Below, piece by piece: positions 1 through 64,000 of a stretch of DNA of 64,000 bases. Source of the DNA: Squalus acanthias (lineage: Eukaryota); NCBI GenBank assembly GCA_030390025.1, contig CM059431.1, positions 100,938,001-101,002,000 of the forward strand, read 5' to 3'. A model generated the notes under the pieces. That model saw only the letters and a list, made by a program, of their open reading frames with translations. It made no database searches and was not told where the DNA came from. The translations under genes were made by a program, and so were the position numbers. Position 1 is the first letter of the stretch; each line of letters opens with the position of its first letter.

Positions 1-104
1 AAACACATTTTGCTCTTTCACTGCTTCCTAATCACTCGCTTCCATAAAAGGTAGTCTAATTAATGTTTATTCTAAAAACATAGGCGCATTAAAGCGTTGG
101 TATG

Positions 105-230
105 TTCATTCTGATGAAAGGTCATCGACCTGAAACGTTAACTCTGTTTCTCTCTCTCCACAGATGCTGCCCGAGTGTTTCCAGCATATTTCAGATTTCC
201 AGCATCTGCAGTATTTTGCTATTGTTACTG
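105..230 (+). mobile_element. Penelope-like element 3' terminal fragment (family A) with hammerhead motif
   Basis: CTGATGA-AAGGTC-ATC-GACCT-GAAA-CGTT at 111-139; the downstream sequence matches the end of the GIY-YIG-bearing element at 19480-20372. Confidence 0.75.
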
Positions 231-319
231 TATATCTTTAGATGGTCCATACAGACCAGAAGGTCCTCAACAATTCCTGGTATGTGTTGAGTTAGTTGAT
301 CTCAGCTGGGCTGGCAGTA

Positions 320-705
320 AGAAAGACTTGCATTTACACAGCGCCTTTCACGACCTCAGAATGTCCAAAGCACTTTATAGCCAATGAAGCACTTTTTAGT
401 TGTAGTCACTGTTGTAATGTAGGAAATGTAGCAGCCAATTTGCACACAGAAAGCTCCCCTAAACAGCAGTGTGATAATGGCCAGATAATCTGTTTTAGTG
501 ATGTTGATTGAGGGATAAATATTGGCCAGGTCACCGGAGCGAACACCCCTGCTCTTCGAAATAGTGCCATGAGATCTTCTATGTCTATCTGAGAGGGCAG
601 ATTAACGTCAGTTTAACGTCTCATCTGAAAGACTGCACCCTCCGACAGTGCAGCACTCCCTCAGTACTGGCACTGTGCTCAAGTCTCTGGACTGGGACTT
701 GAACC
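320..705 (-). mobile_element. Deu-domain tRNA-derived SINE (SacSINE1-like)
   Basis: Matches the complete copies at 20650-21100 and 42320-42775; core GAGGGAGTGCTGCACTGTCGGAGG and L2-like tail on the minus strand. Confidence 0.85.
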
Positions 706-754
706 TATCTTTTCTTGTCTCCTATTGCCTTCTCTTTCTCATTCTTTTTCTGTT

Positions 755-1180
755 TTCAAAATTCTCATCTTTGTTTTCAAATCCCTCCATGGCCTCGCCC
801 CTTCTTGTCTCTGTAATCTCCTTCAGCCCCACAACCGCCACCCACCCCGCCCCCCCGCCCCCCCGAGATATCTGAGCTCCTCTAATTCTGTCCTCTTGAG
901 CATCTCTGATTATAATCGCTCCACCATTGGTGGCCGTGCCTTCTGTTGCCTAGGCCGTAAGCTCTGGAATTCCCTGCCTAAACCTCTCCGCCTCACTACC
1001 TCTCTTTCCTCCTTTAAGACGCTCCTTAAAACCTACCTCTTTGACCAAGCTTTTGGTCACCTGCCCTAATTTATCCTTATGTGGCTCGGTGTCAAATTTT
1101 AGTCTTAAAATACTCCTGTGCAGCGCCTTGGGACGTTTTACTACGTTAAAGGCGCTATATAAATACAAGTTGTTGTTGTT
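755..1180 (+). mobile_element. L2-clade LINE 3' fragment
   Basis: Encodes FKILIFVFKSLHGLAP...LWNSLP...FKTLLKTYLF; ends in (GTT)n; homologous to the 3' end of 21833-23143. Confidence 0.9.
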
Positions 1181-1526
1181 CTATTTTTCTTGCTTCTGTC
1201 GAACTTTTCCTCTGAAATAATAACTCTAAAACCTTGCGTTTACCTTGCTTTTCCTTCTGACTGCCACCGTTCATTTCGGAGGTCGGAGTAGCTCCCAAAA
1301 ACTGGCCGTTCGTTGACTGAATCTGCATGCAAAAGCCACTTAACCTCTACTATATAAGGACATGTCAGATCAGAAAGAGCTGCCATATACTAATTGACCG
1401 TTCACTGAAGATTACAATCAGATAAATAAACAGAGGATTAAAATCAGAGTATGAATAGCTACCCAAAGGCATTCCGTTGAGAAAGTAACTGAGATTTAAT
1501 TTACTACTTTTGTAGGATTTTGCGTT

Positions 1527-1930
1527 TTCTTTTATTCACTCATGGGACGTGGGTGTCGCCGGCAAGGCCAGCATTTATTGCCCATTCCTAATTGCCCTCA
1601 AGAAGGTGGTGGTGAGCTGCCTTCTTGAATAAGTGGCTTCCTAGGCCATTTCAGAGGGCAGTTAAGAGTCAACCACTTTGCTGTGGGTCTGGAGTCACAT
1701 ATCGGCCAGACCGGTTAAAGGCGGCAGATTTCCTTCCCTAAACGACATTAGTGAACCAAATGGGTTTTTACAACAATCCGGTAGTTTCATGGTCACCATC
1801 ACTGATACTAGCTTTTTAAAATTCCAGATTTATTTAATTAACTGAATTTAAATTCCCCAGCTGCCGTGGTGGGATTTGAACTCATGTCTCCAGATCATTA
1901 GTCCAGGCCTCTGGATTACTAGTCCAGTAA
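1527..1930 (-). mobile_element. SINE (second family) whose 3' tail matches the LINE at 53666-57553
   Basis: Minus strand has a B-box-like GAGTTCAAATCCC; 1530-1629 is the reverse complement of the LINE end 57452-57553. Confidence 0.8.
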
Positions 1931-2179
1931 AACAGGTTATTTTTTTATTTTCCTTCCCATTTCACAACTTATTTCTCCCTCTATAGGCTCTCCCAATGCC
2001 ATTCCCTGACTACAAGTAGGCAGCTGATCTGATCCCCGACCTCTAACCATGTGTCACTCTGAACCACAGACTAAGGTTCACTCACCCTTCAACTCTCCTC
2101 GCTGTGATGACGCATCTCACCTTTCCCAGATGATCTGAGTTTCAGAATTATGTATGAGGAGTCACAGCTGTAAACCGAC

Positions 2180-3700
2180 ATAGAAATTACAGCAGAGAAT
2201 CAGTTTGTTCGATTGTGCGAGTTGAAGGTTATCCTCCATATGAACAGTAGTCCTAACCTCGCTTAGTTTCCAAATCCCTTTATTCCTCTGTCCTTCAATC
2301 ACTTATCCAACCTATTCTTAAATGTTGACATGGTCCCTCATCCCTGGTATCATCCATGTAAATCTCCTCTGCACCCTCTCCAAGGACTTGACATCCTTCC
2401 TAAAGTGTGGTGCCCAGAATTGACACAATAGTCTTGCCAGTGATTTATAAAGGTTTCTCATAAACTACCTATCTAACCTATTCTTAAATGTTGACACAGC
2501 CTCTGCCTCAACCACTAACCTGTAATTTTTTGGGGCTATCAAAATAGCGTACATGCGCGGTGTTTACATTGAAATGCCGTCAAGCCGGCTGCGCGGGATC
2601 CCTGGAGCAGTGCGCGGCCACCTTACAGGGAACACTGCCACTAACTCTGGGAGTGAATTCCACAGCCTCACAACTGTGTGTAAAAAAGGTTTCTCCTGCT
2701 CTCTGTCCTAAATCCCTTACATTTAATCTTCTATCTATGTCCCCTCATTCTATACCCCTCAATCACTGGAAAGAGTCTTTTCAATCCACTCTGTCCCATC
2801 CATTCAAGTCTTTCTTTGTAGTTGTGGAGCCCAAAACTGCAGACAGTACTCCAACTGTGGTCTTACTAAGGTTTTATATACATTCATCATTATATCTCAC
2901 CTTTAATATTCCATACCCGCTGTCATAAAACCTATTATTCCATTAGCTTTCTTCATGGCCTTATCGCACTTGATTTTAGAAACCCCAAATCCCTCTGCTC
3001 CTCCACTTCATCCAGCTTTCCCTCATTCAAAGTAGAATTATTACTTTTTTTTAATATGACATCTGTCCTTTTCTTTGCCCATTTCAGCATCTTATCAATA
3101 TCCCCCTGCAGCTTCTTTTCGTCCTAAAAATTATTTACAATGCGTCCTGTTCTAGAACCATTTGGACACCAGTCCTTCTAGCCCTTTGTCCAAATCATTG
3201 ATGTACACAATGGACAGAAGCGATCTCAGAACAGAACCCCGTGGGACACCACTACCCACTTCCAACCACTCTGAGAAACTACCCTTAACTCCTACTCTCT
3301 GTTTCCTCCCTTCTAAACAAAGTTTAATCCAATTTTCTACCATCCCCCTAACTCCATGCCATTTAATCTTCTCCAATATTCTTCTGTATGGTGTCTTAGC
3401 GAAGACTTTCTGAAAGACCACAGTGCCATATATACTGCATTCCCCCCATTCACCATCCCTGTCGCCTCCTCAAAGATCTCGATCAGGTTTTTCAACAACA
3501 CTCTTTCTCTCTAATATTTGTCTTTGCCGCTTCTATTTTTTTCTTTTCCTCTATATATTTAGTCATTTCATCTTTAATTTAGGAATCCAATATTTTCCCC
3601 TACCACAGATGTTAAACTAACTGGCCTGCAGTTACGCGGGTTAGATCTGTCTCCCTTCTTGCACTGGCCACTCCCCAGTTCTCTGGTACATATCCACTCT
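2180..3700 (-). mobile_element. Old degraded CR1 LINE with nested insertions
   Basis: ORF 3152-3421 gives CR1-type RT motifs (RKQRVGVKGSFSEW...SGVPRGSVL...YINDLD). Confidence 0.75.
2520..2637. mobile_element. hAT-like MITE, one TIR partly deleted
   Basis: Perfect 8-bp direct repeat CCACTAAC at 2512-2519 and 2638-2645; right end TTACAGGGAACACTG; related to 29090-29220. Confidence 0.7.
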
Positions 3701-3781
3701 CCTACCACTGCATGGCACAAGGCTTTAATATATCAATGCACTTCATTACACAGCTGCCTATTGGAATTATGTGCTAGATAT

Positions 3782-4150
3782 CGAGGCCCCGTCTGCCCTC
3801 TAAGGTGCACATAAAAGATCCCGCGGCACTATTTCGAAGAAGAGCAGGGCAGTTCTCCCCGGTGTCCTGGCCAATACTTGTCTCTCCACCAACACCTAAA
3901 AACAGATTTTCTGGTCATTATCACATTGCTGGCTTATAATATGGTCGGCCAAATCATCAATAGATTGTTCAGATATCCCCCCCACTCCCCCTTACCTCCC
4001 ACATTGTGGGAACTTGCTGTGCTCAAATTGGCTGTCGCGTTTCCTACATTACAACATGTGACCACACTTCAAAAAGTACTTAATTGACTGTGAAGCGCTT
4101 TGGGACGTCCTGAGGTCGTGAAAGGCGCGATAAAAATGCAAGTTCTTTCT
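3782..4150 (+). mobile_element. Deu-domain SINE, 5' truncated, with a ~70 bp internal insertion
   Basis: Homology to the other copies in the window. Confidence 0.8.
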
Positions 4151-4504
4151 CTCTTTAGATGTAAGATTATTAATATATATGTAACATACACAACACATGC
4201 ACACAAAACAGTGAATTATCCAGTAAGTTGCTTCAAGATCCATGATTGAACACACTTTCACCTATCAGAGGATCAACGTTCATGCATTTCTTTACATCAC
4301 CAAGTGCTACAATAAAGACCCATCAGTGCTGCTCTACAGGGGAGGGAGGGAGAGAGGGAGGGAGAGTCGAGTCACGATGCTCCATCCATCATGAGGTATG
4401 GGGCAGGCTTGATGACCAGCTGGTCTTTTCCTACCCATCAATTTCATATGTTCAATGAGAAGTCGCAAGAAAGATATTATATCAGCATGACCACATTCAG
4501 AGTG

Positions 4505-4960
4505 CGCCCATCAGCCCTGTGCTCGCTGACCTACATTGGCTCCCGGTCCGGCAACGCCTTAATTTAAAAATTGTGATCCTTGTTTTCAAATTCCTCCATG
4601 GCCTCGCCCCTCCCTATCTCTGTAACCTCCTCCAGCCCTACAACCCTCCGAGATCTCTGCGCTCCTCCAATTCTGGCCTCTTGTGCAACCCCGATTTTAA
4701 TCGCTCCACCATTGGTGGTCGTGCCTTCAGCTGCCTGGGCCCTAAGCTCTGTAATTCCCTCCCTAAACCTCTCCGCCTCTCTCTCCTCCTTTAAGCCGCT
4801 CCTTAAAACCTACCTCTTTGCCCAAGCATTAGGTCACCTGTCCGAATATCTCCTTCTGTGACTCAGTGTTAAATTTTGTCTGTTAATGCCCCTGCGAAGT
4901 GTCTTGGGATGTTTTGCTACGTTAAATAGCGCTATATAAATTCAAGTTGTTGTTGTTGTT
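4505..4960 (+). mobile_element. L2 3' fragment
   Basis: LADLHWLPV... ORF and (GTT)n tail. Confidence 0.9.
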
Positions 4961-4981
4961 GCGTTCAACTCTGGAGGAAAC

Positions 4982-5135
4982 CAGTGGATAGTGGATGCAT
5001 GGACCCACAGATTATGATGAATGAGTTCAAGAAATGCTGCACATCTAACACCATCTATGGGATTGAAAATGGGAGAGATAGATGAGACACGGCTTGACCA
5101 CATAGAAGATGATGATGATGATGACAATCAGTTAT
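4982..5135 (+). pseudogene. Possible pogo/Tigger-type transposase C-terminal relic
   Basis: Frameshifted translation QWIVDAW/PQIMMNEFKKCCTSNTIYGIENG plus an acidic tail resembles the W...AW...SFKKCGISN.LDG.ED end of pogo-like transposases. Confidence 0.4.
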
Positions 5136-5607
5136 AATCCGAACACTGAGCACAACTTAGACACCACCAAATTACATGCTCTTCAAAATTAATCAACTGA
5201 TTCCGGATTTCTGGGTTTCCAAAATATAGTTCATTCCACCATTACTGTTATGTTTCCATCATTTTTTGCGTTTCCTTTTGTTGGCATACCGGTTTAATTC
5301 ACGTATTGCACTTGAAGCAGTTCGGTAAAGGTTGGTTTTAACCATTCCTTAGTCTCTTGAAAAATAGTTTTCATTTTAGGATCTGGGCATAGTATTCAAC
5401 CCCTCCTAATTTTGGAGGGGAGAGGAGAGAAAGTGGACAGTAGACACAAAGCTTTACAGTAAATGCATTATTAGGCAAATGACATTGCACTCAGGGTGAT
5501 GCATTGAATCTGAAGAAAGCCACGCATATAAATGAAAGAGCTTGGTCACAACAGAAAGTTGGTCATAACAATAGAAATGAAGAGGGAAATCTGTACATAG
5601 ATCACAA

Positions 5608-5995
5608 TGGCTATGGGGAGATTTAATTGAGGTGTATAAAATTATGCAGGGCCTAGATAGAGTGGATAGGAAGGATCTACTTCCCTTAGCAGAGAGGTCA
5701 ATAACCAGGGGGCACAGATTTAAAGTAATTGGTAGAAGGATTAGAGGGGAGTTGAGGAGAACTTTTTTGACCCAGAGGGTGGTGGGGGTCTGAAACTCAC
5801 TGCCTGAAAGGGTGGTCGAGGCAGAAACCCTCATCGCATTTAAAAAGTACTTGGATATGCACTTGAAGTGCAGTAACCTACAGGGCCACGGACCAAGAGC
5901 TGGAAAGTGGGCTTAGGCTGATCGCTCTTTTTCGGCCGGCACAGACATGATGGGCCGAATGGCCTCCTTATGTGCCGTAAACTTCTATGATTCTT
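5608..5995 (+). mobile_element. CR1 LINE 3' fragment
   Basis: CR1 ORF2 C-terminal region and tail GGGCCGAATGGCCTCCTT...TTCTATGATTCT. Confidence 0.85.
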
Positions 5996-6361
5996 AAAAG
6001 GCCCTGGAAGAGAAATACTGAGTGATACTAATGAAAAGATGGTGAAACTTTTTGTGATGTCAGTAAATTGAGGTATATGAAGATTCCACTATCACACAAC
6101 ACATTTACAAAATACTGTAAAATAAAGATGGATAGTTGCAATGTAATCAGGGAAGCTAATAACATTTTCAGTCTCTTGTTTACAAAGATCTAATGGTCAG
6201 AATCTGGAGACTGTACAGTTTGTAATGTTACCAGACAACAGCTGCACAAAATATATCTATATACTTGAAAAGCTTGTGTGCAGTCAAAGGGCAAGTAGAA
6301 GCATCTGTTACACTTCAAAGTTTCTTTCACATTTGCACTTGATTGGGTCAAATATTAAACA

Positions 6362-7080
6362 AAAGAAAGAACTTGCATTTCTATAGCGCCTTTCATGACC
6401 TCAGGATGCCCCAAAGCGCTTTACAGCCAATGAAGTACTTTTGAAGTGGAGTCACTGATGTAATGTAGGAAACGCGACAGCCAATTTGTGCACAGCAAGC
6501 TCCCACAATCAGCAATGCGATAATGACCAGATAATCTGTTTTAGTGATGTTGGTTGAGGGATAAATATTGGCCAGGACACCGGGGATAACTCCCCTGCTA
6601 TTCTTCAAAATAGTGCTGTGGGATATTTTATGTCCATCTGAGAGAGCAGACAGGGCCTCGGTTTAAAGTCTCATCTGAAAAACGAAGAACAAATTAACAA
6701 CTTGCATTTAATGCAGCTCCTTTGATGCAGAAAAATGTCCCAAAGTGCTTCACAGAGGTGTAATCAAAAAAATGGATATTAGGGGGAAGGTGACCAAAAA
6801 CCAGGTCAAAAAGGTAGGTTTTAAGAAGGATCTTAAAGGAGGGAGAGGCAGGTGAAGGGGCGGAGCGGTTTAGGGAGGGACCTCCAGAGCTTGGGGCCTC
6901 GGTCGCTGAAAGCACGGCCGCCAATGCTGGGGAGAAGGGAAGGGGAATGCGCAAGAATCAGAATTTGGAGGGGATACAGAAATAGGGAGGGGTAAGGCAA
7001 TGAAGGGATTTAAACTCATGAGAATTTTAATTTTGAGGCACTGGGAGACTGGGAACCAATGTAGGGCAGCAGGGGTGATG
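6362..7080 (-). mobile_element. Deu-SINE (6362-6680) adjacent to an L2 3' fragment (6695-7080)
   Basis: Homology to other copies in the window. Confidence 0.8.
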
Positions 7081-7134
7081 GAGAATTGGGGCTGTAACCA
7101 TAACAACTTGCAATCAGAAGAGAAACCAATTAAA

Positions 7135-7830
7135 ATAGAATCATAGAATGGTTACAGCACAGAATCATAGAATGGTTACAGCACGGAAGAAGGCCATTCG
7201 GCCCGTCGGGCCCGTGCCAGCTCTCTGTAAGAGCACCTCAACTAGTCCCACTCCCCTGCCCTTTCCCCTTTCGGCCCATCCCTGGCATTCAGTGAGCACT
7301 AGCAGCCCTCCAGCACCGTACTAGTATCCATGTTTTCAGGCAGTAGCCTTAATTTAACTTGGGGGGGGGTGGTGGGTACAGTGGTTAGGGGTTGGGTGGG
7401 GGTGGGGGGGGGGAGATATAGAAAGTTACTATTGAATCTGCTTCCACAACCCTATCATGCAATGCATTCCAGAACGGAATAAATCATGATTGGGGAGGGA
7501 GGGGGAGGCCTGATTGGGGGGGAAATCCCGGTGGGGTGGGTGGAATCTTGATTTGGGGGGAGGGAATTCTGGTGTGGGGGGGGGAAATCCTGATTTGGGG
7601 GGGAATCCAGATTGGGGGCGGGGGGAAACTTCTCTGCTCTAAGGAGAAGAACCCCAGCTTCTCCAGTCTCTCCACATAACTGAAGTCCCCCATCCCTGGT
7701 ACCATTCTAGTAAATCTCCTCTGCACCCTCTCCAAGGCCTTGACTTCCTTCCTAAGGTGCGGTGCCCAGAATTGAGCACAATACTCCAGCTGAGGCCTAA
7801 CCAGTGCTTTATAAAGATTTAGCATAACTT
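7135..7830 (-). mobile_element. CR1 3' fragment interrupted by G-rich inserts
   Basis: TAGAATCA tail repeats; ORF segment LYKALVRPQLEYCAQFWAPH...LERVQRRFTRM. Confidence 0.8.
7486..7628 (+). repeat. Degenerate ~20-bp G-rich minisatellite (GGAATCCTGATTTGGGGGG-like)
   Basis: About 6-7 imperfect units visible, each with a G run. Confidence 0.7.
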
Positions 7831-8071
7831 GCAGGGTTGTTCGCAGCAGTGACAGTAAGATCTTTAATTCCTGGAGACGCCAGGGCAATCCTGGAGGGTT
7901 GGTAACCTTATGTTCCCCACCACCTCCGACCGATTCTCTCTTCTAAATGCAATAACATAATGCTGGTGTATGATTACGCAGTCACAGGCAGCCCCAACCC
8001 CCGCATTACCCTATCCTCAGTATCTTTCATTCTTCGTGTGTGAGCCTAGGTGATAAGCATTGACAGGGAAC

Positions 8072-8510
8072 TACAACAACATCTTGCATTTATATAGCGC
8101 CTTTAACATAGTAAAACGTCCCAGGATGTTTCACAGGAGTGATTATCAGACAAAATTTGACAGCGAACCCCATAAGGAGATATTAGGACAGGTGGCCAAA
8201 AGCTTGATCAAAGAGGTAGGTTTTAAGGAGCGTCTTAAAGGAGGCAAGAGAGGCGGAGAGGTTTAGGGAGGGAATTCCAGAGCTTGGGGCCTAGGGAGCT
8301 GAAGACACGGCCGCCAATGGCAGAGCGATGAAAATCGGGGATGCGCAAGAGGCCAGAATTGGAGGAGCGCAGAGATCTCAGCGGCTTGTAGGGCTGGAGG
8401 AGGTTCCAGAGACAGGGAGGGGAGCGAGTCCATGGAGGGATTTGAAAACAAGGATTGAGAATTTTAAAATCGAGGCGTTGCCGGACTGGGAGCCAATGTA
8501 GGTCAGCTAT
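8072..8510 (-). mobile_element. L2 3' fragment
   Basis: ADLHWLPVRQRLDFKIL; (CAA)n tail at the left end. Confidence 0.9.
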
Positions 8511-8982
8511 TGCAAACATGGCAGGCCGAGTTCTTATATTCACCACTTTTAAGGAAATTCTACAGATATTCTAAAAGGACGTTAGAAAGAGTGGTCAGAG
8601 AACATCTTCACATCGGGTTTATGATGTTGCCAATACACAAGGATCAGAGGGAATCTTGAGCCCAGCCAACCTGAAATGAAAATTGCAGTTGAATATTACT
8701 TTCCCTAGCCCGGAGAATGAAAGGAAAAGAAGAATGAAGTTGCACTTTTATTGCTTTTAACTGCTCAAACCTGCGACTTTCTGATCGGTTTGTCTTAGTG
8801 CAACACTGAACAATCGGGGGATGGTACTGCAACACATTGCAAATCAGCTAGTAGTGTAGTGCTCATCCATTTGATTTAAACCAGGTATTAATGGACCCTA
8901 AAGGTTTGGGCTTCTAATTAGTCTAACCAGAACGATTCCTAGTCTGTGCTGTGAGCTGATCCCAGCACAGCAACATTATTAA

Positions 8983-10510
8983 AAAGACTTTTATTTACAC
9001 AGCGCCTTTGACGACCTTAGGATGTCCCACCATGCTTTACAGCCAATGAAGTACTCTTTTAAAGTGTAGTCACTGTTGTGATGTACGAATCGAGGCAGCC
9101 AATTTAGGATCATAGGAACAGGAGTTGGCCGTTCAGCCCCTCGAGCCTGTTCCTCCATTCAATGAGATCATGGCTGAGCTGCGACCATATACCCGCCTTT
9201 ATACCTGTGGTTAACAAAAATCTATCAATCTCAGATTTAACATTAACAACTGATCTAGCACCAATTGCCATTTGCGGAAAAGAATTCCATATGGCTACCA
9301 TCCTTTGTGTGTAGAAGTGTTTCCTAATTTCACTCCTGAAAGGTCTGGCTCTAATTTTAGACTATGCCCCCTAGTCCAAGACTCCCCAACCAGCAGAAAT
9401 AGTTTCTATCTACCCTATCTGTTCCCCTTAATATCTTGAAAACTTTGAGCAAATCACCACTTAACCTTCTAAATTCTAGTGAATACAACCCTAATTTGTG
9501 TAATCTCTCCTTGTAACTTAACCCCGGAGTCCGGGTATCATTCTGGTAAACCTACGCTGCACTCCCTCCAAGGCCAATATATCCTTCCTAAGATGTGGTG
9601 CCCAGTACTCCAGGTGTGGTCTAACCAGGGTTTTGTATAGCTGAAGCATGACTTCTACCCCCTTGTATTCTAGTCCTCTAGATATAAAGGCCAACATTCC
9701 ATTAGCCTTTTTGATTATTTTCTGTACCTGTTCATGACATTTTAATGATCTATGTACCTGGACCCCCAAGTCTCTTTGGACCGCCACTGTTTTTAGCTTT
9801 TCACCATTTAGAAAGTACCCTGTTCTATCCTTTTTAGGTCCAACGTGGATGACCTCACATTTGCCTACATTGAAATTAATTTGCCACAGTTTTGCCCATT
9901 CGCTTAATCTATCGATATCCCTTTGTAATTTTATGCTTCCATCTACACTGCCTACAATTCCACCTATCTTTGTGTCATGGGCAAATTTGGATATGTGGCT
10001 TTTTATCCCATCATAAGTCGTTAGTAAATACGGTGAATAGTTGAGGCCCCAACACAGATCCTTGCGGGACCCCATTAGTCATATCCTGCTAATTTGAGTA
10101 CCTGCCCATTATCCCTACGCTCTGTCTCCTGCCGCTCTACCAATTTCCTAACCAGGTCAATATATTGCCTTCAATTCAAATTTAGCTAACAGTCTCTTCG
10201 GAGGGACTTTATCAAATGCACAGCAAGGTCCCACAAATAGTGATGTTGGTTGAGGGAAAATATTGATCAGGACACCGGGGAGAACTCGCCTGCTCTTCTT
10301 CGAAATAGTGCTGTGGGATCTTTTACGTCCACCTGAGAGAGCAGACGGGGCCTCGGTTTAACGTCCCACCTGAAAGACGGCACCTCCGACAGTGCAGCAC
10401 TCCCTCAATACTGCACTGGGAGTGCCAGTCTGGATTTTTTGCTCAAGCCTCTGGAGTGGGGCTTAAACCCGCATCCTTCAGACTCATAGGCGAGGGTGCT
10501 TCCCACTGAG
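8983..10510 (-). mobile_element. Deu-SINE split by a 5'-truncated CR1 (9108-10217)
   Basis: The SINE stops at ...GCAGCCAATTT and resumes at GCACAGCAAGGTCCCAC; the intervening ORF 9518-10075 is CR1 RT C-terminal (SKFAHDTKIGG, LVRPHLEY). Confidence 0.85.
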
Positions 10511-10864
10511 CTAGATAAGTACATGTGGGAGAAAGGAATAGGAGGATAGTGAATTAGAGTGGTAGGAATCTCGTGTGCAGCATAGACAACGACACAGACC
10601 AGTTGGGCCGAATGAACTGTTTCTGTGCTGTAAAATTCTTTGTAATTCAGTCCCTTCATACCTCCCGAGTTAAATTAAGGCTACTGTCTGAAAACATGGA
10701 TAATGGGCCCTTTCGATTCAGTACTGGAGGGCTGCTAGTGCTCACGGAATGCTAGTGAGTCATCATCTTAGGAGATGATCAGAGGGAAAAAAAATAACAA
10801 AAAAAAACAAGTGTTTACAAATGAAAATGGTGAAAAATGATGAACAGTAATTTCAAATTTCATA

Positions 10865-11675
10865 TGGGATCCTGGGCTTTAAAATAGAGTACAAAAGCAA
10901 AGAGGTTATGCCAAACCTTTATAAATCACTGGTTAGGCCCCAGCTGGAGTATTGTCTCCAATTCTGGGCACCACACTTTAGGAAGGATGTCAAGGCCCTG
11001 CAGAGGGTGCAGAAGAGATTTACCAGAATGGTACCAGGGATGAGGGACTTCAGTTACGTGGAGAGACTGGAGAAGCTGGGATTGTTCTCCTTACGAGTGT
11101 CTTTGATGTAGGGAAAGATTTGAATAGATTTTTTCTGTGTTTATATTGTGAATTCTGGGAGATTCTCTCACAGCTACCCTACCTGAAGAAGGAGCGAACA
11201 GCTCCGAAAGCTTGTAAAATTAAATAAATCTGTTGGACTATAACCTGGTGTTGTGCGACTTCTCATTTTTGTTCTCCTTACAGCAGAGAAGGTTAAGGGG
11301 AAATTTAATAGAGGTGCTCAAAATTATGAGGGGTTTTGATAGAGTAAAGAAGGAGAAACTGTTTCCAGTGGCAGGAGGGTCGGTAACCAGAGGACACAGA
11401 TTGAAGGTAATTGGCAAAAGAACCAGAGGGGAGATGAGGGGAATTTTTTTAATGCAGCGAGTTGTTATGACCTGGAATGCACTGCCTGAAAGGGCGGTGG
11501 AAGCAGATTCAATAATAAACTTTGAAAAAAGGAATTGGATAAATGCTTGAAAAGAAAAATTTGCAGGGCTGTGGTGAAAGAGCAGGGGGAGTGGGACGAA
11601 TTGGAGAGCTCTTTCAAAGAGCCGGCACAGGCACGATGGGCCGAGTGGCCTCCTTCTGTGCTGTATCATTCTATA
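10865..11675 (+). mobile_element. CR1 3' fragment containing a Penelope terminal-repeat insertion
   Basis: CR1 motifs on both sides of 11095-11268. Confidence 0.85.
11095..11268 (+). mobile_element. Penelope-like terminal fragment (family B) with hammerhead motif and 13-bp TSD
   Basis: TTGTTCTCCTTAC at 11082-11094 and 11269-11281; the 3' part matches 51995-52080; core CTGAAGA...GGAGC-GAACA-GCTCC-GAAA. Confidence 0.85.
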
Positions 11676-12338
11676 AAATTGCAGCAGAATACAATATATA
11701 GAACATGTGCTTACATGGCATAAAGTATACTAGGTTTAACTTTAAACAACTTCTTTAAAGACATTTAATCCATTACATTTTATAGCAAAGCGCAATGATA
11801 ATGTGTGGGTCAAGGGGGGAAAAAATGACTCAACTTAGTACAGAAAGAAGTAAGAAATCTGCTGAAACTTTAATACTTGTATCGCACCCTGCAATGGGTT
11901 GCGTCGTAACTAAAGAGCTATTATTAGGCTTATGAAAGCCTGCCACAAAGCCTGATTAATGGATAAATGCTGTAATTGATTAGCAGAGGAGTGGAAATTA
12001 AAACCGAGTTCAGCATCAATAATGATTGCTTGACAAAGGTAGGTGACATAAAATGTAAAATGATAGCCTGCAGCCATAATGCCATCAAAGACCAAACCAG
12101 TTCAAATAAGGAGACTGCCCGGTCTCCTGTGCTCTGCATTTCTTGTCTTTTATTTTGCTAATGTTGTGTGTTAAACTGACAGGAACCATTATGGAGGCTG
12201 CTCCTCAATTCACCTTCATACATCAAGTCGTAAAATTGCAACAGAAGAGAGCTAAATAGCTCCATTATATTCTATCCTCTTAATCAATGCAGAGGTATTT
12301 TTTTTTCTCCTCGTCATTTTAAACATACCTTTCTCTTA

Positions 12339-12950
12339 GGGGGAAAAATTCGGTGTCGCCCCTTTTGGGGGCTAATTTTAGCGCCCCACCCCCGCCTGAA
12401 ATTCAGTTGTAGCGCCCCAAGCAGGAGGTGGAGCGCTACTGGAAGCCCTCCACCACCTTCTTGGGGCACTACAACTGAAGATCGCGGCGCAAGTGCAACA
12501 GCGCCACGCCCGTCGTCACGTAGCGCCGTGTCTATGCAGGCCTCCTCCCCTGATTAAAGGGAAGGGGCCTAGCGCTGCGCGCACCAGGGCCCTGCGAGAA
12601 AAAAGGGGAAGGGGGCAGCTGCTGGCAGTCGGCCCCAAAAAAATGGCCGCCCGACACCTGCCCCTTTTACTACCGCCGCCGCGTCTGCACCCTGTCGGAC
12701 CTATTATCCGCCGATAGGTCAGGGGGCGCAACCAATGTTTGTGGCCGGGGCGCAAGCGGGTCGCTGTGCATGGCGATGATGTCATTGGCGGAGGCACAGC
12801 GCAGCGGGGCGCTACCGGCTACCGCCGCCGCTAACCTCCCGCTGAATTTCGTGGGAGCATTAGCGGCGCCCGGGCGCTAGGGGATTTGCGCCCTGTTAGC
12901 GCCCCCCGGGGACGCTAACGAGAGGCGGAAATCAACCCAATTTTTCCCCC
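12339..12950. mobile_element. PIF/Harbinger-type MITE, GC-rich
   Basis: TIRs GGGGGAAAAATTCGGT / ACCCAATTTTTCCCCC (15/16 match); TTA direct repeat on both sides. Confidence 0.85.
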
Positions 12951-13721
12951 TTAGTATCTTATATTGTTCCTCAATCAAAACCCTCTGGCTCACTATTAAC
13001 TCTTTGAAATTAAATCTTTCAAAATACAAGATTCCTTCATCTTCAACCAGCACAGATTAATATTACATTGCGGTGTTAGAAAAAATAAATTAGGAAGCTT
13101 TAAATAAGTTTATGTTTAAGCTTCCCCCGAGTGTTGCATAATGACATTGAAGCTTAACAGTTTTTCTTTAGCAAAATGAGGGTTTAATATTAATTGGTCT
13201 AAGATACATACATCACCAGTTAACATAGCAAGCCGTTAAATTTTTAAAGAAATATGTCAATCATTTTCACAACAATGAAATATTGGCACTCTTATAAAAA
13301 TCATACAGCACAGAAAGGGGCCATCAAAATTTAGAGAGAGGGGGCTTTCCACTAATAAAAATGATTGTGTGGCTTTAATTATAAATAGCAGAAAGGACAG
13401 CTGCTCTTTAATGTAAAATTTAAGCGATTTAATTCTGCAGTGGACAACAGTTAAAATGTCAATGTTATCCGAAGGAAAAAAAATTACAATTTTTTCTCCA
13501 GTGTCTTTTGGAATCATTTGGGGGAAAAAAAAAAAGTCAGGGATTTTCTCACAAGATAAACAGCGTTTCAGTTGCAGTGAGAAAGTCCGAATACTGCGTG
13601 GTGGGAAACTGCGAACACTTCACACGCTCAGACTGTGTCACCTCCCTGAAGCTAACTTAATCATATCTGTGGGTTAAAAATATCAACTTTAAGCCTAGAT
13701 TTTTGTGACTGGCTGAAGCCT

Positions 13722-14008
13722 TAGAATCATAGAATGATACAACACAGAAGGAGGCCATTCGGCCCATCGTGCCTGTGCCAGCTCTTTGAAAGAGCTCTCC
13801 AATTAGTCCCACTGCCCTGCCCTTTCCCCACAGCCCCGCAACTTTTTCCTTTTCAAGTATTTATCAAATTCCCTTTTGAAAGTTACTATTGAATCTGCTT
13901 CCACCGCCCTTTCAGGCAGCGCATTCCAGATCACAACAACTTACTGCATAAAAAATTTTTTCTCATCTCCCCCTGGTCCTTTTGCCAATTATCTTAAATC
14001 TGTGTCCT
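13722..14008 (-). mobile_element. CR1 3' tail
   Basis: TAGAATCATAGAATG...CAGAAGGAGGCCATTCGGCCC tail. Confidence 0.85.
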
Positions 14009-14982
14009 GTAAATAAAAGTATTTTGAGAAGTAATGTAATAGTTACAGTTTCAGGCAGAAGATCTTTCAGTCCATCTAGCCCACCTAACCACAGCTCCCT
14101 TGCTGCAATTCTAAAAACCCTGAATCCCATTTAATTCTTTCTTGAAACCCATTAAGATTTCTTGTTCCACCACCTGTACCAGCAGTCTGTTCTATATACT
14201 AACCCCCTTATAGCTCAGTGCGTAGCAATTTCGGTTTAATGTCACATCCAACAGAATGTTTCTCTGACAGTGCAGCGGAGCTCAGTACTGTACTGCAGTG
14301 TTAGCTTGGATTTTGTGCTCAAGTCCCTGGAGTGGGACTTGAACCCACAACTTTCTGACTCAGAGGTGAAAGTGCTACCCACTGAGCCATGGCTGTGGCA
14401 TGGGATAGGTGTAATACAAGCCCACAAGAAGGGGCTTCTTATCTCCTGGTATTTTTCCGATTCACTGTACAGCCCATAAATTAAACCACTCTGAGTAGCA
14501 TCTTCTTGATTCCAGGAATGATGTCTGTGTGAAATTCTGAGTGGTAGGGGTTCCTTGCCATGTGGTAGCAGCTCAAGGGTGCGTGGGCCCTAGTCCAGTG
14601 AGGTGGTTCGCCTGCATTGCTCCGGTGGGCTTGAGAGTGGGACCAGACCAGAATGTGAGCTTGAGCGTACCCTTGTGGTTACAGTTCCATGAGCACTCAT
14701 CTCCCCAGTGCCATGCCCTCCATTTTTGAGTAGTTGAACGTGTAGTTCTGTCTGGCAACACCTCGATTTTAAAATTCTCAATCCTTGTGTTCAAATCCCT
14801 CCCTATCTCTGTAACCTCCGCCAGCCCTACAACCCTCTGAGATCTCTGTGCTCTTCCAATTCTGGCCTCTTGCGCATCCCTGATTTCCTTCACTCCACCA
14901 TTGGCGGCCGTGCTTTCAGCTGCCTGGGCCCTAAACTTTGGAACTCCCTCCTTAAACCTCTCCGCCTCTCTACCTCTCGCTT

Positions 14983-17900
14983 ATATTGAGTTTGAAAGTG
15001 ACTTAGTTAAATCCAAAACTAGGGTCTTAAATCTAAACGAAGCAAACTACATAGGTATGAGGCGCGAGTTGGTGAAGGTAGATTGGGAAACTACATTAAA
15101 AGGTATTCCAGTAGACAAGCAATGGCTAGCATTTAAAGAATTAATACATAATTTACAACAAATATACATTCCTTTAAGGCACAAAATACACACAGGAAAA
15201 GTGGTCCAACCGTGGGTAACAAGAGAAGTTAAAGATAGTATTAGATCAAAGGAAGAGGCTTATAATGCTGCCAAAAAGAGCAGTAAGCCTGAGGATTGGG
15301 AGGATTTTAGAATTCAACAAAGGAGGACCAAGAAATTGATAAAGACAGGGAAAATAGAATATGAGAGTAAACTAGCGAGAGACATAAAAACAGACTGTAA
15401 AAGCTTCTATAGGTATGTAAAAAGGAAAAGATTAGTGAAAGTAAATGTGGGTCCCTTACAGGCTGAGACAGGAGAAATTATAATGGGGAATAAGGAAATG
15501 GCAGAGAAATTAAACAAATACTTTGTGTCTGTCTTCACGGAAGAAGACGCAAAAAAACTTCCTGGAAATAGTGGACAACCAAGGGTCTAGCGAGAATGAG
15601 GAACTGAAAGATAATGGCCCAGAAATTGATCTCGCTCTGTTCCCGCGGGGGTAAGGCTTTCCCGCGATCTCTCACCTCGCTTGTGCTTTTTCAGATCCAG
15701 CTCGCACGAACTTGATGTTCTAGAGATCAGCTGGGCAGTGCTTGCGTATCCCAGCGGCGTAGTGAATTCGTGCGAGCTGTGGGATCACGTGACTCAGTTA
15801 GAGTCAATGGCAGCACACCATCTTCCATTCATAAGTTTCACAGCACGGCTGTGAAATCTATGAATCTTACACCCCCCCAAAATAACAGCTAAACCTCAAT
15901 TAAATTAAAAAAAAAACCATCACATTCATAAAATAAGTATAGTTAATTAAATTAACCATTTTAAAGAAAAAATTAAATTTTTGAAAAAATTTAAAATCTT
16001 TTAAAAAGTTATAAAAATAAACTTACCTGTCTTTAAAGTCTCTAAAAAAGATATACCTGTTAAAAAAAATTCAAAAAAATACTTAATTCACTACTTACCT
16101 TCTTAAAAGTGGGTCTTACTCCTCCTTTTTACATTTCTAAAATCTTCAGTACTTACCTGCGCGTCCAAAGCATGAAGTGCACAGCGTGCGCGCAGCCTGT
16201 AGCGCGCACGCGATGCACCGAGGAACCGCCCCCTTTTCAAAAGAGCAATTGCCGGTTTTCAGCGCATGCGCAGGGCATGCAGAAAACCGGCAATTGGAGT
16301 GGGAATACGCGAGAGTACGCAGTGCGTACTCTCGCGTCGCGGGATCAATTTCTGGGCCATTAGTATTAGTAAAAAAGTAGTACTGGAGAAATTAATGGAA
16401 CTGAAAGCCAATAAATCCCCTGGACCTGATGGCCTACATCCTAGGGTCTTGAAAGAGTTGGCTGTAGAGATAGTGGATGCATTGGTTGTCATTTTCCAAA
16501 ATTCCATAGATTCTAGAACGTTTCCCGCGGATTGGAAGGTAGCAAATGTAACCCCACTATTTAAGAAAGGAGGGAGAGAGAAAACGGGGAACTACAGACC
16601 AGTTAGCCTGATATCAGTAGTAGGGAAAATGCTAGAATATATTATTAAGGACATGGTAACAGGGCACTTAGAAAATAATAATAGGATTGGGCAGAGTCAA
16701 TACGGATTTATGAAAGGGAAATTGTGTTTGATAAATCTGTTATAGAGTTTTTTGAGGTTGTAACTAGCAGAAAAGATAAGGGGGAACCAGTGGACATGGT
16801 GTATTTGGATTTTCAGAAGGCATTCGATAAGGTGTCACACAAGAGGTTATTAAACAAAATTAGGGCTCACTGGATTGGGGGTAATATACTCGCATGGATT
16901 GAGGATTGGATAACGGACAGAAACAGAGAGTAGGAATAAACGGGTCATTTTCGGGTTGGCAGGCTGTAACTAGTGGGGTATTGCAAGGATCAGTGCTTGG
17001 GCCTCAGCTACTCACAATCTACATCAATGATTTGGATGAGGGGACCAAATGTAATATATCCAAGTTTGCTGATGATACAAAGCGAATGCAAGTTGTGAGG
17101 AGGATGCAAGGAGGCTTCAAGGGGATATAGACAGGCTAAGTGAGTGGGCAAGAACATGGCAAATGGAATATAATGTGGAGAAATGTGAAGTTATCCACTT
17201 TGGTAGGAAAAACAGAAAAGCAGAGTATTTTTTAAATGGTGAGAGATTGGGAAATGTTGGTGTTCAAAGGGACCTGGGTGTCCTTGTACACGAATCACTG
17301 AAAGTTAACATGCAGGTACAGCAAGCAATTAGGAAAGCAAATGGTATGTTGGCCTTTATTACAAGAGGATTTGAGAATAAGAGTAAAGACGTCTTACTGC
17401 AATTTATAGGGTCCTGGTGAGACCACACCTGGAGTAATATGTACAGTTTTGGTCTCCTTACCTAAGGAAGGATATACTTGCCATAGAGGGAGTGCAACGA
17501 AGGTTCACCAGACTGGTTCCTGGGATGGGGGGATTGTCCGATGAGGACAGATTGAGTAGACTCGGCCTATATTCTCTGGAGTTTAGAAGAATGAGAGGTG
17601 ATCACATTGAAACATACAAAATTCTTACAGGGCTTGACAGGGTAGATGCAGGGAGGATGTTTCCCCTGGCTGGGGAGTCTAGAACCAAGGGTCACAGTCT
17701 CAGAGTAAAGGGTCGGCCATTTAGGACTGAGATGAGGAGAAATTTCTTCACTCAGAGGGTGGTGAATCTTTGGATTTCTTTACCCCAGAGGGCTGTGGAG
17801 GCTCAGTCGCTGAGTATATTCAAGACAGAGATCGATAGATTTTTGAATATTAAGGGAATCAAGGGATATGGGGATAGTTCAGGAAAGTAGGGTTGAGGTA

Positions 17901-17985
17901 GAAGATCAGCCATGATCTTATTGAATGGCGGAGCAGGCGCGAAGGGCCAAATGGCCTACTGCTGCTCCTATTTCTTATGTTCTTC
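14983..17985 (+). mobile_element. CR1 LINE, 5'-truncated, frameshifted ORF2 (RT), with MITE insertion
   Basis: [51 protein letters not shown]; ends CCTATTTCTTATGTTCTT. Confidence 0.95.
15616..16358. mobile_element. Non-autonomous DNA transposon (PIF/Harbinger-related MITE) nested in CR1
   Basis: Perfect TIR GGCCCAGAAATTGATC / GATCAATTTCTGGGCC, flanks AAT/ATT; the CR1 resumes afterwards; same family as 31711-32472 in opposite orientation. Confidence 0.85.
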
Positions 17986-18329
17986 CTTTCAGATGCTCCT
18001 TAAAACCTGACCTCTCCCAATATCTCCTTATGTGGCTCGGTGTCAAATTTTGTTTGATAACGCTCCAACGAAACGCCTTGGGACATTTTACAACGTTTAA
18101 GGTGCTATATAAATGCAAGTTGTTGTTCTTCTTGTTGATGATCAGTGCAAAGAGAAATGGGATTGAAGATAACCTAGTCTGGTCCCTCAATGGAATGGGA
18201 ATGCAGGTGAGGTGTAGCCATTAGCCTTTTATAGAGAATGAGGGGTGGGAGCAGAAGATTTAGTTTTATCTTCTAGACATAATTTCAACGACCACTCGCT
18301 TAAGCAGGAGTAGGAATCTTCACTCAAAC

Positions 18330-18640
18330 CTCTGATGCGGGAGTCCAGAACAAGGGAGCATAATCTTAAAATTAGAGCCAGGTCGTTCAGGGGTGATGTC
18401 AGGGAGCACTTCTTCACACAAAGGGTAGTGGAATTCTGGAACTCTCTCCCCCCAAAAAGCTGTTGAAGCTGGGGGTCAATTGAAAATTTCAGAACTGAGA
18501 TTGATAGATTTTTGTTAGGTAAGGGTATTAAGGGTTACGGAACCAAGGCGGGTAGATGGAGTTAAGAAAGAGATCCACCATGATCCAACTGAAGGGTGGA
18601 GCAGGCTTGAGGGGCTGAACGGCCTCCTCCTGTTCCTAAA
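18330..18640 (+). mobile_element. CR1 3' fragment
   Basis: CR1 C-terminal and tail sequence like 9108-9400. Confidence 0.8.
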
Positions 18641-19149
18641 CAGATGAAAGGTCTTTTCTGCATCCAGGGATAGCAGCAGGGTGGGTATGTTTGTGTAGTT
18701 GCAGTGATGCAGAATATTTAACAATAAGAGACATCCTCTGATGAATTTAGTTTGGTCTTAGTGTACTTGTCCAGAGACTGTACAAAGAAGAATGATATCA
18801 TGAATATTTCTTGAAACAATTAAAATTAAAGGAAAAGTTAGGCGAGGGTAAGTGTCTGTCTTGAAACAGCTGTAGGTATGGGGGAGGCTCTCAATTGTTA
18901 AGTCCTGTAAATCATTAACCCTCCTTGCTAAGATAAGTTATTACACTACGATAGGCTCCCTACTTACGCTTATTTATATATTTTGCTTTTCCCGCCAATA
19001 TTCACGTTCCTCCTTCTGCTCTCCTCAAAATGTTGGCTCCATTCTCTGGTACAGTTCCAAGTGTCTCAGCTGCCCATTGGCATCTCACCCAAGTTGCCAT
19101 TATTCATGACATTATTGAGGGCAAGTCTGAATTAGTCCTCACTAAAGGA

Positions 19150-19440
19150 AAGCAAAGGTTTTGCATTTATATAGCGCCTTTCACAACCACAGGACGTCCC
19201 AGAGCGCTTTACAGCCATTGAAGAACTTTTGAAGTGTGCTCACTGTTGTAGGAAAAGCGGCAGCCATCTTGCACACAGTAAGGTCCCACAAACAGCAATG
19301 AGATACATAACCAGATAATCTGTCTTTTAGTGATGGTGGTTGAAGGATAAATATTGGCCAGGATACTGGGAAGAACTCCCTTGGCTCTTCTTCGACTAGT
19401 GCCATGGGATATTTTATGTCCACCTGAGAGGGCAGAGGGG
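19150..19440 (-). mobile_element. Deu-SINE 3' part
   Basis: Homology to other copies. Confidence 0.8.
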
Positions 19441-19479
19441 TATACGTACAAATCAGGAGCATAATAACACTGGACCCAG

Positions 19480-20372
19480 TGAGTCCCTTCCATGACATCC
19501 AGCGTGATCCCACCACCAAACACATCTCCTCCCCTTTCAGCATTCCCAAGGGACCGCACCCTCCGCGACACCCTGGTCCGCTCCTCAATCACCCCCAACA
19601 CCGCCTCCCCTTTCCACGGCACCTTCCCGTGCAAGCGCAGGAGATGCAACACCTGCCATTTGTCCAGGGCTCCAAACACTCCTTCCAGGTGAAACAGCAA
19701 TTTACTTGTACTTTTTGCAATTTAATATACTGTATTTGCTGTTCACGATATAGTCTCCTCTACACTGGGGAGACCAAACGCAGATTGGGTGACCGCTTTG
19801 CGGAACACCTCCACTGAGTCCGTAAGCGTGACCCCGAGCTTCCGGTCGCCTGTCACTTTAATTCTCCGCTCCACTCCCACTCTGACCTCGGCCTCTTACA
19901 CTGTTCCAATGAAGTTCAACGTAAGCTCGAGGAACAGCACCTCATCTTTCGAATGGGCACTTCATAGCCTTCTGGACTCAACATCGAATTCAACAATTTC
20001 AGACCATAACCTCTGCCCCTATTTTTTCACATGGCAGCTGTTGATGATTCTGCCATTCTTATTTACACCTCATCTCTAAACTTATCCTGTGTTTCTTTCC
20101 TTGTCCCATCACCATCTCCTTTTGCCTTGCATCATCTTACCTTTTGTCATTTCATCTCTCCTGCCTTCCACCGTGTCACAGACCTTCCCTTTTGTTCTTT
20201 CCTCCCCTCCCCCCTTTCCCTGCCCCGCACTTGCTTAAAATCTGTTACATCTCTAAATTTTTCCAATTCTGACGATTGATCATCGACCTGAAATGTTAAC
20301 TCTGTTTTTCTCTCTCCACAGATTCTGCCTGACCTGCTGAGTGTTTCCAGCATTTTCTGTTTTTATTTCAGA
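19480..20372 (+). mobile_element. Penelope-like element (family A), degraded GIY-YIG endonuclease plus 3' repeat
   Basis: CKRRRCNTC and LIYCICCSRYSLLYTGETKRRLGDRFAEHL; decayed hammerhead around 20269-20300. Confidence 0.85.
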
Positions 20373-20649
20373 GTCCCAAATCCCATCTGGGTTAAGTTCA
20401 GATGACTCAGCACCGTACCAGCGATTGAGCCAAGGACTCTCCATCATCAGTATGGCTTAGCCACTCACAGGATAAACATGCTAAGTCATTGGAGGTGTTC
20501 CCAGGCTGCATACTCACGAAAGAGTTTGACTTACCACAAATCTTTATAAAATGTAACTCCCCCCACCCGTCCCCCACTGCACGGATTGGAGAGTGGAAGG
20601 CTAAAATGACAGCTATAAAGCAATACCGTAGGACATTTCGATAGCTTGT

Positions 20650-21100
20650 GTCAGCTGTGGCTGTAGCACCCTCGCCTCTGAGTCAGAAGGTTGTGGGTTC
20701 GAGTCCCACTCCAGAGACTTGAGCGTAAATTCTAGGTTGACACTCCCAGTGCAGTACTGGGGGAGTGCTGCACTGTCAGAGGTGCCGTCTTTTGGATGAG
20801 AAGTTAAACTGAGGCCCCGTCTGCTCTCTCAGGTTGCCGTAAAAGATCCCATGGCACTATTTTTAAGAAGAGCAGGGGAGTTATCCCCGGTGTCCTGGCC
20901 AATATTTATCCCTCAATTAATAATTAAAAACAGATTATCTGGTCATTTATCTTATTGCTGCTTGTGGGAGCTTGCTGTGCGCAAATTGGCTGCTGGATTT
21001 CCTACATTACAACAGTGACTACACTTCAAAAAGTACTTCATTGGCTTTGGTGATGTCCTGAGGATGTGAAAGGCGCTATATAAATGCAAGTCTTTCTTGT
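20650..21100 (+). mobile_element. Deu-SINE, near full length
   Basis: tRNA-like head with B box GGGTTCGAGTCCC, Deu core, L2-like tail with TCTT repeats. Confidence 0.9.
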
Positions 21101-21229
21101 TCCATCTCCTCTTTGAGATGGAAAAACTGAAATGACCATTTGCACCCTCAAGAAATGGGCCACCAGGGATTGGGAGTGCTGGCAAACGAGCTCGGCACTC
21201 AAGAGGAGTGCCGGGCTCACGGAGAGCAG

Positions 21230-21629
21230 CCAGAACCCCGCGGGGGGGGGGCTTCACGGGGGCCGGGGACAGCAACGGGGGCAGGTACTGGCAGGCGGCC
21301 AGCAACAAAAATGGCTGCCCGCCACCTCTCCTTTAACTAGCGCCGCCCCGGCCGCAGGTAGGCCCCCCTGACCCCGGCGGACAAAGTGTCTGGCGGTAAG
21401 TCGGGGGGCGCCACCCAATATTACAGCCAGGGCGCGCGTGGGGCGCTGCGCATGGCGATGACGTGGGTGCAGCGCCGCGCGGCGCTAACGGTTAGCACCG
21501 GCGCTAACCTCCCGCTGCATTTCGCGGGAGGCGTTAGTGGCGCCGCGCCCAGGCGCTAGTTGATTTGCGCCCTGTTAGCGCCCTCTTAGGGCGCTAACGG
21601 GAGGCGCAAATCAACCGAATTTAGATCCC
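21230..21629. mobile_element. Partial GC-rich Harbinger-type MITE related to 12339-12950
   Basis: Shares GCTAACCTCCCGCTG...GATTTGCGCCCTGTTAGCGCCC...AAATCAACC; no left TIR found. Confidence 0.7.
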
Positions 21630-21832
21630 ATAGTCTCCTTTAATTGTCCTCAATTCCTGTCAGGATGTGTTCAATCAACAGCACCTTGCATTTATATAGC
21701 GGGTTAACGTAGTAAAGCATCCCAAGGCACTTCACAGGAGCGTTGTCAAACAAAATTTGACACTGAGTCACATAAGAAAATATTAGAAAAATCAGGGGTG
21801 TGCAAGAGGCCAGAATTGGAGGAGCGCAGAGA

Positions 21833-23143
21833 CATATCGCTCACTCTGTCACAAATGACATCCTTTGTGACTGTGACAAAGGTAAACTATCCCTCCTCGT
21901 CCTTCTTGACTTGTCTGCAGCCTTTGACACGGTTGACCACTCCATCCTTCTCCAACGCCTCTCCACCGTCGTCCAGCTGGGTGGGACTGCACTCGCCTGG
22001 TTCCATTCTTATCTATCTAATCGTAGCCAGAGAATCACCTGCAATGGCTTCTCTTCCTGCTCCCGCAAAATTACCTCTGGTGTCCCCCAAGGATCTATCC
22101 TTGGCCCCCTCCTATTTCTCATCTACATGCTGCCACTTGGCGACATCATCCGAAAACACAGCGTCAGTTTCCACATGTACGCTGACGACACCCAGCTCTA
22201 CCTCACTACCACTTCTCTCGACCCCTCCACGGTCTCTAAATTGTCAGACTGCTTGTCCGACATACAGTTCTGGATGAGTAAAAATTTTCTCCAATTAAAT
22301 ATTGGGAAAACCGAAGCCATTATTTTCGGTCCCTGCCACAAACTCCGTTCCCTGGCCACTGACTCCATCCCTCTCCCTAACATCTGTCTAAGGCTGAACC
22401 ACACTGTTCGCAACCTTGGTGTCATATTTGACCCTGAAATGAGCTTCCGACCACATATCCGCAGCATAACAAAGACCGCCTACTTCCACCTCCGTAACAT
22501 CACCCGTCTCCGCCCTTGCCTCAGCTCATCCGCTGCTGAAACCCTCATCCATGCCTTTGTTACTTCTAGACTTGACTATTCCAATGCACTCCTGGCTGGC
22601 CTCCCACATTCCACCCTACGTAAACTTGAGGTCATCCAAAACTCTGCTGCCCGTGTCCTAACTCGCACCAAGTCCCGTTCGCCCATCACCCCTGTGCTCG
22701 CTGACCTACATTGGCTCCCGGTTAAGCAGCGCCTCGATTTCAAAATTCTCATCCTTGTTTTCAAATCCCTCCGTGGCCTCGCCCCTTCCTATCTCTGTAA
22801 TCTCCTTCAGCCCCACAACCCCCCGAAATATCTGCGCTCCTCTAATTCTGGCCTCTTGAGGGTCCCTGATTATAATCGCTCAACCTTTGGTGGCCGTGCC
22901 TTCTGTTACCTAGGCCCTAAGCTCTGGAATTCCCTGCCTAAACCTCTCCACCTCGCTACCTCTCTTTCCTCCTTTAAGATGCTCCTTAAAACCTATCTCT
23001 TTGACCAAGCTTTTTGGTCACCTGCCCTAATTTATCCTTATGTGGCTCGGTGTCAAATTTTTTGTCTTAAAATACTCCTGTGCGGCGCCGTGGGACGTTT
23101 TACTACATTAAAGGCACTATATAAATACAAGTTGTTGTTGTTA
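21833..23143 (+). mobile_element. L2 LINE, 5'-truncated, RT region largely open (ORF 21800-23170)
   Basis: LDLSAAFDTVDH, GVPQGSILGPLLF, YADDTQLY, SRLDYSN, LHWLPV; (GTT)n tail. Confidence 0.95.
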
Positions 23144-24944
23144 CACAGAGCCAACATGCCTCTGTACTAGAGTTTAAGGATTGACTGGTTCTACATCTTC
23201 TATGGTTGTTTCCACAGGGCTCTGTTGTCAAGGAAATCTTGGAAAGTAGAGTACCTGGCCTGTCTGGTTGCTGTTGGTCCGCATCTTCCTTAGCCTATGT
23301 ACCAAACCATGACCTCCGCACCTCTGATTTTTTCCCCATCTCCTGTCCTCCACCTTGGGAGGCTAATTTAAATATTGACTCCAGCAAGAGCTAGGACTGA
23401 AGTGCCAAACTTGAAGTCCCTGTAGTGTGCAGCCTACAAGAAACTGTTTTAACAGCAGAACCAATGGAACAGAATTTAGTTCTCTTTGCTGCCATGATGG
23501 TAAGCAGTAGCAAACTCCCTGCTACCCTCAATGGACTTGGGTAACCTGTATAGACTGTCAGCAAAGTCAGAGCTATCATTCGTATCCTGGCTCCTAATAT
23601 TCATCCATTAGACTACGTTGGACTGGTCGTCTCCCAGGATATGTTTAAAATATGATACACCTTATTCTGGAGATTGGACCACAGCTTCAAAGGCAAAGGG
23701 AAATTTCGGAAATAGCACATTAGGAGTCAAAGGCTTTTTCATGGATAGCATTTTTTTTTGGCATCCTGGATGATGTTCCCCTTCTCTAGCCCAGCAGCAC
23801 TAAGGTTAGTTGTAGCACATTTACTATTACACTACCAGAGTTATGATGATCTGGAATTCACTGCCTGAAACTGTGAAACTGTGGTGGAAGCAGATTCAAC
23901 AGTAACTTTCAAAAGGGAATTGGATAACTACTTGAAAAGGGAATATTTGCAGGGCAGGTGTGAGTGGGACTAATTGGAGAGCTCTTTCAAAGAGCCGGCA
24001 CAGGCACGATGGGCCAAATGGCCTCCTTCTGCGCAGTATGGTTCTATACCCCAGCAAGAGTCAGTGCCTTCAAGAGAGAAGGACTGCAATAAGTCAGTGA
24101 TTGCGTATATATACATCTCGTATCAAAGCATAAAGCCACAAAGGGAGTTTAAGAAAAGTCTTACACTACAAGACAATTAGAAATTGTTTTTTGCCATTAA
24201 TTCATTAAGCAGTCTTTAAAAGTGGCACCTGAACAATAGCACTCATACAAAGAGCAGCAGGGTTAGTCACAGGATGGCACATTCCAAAGATTTAATCAGT
24301 GTTATGAATATACGTGTCGAGACACTGCATTCCAATGTTGTTAAATGTAAACCAGGTCAACAACAGTGTGAGACGGCAACACGATAGGGAAATAAGACTC
24401 TCGCATTTATGCTAACACTTGGTCCAATCTTTGAAGCTGGCAGACTAAATTTCAATTTAATTAAGGAAAAAAATTCAAAATTTAGGAAAAAAAAGGGACC
24501 GTTAACTTGCTAAAATTAACTAATGTAATAGACACGGATTGGAAACCGAATGAAATTATTTACTGCATTGTACGAGGGTATGCTGCATACTTAAGTGTTA
24601 CACGCACACACACACGTCTTGAAAGTTTTAGCAACAAGTGTTTATATATGTGCTTTATATAGTGCTTTATATATTCAAGACCACACACATGTTGGCATAC
24701 AGGTCTTAGTAGCTCTCCGCTAGATCTCCCACATGACCTTTCTGTGTCCATTATAGATTACAAGCTTTGGTAGGTTACTCAACTTTGGGTGGGTGAAGAG
24801 ATGACCTTAATTCTGTTCTGAATTGATTTGCATGGATGCATATTTTCCAGCAGGGATCACTAGGTTAGAGAGGTGAGGAATGGGAAGTCTAGCTGATTTT
24901 GCTCCTGCCAAGTCCAGAGTACTGAGGAAAACGATAGCATCCCA

Positions 24945-25640
24945 TCAACAACAACTTGTATTTATATAGCACCTTTTAATGTAGTAAAAATGTCCCAGGG
25001 TGCTTCACACGAGCTTCATCAGACAAAATTTGACACCATGCCTCATAAGGAGACATGAGGATAGGTGACCAAAAGCCTGGTCAAAGAGGTAGGTTTTGAT
25101 GAGCGTCTTTACGGAGGGAAGAGAGGTAGAGAGGTGGCGAGGTTTAAGGAGGGAATTCCAGAGCTTGCAGCCTAGACGGCTGAAGGCACGGCCGCCAATG
25201 GTGGGGTGAAGGAAATCGGGAATGCGCAAGAGCCCAGAATTGGAGGAGTGCAGAGATCTCGGAGTGTTGTAGGGCTGGAGGAGGTTACAGCGATATGGGG
25301 GGGGGGGCGAGGCCACGGAGGGATTTGAAAACAAGGACGAGACCATCAATTTTAGGATAAAGGGTCGCCCTTTTAGAACTGAGATGAGGAGGAATTTCTT
25401 CTCTTAGAGGGTCGTAAATCTGTGGAATTCTCTACCCCAGAGAGCTGTGGAGGCTGGGTCATTAAATACATTTAAGGTGGAGATAGACAGTTTTTGCAAG
25501 ATAAGGGAGTGAAGGGTTATGGGGAGTGGGTGGGGAAGTGGCTTTGAGCCCAAGATCAGCCATGATCTTATTGAATGGCGGAGCAGGCTCGAGGAGCCAA
25601 GTGGCCTATTCCTGCTCCTATTTCTTATGTTCTTATGAAT
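24945..25640. mobile_element. L2 3' fragment (-, 24945-25340) abutting a CR1 tail (+, 25350-25640)
   Basis: Homology to other copies. Confidence 0.8.
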
Positions 25641-25782
25641 GTGCAGAAACCATGGAGCTAGTCAGTATAGGGAAAATGACCTACATCGGCTCACGATCCG
25701 ACAATACCTTGATTTTAAAATGCTCATCCTTGTTTTCAAATCCCTCCATGGCCTCAACCCTCCCTATCTCTGTAACCTTCTA

Positions 25783-28245
25783 GTCTAGTGAACCTTCATT
25801 GCACTCCCTCTAAGGGGCAAGTATATCCTTCCTTAGGTAAGGAGACCAAAACTGTACACAGTACTAGAGGTGTGGTCTCACCAAGGCCCTATATAATAGC
25901 AGTAAGACGTCTTTACTCTTATACTCCAATCCTTTTGTAATAAAGGCCAACATACCATTTGCTTTCCTAATTGCTTGCTGTACCTGCATGTTAACTTTCT
26001 GTGATTCGTGTACAGGGACACTCAGGTCCCTCTGAACACCAACATTTCCCAATCTCTCACCATTTAAAAAATACTCTGCTTTTCTATTTTTCCTACCAAA
26101 GTGGGTAACTTCACATTTCTCCACATTATATTCCATTTGCCACGTTCTTGCCCACTCACTCAATCTGTCTATATCCCTTTGCAGCCTCTTTGCGTCCTCC
26201 TCACAACTTACTTTCCCACCTAGCTTTGTACCATTAGCAAACTTGGATACATTACACTCGGTCCCCTCATCTAAGTCATTAATATAGATTGTAAATAGCT
26301 GAGGCCCAAGCACTGATCCTTGCGATACCCCACTAGTTGCAGCCTGCCTACCTGAAAATGACCCATTTTCCTACTCTCTGTTTTCTGTCCGTTAACCAAT
26401 CCTCAATCTATATTACCCACAATCCCATGAGCCCTAATTTTGTGTAATAACCTCTTGTGTGGCATCTTATCGAATACTTTTTGAAAATCCAAATACACCA
26501 CATCCACTGGTTCCCCCTTATCTACCCTGCTAGTTACAACCTCAAAAAACTCTAACAGATTTGTCAAACACGATTTCCCTTTCATAAATCCGTGCTGACT
26601 CTGCCCAATCATATTATGATTTTCTAAGTGCCCTGTTACCATGACCCTAATAGTAGATTCTAGCATTTCCCTACTAACTGGTCTATAGTTCCCTGTTTTC
26701 TCTCTCTCCTTTCTTAAATAGCGTGGTTACATTTGCTATCTTCCAATCCCCGGGGACCGTTCTAGAATCTAAGAATTCTGGAAGATCAAAATCAATGCAT
26801 CCACCATCTCTGTAGCCACCTCTTTTAGAATCCTAGGCCATCAGGTCCAGGGGATTTGTTGGCTTTTAGTCCCAGTAATTTCTCCAGTACTATTTCTTTA
26901 CGAATACTAATTTCTTAAAGTTCCTCATTACATTAGACCATTGGTTCCCCACTATTTCTGGAATGTTTTTTGTGTCTTCTTCCATGAAGACAGATACAAT
27001 GTATTTGTTTCATGTCGCTGCCATTTCCTTATTCCCCATTATAATTTCTCCTGTCTCTGCCTGTAAGGGACCCACGTTTACTTTCGCTAATCTCTTCCTT
27101 TTTAAATATCTATAGAAGCTTTTACAATATGTTTTCATGTCTCTTGCTAGTTTACTCTCATATTCTCTTTTCTCTCTCTTTATCAATTTCTTGGTCATCC
27201 TTTGCTGAATTCTAAAATCCTCCCAATCCACAGGCTTACTACTTTTTTGGCAACATTATAAGCCTCTTCCTTTGATCTAATACTATCTTTAACTCCTTAA
27301 GGGAATGTATATTTGTTGCAAATTATGAATTGTTTCTTTAAATGTTTGGCATCGCTTATGTACCGTCATATCTTTTAATATAGTTTCTCAATCTACTTTA
27401 ACCAACTCGCCTCTCATACCTACGTAGTTTGCTTTGTTCGGATTTAAGACCCTAGTTTCGGACTTAACTAAATCACTCTCAAACATAATATACAATTCTA
27501 TCATATTATGATCACTCTTCCCCAGAGGCTCCTTTACTACAAGGTTATTAATTATTAATTAACCTGTCTCATTGCACAATACTAGATGTAAAATAGCCTG
27601 TTGCCGAGTTGGTTCCTCGACATACCGATCTAGAAAACTATCTTGAATGCATTCCATGAACTCGTCCTCCGCACTATTACTACAAATTTGGTCTGCCCAG
27701 TCTATATGAAAATTAAAGACCCCATGATCACTGTATTACCCTTGTTACACGCACCTCTAATTTACTGATTTATACTGTGCCCAACACTACAACTACTGTT
27801 AGGGGGCCTATAAACTACTCCCACCAGTGTGTTCTGCCCTTGTTGTTTCTTAGCTCCACCCAAACTGATTCTACTTCTTGGTTTTCGGAGCTAAGATCCT
27901 TTCTCTCTACTGTCTTTATCCCATCCTTTATCAGGGCTACCCCGCCCTTCCTTTTCCATTTTTCCTATCCCTTCTAAAAGTCAAGTATCCTGGAATATTT
28001 AGTTCCCAACCTTGGTCAACCACATCTCCGTAATGGCTATTAGATCAAACCCATTTATTTCTATCTGTGCTATTAATTCATCTATTTTGTTGCGAATGCT
28101 TAGCGCATTCAGATACAGTGCCTTTAGCTTTTATTTTTTTCTGTTTTTCCCTGATGTCACCTTAGTTACTAATGCCCTATTACCTTTGTCAAGCTCTCTG
28201 TCCCTTCCTGACCCACTGTGCTTATTTTTACCCAAATCACTACTC
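25783..28245 (-). mobile_element. CR1 LINE ORF2 (endonuclease plus RT), degraded, lacking its 3' tail
   Basis: ORFs 25864-26313, 26403-26666 and 27010-27231 closely resemble the CR1 at 14983-17985. Confidence 0.9.
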
Positions 28246-28839
28246 GAGCGGAACTAGCTGAGTTTGAAACATAGAATATACTGCAGAGTAAAATCCTCTC
28301 CACCTTGCTACCCAGTGTCATCATAGGACTGGACAAGGCTTAGTATAGAATATGACTGGGTTGATACCTTTTGATCTTTACGTGACATGCAATGTTTAAC
28401 ACTGATTTAGTACCTTCATGTAACATTATCCAAACGAACAGTCCATGAACTGGGAGTCAAGCAGGTTTCATTATACAGTGTGAGTCTCGGTAATACATCA
28501 CCTGCTGAAGAAACTGCCCAAAATATCAGGAACAAGAGACATTTTTCATTTTCCTTTGCTAAACACGTGCTTTTCTTTCCGACGTGCAATACCTTTTGTC
28601 GCTGTGTAAGTGATACTTTCAATTCTATTTCACACGGGTATTTAGAAAAGGTTCGGGAGTCCTGCTGAAAATGATACCAAAAATGGTGGTATGGGATTTG
28701 AACTGGAAAAGAAAGATTTCAGAATCTAACTTGGCAAGGGTGCAACATTGGCAGATACAAGAGAACTCAGTTGGAAATGTCACTTCAAGAAACAAAGTAT
28801 AGCATATTGTGCTCTTTAACTCTTTGAAGGAAATTCTCA

Positions 28840-29405
28840 TCGATTTTTAAATTCTCATCCGGTTTTCAAACCACTCCACGGCCGCGCCCCTCCCTATCTC
28901 TGTAATCTCCTCCAGCCGCACTACCACCACCCCCCCCCCCCCACCCCCACCACCGAGATATCTGCGCTCCTCCAATTCTGGCCTCTTGAGCATCCCCAAT
29001 TTTAATCGCTCCACCATTGGCGGCCGTGCCTTCAGCTGTCTAGGCCCTAAGCCCCGGAATTCCCTCCCTAAACCTTTCCGCTTCTCTACCAACGTTCCCT
29101 ATAAGGTGTGCTTCTCTGCCGGTCCGACGCAGCCTGGGACCGTCTTTTTCAATTTAAAGTTTTGCGCATGTGTGAAATGGTGAATGATCTGCGCACCCCA
29201 AAAAAATAAGAGGAACATTGCTCTCCACCTCTCTTTCCTCCTTTAAGACACTCCTTAAAACCTACCTCTTTGACCAAGCTTATGGTCACCTGCCCTAATA
29301 CCTCCTTATGTAGCTCGGTGTCAAATTTTGTTTGATAACGCTCCTGTGAAGCGCCTTGTGATGTTTTACTACATTAAAGGCGCTATAAATGCAAGTTGTT
29401 GTTGT
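28840..29405 (+). mobile_element. L2 3' fragment with nested MITE
   Basis: L2 tail sequence interrupted at 29090-29220. Confidence 0.85.
29090..29220. mobile_element. hAT-like MITE (131 bp)
   Basis: Imperfect TIR CAACGTTCCCT / GAGGAACATTG; 8-bp flanks TTCTCTAC / CTCTCCAC, each one change from the L2 target CTCTCTAC. Confidence 0.7.
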
Positions 29406-29777
29406 AATAAAAATATTATATTTCTTACATACATGGGAAAAAGTCAAATTAAACGTGATGAAATTTTCTTGGAATATACCATTCAATGTTTGATGAGACT
29501 ACCCTTTCCTTTACTACAAATTTATTGAGTAAATTTATCCCCTTAAATGTATTTGTCTACCAACATGCTTATGAGTAGCCAAAGCAAACACTTCACTCAC
29601 TGATTACACAGTGTCATGTAAGGTCACCTGAAGGATAGGGTGGATTATATATAGTCTGTGGAATTTGGTGGTCTGAATGGAGTTTTCTTATAATATACAC
29701 ACCAGCCAATCTCCCAATGCACTGCATACAGGGAGCCAATACCAAGTGTAGTTTTTGGAAGTGTAGGGTTTAGAGAA

Positions 29778-30170
29778 AAGAAAGACTTACATTTATATAG
29801 CACCTTTCACGACCACTGGACGTCTCAAAGCGCTTTACAGCTATTGAAGTACTTTTTTTTTGGAGTGCAGTCACTGTTGTAATGTGGGAAACGCGGCAGC
29901 CAATTTGCGCACAGCAAGCTCCCACAAACAGCAATGTGGTAATCTGTTTTTGTTATGTTGATTGAGGAATAAATTTTGGCCCAGGACACCGGGGATAACT
30001 CCCCTGCTCTTCTTCGAAATAGTGGCCGTGGGATCTTTTACATCCACCTGAGAGAGCAGACAGGGCCTCGGTTTAACGTCTCATCCGAAAGACGGCACCT
30101 CCAACAGTGCAGCGCTCCCTCAGCACTGCACTGGAGCGTCAGCCTAGATTTATGTGCTCAAGTCCCTGAG
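29778..30170 (-). mobile_element. Deu-SINE
   Basis: Homology to other copies. Confidence 0.85.
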
Positions 30171-30749
30171 GGGCTAACTGGAAGAAAGAGGGAGGAGGAG
30201 GAGACGCTATTTTGTACCGGGAGTTGCAATAGCTCAAGCCTGATTTCTGCAGCAGCAGGTAAGTTAAAATCGGGCTAAAGACATTGTTGTCACATTTAAA
30301 TCTTGCTATTTTTAGCTCTACTTCTTCTGCTTAACTCTGACTGGCTCAAATTTATTTATAAACGTATAATAAACAATATATAAATGTGTCCAAACTTCTA
30401 GCAGTTGATTGGTCAATAACAAATTGTTTCTCACCTCAATCAAATTCCTTCCAACTAACCGATCAATTCATTCCACCTCCTGCAAATATCTTCTAGCTAA
30501 CTGGTGACAGGCAAATTTATTCATTGAGGTTCACTCATATTATTGGATGAGCAAAAAACTCATCAAACAAACCAATGAAAAATTGCACCAAAATTCCAAC
30601 TCCTTTTGTCCGCCATTTTTCTCTCAGTAATCAGGAGTTGTAACATCTAAAATAAAGATTTAAAACAAATGGATCTAAAAGTATAATTTCACATAACGAC
30701 TTATCCCTTAAATAGTTTTTTCTTAATACCTTCATTAACGTTTTTACTT

Positions 30750-31296
30750 CACTTGTTAGGCCCAGGCTGGAGTATAGCGTCCAATTCTGTGCACTTCAGG
30801 AAGGATGTCAAGACCTTGGAGAGGGTGCAAAGAAGATTTACCAGAATGGTGCCAGGCTCGAGGAACTTCAGTTACGCGGAGAGACTGGAGAAGCTGGGGT
30901 TGTTCTCCTTAGAGCAGAGAAGGTTAAGGTGAGATTTAATAGAAGTGTTCAAAATCATAAAGAGTTTTGATAGAGTAAATAAGGAGAAACTGTTTCCACT
31001 GGCAAGAGGGTCGGTAACCAGAGACACAGATTTAAGGTAATTGGCAGAAGAACCAGAGGGGAGATGAGGAGAATTTTTAGTTGTTGTGATCTGGAATGCA
31101 CTGACTGAAAGGGCGGTGGAAGCAGATTCAATGGTAACTTTCAAAAGGGAATTGGATAAATACTTCAAGGAGTAAAATTTGCAGGGCTATGGGGAAAGAG
31201 TAGGGGAGTGGGACTAATTGGAGAGCTCTTTCAAAGAGCAGGCACAGGCATGATGGGCCAAATGGCCTCTTTCTGTGCTGTATCTTTTATGATTCT
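30750..31296 (+). mobile_element. CR1 3' fragment
   Basis: CR1 C-terminal region; ends TGTGCTGTATCTTTTATGATTCT. Confidence 0.85.
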
Positions 31297-31569
31297 GAGG
31301 CTTCATCCAGTCACAAAAACTTGGGCTTAAAGTTGATATAGGTGTCCCACAGATATCATTAAGTTAGCTTTAGGGAGGTGACACAGTCTGAGCATGTGAG
31401 GTGCTCGCAATTTCCCACCACGCATTATTAGGACTTTCTCACTGCAACTGAAACGCTGTTTATCTTGTGAGAGAATCTCTGACTTTCTTTTTCAAATGAT
31501 TCCAAAAGACACTGGAGAAAAAAATGTAATTAGTGGAAAGCCCCCTGTCTCTTCATTATGAGTTCACAT

Positions 31570-32770
31570 AAAAGACTTGCATTTATATAGCGCCTTTCAC
31601 TACCTCAGGACGTCCAAAGCGCTTTACAGCGAATGAAGTACTGTTGCAATGTAGGAAATGCGGCAGCCAATTTGCGCAATGTGACAGCAATGTGATAATG
31701 ACCAGATAATGGCCCAAAAATTCGGCCATTCTCGGGTGAGTACACAGTCCGTACTCAACCGTATTCATTCCCGAAGTGCCGGTTTCCTGCATGCACTGCG
31801 CATGCGCGGGAAACCGGAACTTCCGGTATGGTGAAGGGGCGGTTCCTAGGTGAACCGCGTGCGCGGTAGAGGCTGCGCGCACGCAGCACACTTAGATTTT
31901 TTTTCAGGTTTCAACGCGAGGGTAAGTATTGAAGATTCTACGCTAATAAAAAGGAGGCGTAAGACCCCTTTTGAACAAGGTAAGTAGTTAATTAAGTATA
32001 ATTTTAAATTTTTTTCAACAGGTTTATCTTTTTTAGATACTTTAAAGAAAGGTAAGTTTATTTTTATAACTTTTAAAAAGTATTTTAATTTTTTCAAAAA
32101 TTAAAATTTTTGTTTAAAGTGGTTAATTTATTTAACTATAGTTATTTTATAAATGTGATGGTTTTTTAAAAATTTATTTGAAGTTTAGCTGTTCTTTTGG
32201 GGCCGATTTCAATTCACAGATTTGACAGGTCTCCTGTCAAATCTATGAATGAAAGATGGTCTGCTGCCATTGGCTCTCCATGGCCCACGTGATCCCAGGG
32301 GTCGCATCGCACTAACTGCGCCCCTGGAACACGCAAGCACTGCGCGCCGGCACTTGGGAGAGGCCCGGGACCCGAAGTTCCTGTGGGCCCAAAACACAAC
32401 GGCAGGCGCGGTGGGTAAGAGCGCGCGCGATCCTTACCCCCGCGGCAAGCCGGCCACGCGAATTTCTAGGCCAATATGTTCGAGTGAAGTTGCTTGAGGG
32501 ATAAATATTGGCCAGAACACCAGGGATAACTCCCCAGCTCTTCTTCGAAATAGTGCCATGGGATCTTTTACATCCACCTTAGAGGGCAGACGGTGCCTCG
32601 ATTTGATGTCTCATCCGAAAGGCGGTACCTCCCACAGTGCAGCACTCCCTCATAAGTACTGCACTGGGAGTGTCAGCCTAGATTTTGTGCTCAAGTCTCT
32701 GGAGTGGGGCTTGAACCCACGACCTTCTGACACTGAGGCAAGGGTGCTACCAGCTGAGCCACGGCTAACA
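31570..32770 (-). mobile_element. Deu-SINE split by a MITE
   Basis: The SINE breaks at ACCAGATAAT and resumes after 32472. Confidence 0.85.
31711..32472. mobile_element. Non-autonomous DNA transposon, same family as 15616-16358
   Basis: Ends GGCCCAAAAATTCG / CGAATTTCTAGGCC, AAT direct repeat on both sides; AT-rich core is the reverse complement of ~15880-16100. Confidence 0.85.
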
Positions 32771-32919
32771 CTTAACATGTGACACATATAGGAAATATTT
32801 TTTTCTTTTTCAGTCAAATAACTCACAGTTTCAGCAGTGTTGGAATTGACTAAGGATGGAGGGATGAATGTTTTGAAGGTGGAGGTAGGGAATCCTGCTG
32901 ATGTACCAGATGGTTTGGG

Positions 32920-33365
32920 TGGCCTTCCATCCTCCACCCTCTATAAACCAGCTCCAAAACCCTACCCTGCAACGTCCCGTTCACACATCACCCCCTGTGC
33001 TCGCTGACCTACATTGGCTCCCAGTCCCTCAATGCCTCCAATCCCTTCATGGCCTTGCCCCTCCCTATCTCTGTAACCTCCTCCAGCCTGACAACCTGTA
33101 TTCCTCCAACTCTGGCCCCTGTACTTCCCCATCCTCTTTCGCCCCTCCATTGGTGGCTGTGCCTTCAGCTGCCGAGGCCCTAAGCTCTGGAATTCCCTCC
33201 CTAAACCTCTCCGCCTCTCTAACTCTCTCTTCTCCTTTAAGATGCTCCTTAAAACCCACCTCTTTGACCAAGCTTTTAGTCACCCCTCCTAATATCTCCT
33301 TCTTTGGCTTAGTGTTGATTTCTGTCTGATTGAACTTCTGTGAAGCACTTTGGAACGTTGTTCCA
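32920..33365 (+). mobile_element. L2 3' fragment (older)
   Basis: PVLADLHWLPV...HGLAPPYL. Confidence 0.8.
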
Positions 33366-34877
33366 ACAACAACTTACATTAAAACGTCCCACAGTAAAAA
33401 TAACTATAGTAGAATAAATTGCAATTCAAATAATTACTTCTGGCTGATATATATTCCTCTTTTCTATAAATGGTTGTAACGTTACTGATGATCACTGATG
33501 CCATTTACTCACTCACTAATCACTCTTTTTTTCCAGTCCAGAGGAAGGAAGACATAAAACAAATTTCCAAAGAAGGAAAAAAAAAAGAATGGACTGATGT
33601 ATGTATTTCAATGCGAACAGTAAAAGAAAAACACATTGGTCAAAGAAAAGGTAGGAAGTAGCTGTTTGAGATTTGCCAGACTAGATTTAGTTACTTGGCT
33701 TTTGGACTGTGGGAATGAAGGGAATACAACACCCCAGAGACCTGTCAACAAGTGGCTAGGTGGCAGTCTGATGCCTCCCCTCCCCTCCAGCCAGGAAAAA
33801 ACCGGCGAGCCCCTCCTGCAGGATATGTCAAACAGGAAGGAAGAAGAAGGCAGAGACCGAACACTGTTTCATAAGCCCAGGCTGTTACTGATGAACGTCA
33901 AACTGTCAATTCAGCGCATACCAACAACATGTCGTTAAAGTTTTTTTCTGTTCTCTCTCTTTCTCTTGGGGGGCGGGGGGGGGGGGGGGGGAGAGAAGTT
34001 ACAGCTGTTTATTTTATTATTGAAGTAAAAAACAAATATACCTTTATTCTTTTTCTATATAGATGCAAGTCTTTTCTTTCTAATTTTCAACGGCCCCATT
34101 TCAAAAATACTTAAACGGTCATTTCAAGAGATCAAATGTCTGTAACAAGTAGGCTCCTTCTAGCTGTATAAGATGTACTGTATTTTCTAATTATCACCTT
34201 TTAAGGGTCCAGCTGGGCTCCATTGTTCACCAACAGGGGGCAATTCCATTTGCATTGCTCCTAGACTTAGTCATGATCAAGCAGTCTGGTGGTGAAGTTC
34301 ATTAGACATAAGGGCCACACTATTACAGCTAACAACAATACTAATACAATATACACTGTATCTGCTACCCAGCTGCTAGCAGCGGAGCGGATAGGCAGGA
34401 TATGTTCTCCTTCTCGCAGTCTTAAGCGACTTCAATTCCTACTTTATCCGAGTCCCCACCCCCCAAAAAAAAATTAACTGATAAGAGTAAAAGAAAACCC
34501 ACAATAAGGATTTGTGTCAACTGGGATCATTTGATTAGAAAGAGGCATTACAAAGTGTTAAAATCATTTGTTGCCCCTCATCTCAGGAAAGTCAAATCAA
34601 TGCATAATGAGTTGTTTACTGGAGCAAATTCGTCCACAACATCTAATAGGTGTTAATTACATTAGAAGTAAAATTCTTTCATCCTGGCCGTTTGATCTGA
34701 TGTCATTTTCCCATGAGAACCCTACAGCTTCCTGTATTCATTAGAATTTGGCATTTGCAGGTCCAAATGCTTAAAGCAAGATGAAAATATTTATTACAGT
34801 CGAGTTTTCAATAAAATGGAAGCATCTAAAGGTCCGTTGGCTCTGAGAGTTCATTCCGGTGACAACAATGCAATAGA

Positions 34878-36115
34878 AACAACAGCAACTTGCATTTACA
34901 CAGCGCCTTTAACGTAGTAAAATGCCCCATGGCGCTTCACAGGTGCGATTATCAAACAAAACTTGACACACATAAGGAGGTATTAGGACAGATGACCAAA
35001 AGCTTGGTCAAAGAGGTAGGTTTTAAGGAGCGTCTTAAAGGAGGAGAGAGAGGCGGAGAGGTTTAGGTAGGGAATTCCAGAGCTTAGGGCCCAGGCAGCT
35101 GAAGGTACGGCCACCAATGGTGGAGCGAAGAAAATCGGGGATGCGCAAGAGGCCAGAATTGGAGGAGCGCAGAGATCTCGGAGGGTTGTAGGACTGGAGG
35201 AGGTTACAGAGATAGGGAGGGGCAAGGCCATGGAGGGATTTGAAATCAAGGATTGAGAATTTTAAAATCGAGGCGTTGCTGGACCGGGAGCCAATGTAAT
35301 CTGACAGCACAGAGGCAGTCGAGGTATTGCAAGAGGTGGTGGAAAGGGAGATCTCAGTGTCGCTAGCACGTGTGGAAACTGACCTCATTATCTGGGGATG
35401 TTGTCACCAAGGGGCAGCGTACAGATGAAGAAAAGGAGTGGGCCAAGCATGGATCCTTGGGGCGGGGGTTTGGGGACATCCAAGGTGACGGTGCAAGGGG
35501 GGGGGAAAGAAGGTGCTACTAATGTCCCCCTCCCAGTAAGGAATCCACCTCAGGATTGAAAGCACTACGGATGGTAAACATGGCAACCGTTCTGTTTTGG
35601 CTGCCAGGTGCTGATCTGCGTGGATAATCACCTGACATGCAGAGGAGATTTACCAGAATGGTTCCTGCGATGAGGGATTTGAGTTATGTGGAGAGACTGG
35701 AGAAGCTGGGGTTGTTCTCCTTCGAGCAGAGAAGGTTACGGGGAGATTTAATGGAGGTGTCCAAAATTATGAAGGGTTTCGATAGAGTAAATAAGGAGAA
35801 ACTGTTTCCACTGGCAGGAGGTTCAGTCACCAGAGGACACTGATTTAAGGTTATTGGCAAAAGAACCAGAGCAGAGATGAGGAGAATTTTTTTAATCAAT
35901 GAGTTACTATGATCTGAAATGCACTGCCTGAAAGGGCGGTGGAAGCAGATTGAATAGTAGCTTTCAAAAGGGAATTGGATAAATACTTGAAAAGGAGAAA
36001 TTTGCAGGGCTCTGGGGAAAGAGCAGGGGGAGTGGGACTAATTGGAGAGCTCTTGCAAAGAGCAGGCACAGGCACGATGGGCCGAATGGCCTCCTTCTGT
36101 GCTGTGAAATTCAAT
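34878..36115. mobile_element. L2 3' fragment (-, 34878-35300) and CR1 3' fragment (+, 35637-36115)
   Basis: Homology to other copies. Confidence 0.8.
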
Positions 36116-36729
36116 GACATCAGGAAAAGTCTGTGCCAAAAACAAAACAATTAGTTTTGATTCTGCTTAACATGGTTGGCCAGAATAATTCAATTACCAC
36201 ACACAAAAAGCCTCTTCGGCCCCAAACAGTCTGTGTTAGTGTTTATCCTCTACCTCAGCTGCAGTTCTACTCATGTGTGCCCAGTCAGATCCCTTCAACT
36301 ATAGAATCATACAGCAGAGAAGGAGCCCATTGTGCCTGTGCCGGCCCCTCCCTAACTCTTCCAGCCCTACAACCCTCCGAGTTCTCTGCGCTCCTCCAAT
36401 TCTGGCCTCTAGTGCATTCCTGATTTTCATCGCTCCACCATTGGTGGCCGTGAGCTGTCTGGACCCTAAGCTCTCTACCTCTCTCTCCTGCTTTAAGACG
36501 CTCCATAAAACCTCTTGGACCAATACTTTGGTCACCTGTCCTAATCATACAATTACAGAATCATAGAATAGCACAGCACAGAAGGAGGCCATTCGTCCCA
36601 TCAAGTCAATGCTGGCTCTTTTGAAGTCCTACTCCGCCGCTCTTTTCCCATAATGTACTGGGATTCAGCTAGCTTCTCTGGTCAGGACTCCCCCTTGTTG
36701 ACATTCCCAAATACTGCTCCTTGACCACA

Positions 36730-38280
36730 ACAGTCAGTGGCTCACAGCACTCTTGCCTCAGAGTCGGAAGGTTGTGGGCTCAAGTCCCACTCCAGAGACT
36801 TGAGCACATTATCTAGGCTGACACTCCAGTGCAGTACTGAGGGAGCGCTGCACTGTTGGAGGGGCCGTTTTTCAGATGAGACGTTAAACCGAGGCCCCGT
36901 CTGCTCTCTCAAGTGGATGTAAAAGATCCCGCGGCACTATTTCGAAGAGCAGCAGGGGAGTTAGCCCCGGTGTCCTGGGCCAATATTTATCCCTCAATCA
37001 ACATAACAAAAACAGATTATCTGGTCATTATCACATTGCTGTTTGTGGGAGCTTGCTGTGCGCAAATTGGCTGCCGTGTTTCTTACATTACAACAGTGAC
37101 TACACTTCAGAAAGTACTTCATTGGCTGTAAAGCGCTTTGGGCTGTCTGGTGGTCGTGAAAGGCACTATATAAATGCAAGTCTTTCTTTCAACAACAAAA
37201 ACTTGCATTTATAAATATTGTGTTTAACGTAATAAAACGTCCCAAGGCGCTTCACAGGAGAGTTATCAAACAAAAATTTAACACCGAGCTACATAAGGAG
37301 ATGGCAAAAGAACCAGAGGCGACATGAGGAAAAACAAGGAGCAGCATTTGGGAATGTCAGCAAGGGAGAGTCCTGACCAGAGAAGCTCGATGAATCCCAG
37401 CACATTACATATGTGTCATATACAGGCAGCCGCGAAAAAATAATTGAGCATGCTCAGATTTTATTCCCGGGTTTTTTGCCATGCATAAAAATGGCATATT
37501 CCCAATATTCACAGGCTATCAACAAAGGCCACACATTAAAGAAAGACTTGCATTTAACAGCGTCATTTACGACCTCAGGACGTCCCAAAGCACTTTACAG
37601 CCAATGAAGTGCTTTTGAAATGACCAGATAATCTGTTTTTATTGATGGTGGTTGAGGGATAAATATTGGCTAGGACACCAGGGAGAACTCCCCTGCTCTT
37701 CCTCGATATAGTGCCATGGGATCTCTTACCTCCACTCTACAGGGCAGACGTTGGTTTAACTTCTCATCCGAAAGACGGCATCTCTGACAGTGCGGCGCTC
37801 CCTCAGCACTGCACTGGAGTGTCTGGAATGGGACTTGAACCCACAACCTTCTGACTCAGAGGCGAGAGTGCTACCCACTAAGCCATGGATAGCACCATTA
37901 TTATGTGATAAATTTGATTTTATGGATATAAATTGGGCATGTGAAGAATTGTCACAGCAGCTCAAAAGAGATTTAACTTTTTATTGATGGAGCTGACCGC
38001 TTGTTTTTGCGGTAGCACTCTCGCCTTTGAGTCAGAAGGTCGTGGGTTCAAGCCCCACTCCAGAGATTTGACCGCATAATCTAGGCAATCGACATACTAA
38101 AACAGATTATCTGCTCATTTATCTCATTGCTGATTGTGGGAACTTGCTGTGCGAAAATTAGCTGCTGCGTTTCCTACATTACAACAGTAACTACGCTTCG
38201 AAAGTACTTCATTGGCGGTAAAGCGCTTTGGGATGTCCTGAGGTCGTGAAAGGCGCTGTAGAAATGAAAGCTCTTTATTT
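36730..38280. mobile_element. Cluster of three Deu-SINEs (+36730-37190, -37540-37890, +38005-38280) and an L2 tail
   Basis: Homology to other copies. Confidence 0.85.
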
Positions 38281-38339
38281 TTATATAATCAGAATAAGTT
38301 GAGCAATTGCAATATTTAAATGAATGCCAGCTGAGACAG

Positions 38340-39400
38340 TAATTTCTGCAATCTACTCTACTGTATCCTCTATATTGGGCAGACCAAACACAGATTAGGC
38401 AACAGCTTTTCCAAACAACTCCATTCTGTCCTCAAAAGTGGCCGCAAACTTGCTGTCGCTTGCCACTTCAATTCCATGTTCCACTCTCACTCTGACCTCA
38501 CTGTCTTTGGCCTCCTACACTGTTCCAATGAAGCTCAACACAAGTTTGAGGAATGGCGCCTTTTCTTACTAGTAGGCACTTTGTAGCCCTTTGGTCTTCA
38601 TACTGACTTTAATAACTTCAGACCTTAACTAAAGCTCCCACTTTCTCTATGGCAATAAGCAGTCGTGATATGGGACAGATGTTCTAATATTTCCAGGGCG
38701 GAGGGAGGGGGCCTGGGTGTGGGGCGGGGGGGGGAGGCTGAGGGACAGGTTGGTGCTTGGGGTGGGGGCCCTCCATCGGAACATTGTCCAATCGGGTTGG
38801 CCTGCACTCTTGGTGGTGACCTGCTTTTTTCGTTCTCCCAGACTTCTGGATCACTGGAGTTTGCTGCACTTTGTCAGTTTTTCGTGCTTCCATTTCTGCC
38901 CGCCTTATACCTCACCCTCCTCACCTATCCACACATTGTGTGTGTGTGTCTCGTAAATATCTTTCATTTCACTGATTTCTCATTGAATCCTACAGCACAG
39001 AAGGAGGCCATTCGGCCCATCGTGCCTGTGCCGGCTCTTTGAAAGAGCTTTCCAATTCGTCCCACTCCGTCTGCTCTTTCACCATAGCCCTGCAAACTTT
39101 TCCTTTTCAAGTATATATGCAATTCCCTTTTGAAAGGGAATTTCATATAATGCCCCTATTGTTGCACTAATATGACTTGTGCCGTTTAACCATCTCTTGT
39201 TTTCCACTTAAGTACTTAGAAGTTATTGTATTTATTCCCTTGTGTGTGTGTTTTTCTCTTGCCTTGATCCCATTATTCTGTTCCTTTTTTCCTGCTGTTT
39301 GCCTGCAATATCTTCCAGTTCTGATGTAGGATTACCGAAAGTATTAACTTGTCTGTTTCTCTCCACAGATGCTGACTCACCTGTGGAGTTTCCAGCATCT
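38340..39400 (+). mobile_element. Highly degraded Penelope-like family A copy with nested inserts (CR1 tail 38985-39140)
   Basis: CTCTATATTGGGCAGACCAAAC (LYIGQTK) region parallels 19755-20005; decayed hammerhead and end at 39315-39400. Confidence 0.65.
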
Positions 39401-39569
39401 TCCAGAACCCTAGCTCATTTCTTTACCTCCCTAGCCCAAACATATTTAGGTCAATTGTAAAACCCCTATCATCACGACAGCTGTGATCAGCTAACATGCA
39501 TCAAACTTGGGATCTTCCTGATTTGTATGGCTCAGTTTGATATATGGCAGTGTAGCTGCAAATCAGGGT

Positions 39570-39898
39570 AAGAAAGTCTTGTATTTCTATAGCACCTTAC
39601 ATCACCTCAGGATTTCCCAAAGTGCTTTACAGCCAATGAAGTACTTTTGAAGTGTGGTCACTGTTGTAATGTAGGAAACACGGCAACCAATTTGCGCACA
39701 GCAAGCTCCCACAAACAGCAATGTGGTAATGACCAGATCATCTGTTTTTTTTAGTGATGTTGATTGAGGGATAAATATTGGCCCCAGGACACCGGGGAGA
39801 ACTCCCCTGCTCTTCTTCGAAATAGTGGCCGTGGGATCTTTTACGTCCACCTGAGAGAGCAGACAGGGCCTCGGTTTAACGTCTCATCTGAAAGACAG
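39570..39898 (-). mobile_element. Deu-SINE
   Basis: Homology to other copies. Confidence 0.85.
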
Positions 39899-40809
39899 AA
39901 CTGGTGCTAGATTTTTTTTAAATTACCGGCAAACTATGAAAGTTATTTTTTTTAAATTACATTTCGATACTTGAAATTGGGAATTGTCTGTATTTGTATT
40001 GTCCAAAAAGAAGAATATTTTCAATGATATTACTGCACAATAAAGCTAAGCCACACAGGATCGCATTACTTTCAACATACCAGATGGCACAATAATCACA
40101 CTTTTGACATCTCAGCCCATTGGACAGATCCAGTTTCAAAAAGCACAACAATTGATATGACCGTAAACAGCTATTAATACATTGAAGGTACAGAAACCTG
40201 CTGGGAAAGAGGCAGAATGGTGCAGCAATAACATTTTCTGTTCGAAAACCAGGGCAACGAGCATAGAGATCGCTGTTCAATGCAGCCGAACCACAGCAAT
40301 TTGTTGTAAAAAGTTCAGGATTCAACCGCTAATAAAAAAGATAACTTGTGTTGCAGCAGCAGGGGGGTTAACTGGAAATGTTCACAGTGGCGACACCAGA
40401 AATAACTGCCGTGTAGTTTGGTGTACCCATGGTAACAGGAAAACGTTCCCTTAACATTCAATACTGTGGTTGTAAAATAAGTCATTTCTACTCAATTTCT
40501 GCATAATTTATATGTAGAAGCGTATCTTTCTCATGATTAAAAAGTCGTATATAATATATCATTAAAGCATCTGATTTTTAAAAAATATTATAGAACTACT
40601 TCTGAATTACTGGAAGGGTGGTGGAAGCAGATTCAATAGTGACTTTCAAAGGGGAATCAGATAAATACTTCAAAAGGAGAAATTGGCAGGGTTACGGGGA
40701 AAGAGCATCTTTCGGCCGCGCTGTCTGACCTTGTAGACGCAACCCTCCCTTGCCGAGTGTGTTTTCAGGCCAATGTCTTGATCCTGAGCCGGTCATATCC
40801 TTCTTGTAT

Positions 40810-41100
40810 TTCCATCTTCCCTCTCTCCCTCCCACCCATCTCCTTTCCTCGTCCTCCGCCTCTCTCCCCTCCCTTCCCGTCCTCCCTCCCTTTACCCCAG
40901 CTCTCTCTCTTCTCCCTTTTGTCTCACCAGCTTCCTCTCTCCATCTCATGCCTTTTTTCTGCTCTCTCCCCCTTCCTTCTTCTCCCTCCTCCCAACTGCC
41001 TCCTTCCCCTTGCCTTTTGTCTGCTTTCCCTCTCCTTATCCCTCTTCTCAATCTCCCCCTTCTTTTCTCTCCCAACCGCCTGCTCCCTCCTCCCGTGCCT
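40810..41100 (+). repeat. Polypyrimidine (CT-rich) low-complexity tract between CR1 tail pieces
   Basis: Almost exclusively C/T for ~290 bp. Confidence 0.85.
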
Positions 41101-41689
41101 CGGTCCAATTAACTAACTCTGCTGGACCCAAATCCTACACTTGATCTTGAATATCACAGGAGATTTGACGAGTAGATTTTAAAATTTAATTATATTTGAA
41201 TTTCCTGGGAAATACCAAAATCTATTCTGTACTGAAATTATATTGATCAAACTTTCCTTATTGTGCAAGTATGAAACTGTTACCTGGCAAAAAATCAAGG
41301 CTGGGAGATGAGGAGAATGTTCTTTTACGCAGCGAGTTGTTGTGATCTGGAATGCGCTGCCTGAAAGGGCGATGGAAGCAGATTCAATAGCAACTTTCTA
41401 AAGGGAATTGGATAAATTCTTAAAGGGTAAAATTTCCATGGCTATGGGGAAAGAGCAGGGGGGAGCAGGACTAATTGGAGAGCTCTTTCAAAGAGCCGGC
41501 ACAGGCACGATGGGCCGAATGGCCTCCTTCTGCGCTGTCTGAGTCTACTTGATGTGGCTCAGTGCGGTGCAATCTGCCCAGCTTGCATTGCAGGGTGAAT
41601 TCCAGAGCACCTGTGTCAACAAGCAACTCTACACTTGCAATGAATTGCTTAAAAATTGTGAATGGACTTTGGAACTGTATCCACTCAGT

Positions 41690-42012
41690 TGCTGGGCAAT
41701 TACTGATCAGGAGTTCCCAGGTTTGATCCTCAAAGCTCAGCTAGCTGAGACAGGGATGCAACAAGTGCATACTTGGGTTAGGGAGGTGCAAATTGTCCAG
41801 GTTCCCACTCCCGCTGGAAGTACATGCAAGTCTATGTCAGGTTAAGACATTATAGGTCTTGAGTGTGAACCCCCCTTGGAGTCAAATAGCTTGCCAATAC
41901 TTGCTGTCGGGGTTATACATGGTCACTTGGGTGAGGTACCTACCAGAAAACGCCCAGCACTCTGTGGAACTGTAACCCAGCAAGTAAGTTGATGCCTTCA
42001 GGAGAGGTGGAA
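41690..42012 (+). mobile_element. Ancient tRNA-derived SINE (possibly AmnSINE2-like), highly diverged
   Basis: CCCAGGTTTGATCC B-box-like motif...CACTTGGGTGAGGTACC...GTGGAACTGTAACCCAGCAAG...GCCTTCAGGAGAGG; related fragments at ~250, 8920, 19000, 20400, 24050, 24850, 39410, 44755, 47700, 52450, 60500. Confidence 0.55.
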
Positions 42013-42319
42013 AAGCAAAAATAGCTGCGAAAAAGGTGCAAATCACAGGCTTCATTTCTGGCTACTGAATCTTTCTCTGGTGGCTGGAGAAGACTTGTTT
42101 AGGCCAGTGATATGAAAACCTGTACTGAGAATAAGATGGCACCACCAAAGGCAACTGGTTACATCGACACTCCCACACTGCTACCTGCAGAGGTACCTGG
42201 GAAAACCATTTCTTCTGGTGGGTCTTTTGCCCCTCCAGAGAAATTGGCATCACTATATGTTAACCTTAGAGCTGACTGACTGAATGACTGAGTGACAGAC
42301 AGACAGAAAGAAAAAGAAA

Positions 42320-42775
42320 ACAAAAGACTTGCATTCATATAGCGCCTTTCAGTACGCCCCAAAGACTGTACAGCCAATTAAGTACTTTTGTGTAGTCACT
42401 GTTTTAACGTAGAAATCGTGGCAGCCAATTTGTGCACAGCAAGCTCCCACAAACAGCAAATGTGATAATGACCAGATAATCTGTTTTACTGATGTTGGTT
42501 GAGGGATAAATATTGGCCCAGGACACCGGGGATAACTCCCCTGCTCTTCTTCGAAATAGTGGCCATGGGATCTTTTACATCCACCTAAGAGAGCAGACAG
42601 GGCCTCGGTTTAACTTCTCATCCGAATGACGGCACCTCCGACAGTGCAGCACTCCCTCAGTACTACACTGGGAGTGTCAGCCTGGATTTTTGTGTTCAAG
42701 TCCCTGGAGTGGGATTTGAACCCACAACTTTCTGACTCAGAGGCGAGAGTGCTGCCCACTGAGCCACAGCTGACA
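42320..42775 (-). mobile_element. Deu-SINE, full length
   Basis: Minus strand begins GTGTCAGCTGTGGCTCAGTGG (A box) and has GGGTTCAAATCCC (B box), Deu core and tail. Confidence 0.9.
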
Positions 42776-43292
42776 CCTAAATACTAACATCAGGGCTGCT
42801 ACCATTGGCAGGATAAATGCAATATTGCAGAAATTGATATTTCACAATCAGTTTATTTTATTTACTGTTTACAAACTGTAACAGAATCATGTGTGTGTGG
42901 TATGGCCTCTCACCAATAGTGATCATTTATTGAGCTTGCATTCAGAAATATTTGAAAGACACTTAAAAAAAAACAATAATTTGCATTTATATAGCGCCTT
43001 TAACGTAGCAAAACGTCCCAAGGCGCTTAAACGGCACGGAAATCTAGGGGGAATGCTTTCAATTCAATGTACTCCCTTTATATAGAAGAAAATATTAACA
43101 GCAATAGAATTTCAACTGATCTTTCTATTTTGAAACATCAATTTTCTTCTTGGCCTGGAGCCCCTCAGACAAGGTCTCCCTCCCTCTGCTGACGTCACCA
43201 ACGGGGAGTGGCCTGATTTCCCATCCTTTCGTATGGTTTGCCAGTGTCAGTGAACCTCTGCTGGGAGGATGCCCTCCAACAATGATATAGTG

Positions 43293-43535
43293 TGAAGAGC
43301 AGGGGGAGTTCTCCCCGGTGTCCTGGGTCAATATTTATCCCTCAACCAACATCACTAAAAAAAAACAGATTATCTGGTCATTATCATAGTGCTGATTGTG
43401 GGAGCTTGCTGTGCACAAATTGGCTGCCGCGTTTCCTATGTTACAGAAGTGACTACACTCCAAAAAGTACTTCATTGGCTGTAAAGCATTTTGGGACGTC
43501 CTGAGGTTGTGAAAGGCGCTATAGAAATGCAAGTC
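43293..43535 (+). mobile_element. Deu-SINE 3' half
   Basis: Homology to other copies. Confidence 0.85.
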
Positions 43536-44934
43536 AATCTTTCCTTTCTTTCAATATAAACGAGCAAGACCCTACTCAACGTCAAAGAAGAGAGAAATGA
43601 TATTTAGCACTTTGGTCTTAAAGTAGTTCTTATTCTTTGAAAAGTATTTGTTTTATCAAAAGTTATAGTGTATGACAATATTCGACAGTCTGAATGCCAA
43701 TTGGGGAGTGGTAAAATATAGCCATTGCACAAGTGTATTTTTTTTAACCTGTCGCTGTTGCTTATCATTTTGCCACGGAAATTTGCTACATAGAAACTGT
43801 AACAACCATCAATGTAAGTGTGCAACTAATTGGATATGAAAGAAATATATGCTGGTCCTAAACCTACACATGTGGCGCAAACGGTGCTGCATACAGTTGG
43901 TTAGATAGCTTTCAATGACAGCTTTGTAATCCATCTGCTGCTAATAAGGTGACTGAGCTCAGACCTTTCTTTTTAATACCCAACTGCATAATTGTGTTGG
44001 GACAGCAAAACCTACGAGTAAAAATGAAAATTAAAACAGTACACCACGAGTGCTTTAAAAGTTTGTACATCAATGGAAAAACTTTGGACCGCAGCCGTAA
44101 CCTAATAGGAAAACAATTCATCCATCAGATGGCGGAAGTTCCTGTATTACACCCTAAAGTCCAATTAAGCATGTCAAGAGATTTTTTTTTGAAAATTAAA
44201 AATGTACACTGTTTTGCCCATATCATTGGAAAGAAATGTTCATGCAATAACACTGATGTTTTGCCACATTGTGGATGAATGCCAAGTGACTGCCTTTTAA
44301 TATTTTTGTCAGCTATTTCAAAACTCGCAGGAAAATAACAGAAAAAATAATCAATATGACTTTTATTGTTTTACCTACCCTCTTAACCCTCTAGTTTCCA
44401 GGAAATCCATTCTTAAAACTGGACCTAATGTTTGCTTGTAGTTCATTTACAAATGCGCCGTCCAGATTTATAACAGATCATTAAGTAAAATACTGATTCC
44501 ATTTTAAAATGAAAATGTAATAATATGACAAACCACAAGATACTGAACCACTCTTAGCCTGCGGCTACAGTTCTGAGAAATCAGGAATAAAATGGGGCTC
44601 CCAAGGGATTGCACAGGGCAAGTTACACTAAGTAAGTTACCAAGGATGTTCTTTATACCTGAATAAATATAGTTGGCTCACCAGATTAAGGTACAGGCAC
44701 GAGGGGACGAATGGCCTCCTTCTGTGCTATATCATTCTATGATCTATTCTATGAGTAGCTGAGCCATGCACAATGAGAAGGTCCCAATTCCATATCCAGA
44801 CTCTGCTCAATGAGCAGATCTCAGCTAGGAAGGGTAGGAGTGCTACAACTGGCCTCAGTCTCCCTGGGTTAAGGAAGGAATAAAAAATTCCGGCCAGAGT
44901 TCCTGCTCTTATTTGGTACCCCGTAATAGGTGAG

Positions 44935-45316
44935 TCACTTGCCACAGAATACCCAGCATCTGACTAGCTTTTGTAGCCACATCACTTATCTGGCTGGTCC
45001 AGTTAAGTTCCTGGTCAATAGTGACACCCAGGAAGTTGATGGTGGGTGATTCAACTATAGTATAGACATTGAATGACAAGAGGAGGTGATAGACTCACTC
45101 TTGTTGACAGTGGTCATTGCATGGCACTAGTGTGGTGCGAATGTTACTTTTCACTTATCAGCCCAAGCCTGGATGTTGTCCAGGTCTTGCTGCATGTGGC
45201 CGCGAACTGCTTCATTATCTGAGAAATTGAGAATGGTACTGAACACTGCAATCATCATTGAACATCCCCACTTCTGACCTTAAGATGGAGGGAAGGTGAT
45301 TAATGAAGCAGCTGAG
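44935..45316 (-). mobile_element. Older RT fragment of the LINE family at 53666-57553
   Basis: Reverse complement aligns by eye with ~56665-56985. Confidence 0.75.
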
Positions 45317-46032
45317 AGGGGAATAGAGGGTTATGCGGATAGAGTTAGATGAGGAAAGACAGGAGGAGGCTTGAGTGGAGCATAAACGCCGGCATGGACT
45401 GGTTGGGCTGAATGGCCTGTTTCTGTGCTGTATATCCGATGTAAAAAAAGTGCGTGTGTATGTACGATGTCAGGACTGGGCTTGGATTACCATCCATGCA
45501 ACTGCTGCTCCCCATCCTCCTGTCCACCACCCCTACCTCCCCCCAGTCTCCCACCAACTCTACCCAAGAAACACCGCTCCTTTGCAATGTCTCACCCATC
45601 TCCCTGCCCCACCCAGCCCTCTCAAAGCTCAGCTTATCCATGAGACCCACCTCCTGCCACCTCGATCCCCTTCCCGCTTCAATTCCTAACCACTCAACTT
45701 CCATTCCTGGCCCCATGCTAGCTGATGTCAATAGTTCCCTTCCCTCAGACCCCATCCCTCGCCCCTTCAAAACTACCATCATCACCCCCTCCTTAAAAAA
45801 AACATTCTTTGCCCATCCATCCTCTCTAACTACTATTCCATTACCAAACTCCTTTTTAATTTACAATAGGCTGCTTCCTTTACTGCTGTTGATCACTTTG
45901 CAATTGACTGCAGTGAGGAAGCCCCTAGCTTTCAACAGTTTAACAGCGTTCAAGATCCTTAGTAACAGTGGTCGTCAGGGCCAAAGTTGCTCATGGTGTA
46001 AATGTAGGAATGGCAGCATATAGGAGATTACA

Positions 46033-48710
46033 GTGTCAGCCGTGGCTCAGTGGGTAGCGCACTCGCCTCTGAGCCAGAAGGTCATGGGTTCGATTCGAGT
46101 CCCATTCCAGAGAACTGAGCACAAAATCTAGGTTGACACTCCCAGCGCCAGTACTGAGGGAGTGCTGCACGGTCGGAGATGCCGTCTTTCAGATGAGACA
46201 TTAAACCAAGTCCCCGTCTTGTTGAGGTGCCTTTCATGACCTCAGGATGTCCCAAAGCGCTTTACAGCCACTGAAGTGCTTTTTAGGTGTAGTCACTGTT
46301 GTAATGCTGGAAACGCAGCAGCCATGTTGCGCACAGCAAGCTCCCACAAACAGCAATGTGACAATGACCGGATAATCTGTTTTAGTGATGTTGGTTGAGG
46401 GATAAATATTGGCCACGACACCGGGGATAACTCCCCTGTTCTTCTTCGAAATAGCGGCCGTGGGATCTTTTACAGCCACCTGAGAGAGCAGATGGGGCCT
46501 CGCTTTAACGTCTCATGCGAAAGACGGCACCTCCGACAGTGCAGCACTCCCTCAGCACTGCACTGGAGTGTCAGCCTAGATTTTTGCGCTCAACTTTCTG
46601 AAAAGTTCAAACAACAATTAACTAACAAACAGATAAAATTCGTATCTCGTGCAGAGCTTTATGCTTAAAATGCACCAGTTTTGTATGAATTCCCATATTT
46701 AAGTGTCCCAAATCATTTATAATATAACTGTTAATGTCATTCAAATATATCATAAATATTCAGCAGGCCAGGCAGCATCCATGGAGAGAGAAACAGAGTT
46801 AACGTTTCAGGTCTGTGACCCTTTGTCTGTTTTTGTTTCGGATTCCAGCGTCCCCAGTATTTTGCTATTGTACCATAAATATTACCCGTTTACAAATGAA
46901 TGAGTTATTAATTACAGCCATGTCCACACAGTCATTGGTTAGCTCATCGTGAAAGACCACTCCAACAACTTTCACAATTCACCACACATCTACCTATATC
47001 ACATCTCTGCAGTCAGCATATATTGGTCTCACTCTTGGAACATCGTGGTTTTGCACTTGACCAACACAGGTTTGCTCTGGGGTAAACGGGAGCTCAGTTG
47101 TAAATATTTTTGATAATGATGGAACTTTTGAAAACATGGCTCTGTCCTTCACATCAAAAGTCTGCAACTTTCAGCTGCTGTGCTGAACCAGATTGCCCTA
47201 TCATAATGGGCAACACAAATAAGAGAATTGCACTCACCCATGTTCAGAAATGCAGGGACACTGCACCAGGATTTGGACAACAGCCTTAATGAAATTCACC
47301 AATATGTAGAAATATAAGACAACAACTTGCATTTGTATGGTAGTTAAAAGTCCCAAGGCGCTTCACAGGAGCGCCATCAAACAAAATTTGACATATTAGG
47401 ACAGGTGACCAAAGCTTGGACAAAGAGGTAGGTTTTAAGGAGCGTTTTAAAGTAGGAGAGAGGGGTGGAGAGGTTTAGGGAGGGAATTCCAGAGCTTAGG
47501 GCCCAGGCAGCTGAAGGCACGGCCGCTAATGATGGAGCGATGGAAATCAGGGATGCGCAAGAGGCCAGAATTGGAGGAGTGCAGGGCTGGAGGAGGTTAT
47601 GTGGCTCATTGTCAAATTTTGTTTGCTAATACTCCTGTGAAGCGCCTTGAGGCATTTTATTACGTTAAAGGTGCTGTATAAATGCAAATTGTTGTTGTTC
47701 AGCTGGGCAGCTTTTGGGGCTCTACAAATGACCCCCAGACTAAGAAGGTCAGAAATCGACCAGTGTTCCATCCCGCTCTGGCTTGCTGTACGGTGACCTA
47801 GCTCTTGATCATTCGTCTGTGGATAATATAGGAGAACAGAACTAGGCTTGTCTATGTTGCTCTCCATGGTTCAAAACCCTACCAATTCTCACGGACTAGG
47901 TTCATTCATGAAGAAAGACCACTTGGGCAAGGTACCATAGAGCCACCGCCAACTGTGTGACTGTACCACAGTAAAAGAAAGAAAGGCTTGCATTTGTATA
48001 GCACCTTTCACATCCTCAGGATGTCCCAAAGCACTTTACAGCCAATGAAGCACTTTTTTTTTAAAGTGTAGTCACTGTTGTAATGTAGGAAACACGGCAG
48101 CCAATTTACGCACAGCAAGGTCCAACAAACAGCAATGTGATAATGACCAGATCATCTGTGTTTTTTTAATGTTGGTTGAGGGATAAATATTGGCAAACAC
48201 ACTGGAGAGAACGCCTCTGCTCTTCTTCGGAATAGTGCCGTGGGATCTTTTACGTACATCTGAGAGGGTAGACGAGTTATGGGTGCCAAGTCCTACTCCA
48301 GAGACTTAAGCACACAATCTAGGCTGACACTCCCAGTGCCAGTACTGAGGGAGTGCTGCACTGTCGGAGGTGCCATCTTTCAGATGAGACGTTAAATCGA
48401 GGCCGGGGGCGTCTGCCCTCTCAGATGGACGTAAAAGATCCCATGGCACTATTTCGAAGAGGAGCAGGGGAGTTCTCCCCGGTGTCCTTGCCAATATTTA
48501 TCCCTCAACCAACATCACTAAAACAGATGATCTGGTCATTATCACATTGCTGTTTGTGGGACCTTGCTATGCGCAAAGTGGCTGCTGTGTTTTCTACATT
48601 ACAACAGTGACTATACTGTACTTCAAAAAGTACTTCATTGGCTGTAAAGCGCTTTGGAACGTCCTGAGGTCGCGAAAAGCGTTACAGAAATGCAAGTTCT
48701 TTCTTTATTT
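46033..48710. mobile_element. Inverted Deu-SINE pairs (46033-46590, 47975-48710), back-to-back L2 tails (47320-47700) and a Penelope end (46760-46870), with unique DNA between
   Basis: Homology to other copies; orientation switches are visible in the sequence. Confidence 0.75.
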
Positions 48711-49117
48711 CTTTCCACATAAATATCTCCCTATTACTTGATCGTGCAGCAGCCACTCAGCCAAGACTGACCTGACCCAAGGCAAATTTAGCAATTTGTA
48801 GCACCACCTTCTGGCAAAGCTGGTTTTAGCAGGTCCGATTTGATTTCATTACAGTGAAACATCGCCATATTAATCTCCTGATGCAGCAAGCAAAATGAAA
48901 TACACTCTAGAATCTCCTGGATAAATTTAAAACAAAATCACATTAGGTGTTGGAACAAACTCATATGCATCTATCACAAAAAAACCAATAACTTCATCTT
49001 TATTGGTGAATATTGTTCTGCAGCAGATAAATAATGCTTCATTTAGCCTCATATGAAAAGGGGATTTATGCGCCAATGACACACTGCCTTATTTAAATGT
49101 TTTGTTCAAATGGTCTA

Positions 49118-49720
49118 GCAACAACTTGCATTTATATAGCGCCTTTAATGTAGTAAAATGTCCCAAGGCGCTTCACAGGAGCGATTATCAAACAAAATTT
49201 GACACCGAGCCACATAAGGAGATATTAGGACAGCTGACCAAAAGCTTGTACAAAGAGGAAGGTTTTAAAGAGCGTCTTCAAAGAGAGAGAGGCGGAGAGG
49301 TTTTCGGAGAGAATTCCAGAGCTTAGGGCCTTAGCAGCTGAAGGCACGGCCGCCATAGGTGGAGCGATTAAAATCGGGAATGCGCAACAGACCAGAATTA
49401 GAGGAGCACAGATATCTGGGGGGCGGGGGGGGGGGGCGGTTGTAGGGCTGGAGGAGTTTACAGAGATAGGATGGGGCGAGGCCATGGAGGGATTTGAAAA
49501 CACGGATAAGGATTTTAAACATGAAGCATTGCCGGACCGTGAACCAGTGTAGGTCAGCGAGCACAGGGGCAATGGTGAACAGGACTTGATGCAAGTTAGG
49601 ACACGGGCAGCAAGTCTTGGATGATCTCAAGTTTATGGAGGGTGGAAGGTCGGTCAGGAGAGCATTGGAATAGTCGAGTCTGGAGGTAAAAAAAGGCATG
49701 GATGAGTAGTTCGAAATGAT
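49118..49720 (-). mobile_element. L2 3' fragment
   Basis: TSRLDYSNALL...LADLHWF. Confidence 0.85.
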
Positions 49721-49891
49721 GGCTTGGTACAGCAAAGTGCTCACTTCTGTAAGGCAGAAGTTGACCTCCAGACAGAGGTGATATTGAGTAACAAAGTGAA
49801 AAATTCTCAGATACCAAGAGCCATAACACATGTAAAGAAAAATGAGAAGTCGCACAACACCAGGTTATAGTCCAACAGTTTTATTTAAAAT

Positions 49892-49926
49892 TACGAGCTT
49901 TCGGAGCTCCGCTCCTTCTTCAGGTA
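49892..49926 (-). ncRNA. Minimal type I hammerhead ribozyme motif
   Basis: TAC-CTGAAGA-A-GGAGC-GGA-GCTCC-GAAA-GCTC-GTA on the minus strand. Confidence 0.75.
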
Positions 49927-51991
49927 CAGGTAGTGAGGGAATCTATTACACAGTATATATACACAGAGAACAATTTGTCTGCAGAGATACAATCTGTTAG
50001 GGAGGCATTACATCAAAGACACATCAGAGTACAGCTAAGACAATGAGGTGGGTCACAGGGGGTCCAACGTGTCAAATGCTGCCGTCTGCAGTTAAGCTTT
50101 TAACTTTTTTTTTGTGTTTTTTTTTAAAAACTGGAAAGACAGACAACGATGTCGAGTCACGTTCTGTAGCGTGACATGAACCCGAGATCCCTATTGAGGC
50201 CGTCCTCATGGGTGCGGAACTTGGCTATCAGTTTGTGCTCGATGATTTTGCATTCTCGTGTGTCTCGAAGGCCGCCTTGGAGAACGCTAACCCGCAGATC
50301 CGAGGCTGAATGTCCTTGACTGCTGAAGTGTTCCCCGACTGGGAGGTAACAATCCTGCCTGGCGATTGTTGCGCGGTGTCCGTTCATACGTTGTCTCAGT
50401 GTCTGCATGGTCTCGCCGATGTACCATGCCGCGGTGCATTCTTTCCTGCAACGTATGAGGTAGACAACGTTGGCCGAGTCACATGAGTATGTACCATGTA
50501 CCTGGTGGGTACTGTCCTCACGTGTGATGATGGTATCTGTGTTGATGATCTGGCATGTCTTGCAGAGGTTGCCGTGGCAGGGTTGTGTGGTGTTGTGGTC
50601 GCTGTTCTCCTGACAGCTGGGTAATTTGCTGCGAACGATGGTACTTTTGAGGTTAGGCGGCTGCTTGAAGGCGAGTAGTGGAGGCGTAGGGATGGCCTTA
50701 GCAAGGTGTTCGTCGTCATCGATGACATGTTGAAGGCTGCGAAGAACATGGCGTAGTTTCTCCGCTCTGGGGAAGTACTGGACGACGTAGGGTACTCTGT
50801 TGGTTGTGTCCCGTGTTCGCCTTCTGAGGAGGTCTATGCGGTTTTTCGCTGTGGCCCGTCGGAACTGTCGATCGACGAGTAGAGTGTCATATCCCGTTCT
50901 TACGAGGGCGTCTTTCAGCGTCCGTAGGTGTCCATCGCGTTCCTCCTCGTCTGAGCAGATCCTGTGTATTCGCAGGGCTTGTCCATAGGGGATGGCTTCT
51001 TATAACGTGGTTAGGGTGGAAGCTGGAGAAGTGGAGCATCGTGAGGTTGTCCGTGGGCTTGCAGTAGAGTGAAGTGCTGAGGTGTCCGTCTTTGATGGAG
51101 ATTCGTGTGTCCAAGAATGAAACCGATTCTGAGGAGTAGTCCATGGTGAGTTTGATGGTGGGATGGAACCTGTTGATGTTATCGTGTAGTCCTTTCAGTG
51201 ATCCTTCGCCGTGGGTCCAAAGGAAGAAGATGTCGTCGATGTATCTGGTGTACAGCGTTGGTTGGAGGTCCTGTGCAGCGAAGAAGTCTTGCTCGAACTA
51301 CGTCAGGAGAACAGCGACCACGACACCACACAACCCTGCCACGGCAACCTCTGCAAGACATGCCAGATCATCAACACAGATACCATCATCACACGTGAGG
51401 ACACTACCCACCAGGTACATGGTACATACTCATGTGACTCGGCCAACGCTGTCTACCTCATACGTTGCAGGAAAGAATGCACCGCGGCATGGTACATCGG
51501 CGAGACCATGCAGACACTGAGACAACGTATGAACGGACACCGCACAACAATCGCCAGGCAGGATTGTTACCTCCCAGTCGGGGAACACTTCAGCAGTCAA
51601 GGACATTCAGCCTCGGATCTGCGGGTTAGCGTTCTCCAAGGCGGCCTTCGAGACACACGAGAACGCAAAATCATCGAGCAGAAACTGATAGCCAAGTTCC
51701 GCACCCATGAGGACGGCCTCAACCGGGATCTCGGGTTCATGTCACGCTACAGAACGTGACTCGACATCGTTGTCTTGTCTTTCCAGTTTTTAAAAAAAAA
51801 CACACAAAAAAAGTTAAAAGCTTAACTGCAGACGGCAGCATTTGACACGTTGGACCCCCTGTGACCCACCTCATTGTTTTAGCTGTACTCTGATGTGTCT
51901 TTGATGTAATGCCTCCCTAACAGATTGTATCTCTGCAGACAAATTGTTCTCTGTGTATATATACTGTGTAATAGATTCCCTCACTGTACCT

Positions 51992-52028
51992 TTACCTGAA
52001 GAAGGAGCGGAGCTCCGAAAGCTCGTAA
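51992..52028 (+). ncRNA. Minimal type I hammerhead ribozyme motif
   Basis: Helix I TTAC/GTAA, core CTGAAGA, helix II GGAGC/GCTCC, GAAA, palindromic helix III AGCT, predicted cleavage after CUC (52024). Confidence 0.8.
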
Positions 52029-52094
52029 TTTCAAATAAAACTGTTGGACTATAACCTGGTGTTGTGCGACTTCTCACTTTTGTCCAACAAACAC

Positions 52095-53210
52095 GACATA
52101 GAATTACATAGAATGTACAGCACAGAAACAGGCCATTCGGCCCAACTGGTCCAAGCCACACGAAACTCCTCCCACTCCTCTTCATCTGACCCAATCAGCA
52201 TAACCTTCTCTTCCTTTCTCCCTCATGTACATATCTAGCTTCCCCTTAAATGTATTTACACTATTCGCCTCAACTACTCCTTGTGGTAAGGACTTCCACA
52301 TTTTCACCACTCTCTGGGTAAAGAAGTTTCTTCTGAATTCCCTATTGGATTTATTAGTGACTATCTTATATTGATGGCCCCTAGTTTTGTTCTTCCTCAC
52401 AAGTGGAATCATCTTCTCTACTTCCACCCTATCAGCTCCAGTTCAAAATCAGCTCCTGGTAACTATGGAATGACCTGTGCTGGAACATGTGCAGGATTGT
52501 AGTCGGCTGTGATGCGCCGAGGGTCAAAGTGCGTGTCAACACTTATTACCAAGGCTCACAGATGGGAATGAATCTGCTTCCACTGTGGAACTATATCCCA
52601 GGCCGAGTCAGAATTTTAAAAGAGGATGTAACCTCAAGACACTTTCCCTTCTTATCTTTTGCCCGGAGAGCAGAGGTCAAGCCATATCCAATGCCACAAT
52701 TTAATTCATCCAAAGACATCACTGTAGAAGAGATCAGTACAACGTCCCAGGAAGCAGACACTGGGTGAGGCCATGGCTCAGTGGGCAGCACTCTCACCTC
52801 AGAAGGTTGTGGGTTCAAGTCCCATTCCAGGGACTTGAGTACAAAATCTAGGCTAACACTCCTAGTGCAGCATTGCGGGGGTGCTGCACTGTCGGAGGTG
52901 CCGTCTTTCGAATGAGATGTTAAACTGAGGCTCCGTCTGCCCTCTCAGGTGGACGTAAAAGATCCCATGGCACTATTTTGAAGAAGAGCAGGGGAGTTCT
53001 CCCCCGGTGTCCTGGGCCAATATTTATCCCTCAATCAACACCTAAAAACAAATTATCTGGTCATTTATCTCATTGGTGTTTGTAGGAGTTTGTTGTGCGC
53101 AAATTGGCTGCTGTCTTTCCGGCATTACAACAGTGACTATACTTGGCTGTAAAACGCTTTGACACGTTCGGAGGGCGTGAAAGGTGCTATATAAATGCAA
53201 GTCTTTCTCT
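52095..53210. mobile_element. CR1 tail (-, 52095-52435) and Deu-SINE (+, 52768-53210)
   Basis: Homology to other copies. Confidence 0.8.
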
Positions 53211-53665
53211 TTTGGAGTATTTAAAATCTCTCCTATACAACAGATTTATAAGTAATAGTGATATATTACTTTTAAGGATGTGCACATGAACTGCAGTTGA
53301 GGAAAAGTTGCTCTGAAATTGCCACGAGGAGGTGTACAACAGCAACCTAGGGAAGATTTTCTCCTGAATTTTCCTCTTCACTTAACCCTCTCTAAGGCAA
53401 ACTAACAGGTGTCCCCACAGCTAGACAGGTGTGATTACAGGGTACAGGGGACAGACATACAATGAGACCTTTCCCAACCAGTGGGAATGGTAGCATAGTG
53501 GTTCTGACTCTGTTTCTCTCTCCACAGGTGCTGCCTAACCTGCTGAGTATTTCCAGCATTTTCTGTTTTTATTTCAGATTTCCAGCATCCGCAGTATTTT
53601 GCTTTTGTTTTGTGTTTGTAGTAGCATAGTGATTATGTTACTGGACTAGTGATCCAGAGGCCTGG

Positions 53666-56600
53666 GCATGACCTGTCCCATCGGCAGGACAGACCCACCA
53701 GAGGTGGTGAAACAGTGGTATACAGTCAGGAGGGAGTGGCCCTGGGAGTCCTCAACATTGACTCCGGACTCCATGAAGTCTCATGGCTTCAGGTCAAGCA
53801 TGGGCAAGGAAACCTCCTGCTGATTACCACCTACCACCATCCCTCAGCTGATGAATCAGTACTCCTCCATGTTGAACACCCCTTGGAAGAAGCACTGAGG
53901 GTAGCAAGGGCACAGGATGTACTCTGGGGGACTTCAATGTCCATCACCAAGAGTGGCTTGGTAGCGCCACTACTGACTGAGCTGGCCGTGTCCTGAAGGA
54001 CACAGATGCCAGACTGGGCCTGCGGCAGGTGGTGAGAGAACTAGGACGAGGGAAAAATCTACTTGACCTCGTCCTCACAATGACAGTATTCGTAGCAGTG
54101 ACCACCGCACAGTCCTTGTGGAGATGAAATCTCGTCTTCACACTGAGGACACCCTCCATCGTGCGATGTGGCACTACCACCGTGCTAAATGGGACAGATT
54201 CAGAACAGATCTAGCAGCTTAAAACTGGGCATCCATGAGGCGCTGTGGGCCATCAGCAGCAGCAGAATTGTGTTCCACCACAATCTGTAACCTCATGGCC
54301 TGGCATATCGCTCACTCTGTCACAAATGACATCCTTTGTGACTGTGACAAAGGTAAACTATCCGTCCTCGTCCTTCTTGACTTATCTGCAGCCTTTGACA
54401 CGGTTGACCACTCCATCCTTCTCCAACGTCTCTTCACTGTCGTCCAGCTGGGTGGGACTGCACTTGCCTGGATCCATACTTATCTATGTAATCGTAGCCA
54501 GAGAATCACCTGCAACGGCTTCTCTTCCCACTCCCACATCGTAACCTCTGGTGTCCTATTTCTCATCTACATATTGCCCCTTGGTGACATCATCCGAAAA
54601 CACAGCGTCAGTTTCCATGTATGCTGACGACACCCAGCTCTACCTCACTGCCACTTCTCTCGACCCCTCCACGGTCTCTAAATTGTCAGACTGCTTGCCC
54701 GACATCCAGTTCTGGATGAGCAGATATTTTCTCCAATTAAATATTGTTTTCGGTCCCCGCCACAAACTCCGTTCCCTAGCCACTGACTCCATCCCTCTCC
54801 CTAACATCTGTCTGAGGCTGAATCACACTGTTTGCAACCCTGATGTCATATTTGACCCTGAAACGAGCTTCCAACCACATATCCGCAGCATAACCAAGAC
54901 CGCCTATTTCCACCTCCGTAACATCGCCCGTCACCACCCTTGCCTCAGCTCATCCGCTGCTGAAACCCTCATCCATGCCTTTGTTACCTCTAGACTTGAC
55001 TATTCCAATGCACTCCTGGCCGGCCTCCCACATTCCACCCTACGTAAATTTGAGGTCATCTAAAACTCAGCTGCCCTGTGTCCTAACTCGCACCAAGTCC
55101 CGTTCACCCATCACCCCTGTGCTCACAGACCTACATTGGCTCCCGGTTAAGCAACGCCTCGATTTTAAAATTCTCATCATTGTTTTCAAATCCCTCCATG
55201 GCCTCGCCCCTCCCTATCTCTGTAATCTCCTTCAGCCCCACAACCACCCCCACCCCGAGATATCTGTGCTCCTCTAATTCTGCCCTCTTGAGCATCCCTG
55301 ATTATAATCGCTCAACCATTGGCGGCCGTGCCTTCTGTTGCCGAGGCTCTAAGCTCTGGAATTCCCTTCCTAAACCTCTCCGCCTCTCTTTCCTCCTTTA
55401 AGACGCTCCTTAAAACCTACCTCTTTGACCAAGCTTTTGGACACCTGCCCTAATTTCTCCTTATGTGGCTCGGTGTCAAATTTTTTGTCTTATAATACTC
55501 CTGTGAAGCGCTTTGGGACGTTTTACTACGTTAAAGGTGCTATATAAATACAAGTTGTTGTTGTTGTTACCATCAAGCCAGGGGCCCAACCCTGGTTCAA
55601 TGAGGAGTGTAGAAGAGCATGCCAGGAGCAGCACCAGGCGTACCTAAAAATGAGGTGCCAACCTGGGGAAGCTGCAACACAGGACTACGTGCATACTAAA
55701 TAGCGGAAGCAGCATGCTATAGATAGAGCTAAGCGATCCCACAATCAACGGATCAGATCAAAGCTCTGCAGTCCTGCCACATCCAATCGTGAATGGTGTT
55801 GGACAATTAAACAACTAACGGGAGGAGGAGGCTCCATGAATATCCCCATCCTCAATGATGACGGAGCCCAGCACGCGAGTGCAAAAGACAAGGTTGATGC
55901 ATTTGCAACCATCTTCAGTCAGAAGTGCCGAGTGGATGATCCATATCGGCCCTCTCCTGCGGTCCCCACCATCACAGAAGCCAGTCTTCAGCCAATTCGA
56001 TTCACTCCACGTGATATCAAGAAACGGCTGAGCGCACTGGATATAGCAAAGGCTATGGGCCCCGACAATATCCCAGCTGTCGTGCTGAAGACTAGTGCTC
56101 CAGAACTAGCTGCGCCTCTAGCCAAGCTGTTCCAGTACAGCTACAACACTGGCATCTACCCGGCAATGTGGAAAACTGCCAAGGTATGTCCTGTCCACAA
56201 AAAGCAGGAGAAATCTAATCCGACCAATTACCGCCCCATCAGTCTACTCTCAATCATCAGCAAAGTGATAGAAGGTGTCGTCGACAGTGCTATCAAGTGG
56301 CACTTACTCACCAATAACTTGCTCACTGATGGTCAGTTTGGGTTCCGCCAGGACCACTTGGCTCCAGACCTCATTTCAGCCTTGGTCCAAACATGGACAA
56401 AAGAGCTGAATTCCAGAGGTGAGGTGAGAGTGACTGCTCTTGACATCAAGGCAGCATTTGACCGAGTGTGACATCAAAGAGCCCTAGTAAAATTGAAGTC
56501 AATGGGAATCAGGGGGGAAACTTTCCACTGGCTGGAGTCATACCTAGCACAAAGGAAGATAGTTGTAGTTGTTGGAGGACAATCATCTCAGCCCCAGGAC

Positions 56601-57553
56601 ATCGCTGCAGGAGTTCCTCAGGGCAGTGTCCCAGGCCCAACCATTTTCAGCTGCTTCATCAATGACCTTCCCTCCATCATAAGGTCAGAAGTGGGGATTT
56701 TCGCTGATGATTGCAGTGTTCAGTTCCCTTTGCAACTCCTCAGATAATGAAGCAGTCCATGCCCGAATGCAGCAAGACCTTTCGCCACACAAGTGCCAGG
56801 CAATGACTATCTCCAAAAAGCGAGAGTCTAACCACCGCCCCTTGACATTCAATGGTATTACCATCGCCGAATCCCCCACCATCAACATCCTGGGGGTCAC
56901 TATTGACCAGAAACTTAACTGGACCAGCCACATAAATACTGTAGCTACAAGAGCAGGTCAGAGGCTGGGTATTCTGCGGTGAGTGTCTCACCTCCTGACT
57001 CCCCAAAGCCTTTCCACCATCTACAAGGCACAAGTAAGGAGTGTGATGGAATACTCTCCACTTGCCTGGATGAGTGCAGCTCCAACAACACTCAAGAAGC
57101 TCGACACCATCCAGGACAAAGCAGCCTGCTTGATTGGCACTCCATCCACCACCTTAAACATTCCCCCCCTCCACCACCGGCGCACCATGGCTGCAGTGTG
57201 TACTATCGACAAGATGCACTGCAGCAGCTCGCTAAGGCTTCTTTGGCAGCACCTCCCAAACCCACGACCTCTACCACCTCGAAGGTCAAGGGCAGCCTGG
57301 GAACACCATCACCTGCAAGTTCCCCATCAAGTTACACACCATCTTGACTTGGAAATATATCGCCGTTCCTTCATCGTTGCTGGGTCAAAATCCTGGAACT
57401 CCTTCCCTAACAGCACTGTGAGAGCACCTTCACCACAAGGACTACAGCGTTTCAAGAAGGCGGCACATCACCACCTTCTGAAGGGCAATTAGGGATGGGC
57501 AATAAATGCTGGCCTTGCCAGGAATGCTCACATCCCAGGAACGAATAAAAAAA
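53666..57553 (+). mobile_element. CR1/L2-group LINE (Crack/L2B-like, clade uncertain), degraded EN plus RT, with a nested L2
   Basis: RQDRPTRGG (EN), KAMGPDNIP, NYRPISLLSIISKV, LDIKAAFDRV, GVPQGSV, FADD; ends FKKAAHHHLLKGN* then ...CACATCCCAGGAACGAATAAAAAAA. Confidence 0.9.
54319..55568 (+). mobile_element. L2 LINE, 5'-truncated, with internal deletions, nested in another LINE
   Basis: LDLSAAFDTVDH, YADDTQLY, (GTT)n tail; the host LINE resumes at TACCATCAAGCC. Confidence 0.95.
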
Positions 57554-57843
57554 ATACGACCAAACTCATACATGAAGCAAAGACAGAAATGACGGCACAG
57601 AAGGTACTAACTATCTGGAAAATTACACGAACACCCATACAAATGGCATTTGCACAACTGAACTAAGTTGGTCCACCGTTCGAAACAAATTAATTTTCAT
57701 CTTTTTCATTCTCTGAACGTTACTTGAGTGGTCTACAATGTCAGCTGGCTAATTTACCAAGATTCACTAAGGTAAACAGTAAAATCCAGAATGAACACCC
57801 ATTTCTAGTTCATAGCGTAATACAGAACACAGCCCAATATATA

Positions 57844-60041
57844 GCGCCAGAAATTCCCGACCTTACCGTCACGAGTTAGCGCCACAACCCTGGTGAAAAA
57901 TGGCGGCCGCCACTCTAACGCCTTTCTCTGGCTCGGGACTCAGCGGCTGCCATTTTGGTGAGGGCCTTAGCGCTGCTGATAGCAGCGCAGGCCGTGGAGA
58001 TGCAAATATGCAGAGCGTGACGTCAGTCGGAGTGCAACGCAAACTTGATATCACGGTCTGCAAACTTGGACCTTAGCACTGAGTTCAGCGCTGGATCCTA
58101 AGCTTGTTCTGAAAAGTGAGCGTGCAGCTGACAGAGCACTTCTTAAAGGGTCACACACATCTTTCAGGTAAGTTTGCATTTAAGCTTTTGAATTGGATTT
58201 TTTTTTATTGAAGTAGTTGCTTGGTGCACTACAAGTTAAAAGATTTTGAAGTGTGCAGGGAGTGCTGCTGGACACATGCAAGGCCTCAGATGGTAAAGGA
58301 AGGCCACTGAGAAGACAGAAAATGCTGGAAATACTCAGGTCAGGCAGCATCTGTGGAGAGAGAAACAGAGTTTACGTCTCAGGTCGAGATGCTGCCTGAC
58401 CTGCTGAGTACTTCCAGCATTTTCTGCTTTTATATCCGCTCGCAGAGGAAAGAGGAAGACGCAGAAGAGGAAGGCGCAGAAGAGGAGGACGCAGAAGAGG
58501 AGGACGCAGAAGAGGAGGACGCAGAAGAGGAGGACGCAGAAGAGGAGGAAGCAGAAGAATGCAACCCAGACAGCCCCTTTCTGGATGGAATCATCCGCCT
58601 GCAGTACCAGTGACCACAACCCCAATTCCCCTTTCAACGTTTGTCCCACATCTTACCTTCCCTCTGTTACTGACCATCACATTGTCCTCTTGGCCACGAT
58701 GCTGAAATAAAAGCCACCACAAAGCAAACTTTCCAATCCAACTTTATACATCTATCCATCCAATATGACATCAAGAAATCTACTTATCACCCTTCTGCAT
58801 TCTCTTAGTGACTATCTTGTGTGTGCCTTTGCCTATCCTACTGCTGTCATGCAGTTTTGCCCCAGTGGCTGCAGCATGGCTGGTGGAAGGATGCTGACTT
58901 TGAGGGGGGGACACTGCAACTGGCTTTGCTTGTTGACCTTGAGGAGCTGGTGGCTGGGAGTGTCAAATCAATCTTCTTCTGTTCTTGTTCTGCTTCACTC
59001 TCCTCTCCCTCTTCTTGGTCAATCACTGGCTGGGCAGGCTGCATTTCTCGGGTATGTGAAATGAGGAAGGCACAAGGGTGGAGTTGTGGTGACAGGAGGG
59101 CGGGAAAGCAGGAGGTGCATGCAAGAAGGAGGATAACATATGAGGATACCAACATCTTGTATCCTTTCAGCCCCGCCGCTGACCAAGGGCTGAGTCATGC
59201 CCCCGCCAAGAATGGCCAGCACCGTCTCCTCCAAGGGGGTGAGGTGAAGTTAGGAATGGGAGGTGTGCCTCATGTTTGGTACAGATTGTTGGTAGGTGAG
59301 TGAATGGGATGGTGGGGGAAGTTGTGCATTGAGCAGTGTGTGAGGCTAGTGGTGTAGTTGGTAGGAGACGGTTTTTGAAGATGCATTCACTGACCTTGAC
59401 CACTGGTTTGAGGTCATGAAACTTCTTTAGGCACTGCAGCCAGGTCGTGGGGGTGACACGGTTGGCAGTGACAGCCTCGGTGATCTGGTCCCAGATTGTT
59501 CCTGGCCCCTGTGGGTAGAGGACCTCTCTTGTAGTGTTGACCCCCTGCACAAAGCTGGAGTGCTGCGTGCGAGAGCCTGGGTGCCCCTTCCCTGGCTTGC
59601 TGAGCCATTTGTGTTAGTGCTGAAGCACTTTTCCCATTTTTATTTTTAGGTGCGGAAGGCAATTCAACTTTAAGAGCTGAAGACTCCCATTTGGGAATTC
59701 TTTTTAATGCTGATTTTTTCCTTAGAAGGCAGTTGAGCCGTAAAGGCTAAAAACTGTCTATTTTTACATGATTTTTATTTTTTTCATTTCGGAAGGCAGT
59801 TCCCCTTTAAGGGACCACACTGCTTTCTTGCTGCAATGACGCTACGGCCATGCTACATTGGGCTTCCTGCCAGGACTAACGCCACCAAAACGGCCTTGCA
59901 TGGCAAGTTTAGCGCTGGGTTAATGTTAATTAGCAACCAGTGGCAATTTACTGGTCCTGCCAGTGGCATTAATTATGGCGGCCATTAACTCGGGCCCACG
60001 GTGACACCGGCAGGTTTTTAGCGATGTCGAATTTCTAGGCC
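57844..60041. mobile_element. Internally deleted PIF/Harbinger transposon with a Myb/SANT-like gene relic
   Basis: Imperfect TIRs GCGCCAGAAATTC / GAATTTCTAGGCC resembling the MITE ends; minus-strand 59608-59395 reads MAQQAREGAPRLSHAALQL/VQGVNTTREVLYP...WDQITEAV...TWLQCLKKFHDL followed by a GT donor. Confidence 0.75.
58445..58560 (+). repeat. 15-bp tandem repeat (GCAGAAGAGGAGGAC)n, about 7 units
   Basis: Directly visible. Confidence 0.9.
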
Positions 60042-61004
60042 ACAGTATTTGCTCGACAGAGATATGTAATGGACTATAAGCCTTCAAATACTTTGGATAT
60101 ATTAGTCAGAACTGATTTATGTATTGTGTTGATGACATACCACTGAAGGACGGAACTCCACATGAACTAATATATACCATTTTAAAACATCAATACTGTG
60201 AATCCTGACTGACAGTCGAGTCAGATTACACCAGAAAATTGTACGACACACTGAAGTTAAATTCAGTTAATCTAATGCTCCAAATATACCGTACCAAAGA
60301 GTGCAGGAACCAAGTATTTCTAAAAGTAATGCGAGCAGGCAGTCATGCCCATTTAGGGCAATCTTGAACTGAGCAAAACAAATCTCGCTGCTGTGTACTT
60401 AAGCACATAGATGCAACTCCATTCACCGGCCCCTAAGTGCCTACGGGACTTCTAACGCCAAAAAAAACCCAAATGGTCAAGTTAGCTCTTTGCTTTCTCT
60501 CACTCCCTTCTCTCCTGAAAAAACTAAGGATTCATCCTTGGGCATTGTTCCAGGGATGCAGTACCACTCTTGATACCTAGCCAAAGGGACTAATCTTCAT
60601 TGAATCCTCATTCAATTGCTGGTCCGTGCTGAGTGTCAGCTTGAAGATGTTGAAAGTGGTTTAAGGCTGGTGAGTTGCAAACACTAAGCCAAGTTTCTTG
60701 ATCCTGGTTGCCACCAAATGGCTTCTGTTGGAAGTGTCTATATGTTTGTGTAATGCGCTTCATTGTGATTCTATCGCACCCCACCCCACCCCACCACTGC
60801 CGCCCCCACGATTCAATAGCTGGCTGACATTTGCTGTCCAGGTTCATGAGTGAAGATTGGCCGCTAGGTAGCAGTATCAGAGGAAGGTCGGCTGGTGCTT
60901 GTGGAGTTTCCTGGATGTTTGGCTCAATTCCACAATGGCCAGTCCATTTCACCACTAAGGCAGCAGGGGAGCTTATTTTCAATTTAGGGTTTTATTAAAC
61001 GGTT

Positions 61005-61900
61005 GGCCCCGTCTGCCCTCTCGGGTGGATGTAAAAGAAAAGCAGAGGAGTTCTCCCCGGTGCCCCGGCCAACATTTATCCCTCAAACAACACCTACAAA
61101 CAGATGAGGTGGTCATTTATTCCATTGCTGTTTGTGGGAGCTTGCTGTGTGCAAATTGGCTGCCGCGTTCTCGTACATTACAACAGTGCCCACACTTCAA
61201 AAGTATTTAATTGGCTGTAAAGCGCTTTGGGATGTCCTGAGTTTGTGAAAGGCGCTATATAAATAAAAACCTTTCTTTTTTAATTGCAATATAACACTTC
61301 AAGACATCACATAACTGCACTTCAAATGTAATTCTTTGGTTGCAAAGCACCTCAGGACATACTGAGGATATGGTACGGCATTACATAAATACAAGTTCTT
61401 CCTTCTCTGTCTGATGCTCGTTTAGTTGTGGATTGTGGGACAGCAGCCTCTTACTAAACAACAACTTGCATTTATATAGCGCCTTTAACGTAGTAAAACG
61501 TCTCAAGGCGCTTCACAGGAGCGTTATAAAACAAAATTTGACACTGAGTCACACAAGGAGATATTAGGACAGGTGACCAACCTTTTTAAGGAGCATTTTA
61601 AAGGAGGAGAGAGGTAGAGAGGCGGAGAGGTTTAGGGAGGGAATTCCAGAGTTTAGGGCCGAGGCAGCTGAAGGCACGGCCGCCAAAGGTTGAGCGATTA
61701 AAATCAGGGATGCTCAAGAGGTCAGAATCAGAGAAGCGCAGATATCTCGGGGGGGGGGGGGTAGTGGACTGGAGGAGATTACAGAGATAGGGAGGGGCGA
61801 TGCCATGGAGGGATTTGAAAACAAGGATGAAAATTTTAAAACTGAGGCGTTGCTTAACCGGGAGCCAATGTAGGTCACTGAGCACAGGAGTGATGGGTGA
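61005..61900. mobile_element. Deu-SINE 3' part (+, 61005-61280) and L2 3' fragment (-, 61457-61900)
   Basis: Homology to other copies. Confidence 0.85.
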
Positions 61901-62189
61901 AACCAGCTCCCTTATCCCAACAGAAGGATAACAGATCATGAAATTATTTTCTTCCCTTTGTAGGTTTGTGCTATAAACGTGGGGAGATGAGAAATCATTC
62001 TCCTACTTCCTGACCCACCTCACTTTGATTCCAGTATCAAAATCTCTCAACTCTTTGTGTGAAAAAATGAAGAAAAACAAAATATGTACATAATTAAATT
62101 AAAGAATGATGATGGAATTTGTTGGGACACACCATGACTAAAAGACACAGTATCGTTCTGACGATGTTGCCTATGTTTTGCAACCTAAC

Positions 62190-62458
62190 GCGAGGCGGCG
62201 GCGGTAAAAGGCGGCAGCGACCAGGTAGGCCCACAGAGGCGGCGGACCTGGGTGGAGCAACAGCGGCGAGGCGGCGGCGGTAAAAGGCGGCAGCGACCAG
62301 GTAGACCCACAGAGGCGGCGGACCTGGGTGGAGCAACAGCGGCGAGGCGGCGGCGGTAAAAGGCGGCAGCGACCAGGTAGGCCCACAGAGGCGGCGGACC
62401 TGGGTGGAGCAACAGCGGCGAGGCGGCGGCGGTAAAAGGCGGCAGCGACCAGGTAGGC
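62190..62458 (+). repeat. 76-bp GC-rich tandem repeat (3.5 near-identical units) upstream of CR1 ORF1
   Basis: Units start at 62191, 62267, 62343 and 62419; only one substitution seen among units. Confidence 0.9.
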
Positions 62459-62665
62459 TTTCACCAAGCCGAGAGCAGGAGAGGTAAAAAATAATCGAAG
62501 TGTGACGTCACCAGAAAGCAGGTAAGTGATTGGTTGGTGAGTATTTCTCTTTTTTTTTATACAAAACTTCAATTTTATTGTTTCTCGGGTATCTGTGGTG
62601 TAGCAGAGACTGCTGGCATAAATTAACTGAAGGGTAAATAATACATTTTTAATTAATTACATAGA

Positions 62666-63622
62666 ATGGGAGAGCAGGTGATGTGTTACTGCTGCAATAT
62701 GTGGGAGCTGGTGGACACCATTGATGTTCACGGTGAACACATTTGCAGTAAGTGTTGGCTGCTCGAGGAACTCCGGCTCCGTGTTGATGAGCTGGAGTCC
62801 GAGCTTCAAACACTGCGACACATCAGGGAGGGGGAGAGTTACCTGGACTCCGTGTTTCAGGAGGTAGTCACACCAATTAGAGTAACTAATTCAGAAGTAG
62901 CCCGTGGTCAGGGACAGGAAGGTGTGACTACGAGTGAGGCAGGTACAGGGATCCAGGAGGTAGTGTTGGAGGAGCCGCAGCCCTTGCTCTTGTCCAACAG
63001 GTTCGAGGCTCTTACTCCCTGTGTGGATAGGAGCGGGGACTGCAGGGAGGATGAGCAACCTGGCCACAGCACCGTGGTAAGGGGGGCCATTCAAGTGGGG
63101 GGAGTAAAAAGAAATGTTGTAGTGGTAGGGGATAGTATCATTAGGGGGATAGATAGGGTTCTTTGCAGCCAAGAGCGAGAGTCCCGAAGGCTGTGTTGCC
63201 TGCCCGGTGCCAGGGTTAAGGACATCTCCTCTGGGCTGGAGAGAAACTTGGAGTGGGAGGGGGAGGATCCAGTTGTCGTGGTCCATGTTGGTACCAATGA
63301 CATAGATAGGACAAGGAAAGAGGTTCTGCTGAGGGAGTTTGAGCAGCTAGGGGTCAAATTAAAAAGCAGAACCTCGAGGGTAATAATCTCTGGATTACTA
63401 CCTGAGCCACGAGCAAATTTGGCTAGGGTAAATAAAATCAGGGAGTTGAATGCGTGGCTCAAAGACTGGTGTGGGAAAAATGGGTTTTGCTTCTTGGGAC
63501 ACTGGCACCAGTACTGGGGCAGGAGAGAGCTGTTCCGTTGGGACGGACTTCACTTGGCCAGTGCTGGGACTAGTGTCCTGGCGAATCGAATAACTAGGGC
63601 TGTGGAGAGGGCTTTAAACTAA
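62666..63622 (+). CDS. CR1 LINE ORF1p: N-terminal CxxC...CxxC zinc finger, coiled coil, SGNH/GDSL esterase domain
   Basis: Intact 318-aa ORF: CYCCNMW...CSKC, VVVGDSIIRG, CLPGARVKD, VHVGTND, DGLHL. Confidence 0.9.
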   Translation: MGEQVMCYCCNMWELVDTIDVHGEHICSKCWLLEELRLRVDELESELQTLRHIREGESYLDSVFQEVVTPIRVTNSEVARGQGQEGVTTSEAGTGIQEVVLEEPQPLLLSNRFEALTPCVDRSGDCREDEQPGHSTVVRGAIQVGGVKRNVVVVGDSIIRGIDRVLCSQERESRRLCCLPGARVKDISSGLERNLEWEGEDPVVVVHVGTNDIDRTRKEVLLREFEQLGVKLKSRTSRVIISGLLPEPRANLARVNKIRELNAWLKDWCGKNGFCFLGHWHQYWGRRELFRWDGLHLASAGTSVLANRITRAVERALN

Positions 63623-63660
63623 TTAGTGGGGGGGAGGTTTCAAGAGAGCAAAAAATAAAA

Positions 63661-64000
63661 ATGACAACAGAGAGGGTCATAGACATAGGTAGCAGTAGGG
63701 GAATCACAAATCAGAGCGTGGCAGGAAGGGACAGAGTGTGTGGAGTAAAAGGTAAACTGGTAAAAAGTGAAAAAGCAGGAACTAAGTGCCACAAAGCATA
63801 TTTGAAAGTTCTCTATCTGAATGCACGTAGCATTCGTAACAAAATAGACGAGTTAATGGCACAAATAACTACATATGGTTATGATATTGTGGCCATTACA
63901 GAAACATGGCTGCAGGGTGACAATGCCTGGGAATTAAACATACCAGGTTATTTAACGATCAGGAAGGACAGGCAGGAAGGAAGGGGAGGTGGGGTGGCTA
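63661..64000 (+). CDS. CR1 LINE ORF2p N-terminus (APE endonuclease), runs off the window
   Basis: Open from ATG 63661: ...LKVLYLNARSIRNKIDEL...YDIVAITETWL...IPGY...RKDRQEGRGGGVA. Confidence 0.9.
   Translation, partial: MTTERVIDIGSSRGITNQSVAGRDRVCGVKGKLVKSEKAGTKCHKAYLKVLYLNARSIRNKIDELMAQITTYGYDIVAITETWLQGDNAWELNIPGYLTIRKDRQEGRGGGVA

Follow-up and report, generated by a model that had tools for sequence, protein, structure and literature searches.

Organization of the locus

The window, by which we mean the whole 64,000-nt stretch of DNA that was analysed, carries on its plus strand two 5'-truncated retrotransposon copies, one near 22 kb and the other near 54 kb, both of which we take to belong to the L2 clade of LINEs. 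The 54-kb copy (54319–55568, with a (GTT)5 tail) belongs to the older subfamily of the two and is decayed, with deletions, frameshifts and a stop. It sits inside a second, foreign element, the host LINE, the 5' part of which (53618–54318, plus strand) consists of a tRNA-like head remnant and coding sequence up to the residues HIAHS, with a box-A-like motif at 53622, no B box and a deletion reaching from the head into the coding region. The host LINE resumes at 55569 with the residues TIKPG… and continues through a reverse transcriptase (RT) domain (RVT_1, E 3e-10), a 3' UTR and an A-rich tail to 57553 on the plus strand. The host is contiguous on both sides of this L2 copy, and at the point of resumption it is two codons short of related proteins, so that the L2 inserted here with a loss of 4–6 nt of target.

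The 22-kb copy begins with 15 nt of host-LINE sequence (21833–21847, plus strand, encoding HIAHS), probably captured from the 54-kb locus and joined bluntly to the left flank with no microhomology. The L2 5' part follows at 21848–22263, opening in the RT domain at VTNDIL, and then the 3' body with its (GTT)4 tail at 22264–23142, of a younger subfamily than the 54-kb copy; ORF2 is open for 395 codons from 21833 (RVT_1, E 3e-21). To the left, head-to-head with this element, lies the 3' tail of an older L2 on the minus strand (21670–21832), which has an internal deletion near 21787/21788, seen in the contig comparison as a loose end at 21788, is cut exactly at the junction and has no continuation after 23142. 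We looked for a target-site duplication (TSD) around the 22-kb copy and found none, and the L2 elements of the window, including 13 further truncated copies, in general have (GTT)n tails, 5' truncations and no long TSD. A short independent copy at 754–1180 on the plus strand (the 754 copy) shares its younger subfamily with the 22-kb body and was used as a control within the window. The best 120 protein matches of the L2 RT are 40–59% identical, those that are named being teleost RT proteins, and the protein search returned no close shark L2 protein (best match 59%).

An in-frame fusion of host and L2 into a functional chimeric LINE was considered and rejected, since the common frame is a one-in-three coincidence and the first part of the RT is missing (the Pfam match begins at profile position 62 of 205). 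Differences between the two copies give no significant sign of purifying selection (27 of 69 synonymous, against an expected 0.30; P = 0.064). The 22-kb product is a dead, 5'-truncated LINE for which a function is unlikely.

The shared junction

At both 21833 and 54304 stands the 27-mer CATATCGCTCACTCTGTCACAAATGAC, made up of 15 nt of the foreign LINE and the L2 cut at the identical base. The match is exact at both places; with up to 3 mismatches there is no third place in the 64-kb window and matches occur in 0 of 100 shuffles, and the 15-mer on its own, with the same tolerance, is found in the window at these two positions only. The sequence-only reading had reported a common 5' truncation with the same 15 nt at both loci, and the exact and unique 27-mer bears this out; its further observations that the 15 nt at 54304 continue the reading frame of the host LINE (…ICNLMAWHIAHS), and that 21833 has no such host, only a minus-strand L2 tail (approximately 21670–21832) stopping at the junction, proved equally correct. 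The junction is a confirmed feature of the DNA. An independent origin at the two sites was ruled out, there being no microhomology that links host and L2 at that base, as was an assembly artefact, given 6.3% divergence between the copies and a contig of run X1 that matches 23118–23500 without a difference.

Over 1252 aligned bases there are 79 differences between the two copies (6.3%; identity 93.7%). Gaps of 27 (the GVPQGSILGP region), 2, 18 and 8 nt in the 54-kb copy confirm the earlier statement that it is deleted where the 22-kb copy is intact; it also has insertions of 1 and 7 nt relative to the 22-kb copy, and its 8-nt deletion is found again in four other L2 copies of the window. Both copies do end in …GTTGTTAC, as had been noted, but this end reaches just 2 nt past the (GTT)n tail, a match of about 1 in 16 that carries little weight. 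Although none of the 13 other L2 tails listed in the window is followed by AC, we dropped these two bases as evidence of kinship.

The suggestion that the 15-mer might be part of the L2 consensus did not hold. The L2's own upstream sequence is different (…GAAACGGCTCTCATCAAA, from loose ends before 21848 in 117 contigs of run X1 and 268 of run X9), and 89 of 120 L2-type proteins could be parsed as having an HSTE-type motif before V/I-x-ND (88 HSTE, 1 NSTE; the pattern missed 31 of the 120), while HIxHS occurs in 0 of 120; 14 related loci, at 40–51% identity, were used for the upstream motif only. Host-type proteins do match, and the eight that cover the site (HIPHS/HIAHS) have Pro in six, Ser in one and Ala in one. 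These comparisons support the assignment of the 15 nt to the host LINE rather than to the L2 consensus. Both window copies read Ala at this site, probably a common mutation; the Ala of one related protein (P0127) means that the residue is not unique, which counts against a chimeric origin. Transfer from 22 kb to 54 kb was ruled out, as the 54-kb copy lacks the younger letters and sits in a contiguous host, and the evidence supports the 54-kb site as the primary insertion, from which the junction moved to 22 kb.

Subfamily of the 3' part

If the whole 22-kb element came from the 54-kb locus, as the sequence-only reading proposed for that locus or a paralogue, the copies should agree in subfamily along their length, and they do not. 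Letters were compared at the 28 L2 positions in which the 22-kb copy departs from the family, among the 40 of 168 difference rows listed, in a table that may under-count differences. We called a site diagnostic where its letter is held by 17–72% of depth in X1 and by 8% or less in X9, a rule set after the table had been inspected and for which 22861 is a borderline case. Eleven of the 28 listed places have subfamily letters, all between 22264 and the tail of the 22-kb copy. At eight of them the 54-kb copy keeps the old letter, at one (22612) it has the 22-kb letter, at one a third letter and at one a gap, and it shares 0 of the 15 non-gap private letters of the 22-kb copy in the listed rows. 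The shared 22612C counts against a chimera, but in the window control seven sites unite the 22-kb and 754 copies versus one uniting the 22-kb and 54-kb copies. In the tree of the 3' part the two copies do not come out as sisters: the 22-kb copy pairs with the 754 copy (98/94), and a 22-kb plus 54-kb clade is rejected (p-AU 0.021). In the alignment of window copies, L2a and the 5' portion of c35 were misplaced, and distances for those rows were left unused.

By its diagnostic letters, then, the 3' 880 nt of the 22-kb copy is assigned to another, genome-wide L2 subfamily than the 54-kb copy. Derivation from the 54-kb locus can apply to the 5' end, whereas for the element as a whole the 3' letters and the tree do not support it. 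The 22-kb element combines a body whose L2 subfamily is not that of the 54-kb copy with a 5' end that matches the 54-kb junction exactly.

Only the 15 nt and an L2 tract of up to 416 nt could stem from 54 kb. The listed rows have no diagnostic site in these first 416 nt (21848–22263; P = 0.014 if sites were uniform), and identity is highest at the junction, with the first 60 nt from 21833 identical (P = 0.018) and 2 differences in the first 125 nt (P = 0.009, post hoc). Within the listed rows no L2 letter exclusive to the two copies was seen inside the supposed tract, so that the junction, the 15 nt and the lack of diagnostic letters carry the case for it. The switch from the 54-kb-derived tract to the younger body would lie between 21848 and 22263.

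Spacing and flanks

Self-comparison of the window found no duplicated unique flank on either side, and at offsets of 26–39 kb it returned only the L2 pair and multi-copy repeats, which is not the picture of a segmental or tandem duplication. For an assumed genome of 2–6 Gb, the chance of a random insertion falling within 32.5 kb is approximately 1–3 in 100,000. The spacing of donor and product is non-random, and by this distance the template was more probably DNA than RNA. No empty site was seen in any run, a point against a chimeric origin: the joint 21832→23143 was not among the 15 of 4412 joints listed, and the longest flank pieces of relatives fit only from 23260 (X17), 23352 (X21) and 23350 (X9) rightwards, where missing cover is no proof.

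Origin of the 22-kb element

We consider it probable that the 22-kb element is a chimera produced by one-sided, homology-directed strand invasion, in the manner of synthesis-dependent strand annealing (SDSA-like). Its composition is that of a mosaic: one source gave the body, and a genomic donor, still intact, gave the 5' end with its flank. A bottom-strand 3' end growing leftwards at 22 kb would have paired with the homologous 54-kb L2 within its first 416 nt, been extended on the 54-kb DNA past the L2 5' end to a point 15 nt inside the host LINE, and then been released and joined bluntly to the left chromosome end, the end joining cutting off the older minus-strand L2. The invading 3' end may, we suggest tentatively, have belonged to the nascent cDNA of a younger L2 that was undergoing target-primed reverse transcription; with somewhat more doubt, it may have arisen by resection at a break in a copy that had inserted earlier. 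In polarity the two versions are alike, and nothing in the data tells them apart. A distance of 32 kb is well past that usual for a donor and counts against such an origin.

An RNA-level template switch is unlikely. Here the reverse transcription of a younger L2 would have jumped onto a read-through transcript of the 54-kb locus, running from the host head into the first ~410 nt of the L2, copied the 15 nt of host and stopped. The tRNA-like head of the host LINE suits it, and the plus strand has no T4 run from 53612 until 54727, a position that corresponds to 22285, near the first diagnostic letters at 22264 and 22281, so that a read-through RNA would span just the diagnostic-free interval that holds the switch; two-RNA chimeras, moreover, have been reported for L1 (PMC11702581). 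The read-through transcript is, however, a prediction from a head that today lacks a B box, and the 32-kb spacing goes unexplained unless the RNA stayed local.

Similarly unlikely is a copying of the entire 54-kb L2 together with the 15 nt of host, by 5' transduction or at the DNA level, followed by gene conversion in which a younger L2 replaced the 3' 880 nt. Such a history accounts for the junction and the exact (GTT)n end, and also for 22612C and for 19 letters that both copies share with the 754 copy as against older copies; decay is similar in the two (branch lengths 0.028 and 0.039). It requires two rare events, and the lack of common private letters in the listed rows (0 of 15) speaks against it. 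Copying without conversion, which the earlier account had offered as 5' transduction of a read-through RNA or as local DNA copying, is contradicted by the eight old letters at the 11 listed diagnostic sites and by the 3' tree: the source's upstream flank has been carried along, but not its subfamily along the full length. What survives of that proposal is local copying at the DNA level, favoured over RNA by the distance, of part of the element.

Very unlikely is unequal crossing-over of an earlier 22-kb L2 with the 54-kb L2, which would have duplicated 32 kb in tandem and left a chimeric L2 at the joint, before a later large deletion took away the extra copy except for 15 nt. The direct orientation and 93.7% identity are suitable, the chimera has its parts in the right order, a 5' end from 54 kb before a younger 3' end that keeps its own flank, and a deletion would account for the older L2 stopping at the junction, but no low-copy remnant of a duplication remains at offsets of 26–39 kb and the second breakpoint must fall 15 nt from the L2 end. 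That the junction marks a dispersed composite subfamily, two members of which met in one window by chance, is highly improbable, as such neighbours would take thousands of copies, the host is contiguous around the 54-kb copy, and the six best-supported loose ends in each of four runs (24 of 9122, a weak test) include none at 21833 and a plain L2 end at 21848 in two of the four. Metagenome contigs gave 0 matches to CATATCGCTCACTCTGTCACAAATGAC, and viral and genome contigs none to the L2 5' 30-mer; these searches are uninformative for a shark repeat.

Implications

If strand invasion is correct, the 22-kb element would show, in the germline of a cartilaginous fish and in an L2, a clean case of a repair route known chiefly from human L1 in cells and tumours. 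Accidents of this kind have been described before, but this one would be unusually clearly preserved, with a donor more distant than usual for such repair. It is one dead insertion with no function in evidence, and its significance is modest. A common truncation point does not by itself identify parent and daughter, and subfamily letters need to be checked along the length of both copies; neighbouring LINE pairs with the same 5' junction and discordant bodies offer a simple genome-wide test. That nascent L2 cDNAs of repeat-dense shark genomes routinely invade homologous L2 copies tens of kb away, inheriting their truncation point and a few flank bases, seems to us doubtful, but if true, neighbouring pairs with a common 5' junction would be countable fossils of the distance of germline homology search and of the shuffling of L2 subfamilies. 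A bolder form of this idea would make the acceptor an RNA, transcribed by Pol III from the tRNA-headed host LINE and terminating at the first T4.

Comparison with known systems

SVA elements are known for 5' transduction. As in that process and in two-RNA chimeras, the upstream flank of the source copy has moved with the new copy; here, however, the source copy did not supply the body, and the new element sits close to its donor.

The description of SDSA-type chimeric L1 insertions reportedly goes back, by way of a citing paper, to Gilbert et al. in 2005. In one account of such insertions the 5' end runs into sequence copied from genomic DNA, by a proposed route in which the cDNA quits its RNA and pairs with nearby homologous DNA (10.1101/2024.08.27.596794). 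Those chimeras are of human L1 in cultured or tumour cells, whereas here an L2 is fixed in a shark-type genome, and here the homology came from another L2 subfamily. In the tumour set of that account, templates are <250 bp long and lie no more than 15 bp from the insertion, in contrast to a donor 32 kb away (10.1101/2024.08.27.596794).

Repair-mediated duplications, in which nearby chromosomal DNA is captured conservatively at a break (Pace et al. 2009, PMC2671141), are similar in having a deletion at the acceptor and no target-site duplication. They are described as at least 50 bp long and primed by short microhomology, unlike the 15 nt of non-homologous DNA with long LINE homology on one side seen here, and 824 of 1,136 such duplicons have a donor within 5 kb, the class taken as confident, compared with 32.5 kb (PMC2671141). 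In zebrafish L2, 5' junctions are reported often to have extra bases templated on DNA during end joining; the templates described are the DNA flanking the junction, whereas here a second copy, 32 kb distant, would have offered its own junction as the template and thereby fixed the truncation point too (PMC4760211, PMC4245944).

A junction shared between two L2 copies

Two copies of a LINE that we take, following the earlier reading, to be L2 (reverse transcriptase detected with Pfam, nearest proteins being teleost LINE proteins) lie at 21848-23142 and 54319-55568, here the 22-kb and 54-kb copies. A 27-mer joining 15 nt of a foreign LINE to the first 12 nt of a 5'-truncated L2 occurs exactly at 21833 and 54304, with no further match in the window at up to three mismatches and 0 in 100 shuffles. 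At 54 kb the 15 nt encode HIAHS in the reading frame of a host LINE (53618-54318 and 55569-57553), which restarts at 55569 two codons shorter than its relatives; the 54-kb copy is a primary insertion, with a target loss of 4-6 nt. Among named proteins, those nearest to the host LINE come from Heptranchias perlo (79-86%) and Heterodontus francisci, which marks the genome as shark-type. To the left of the 22-kb copy, the tail of an older minus-strand L2 breaks off exactly at the junction, with no microhomology there; the sequence to the right of the copy resembles neither L2 nor the host. Aligned from the 15-mer to the tail, the copies differ at 79 of 1252 bases, and the alignment confirms that deletions in the 54-kb copy, four in all, have no counterpart at 22 kb, where the frame is open across 395 codons; the AC following both tails, part of the shared end noticed earlier, is just 2 nt and carries no weight.

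The origin of the 15 nt was examined by aligning contigs from four of 21 listed runs (X1, X9, X17 and X21) to 21600-23500 at 88% similarity, those from X1 showing zero differences from the unique flank of the 22-kb element. Upstream of 21848, L2 family members instead continue into …GAAACGGCTCTCATCAAA (117 contigs in X1, 268 in X9), and none of 120 L2-relative proteins has HIxHS, an HSTE-type motif occupying the site in the 89 that could be parsed (the pattern missed the other 31). The sequence-only reading was therefore right to assign the 15 nt to the host LINE. Eight host-family proteins spanning the site have Pro (6), Ser (1) or Ala (1); in the window the residue is Ala at both places, which probably reflects a mutation that arose at 54 kb and was transferred to 22 kb, though the one family protein with Ala, P0127, shows that this residue is possible elsewhere. 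A weak check for a dispersed family gave no loose end at 21833 among the 24 rows listed of 9122, and no empty site appeared among 15 listed of 4412 joints.

On the other side of the 22-kb copy, the longest flank contigs of the relatives X17, X21 and X9 lose their fit left of 23260, 23352 and 23350, respectively; beside the tail, 23143-23350 may thus differ in arrangement from one species to another. A short way left of the truncated L2 tail is a GC-rich element (21277-21654) with an internal palindrome (21559-21615), a second copy of which (72%) lies at 12611-12975.

The body of the 22-kb copy

Of 168 rows of differences between the contigs and 21600-23500, 40 were listed, 28 of them within the 22-kb copy. 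At 11 of these 28 the letter of the copy accounts for 17-72% of depth in X1 (depth is not copy number), comparably in X17 and X21, and at most 8% in X9, under a rule set after inspecting the table (the other letter making up no less than 0.9 in X9 and exceeding its X1 share by 0.12 or more), by which site 22861 is borderline. We read these letters as those of a younger L2 subfamily. The 54-kb copy has the old letter at eight of the sites, the 22-kb letter at one (22612), a third letter at one and a gap at one; among listed rows it has none of the 15 covered letters private to the 22-kb copy, a further two falling in one of its deletions. An independent control within the window (22750-23140) joins the 22-kb copy to a short L2 at 754-1180 by seven sites, two of which vary among older copies, and to the 54-kb copy by one. 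A nine-row tree, built without c28 and the minus-strand tail, pairs the 22-kb copy with the short L2 (support 98/94) and rejects its grouping with the 54-kb copy (p-AU 0.021). The old letters and the rejected grouping overturn the proposal that the two copies are parent and daughter: the 22-kb copy is a mosaic, and the transfer ran from 54 kb to 22 kb.

Of the diagnostic sites listed, all 11 lie at 22264 or beyond; under a uniform distribution, an initial 416 nt free of them has P=0.014. From 21833 the two copies are identical over the first 60 bases (P=0.018) and differ at two of 125 (P=0.009), both by post hoc permutation. No L2 letter private to this pair is visible among the listed rows, and hence the switch is bounded to within 21848-22263; the donor tract was either short, or longer but copied soon after the 54-kb insertion, a reading that unlisted rows could alter.

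Mechanism of transfer

We infer strand invasion of a DNA template, and its timing, as follows. At 22 kb, a bottom-strand 3' end that was elongating to the left would have paired with the 54-kb copy, been extended through its 5' end and then 15 nt of host, and on release been end-joined to the left flank, thereby truncating the older minus-strand L2. The invading end may have been nascent cDNA or, with slightly lower probability, a later break. The main argument for a DNA template is proximity, as insertion within 32.5 kb by chance would be expected in 1-3 of 100,000 cases (assuming a 2-6 Gb genome).

A template switch onto read-through RNA from the 54-kb locus is doubtful, yet stays alive because the host LINE has a tRNA-like head followed by no T4 run before 54727 (22285 in the 22-kb copy), such that the RNA would span just the interval holding the switch; against it, the head now lacks a B box. 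This remnant (53618-53675) is tRNA-like and jumps into coding sequence. A short minus-strand element (1511-1930) shares this head, in its case with a B box, as well as the host 3' tail, and resembles the host LINE minus its middle. Transfer of a whole copy, overwritten afterwards by gene conversion, is unlikely. Self-comparison of the window found no duplicated unique flank, and unequal crossover followed by deletion is very unlikely.

Other elements in the window

Repeats abound in this vertebrate DNA: 52% of the window has a match elsewhere within it. An open frame of 321 codons (62657-63622), a short way downstream of tandem repeats at 62190-62458, matches a GDSL-like esterase (E 3e-9), a domain known in ORF1 of some LINEs. 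A purine-rich, GAGGAGGACGCAGAA-like 15-nt tandem repeat occupies 58440-58560. At 49838-52081, a 780-bp inverted repeat (97.9%; 49838-50614 against 52081-51302) flanks an RT-like stretch; the whole looks like a Penelope-type retroelement, young and inverted in its 3' part, although Pfam found no match for two ORFs. A head-to-head L2 at 47340-47699, in which a minus-strand 3' piece and a plus-strand tail piece are joined and overlap in coverage, resembles a 5'-inverted insertion. In an L2 copy at 28840-29405, an unrelated segment of about 130 nt splits the copy at a CCTCTC repeat, the site of a recurrent 8-nt deletion in other L2 copies.

Comparison with known systems

A preprint on long reads from tumours reports L1 chimeras in which genomic DNA is duplicated; for an SDSA-like route, in which the cDNA pairs with homologous DNA close by, it refers to Gilbert et al. 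2005 (10.1101/2024.08.27.596794). At the 5' junctions of zebrafish L2, extra bases copied from flanking DNA are frequent (PMC4760211, PMC4245944), and in L1 experiments both DNA-templated and two-RNA chimeras occur (PMC11702581). Pace et al. placed donors less than 5 kb away for 824 of 1,136 captured segments, those from farther donors not being confidently classed (PMC2671141), whereas the donor here lies 32.5 kb away. We found no report of such a shark L2 chimera in mostly non-subscription literature, read without supplements; preprint supplements may hold more distant-donor cases. Both the mosaic and the intact donor of an SDSA-type (strand-invasion) LINE chimera are present, and the 22-kb element works like one: it is a real, well-preserved local capture event, of an already known kind.
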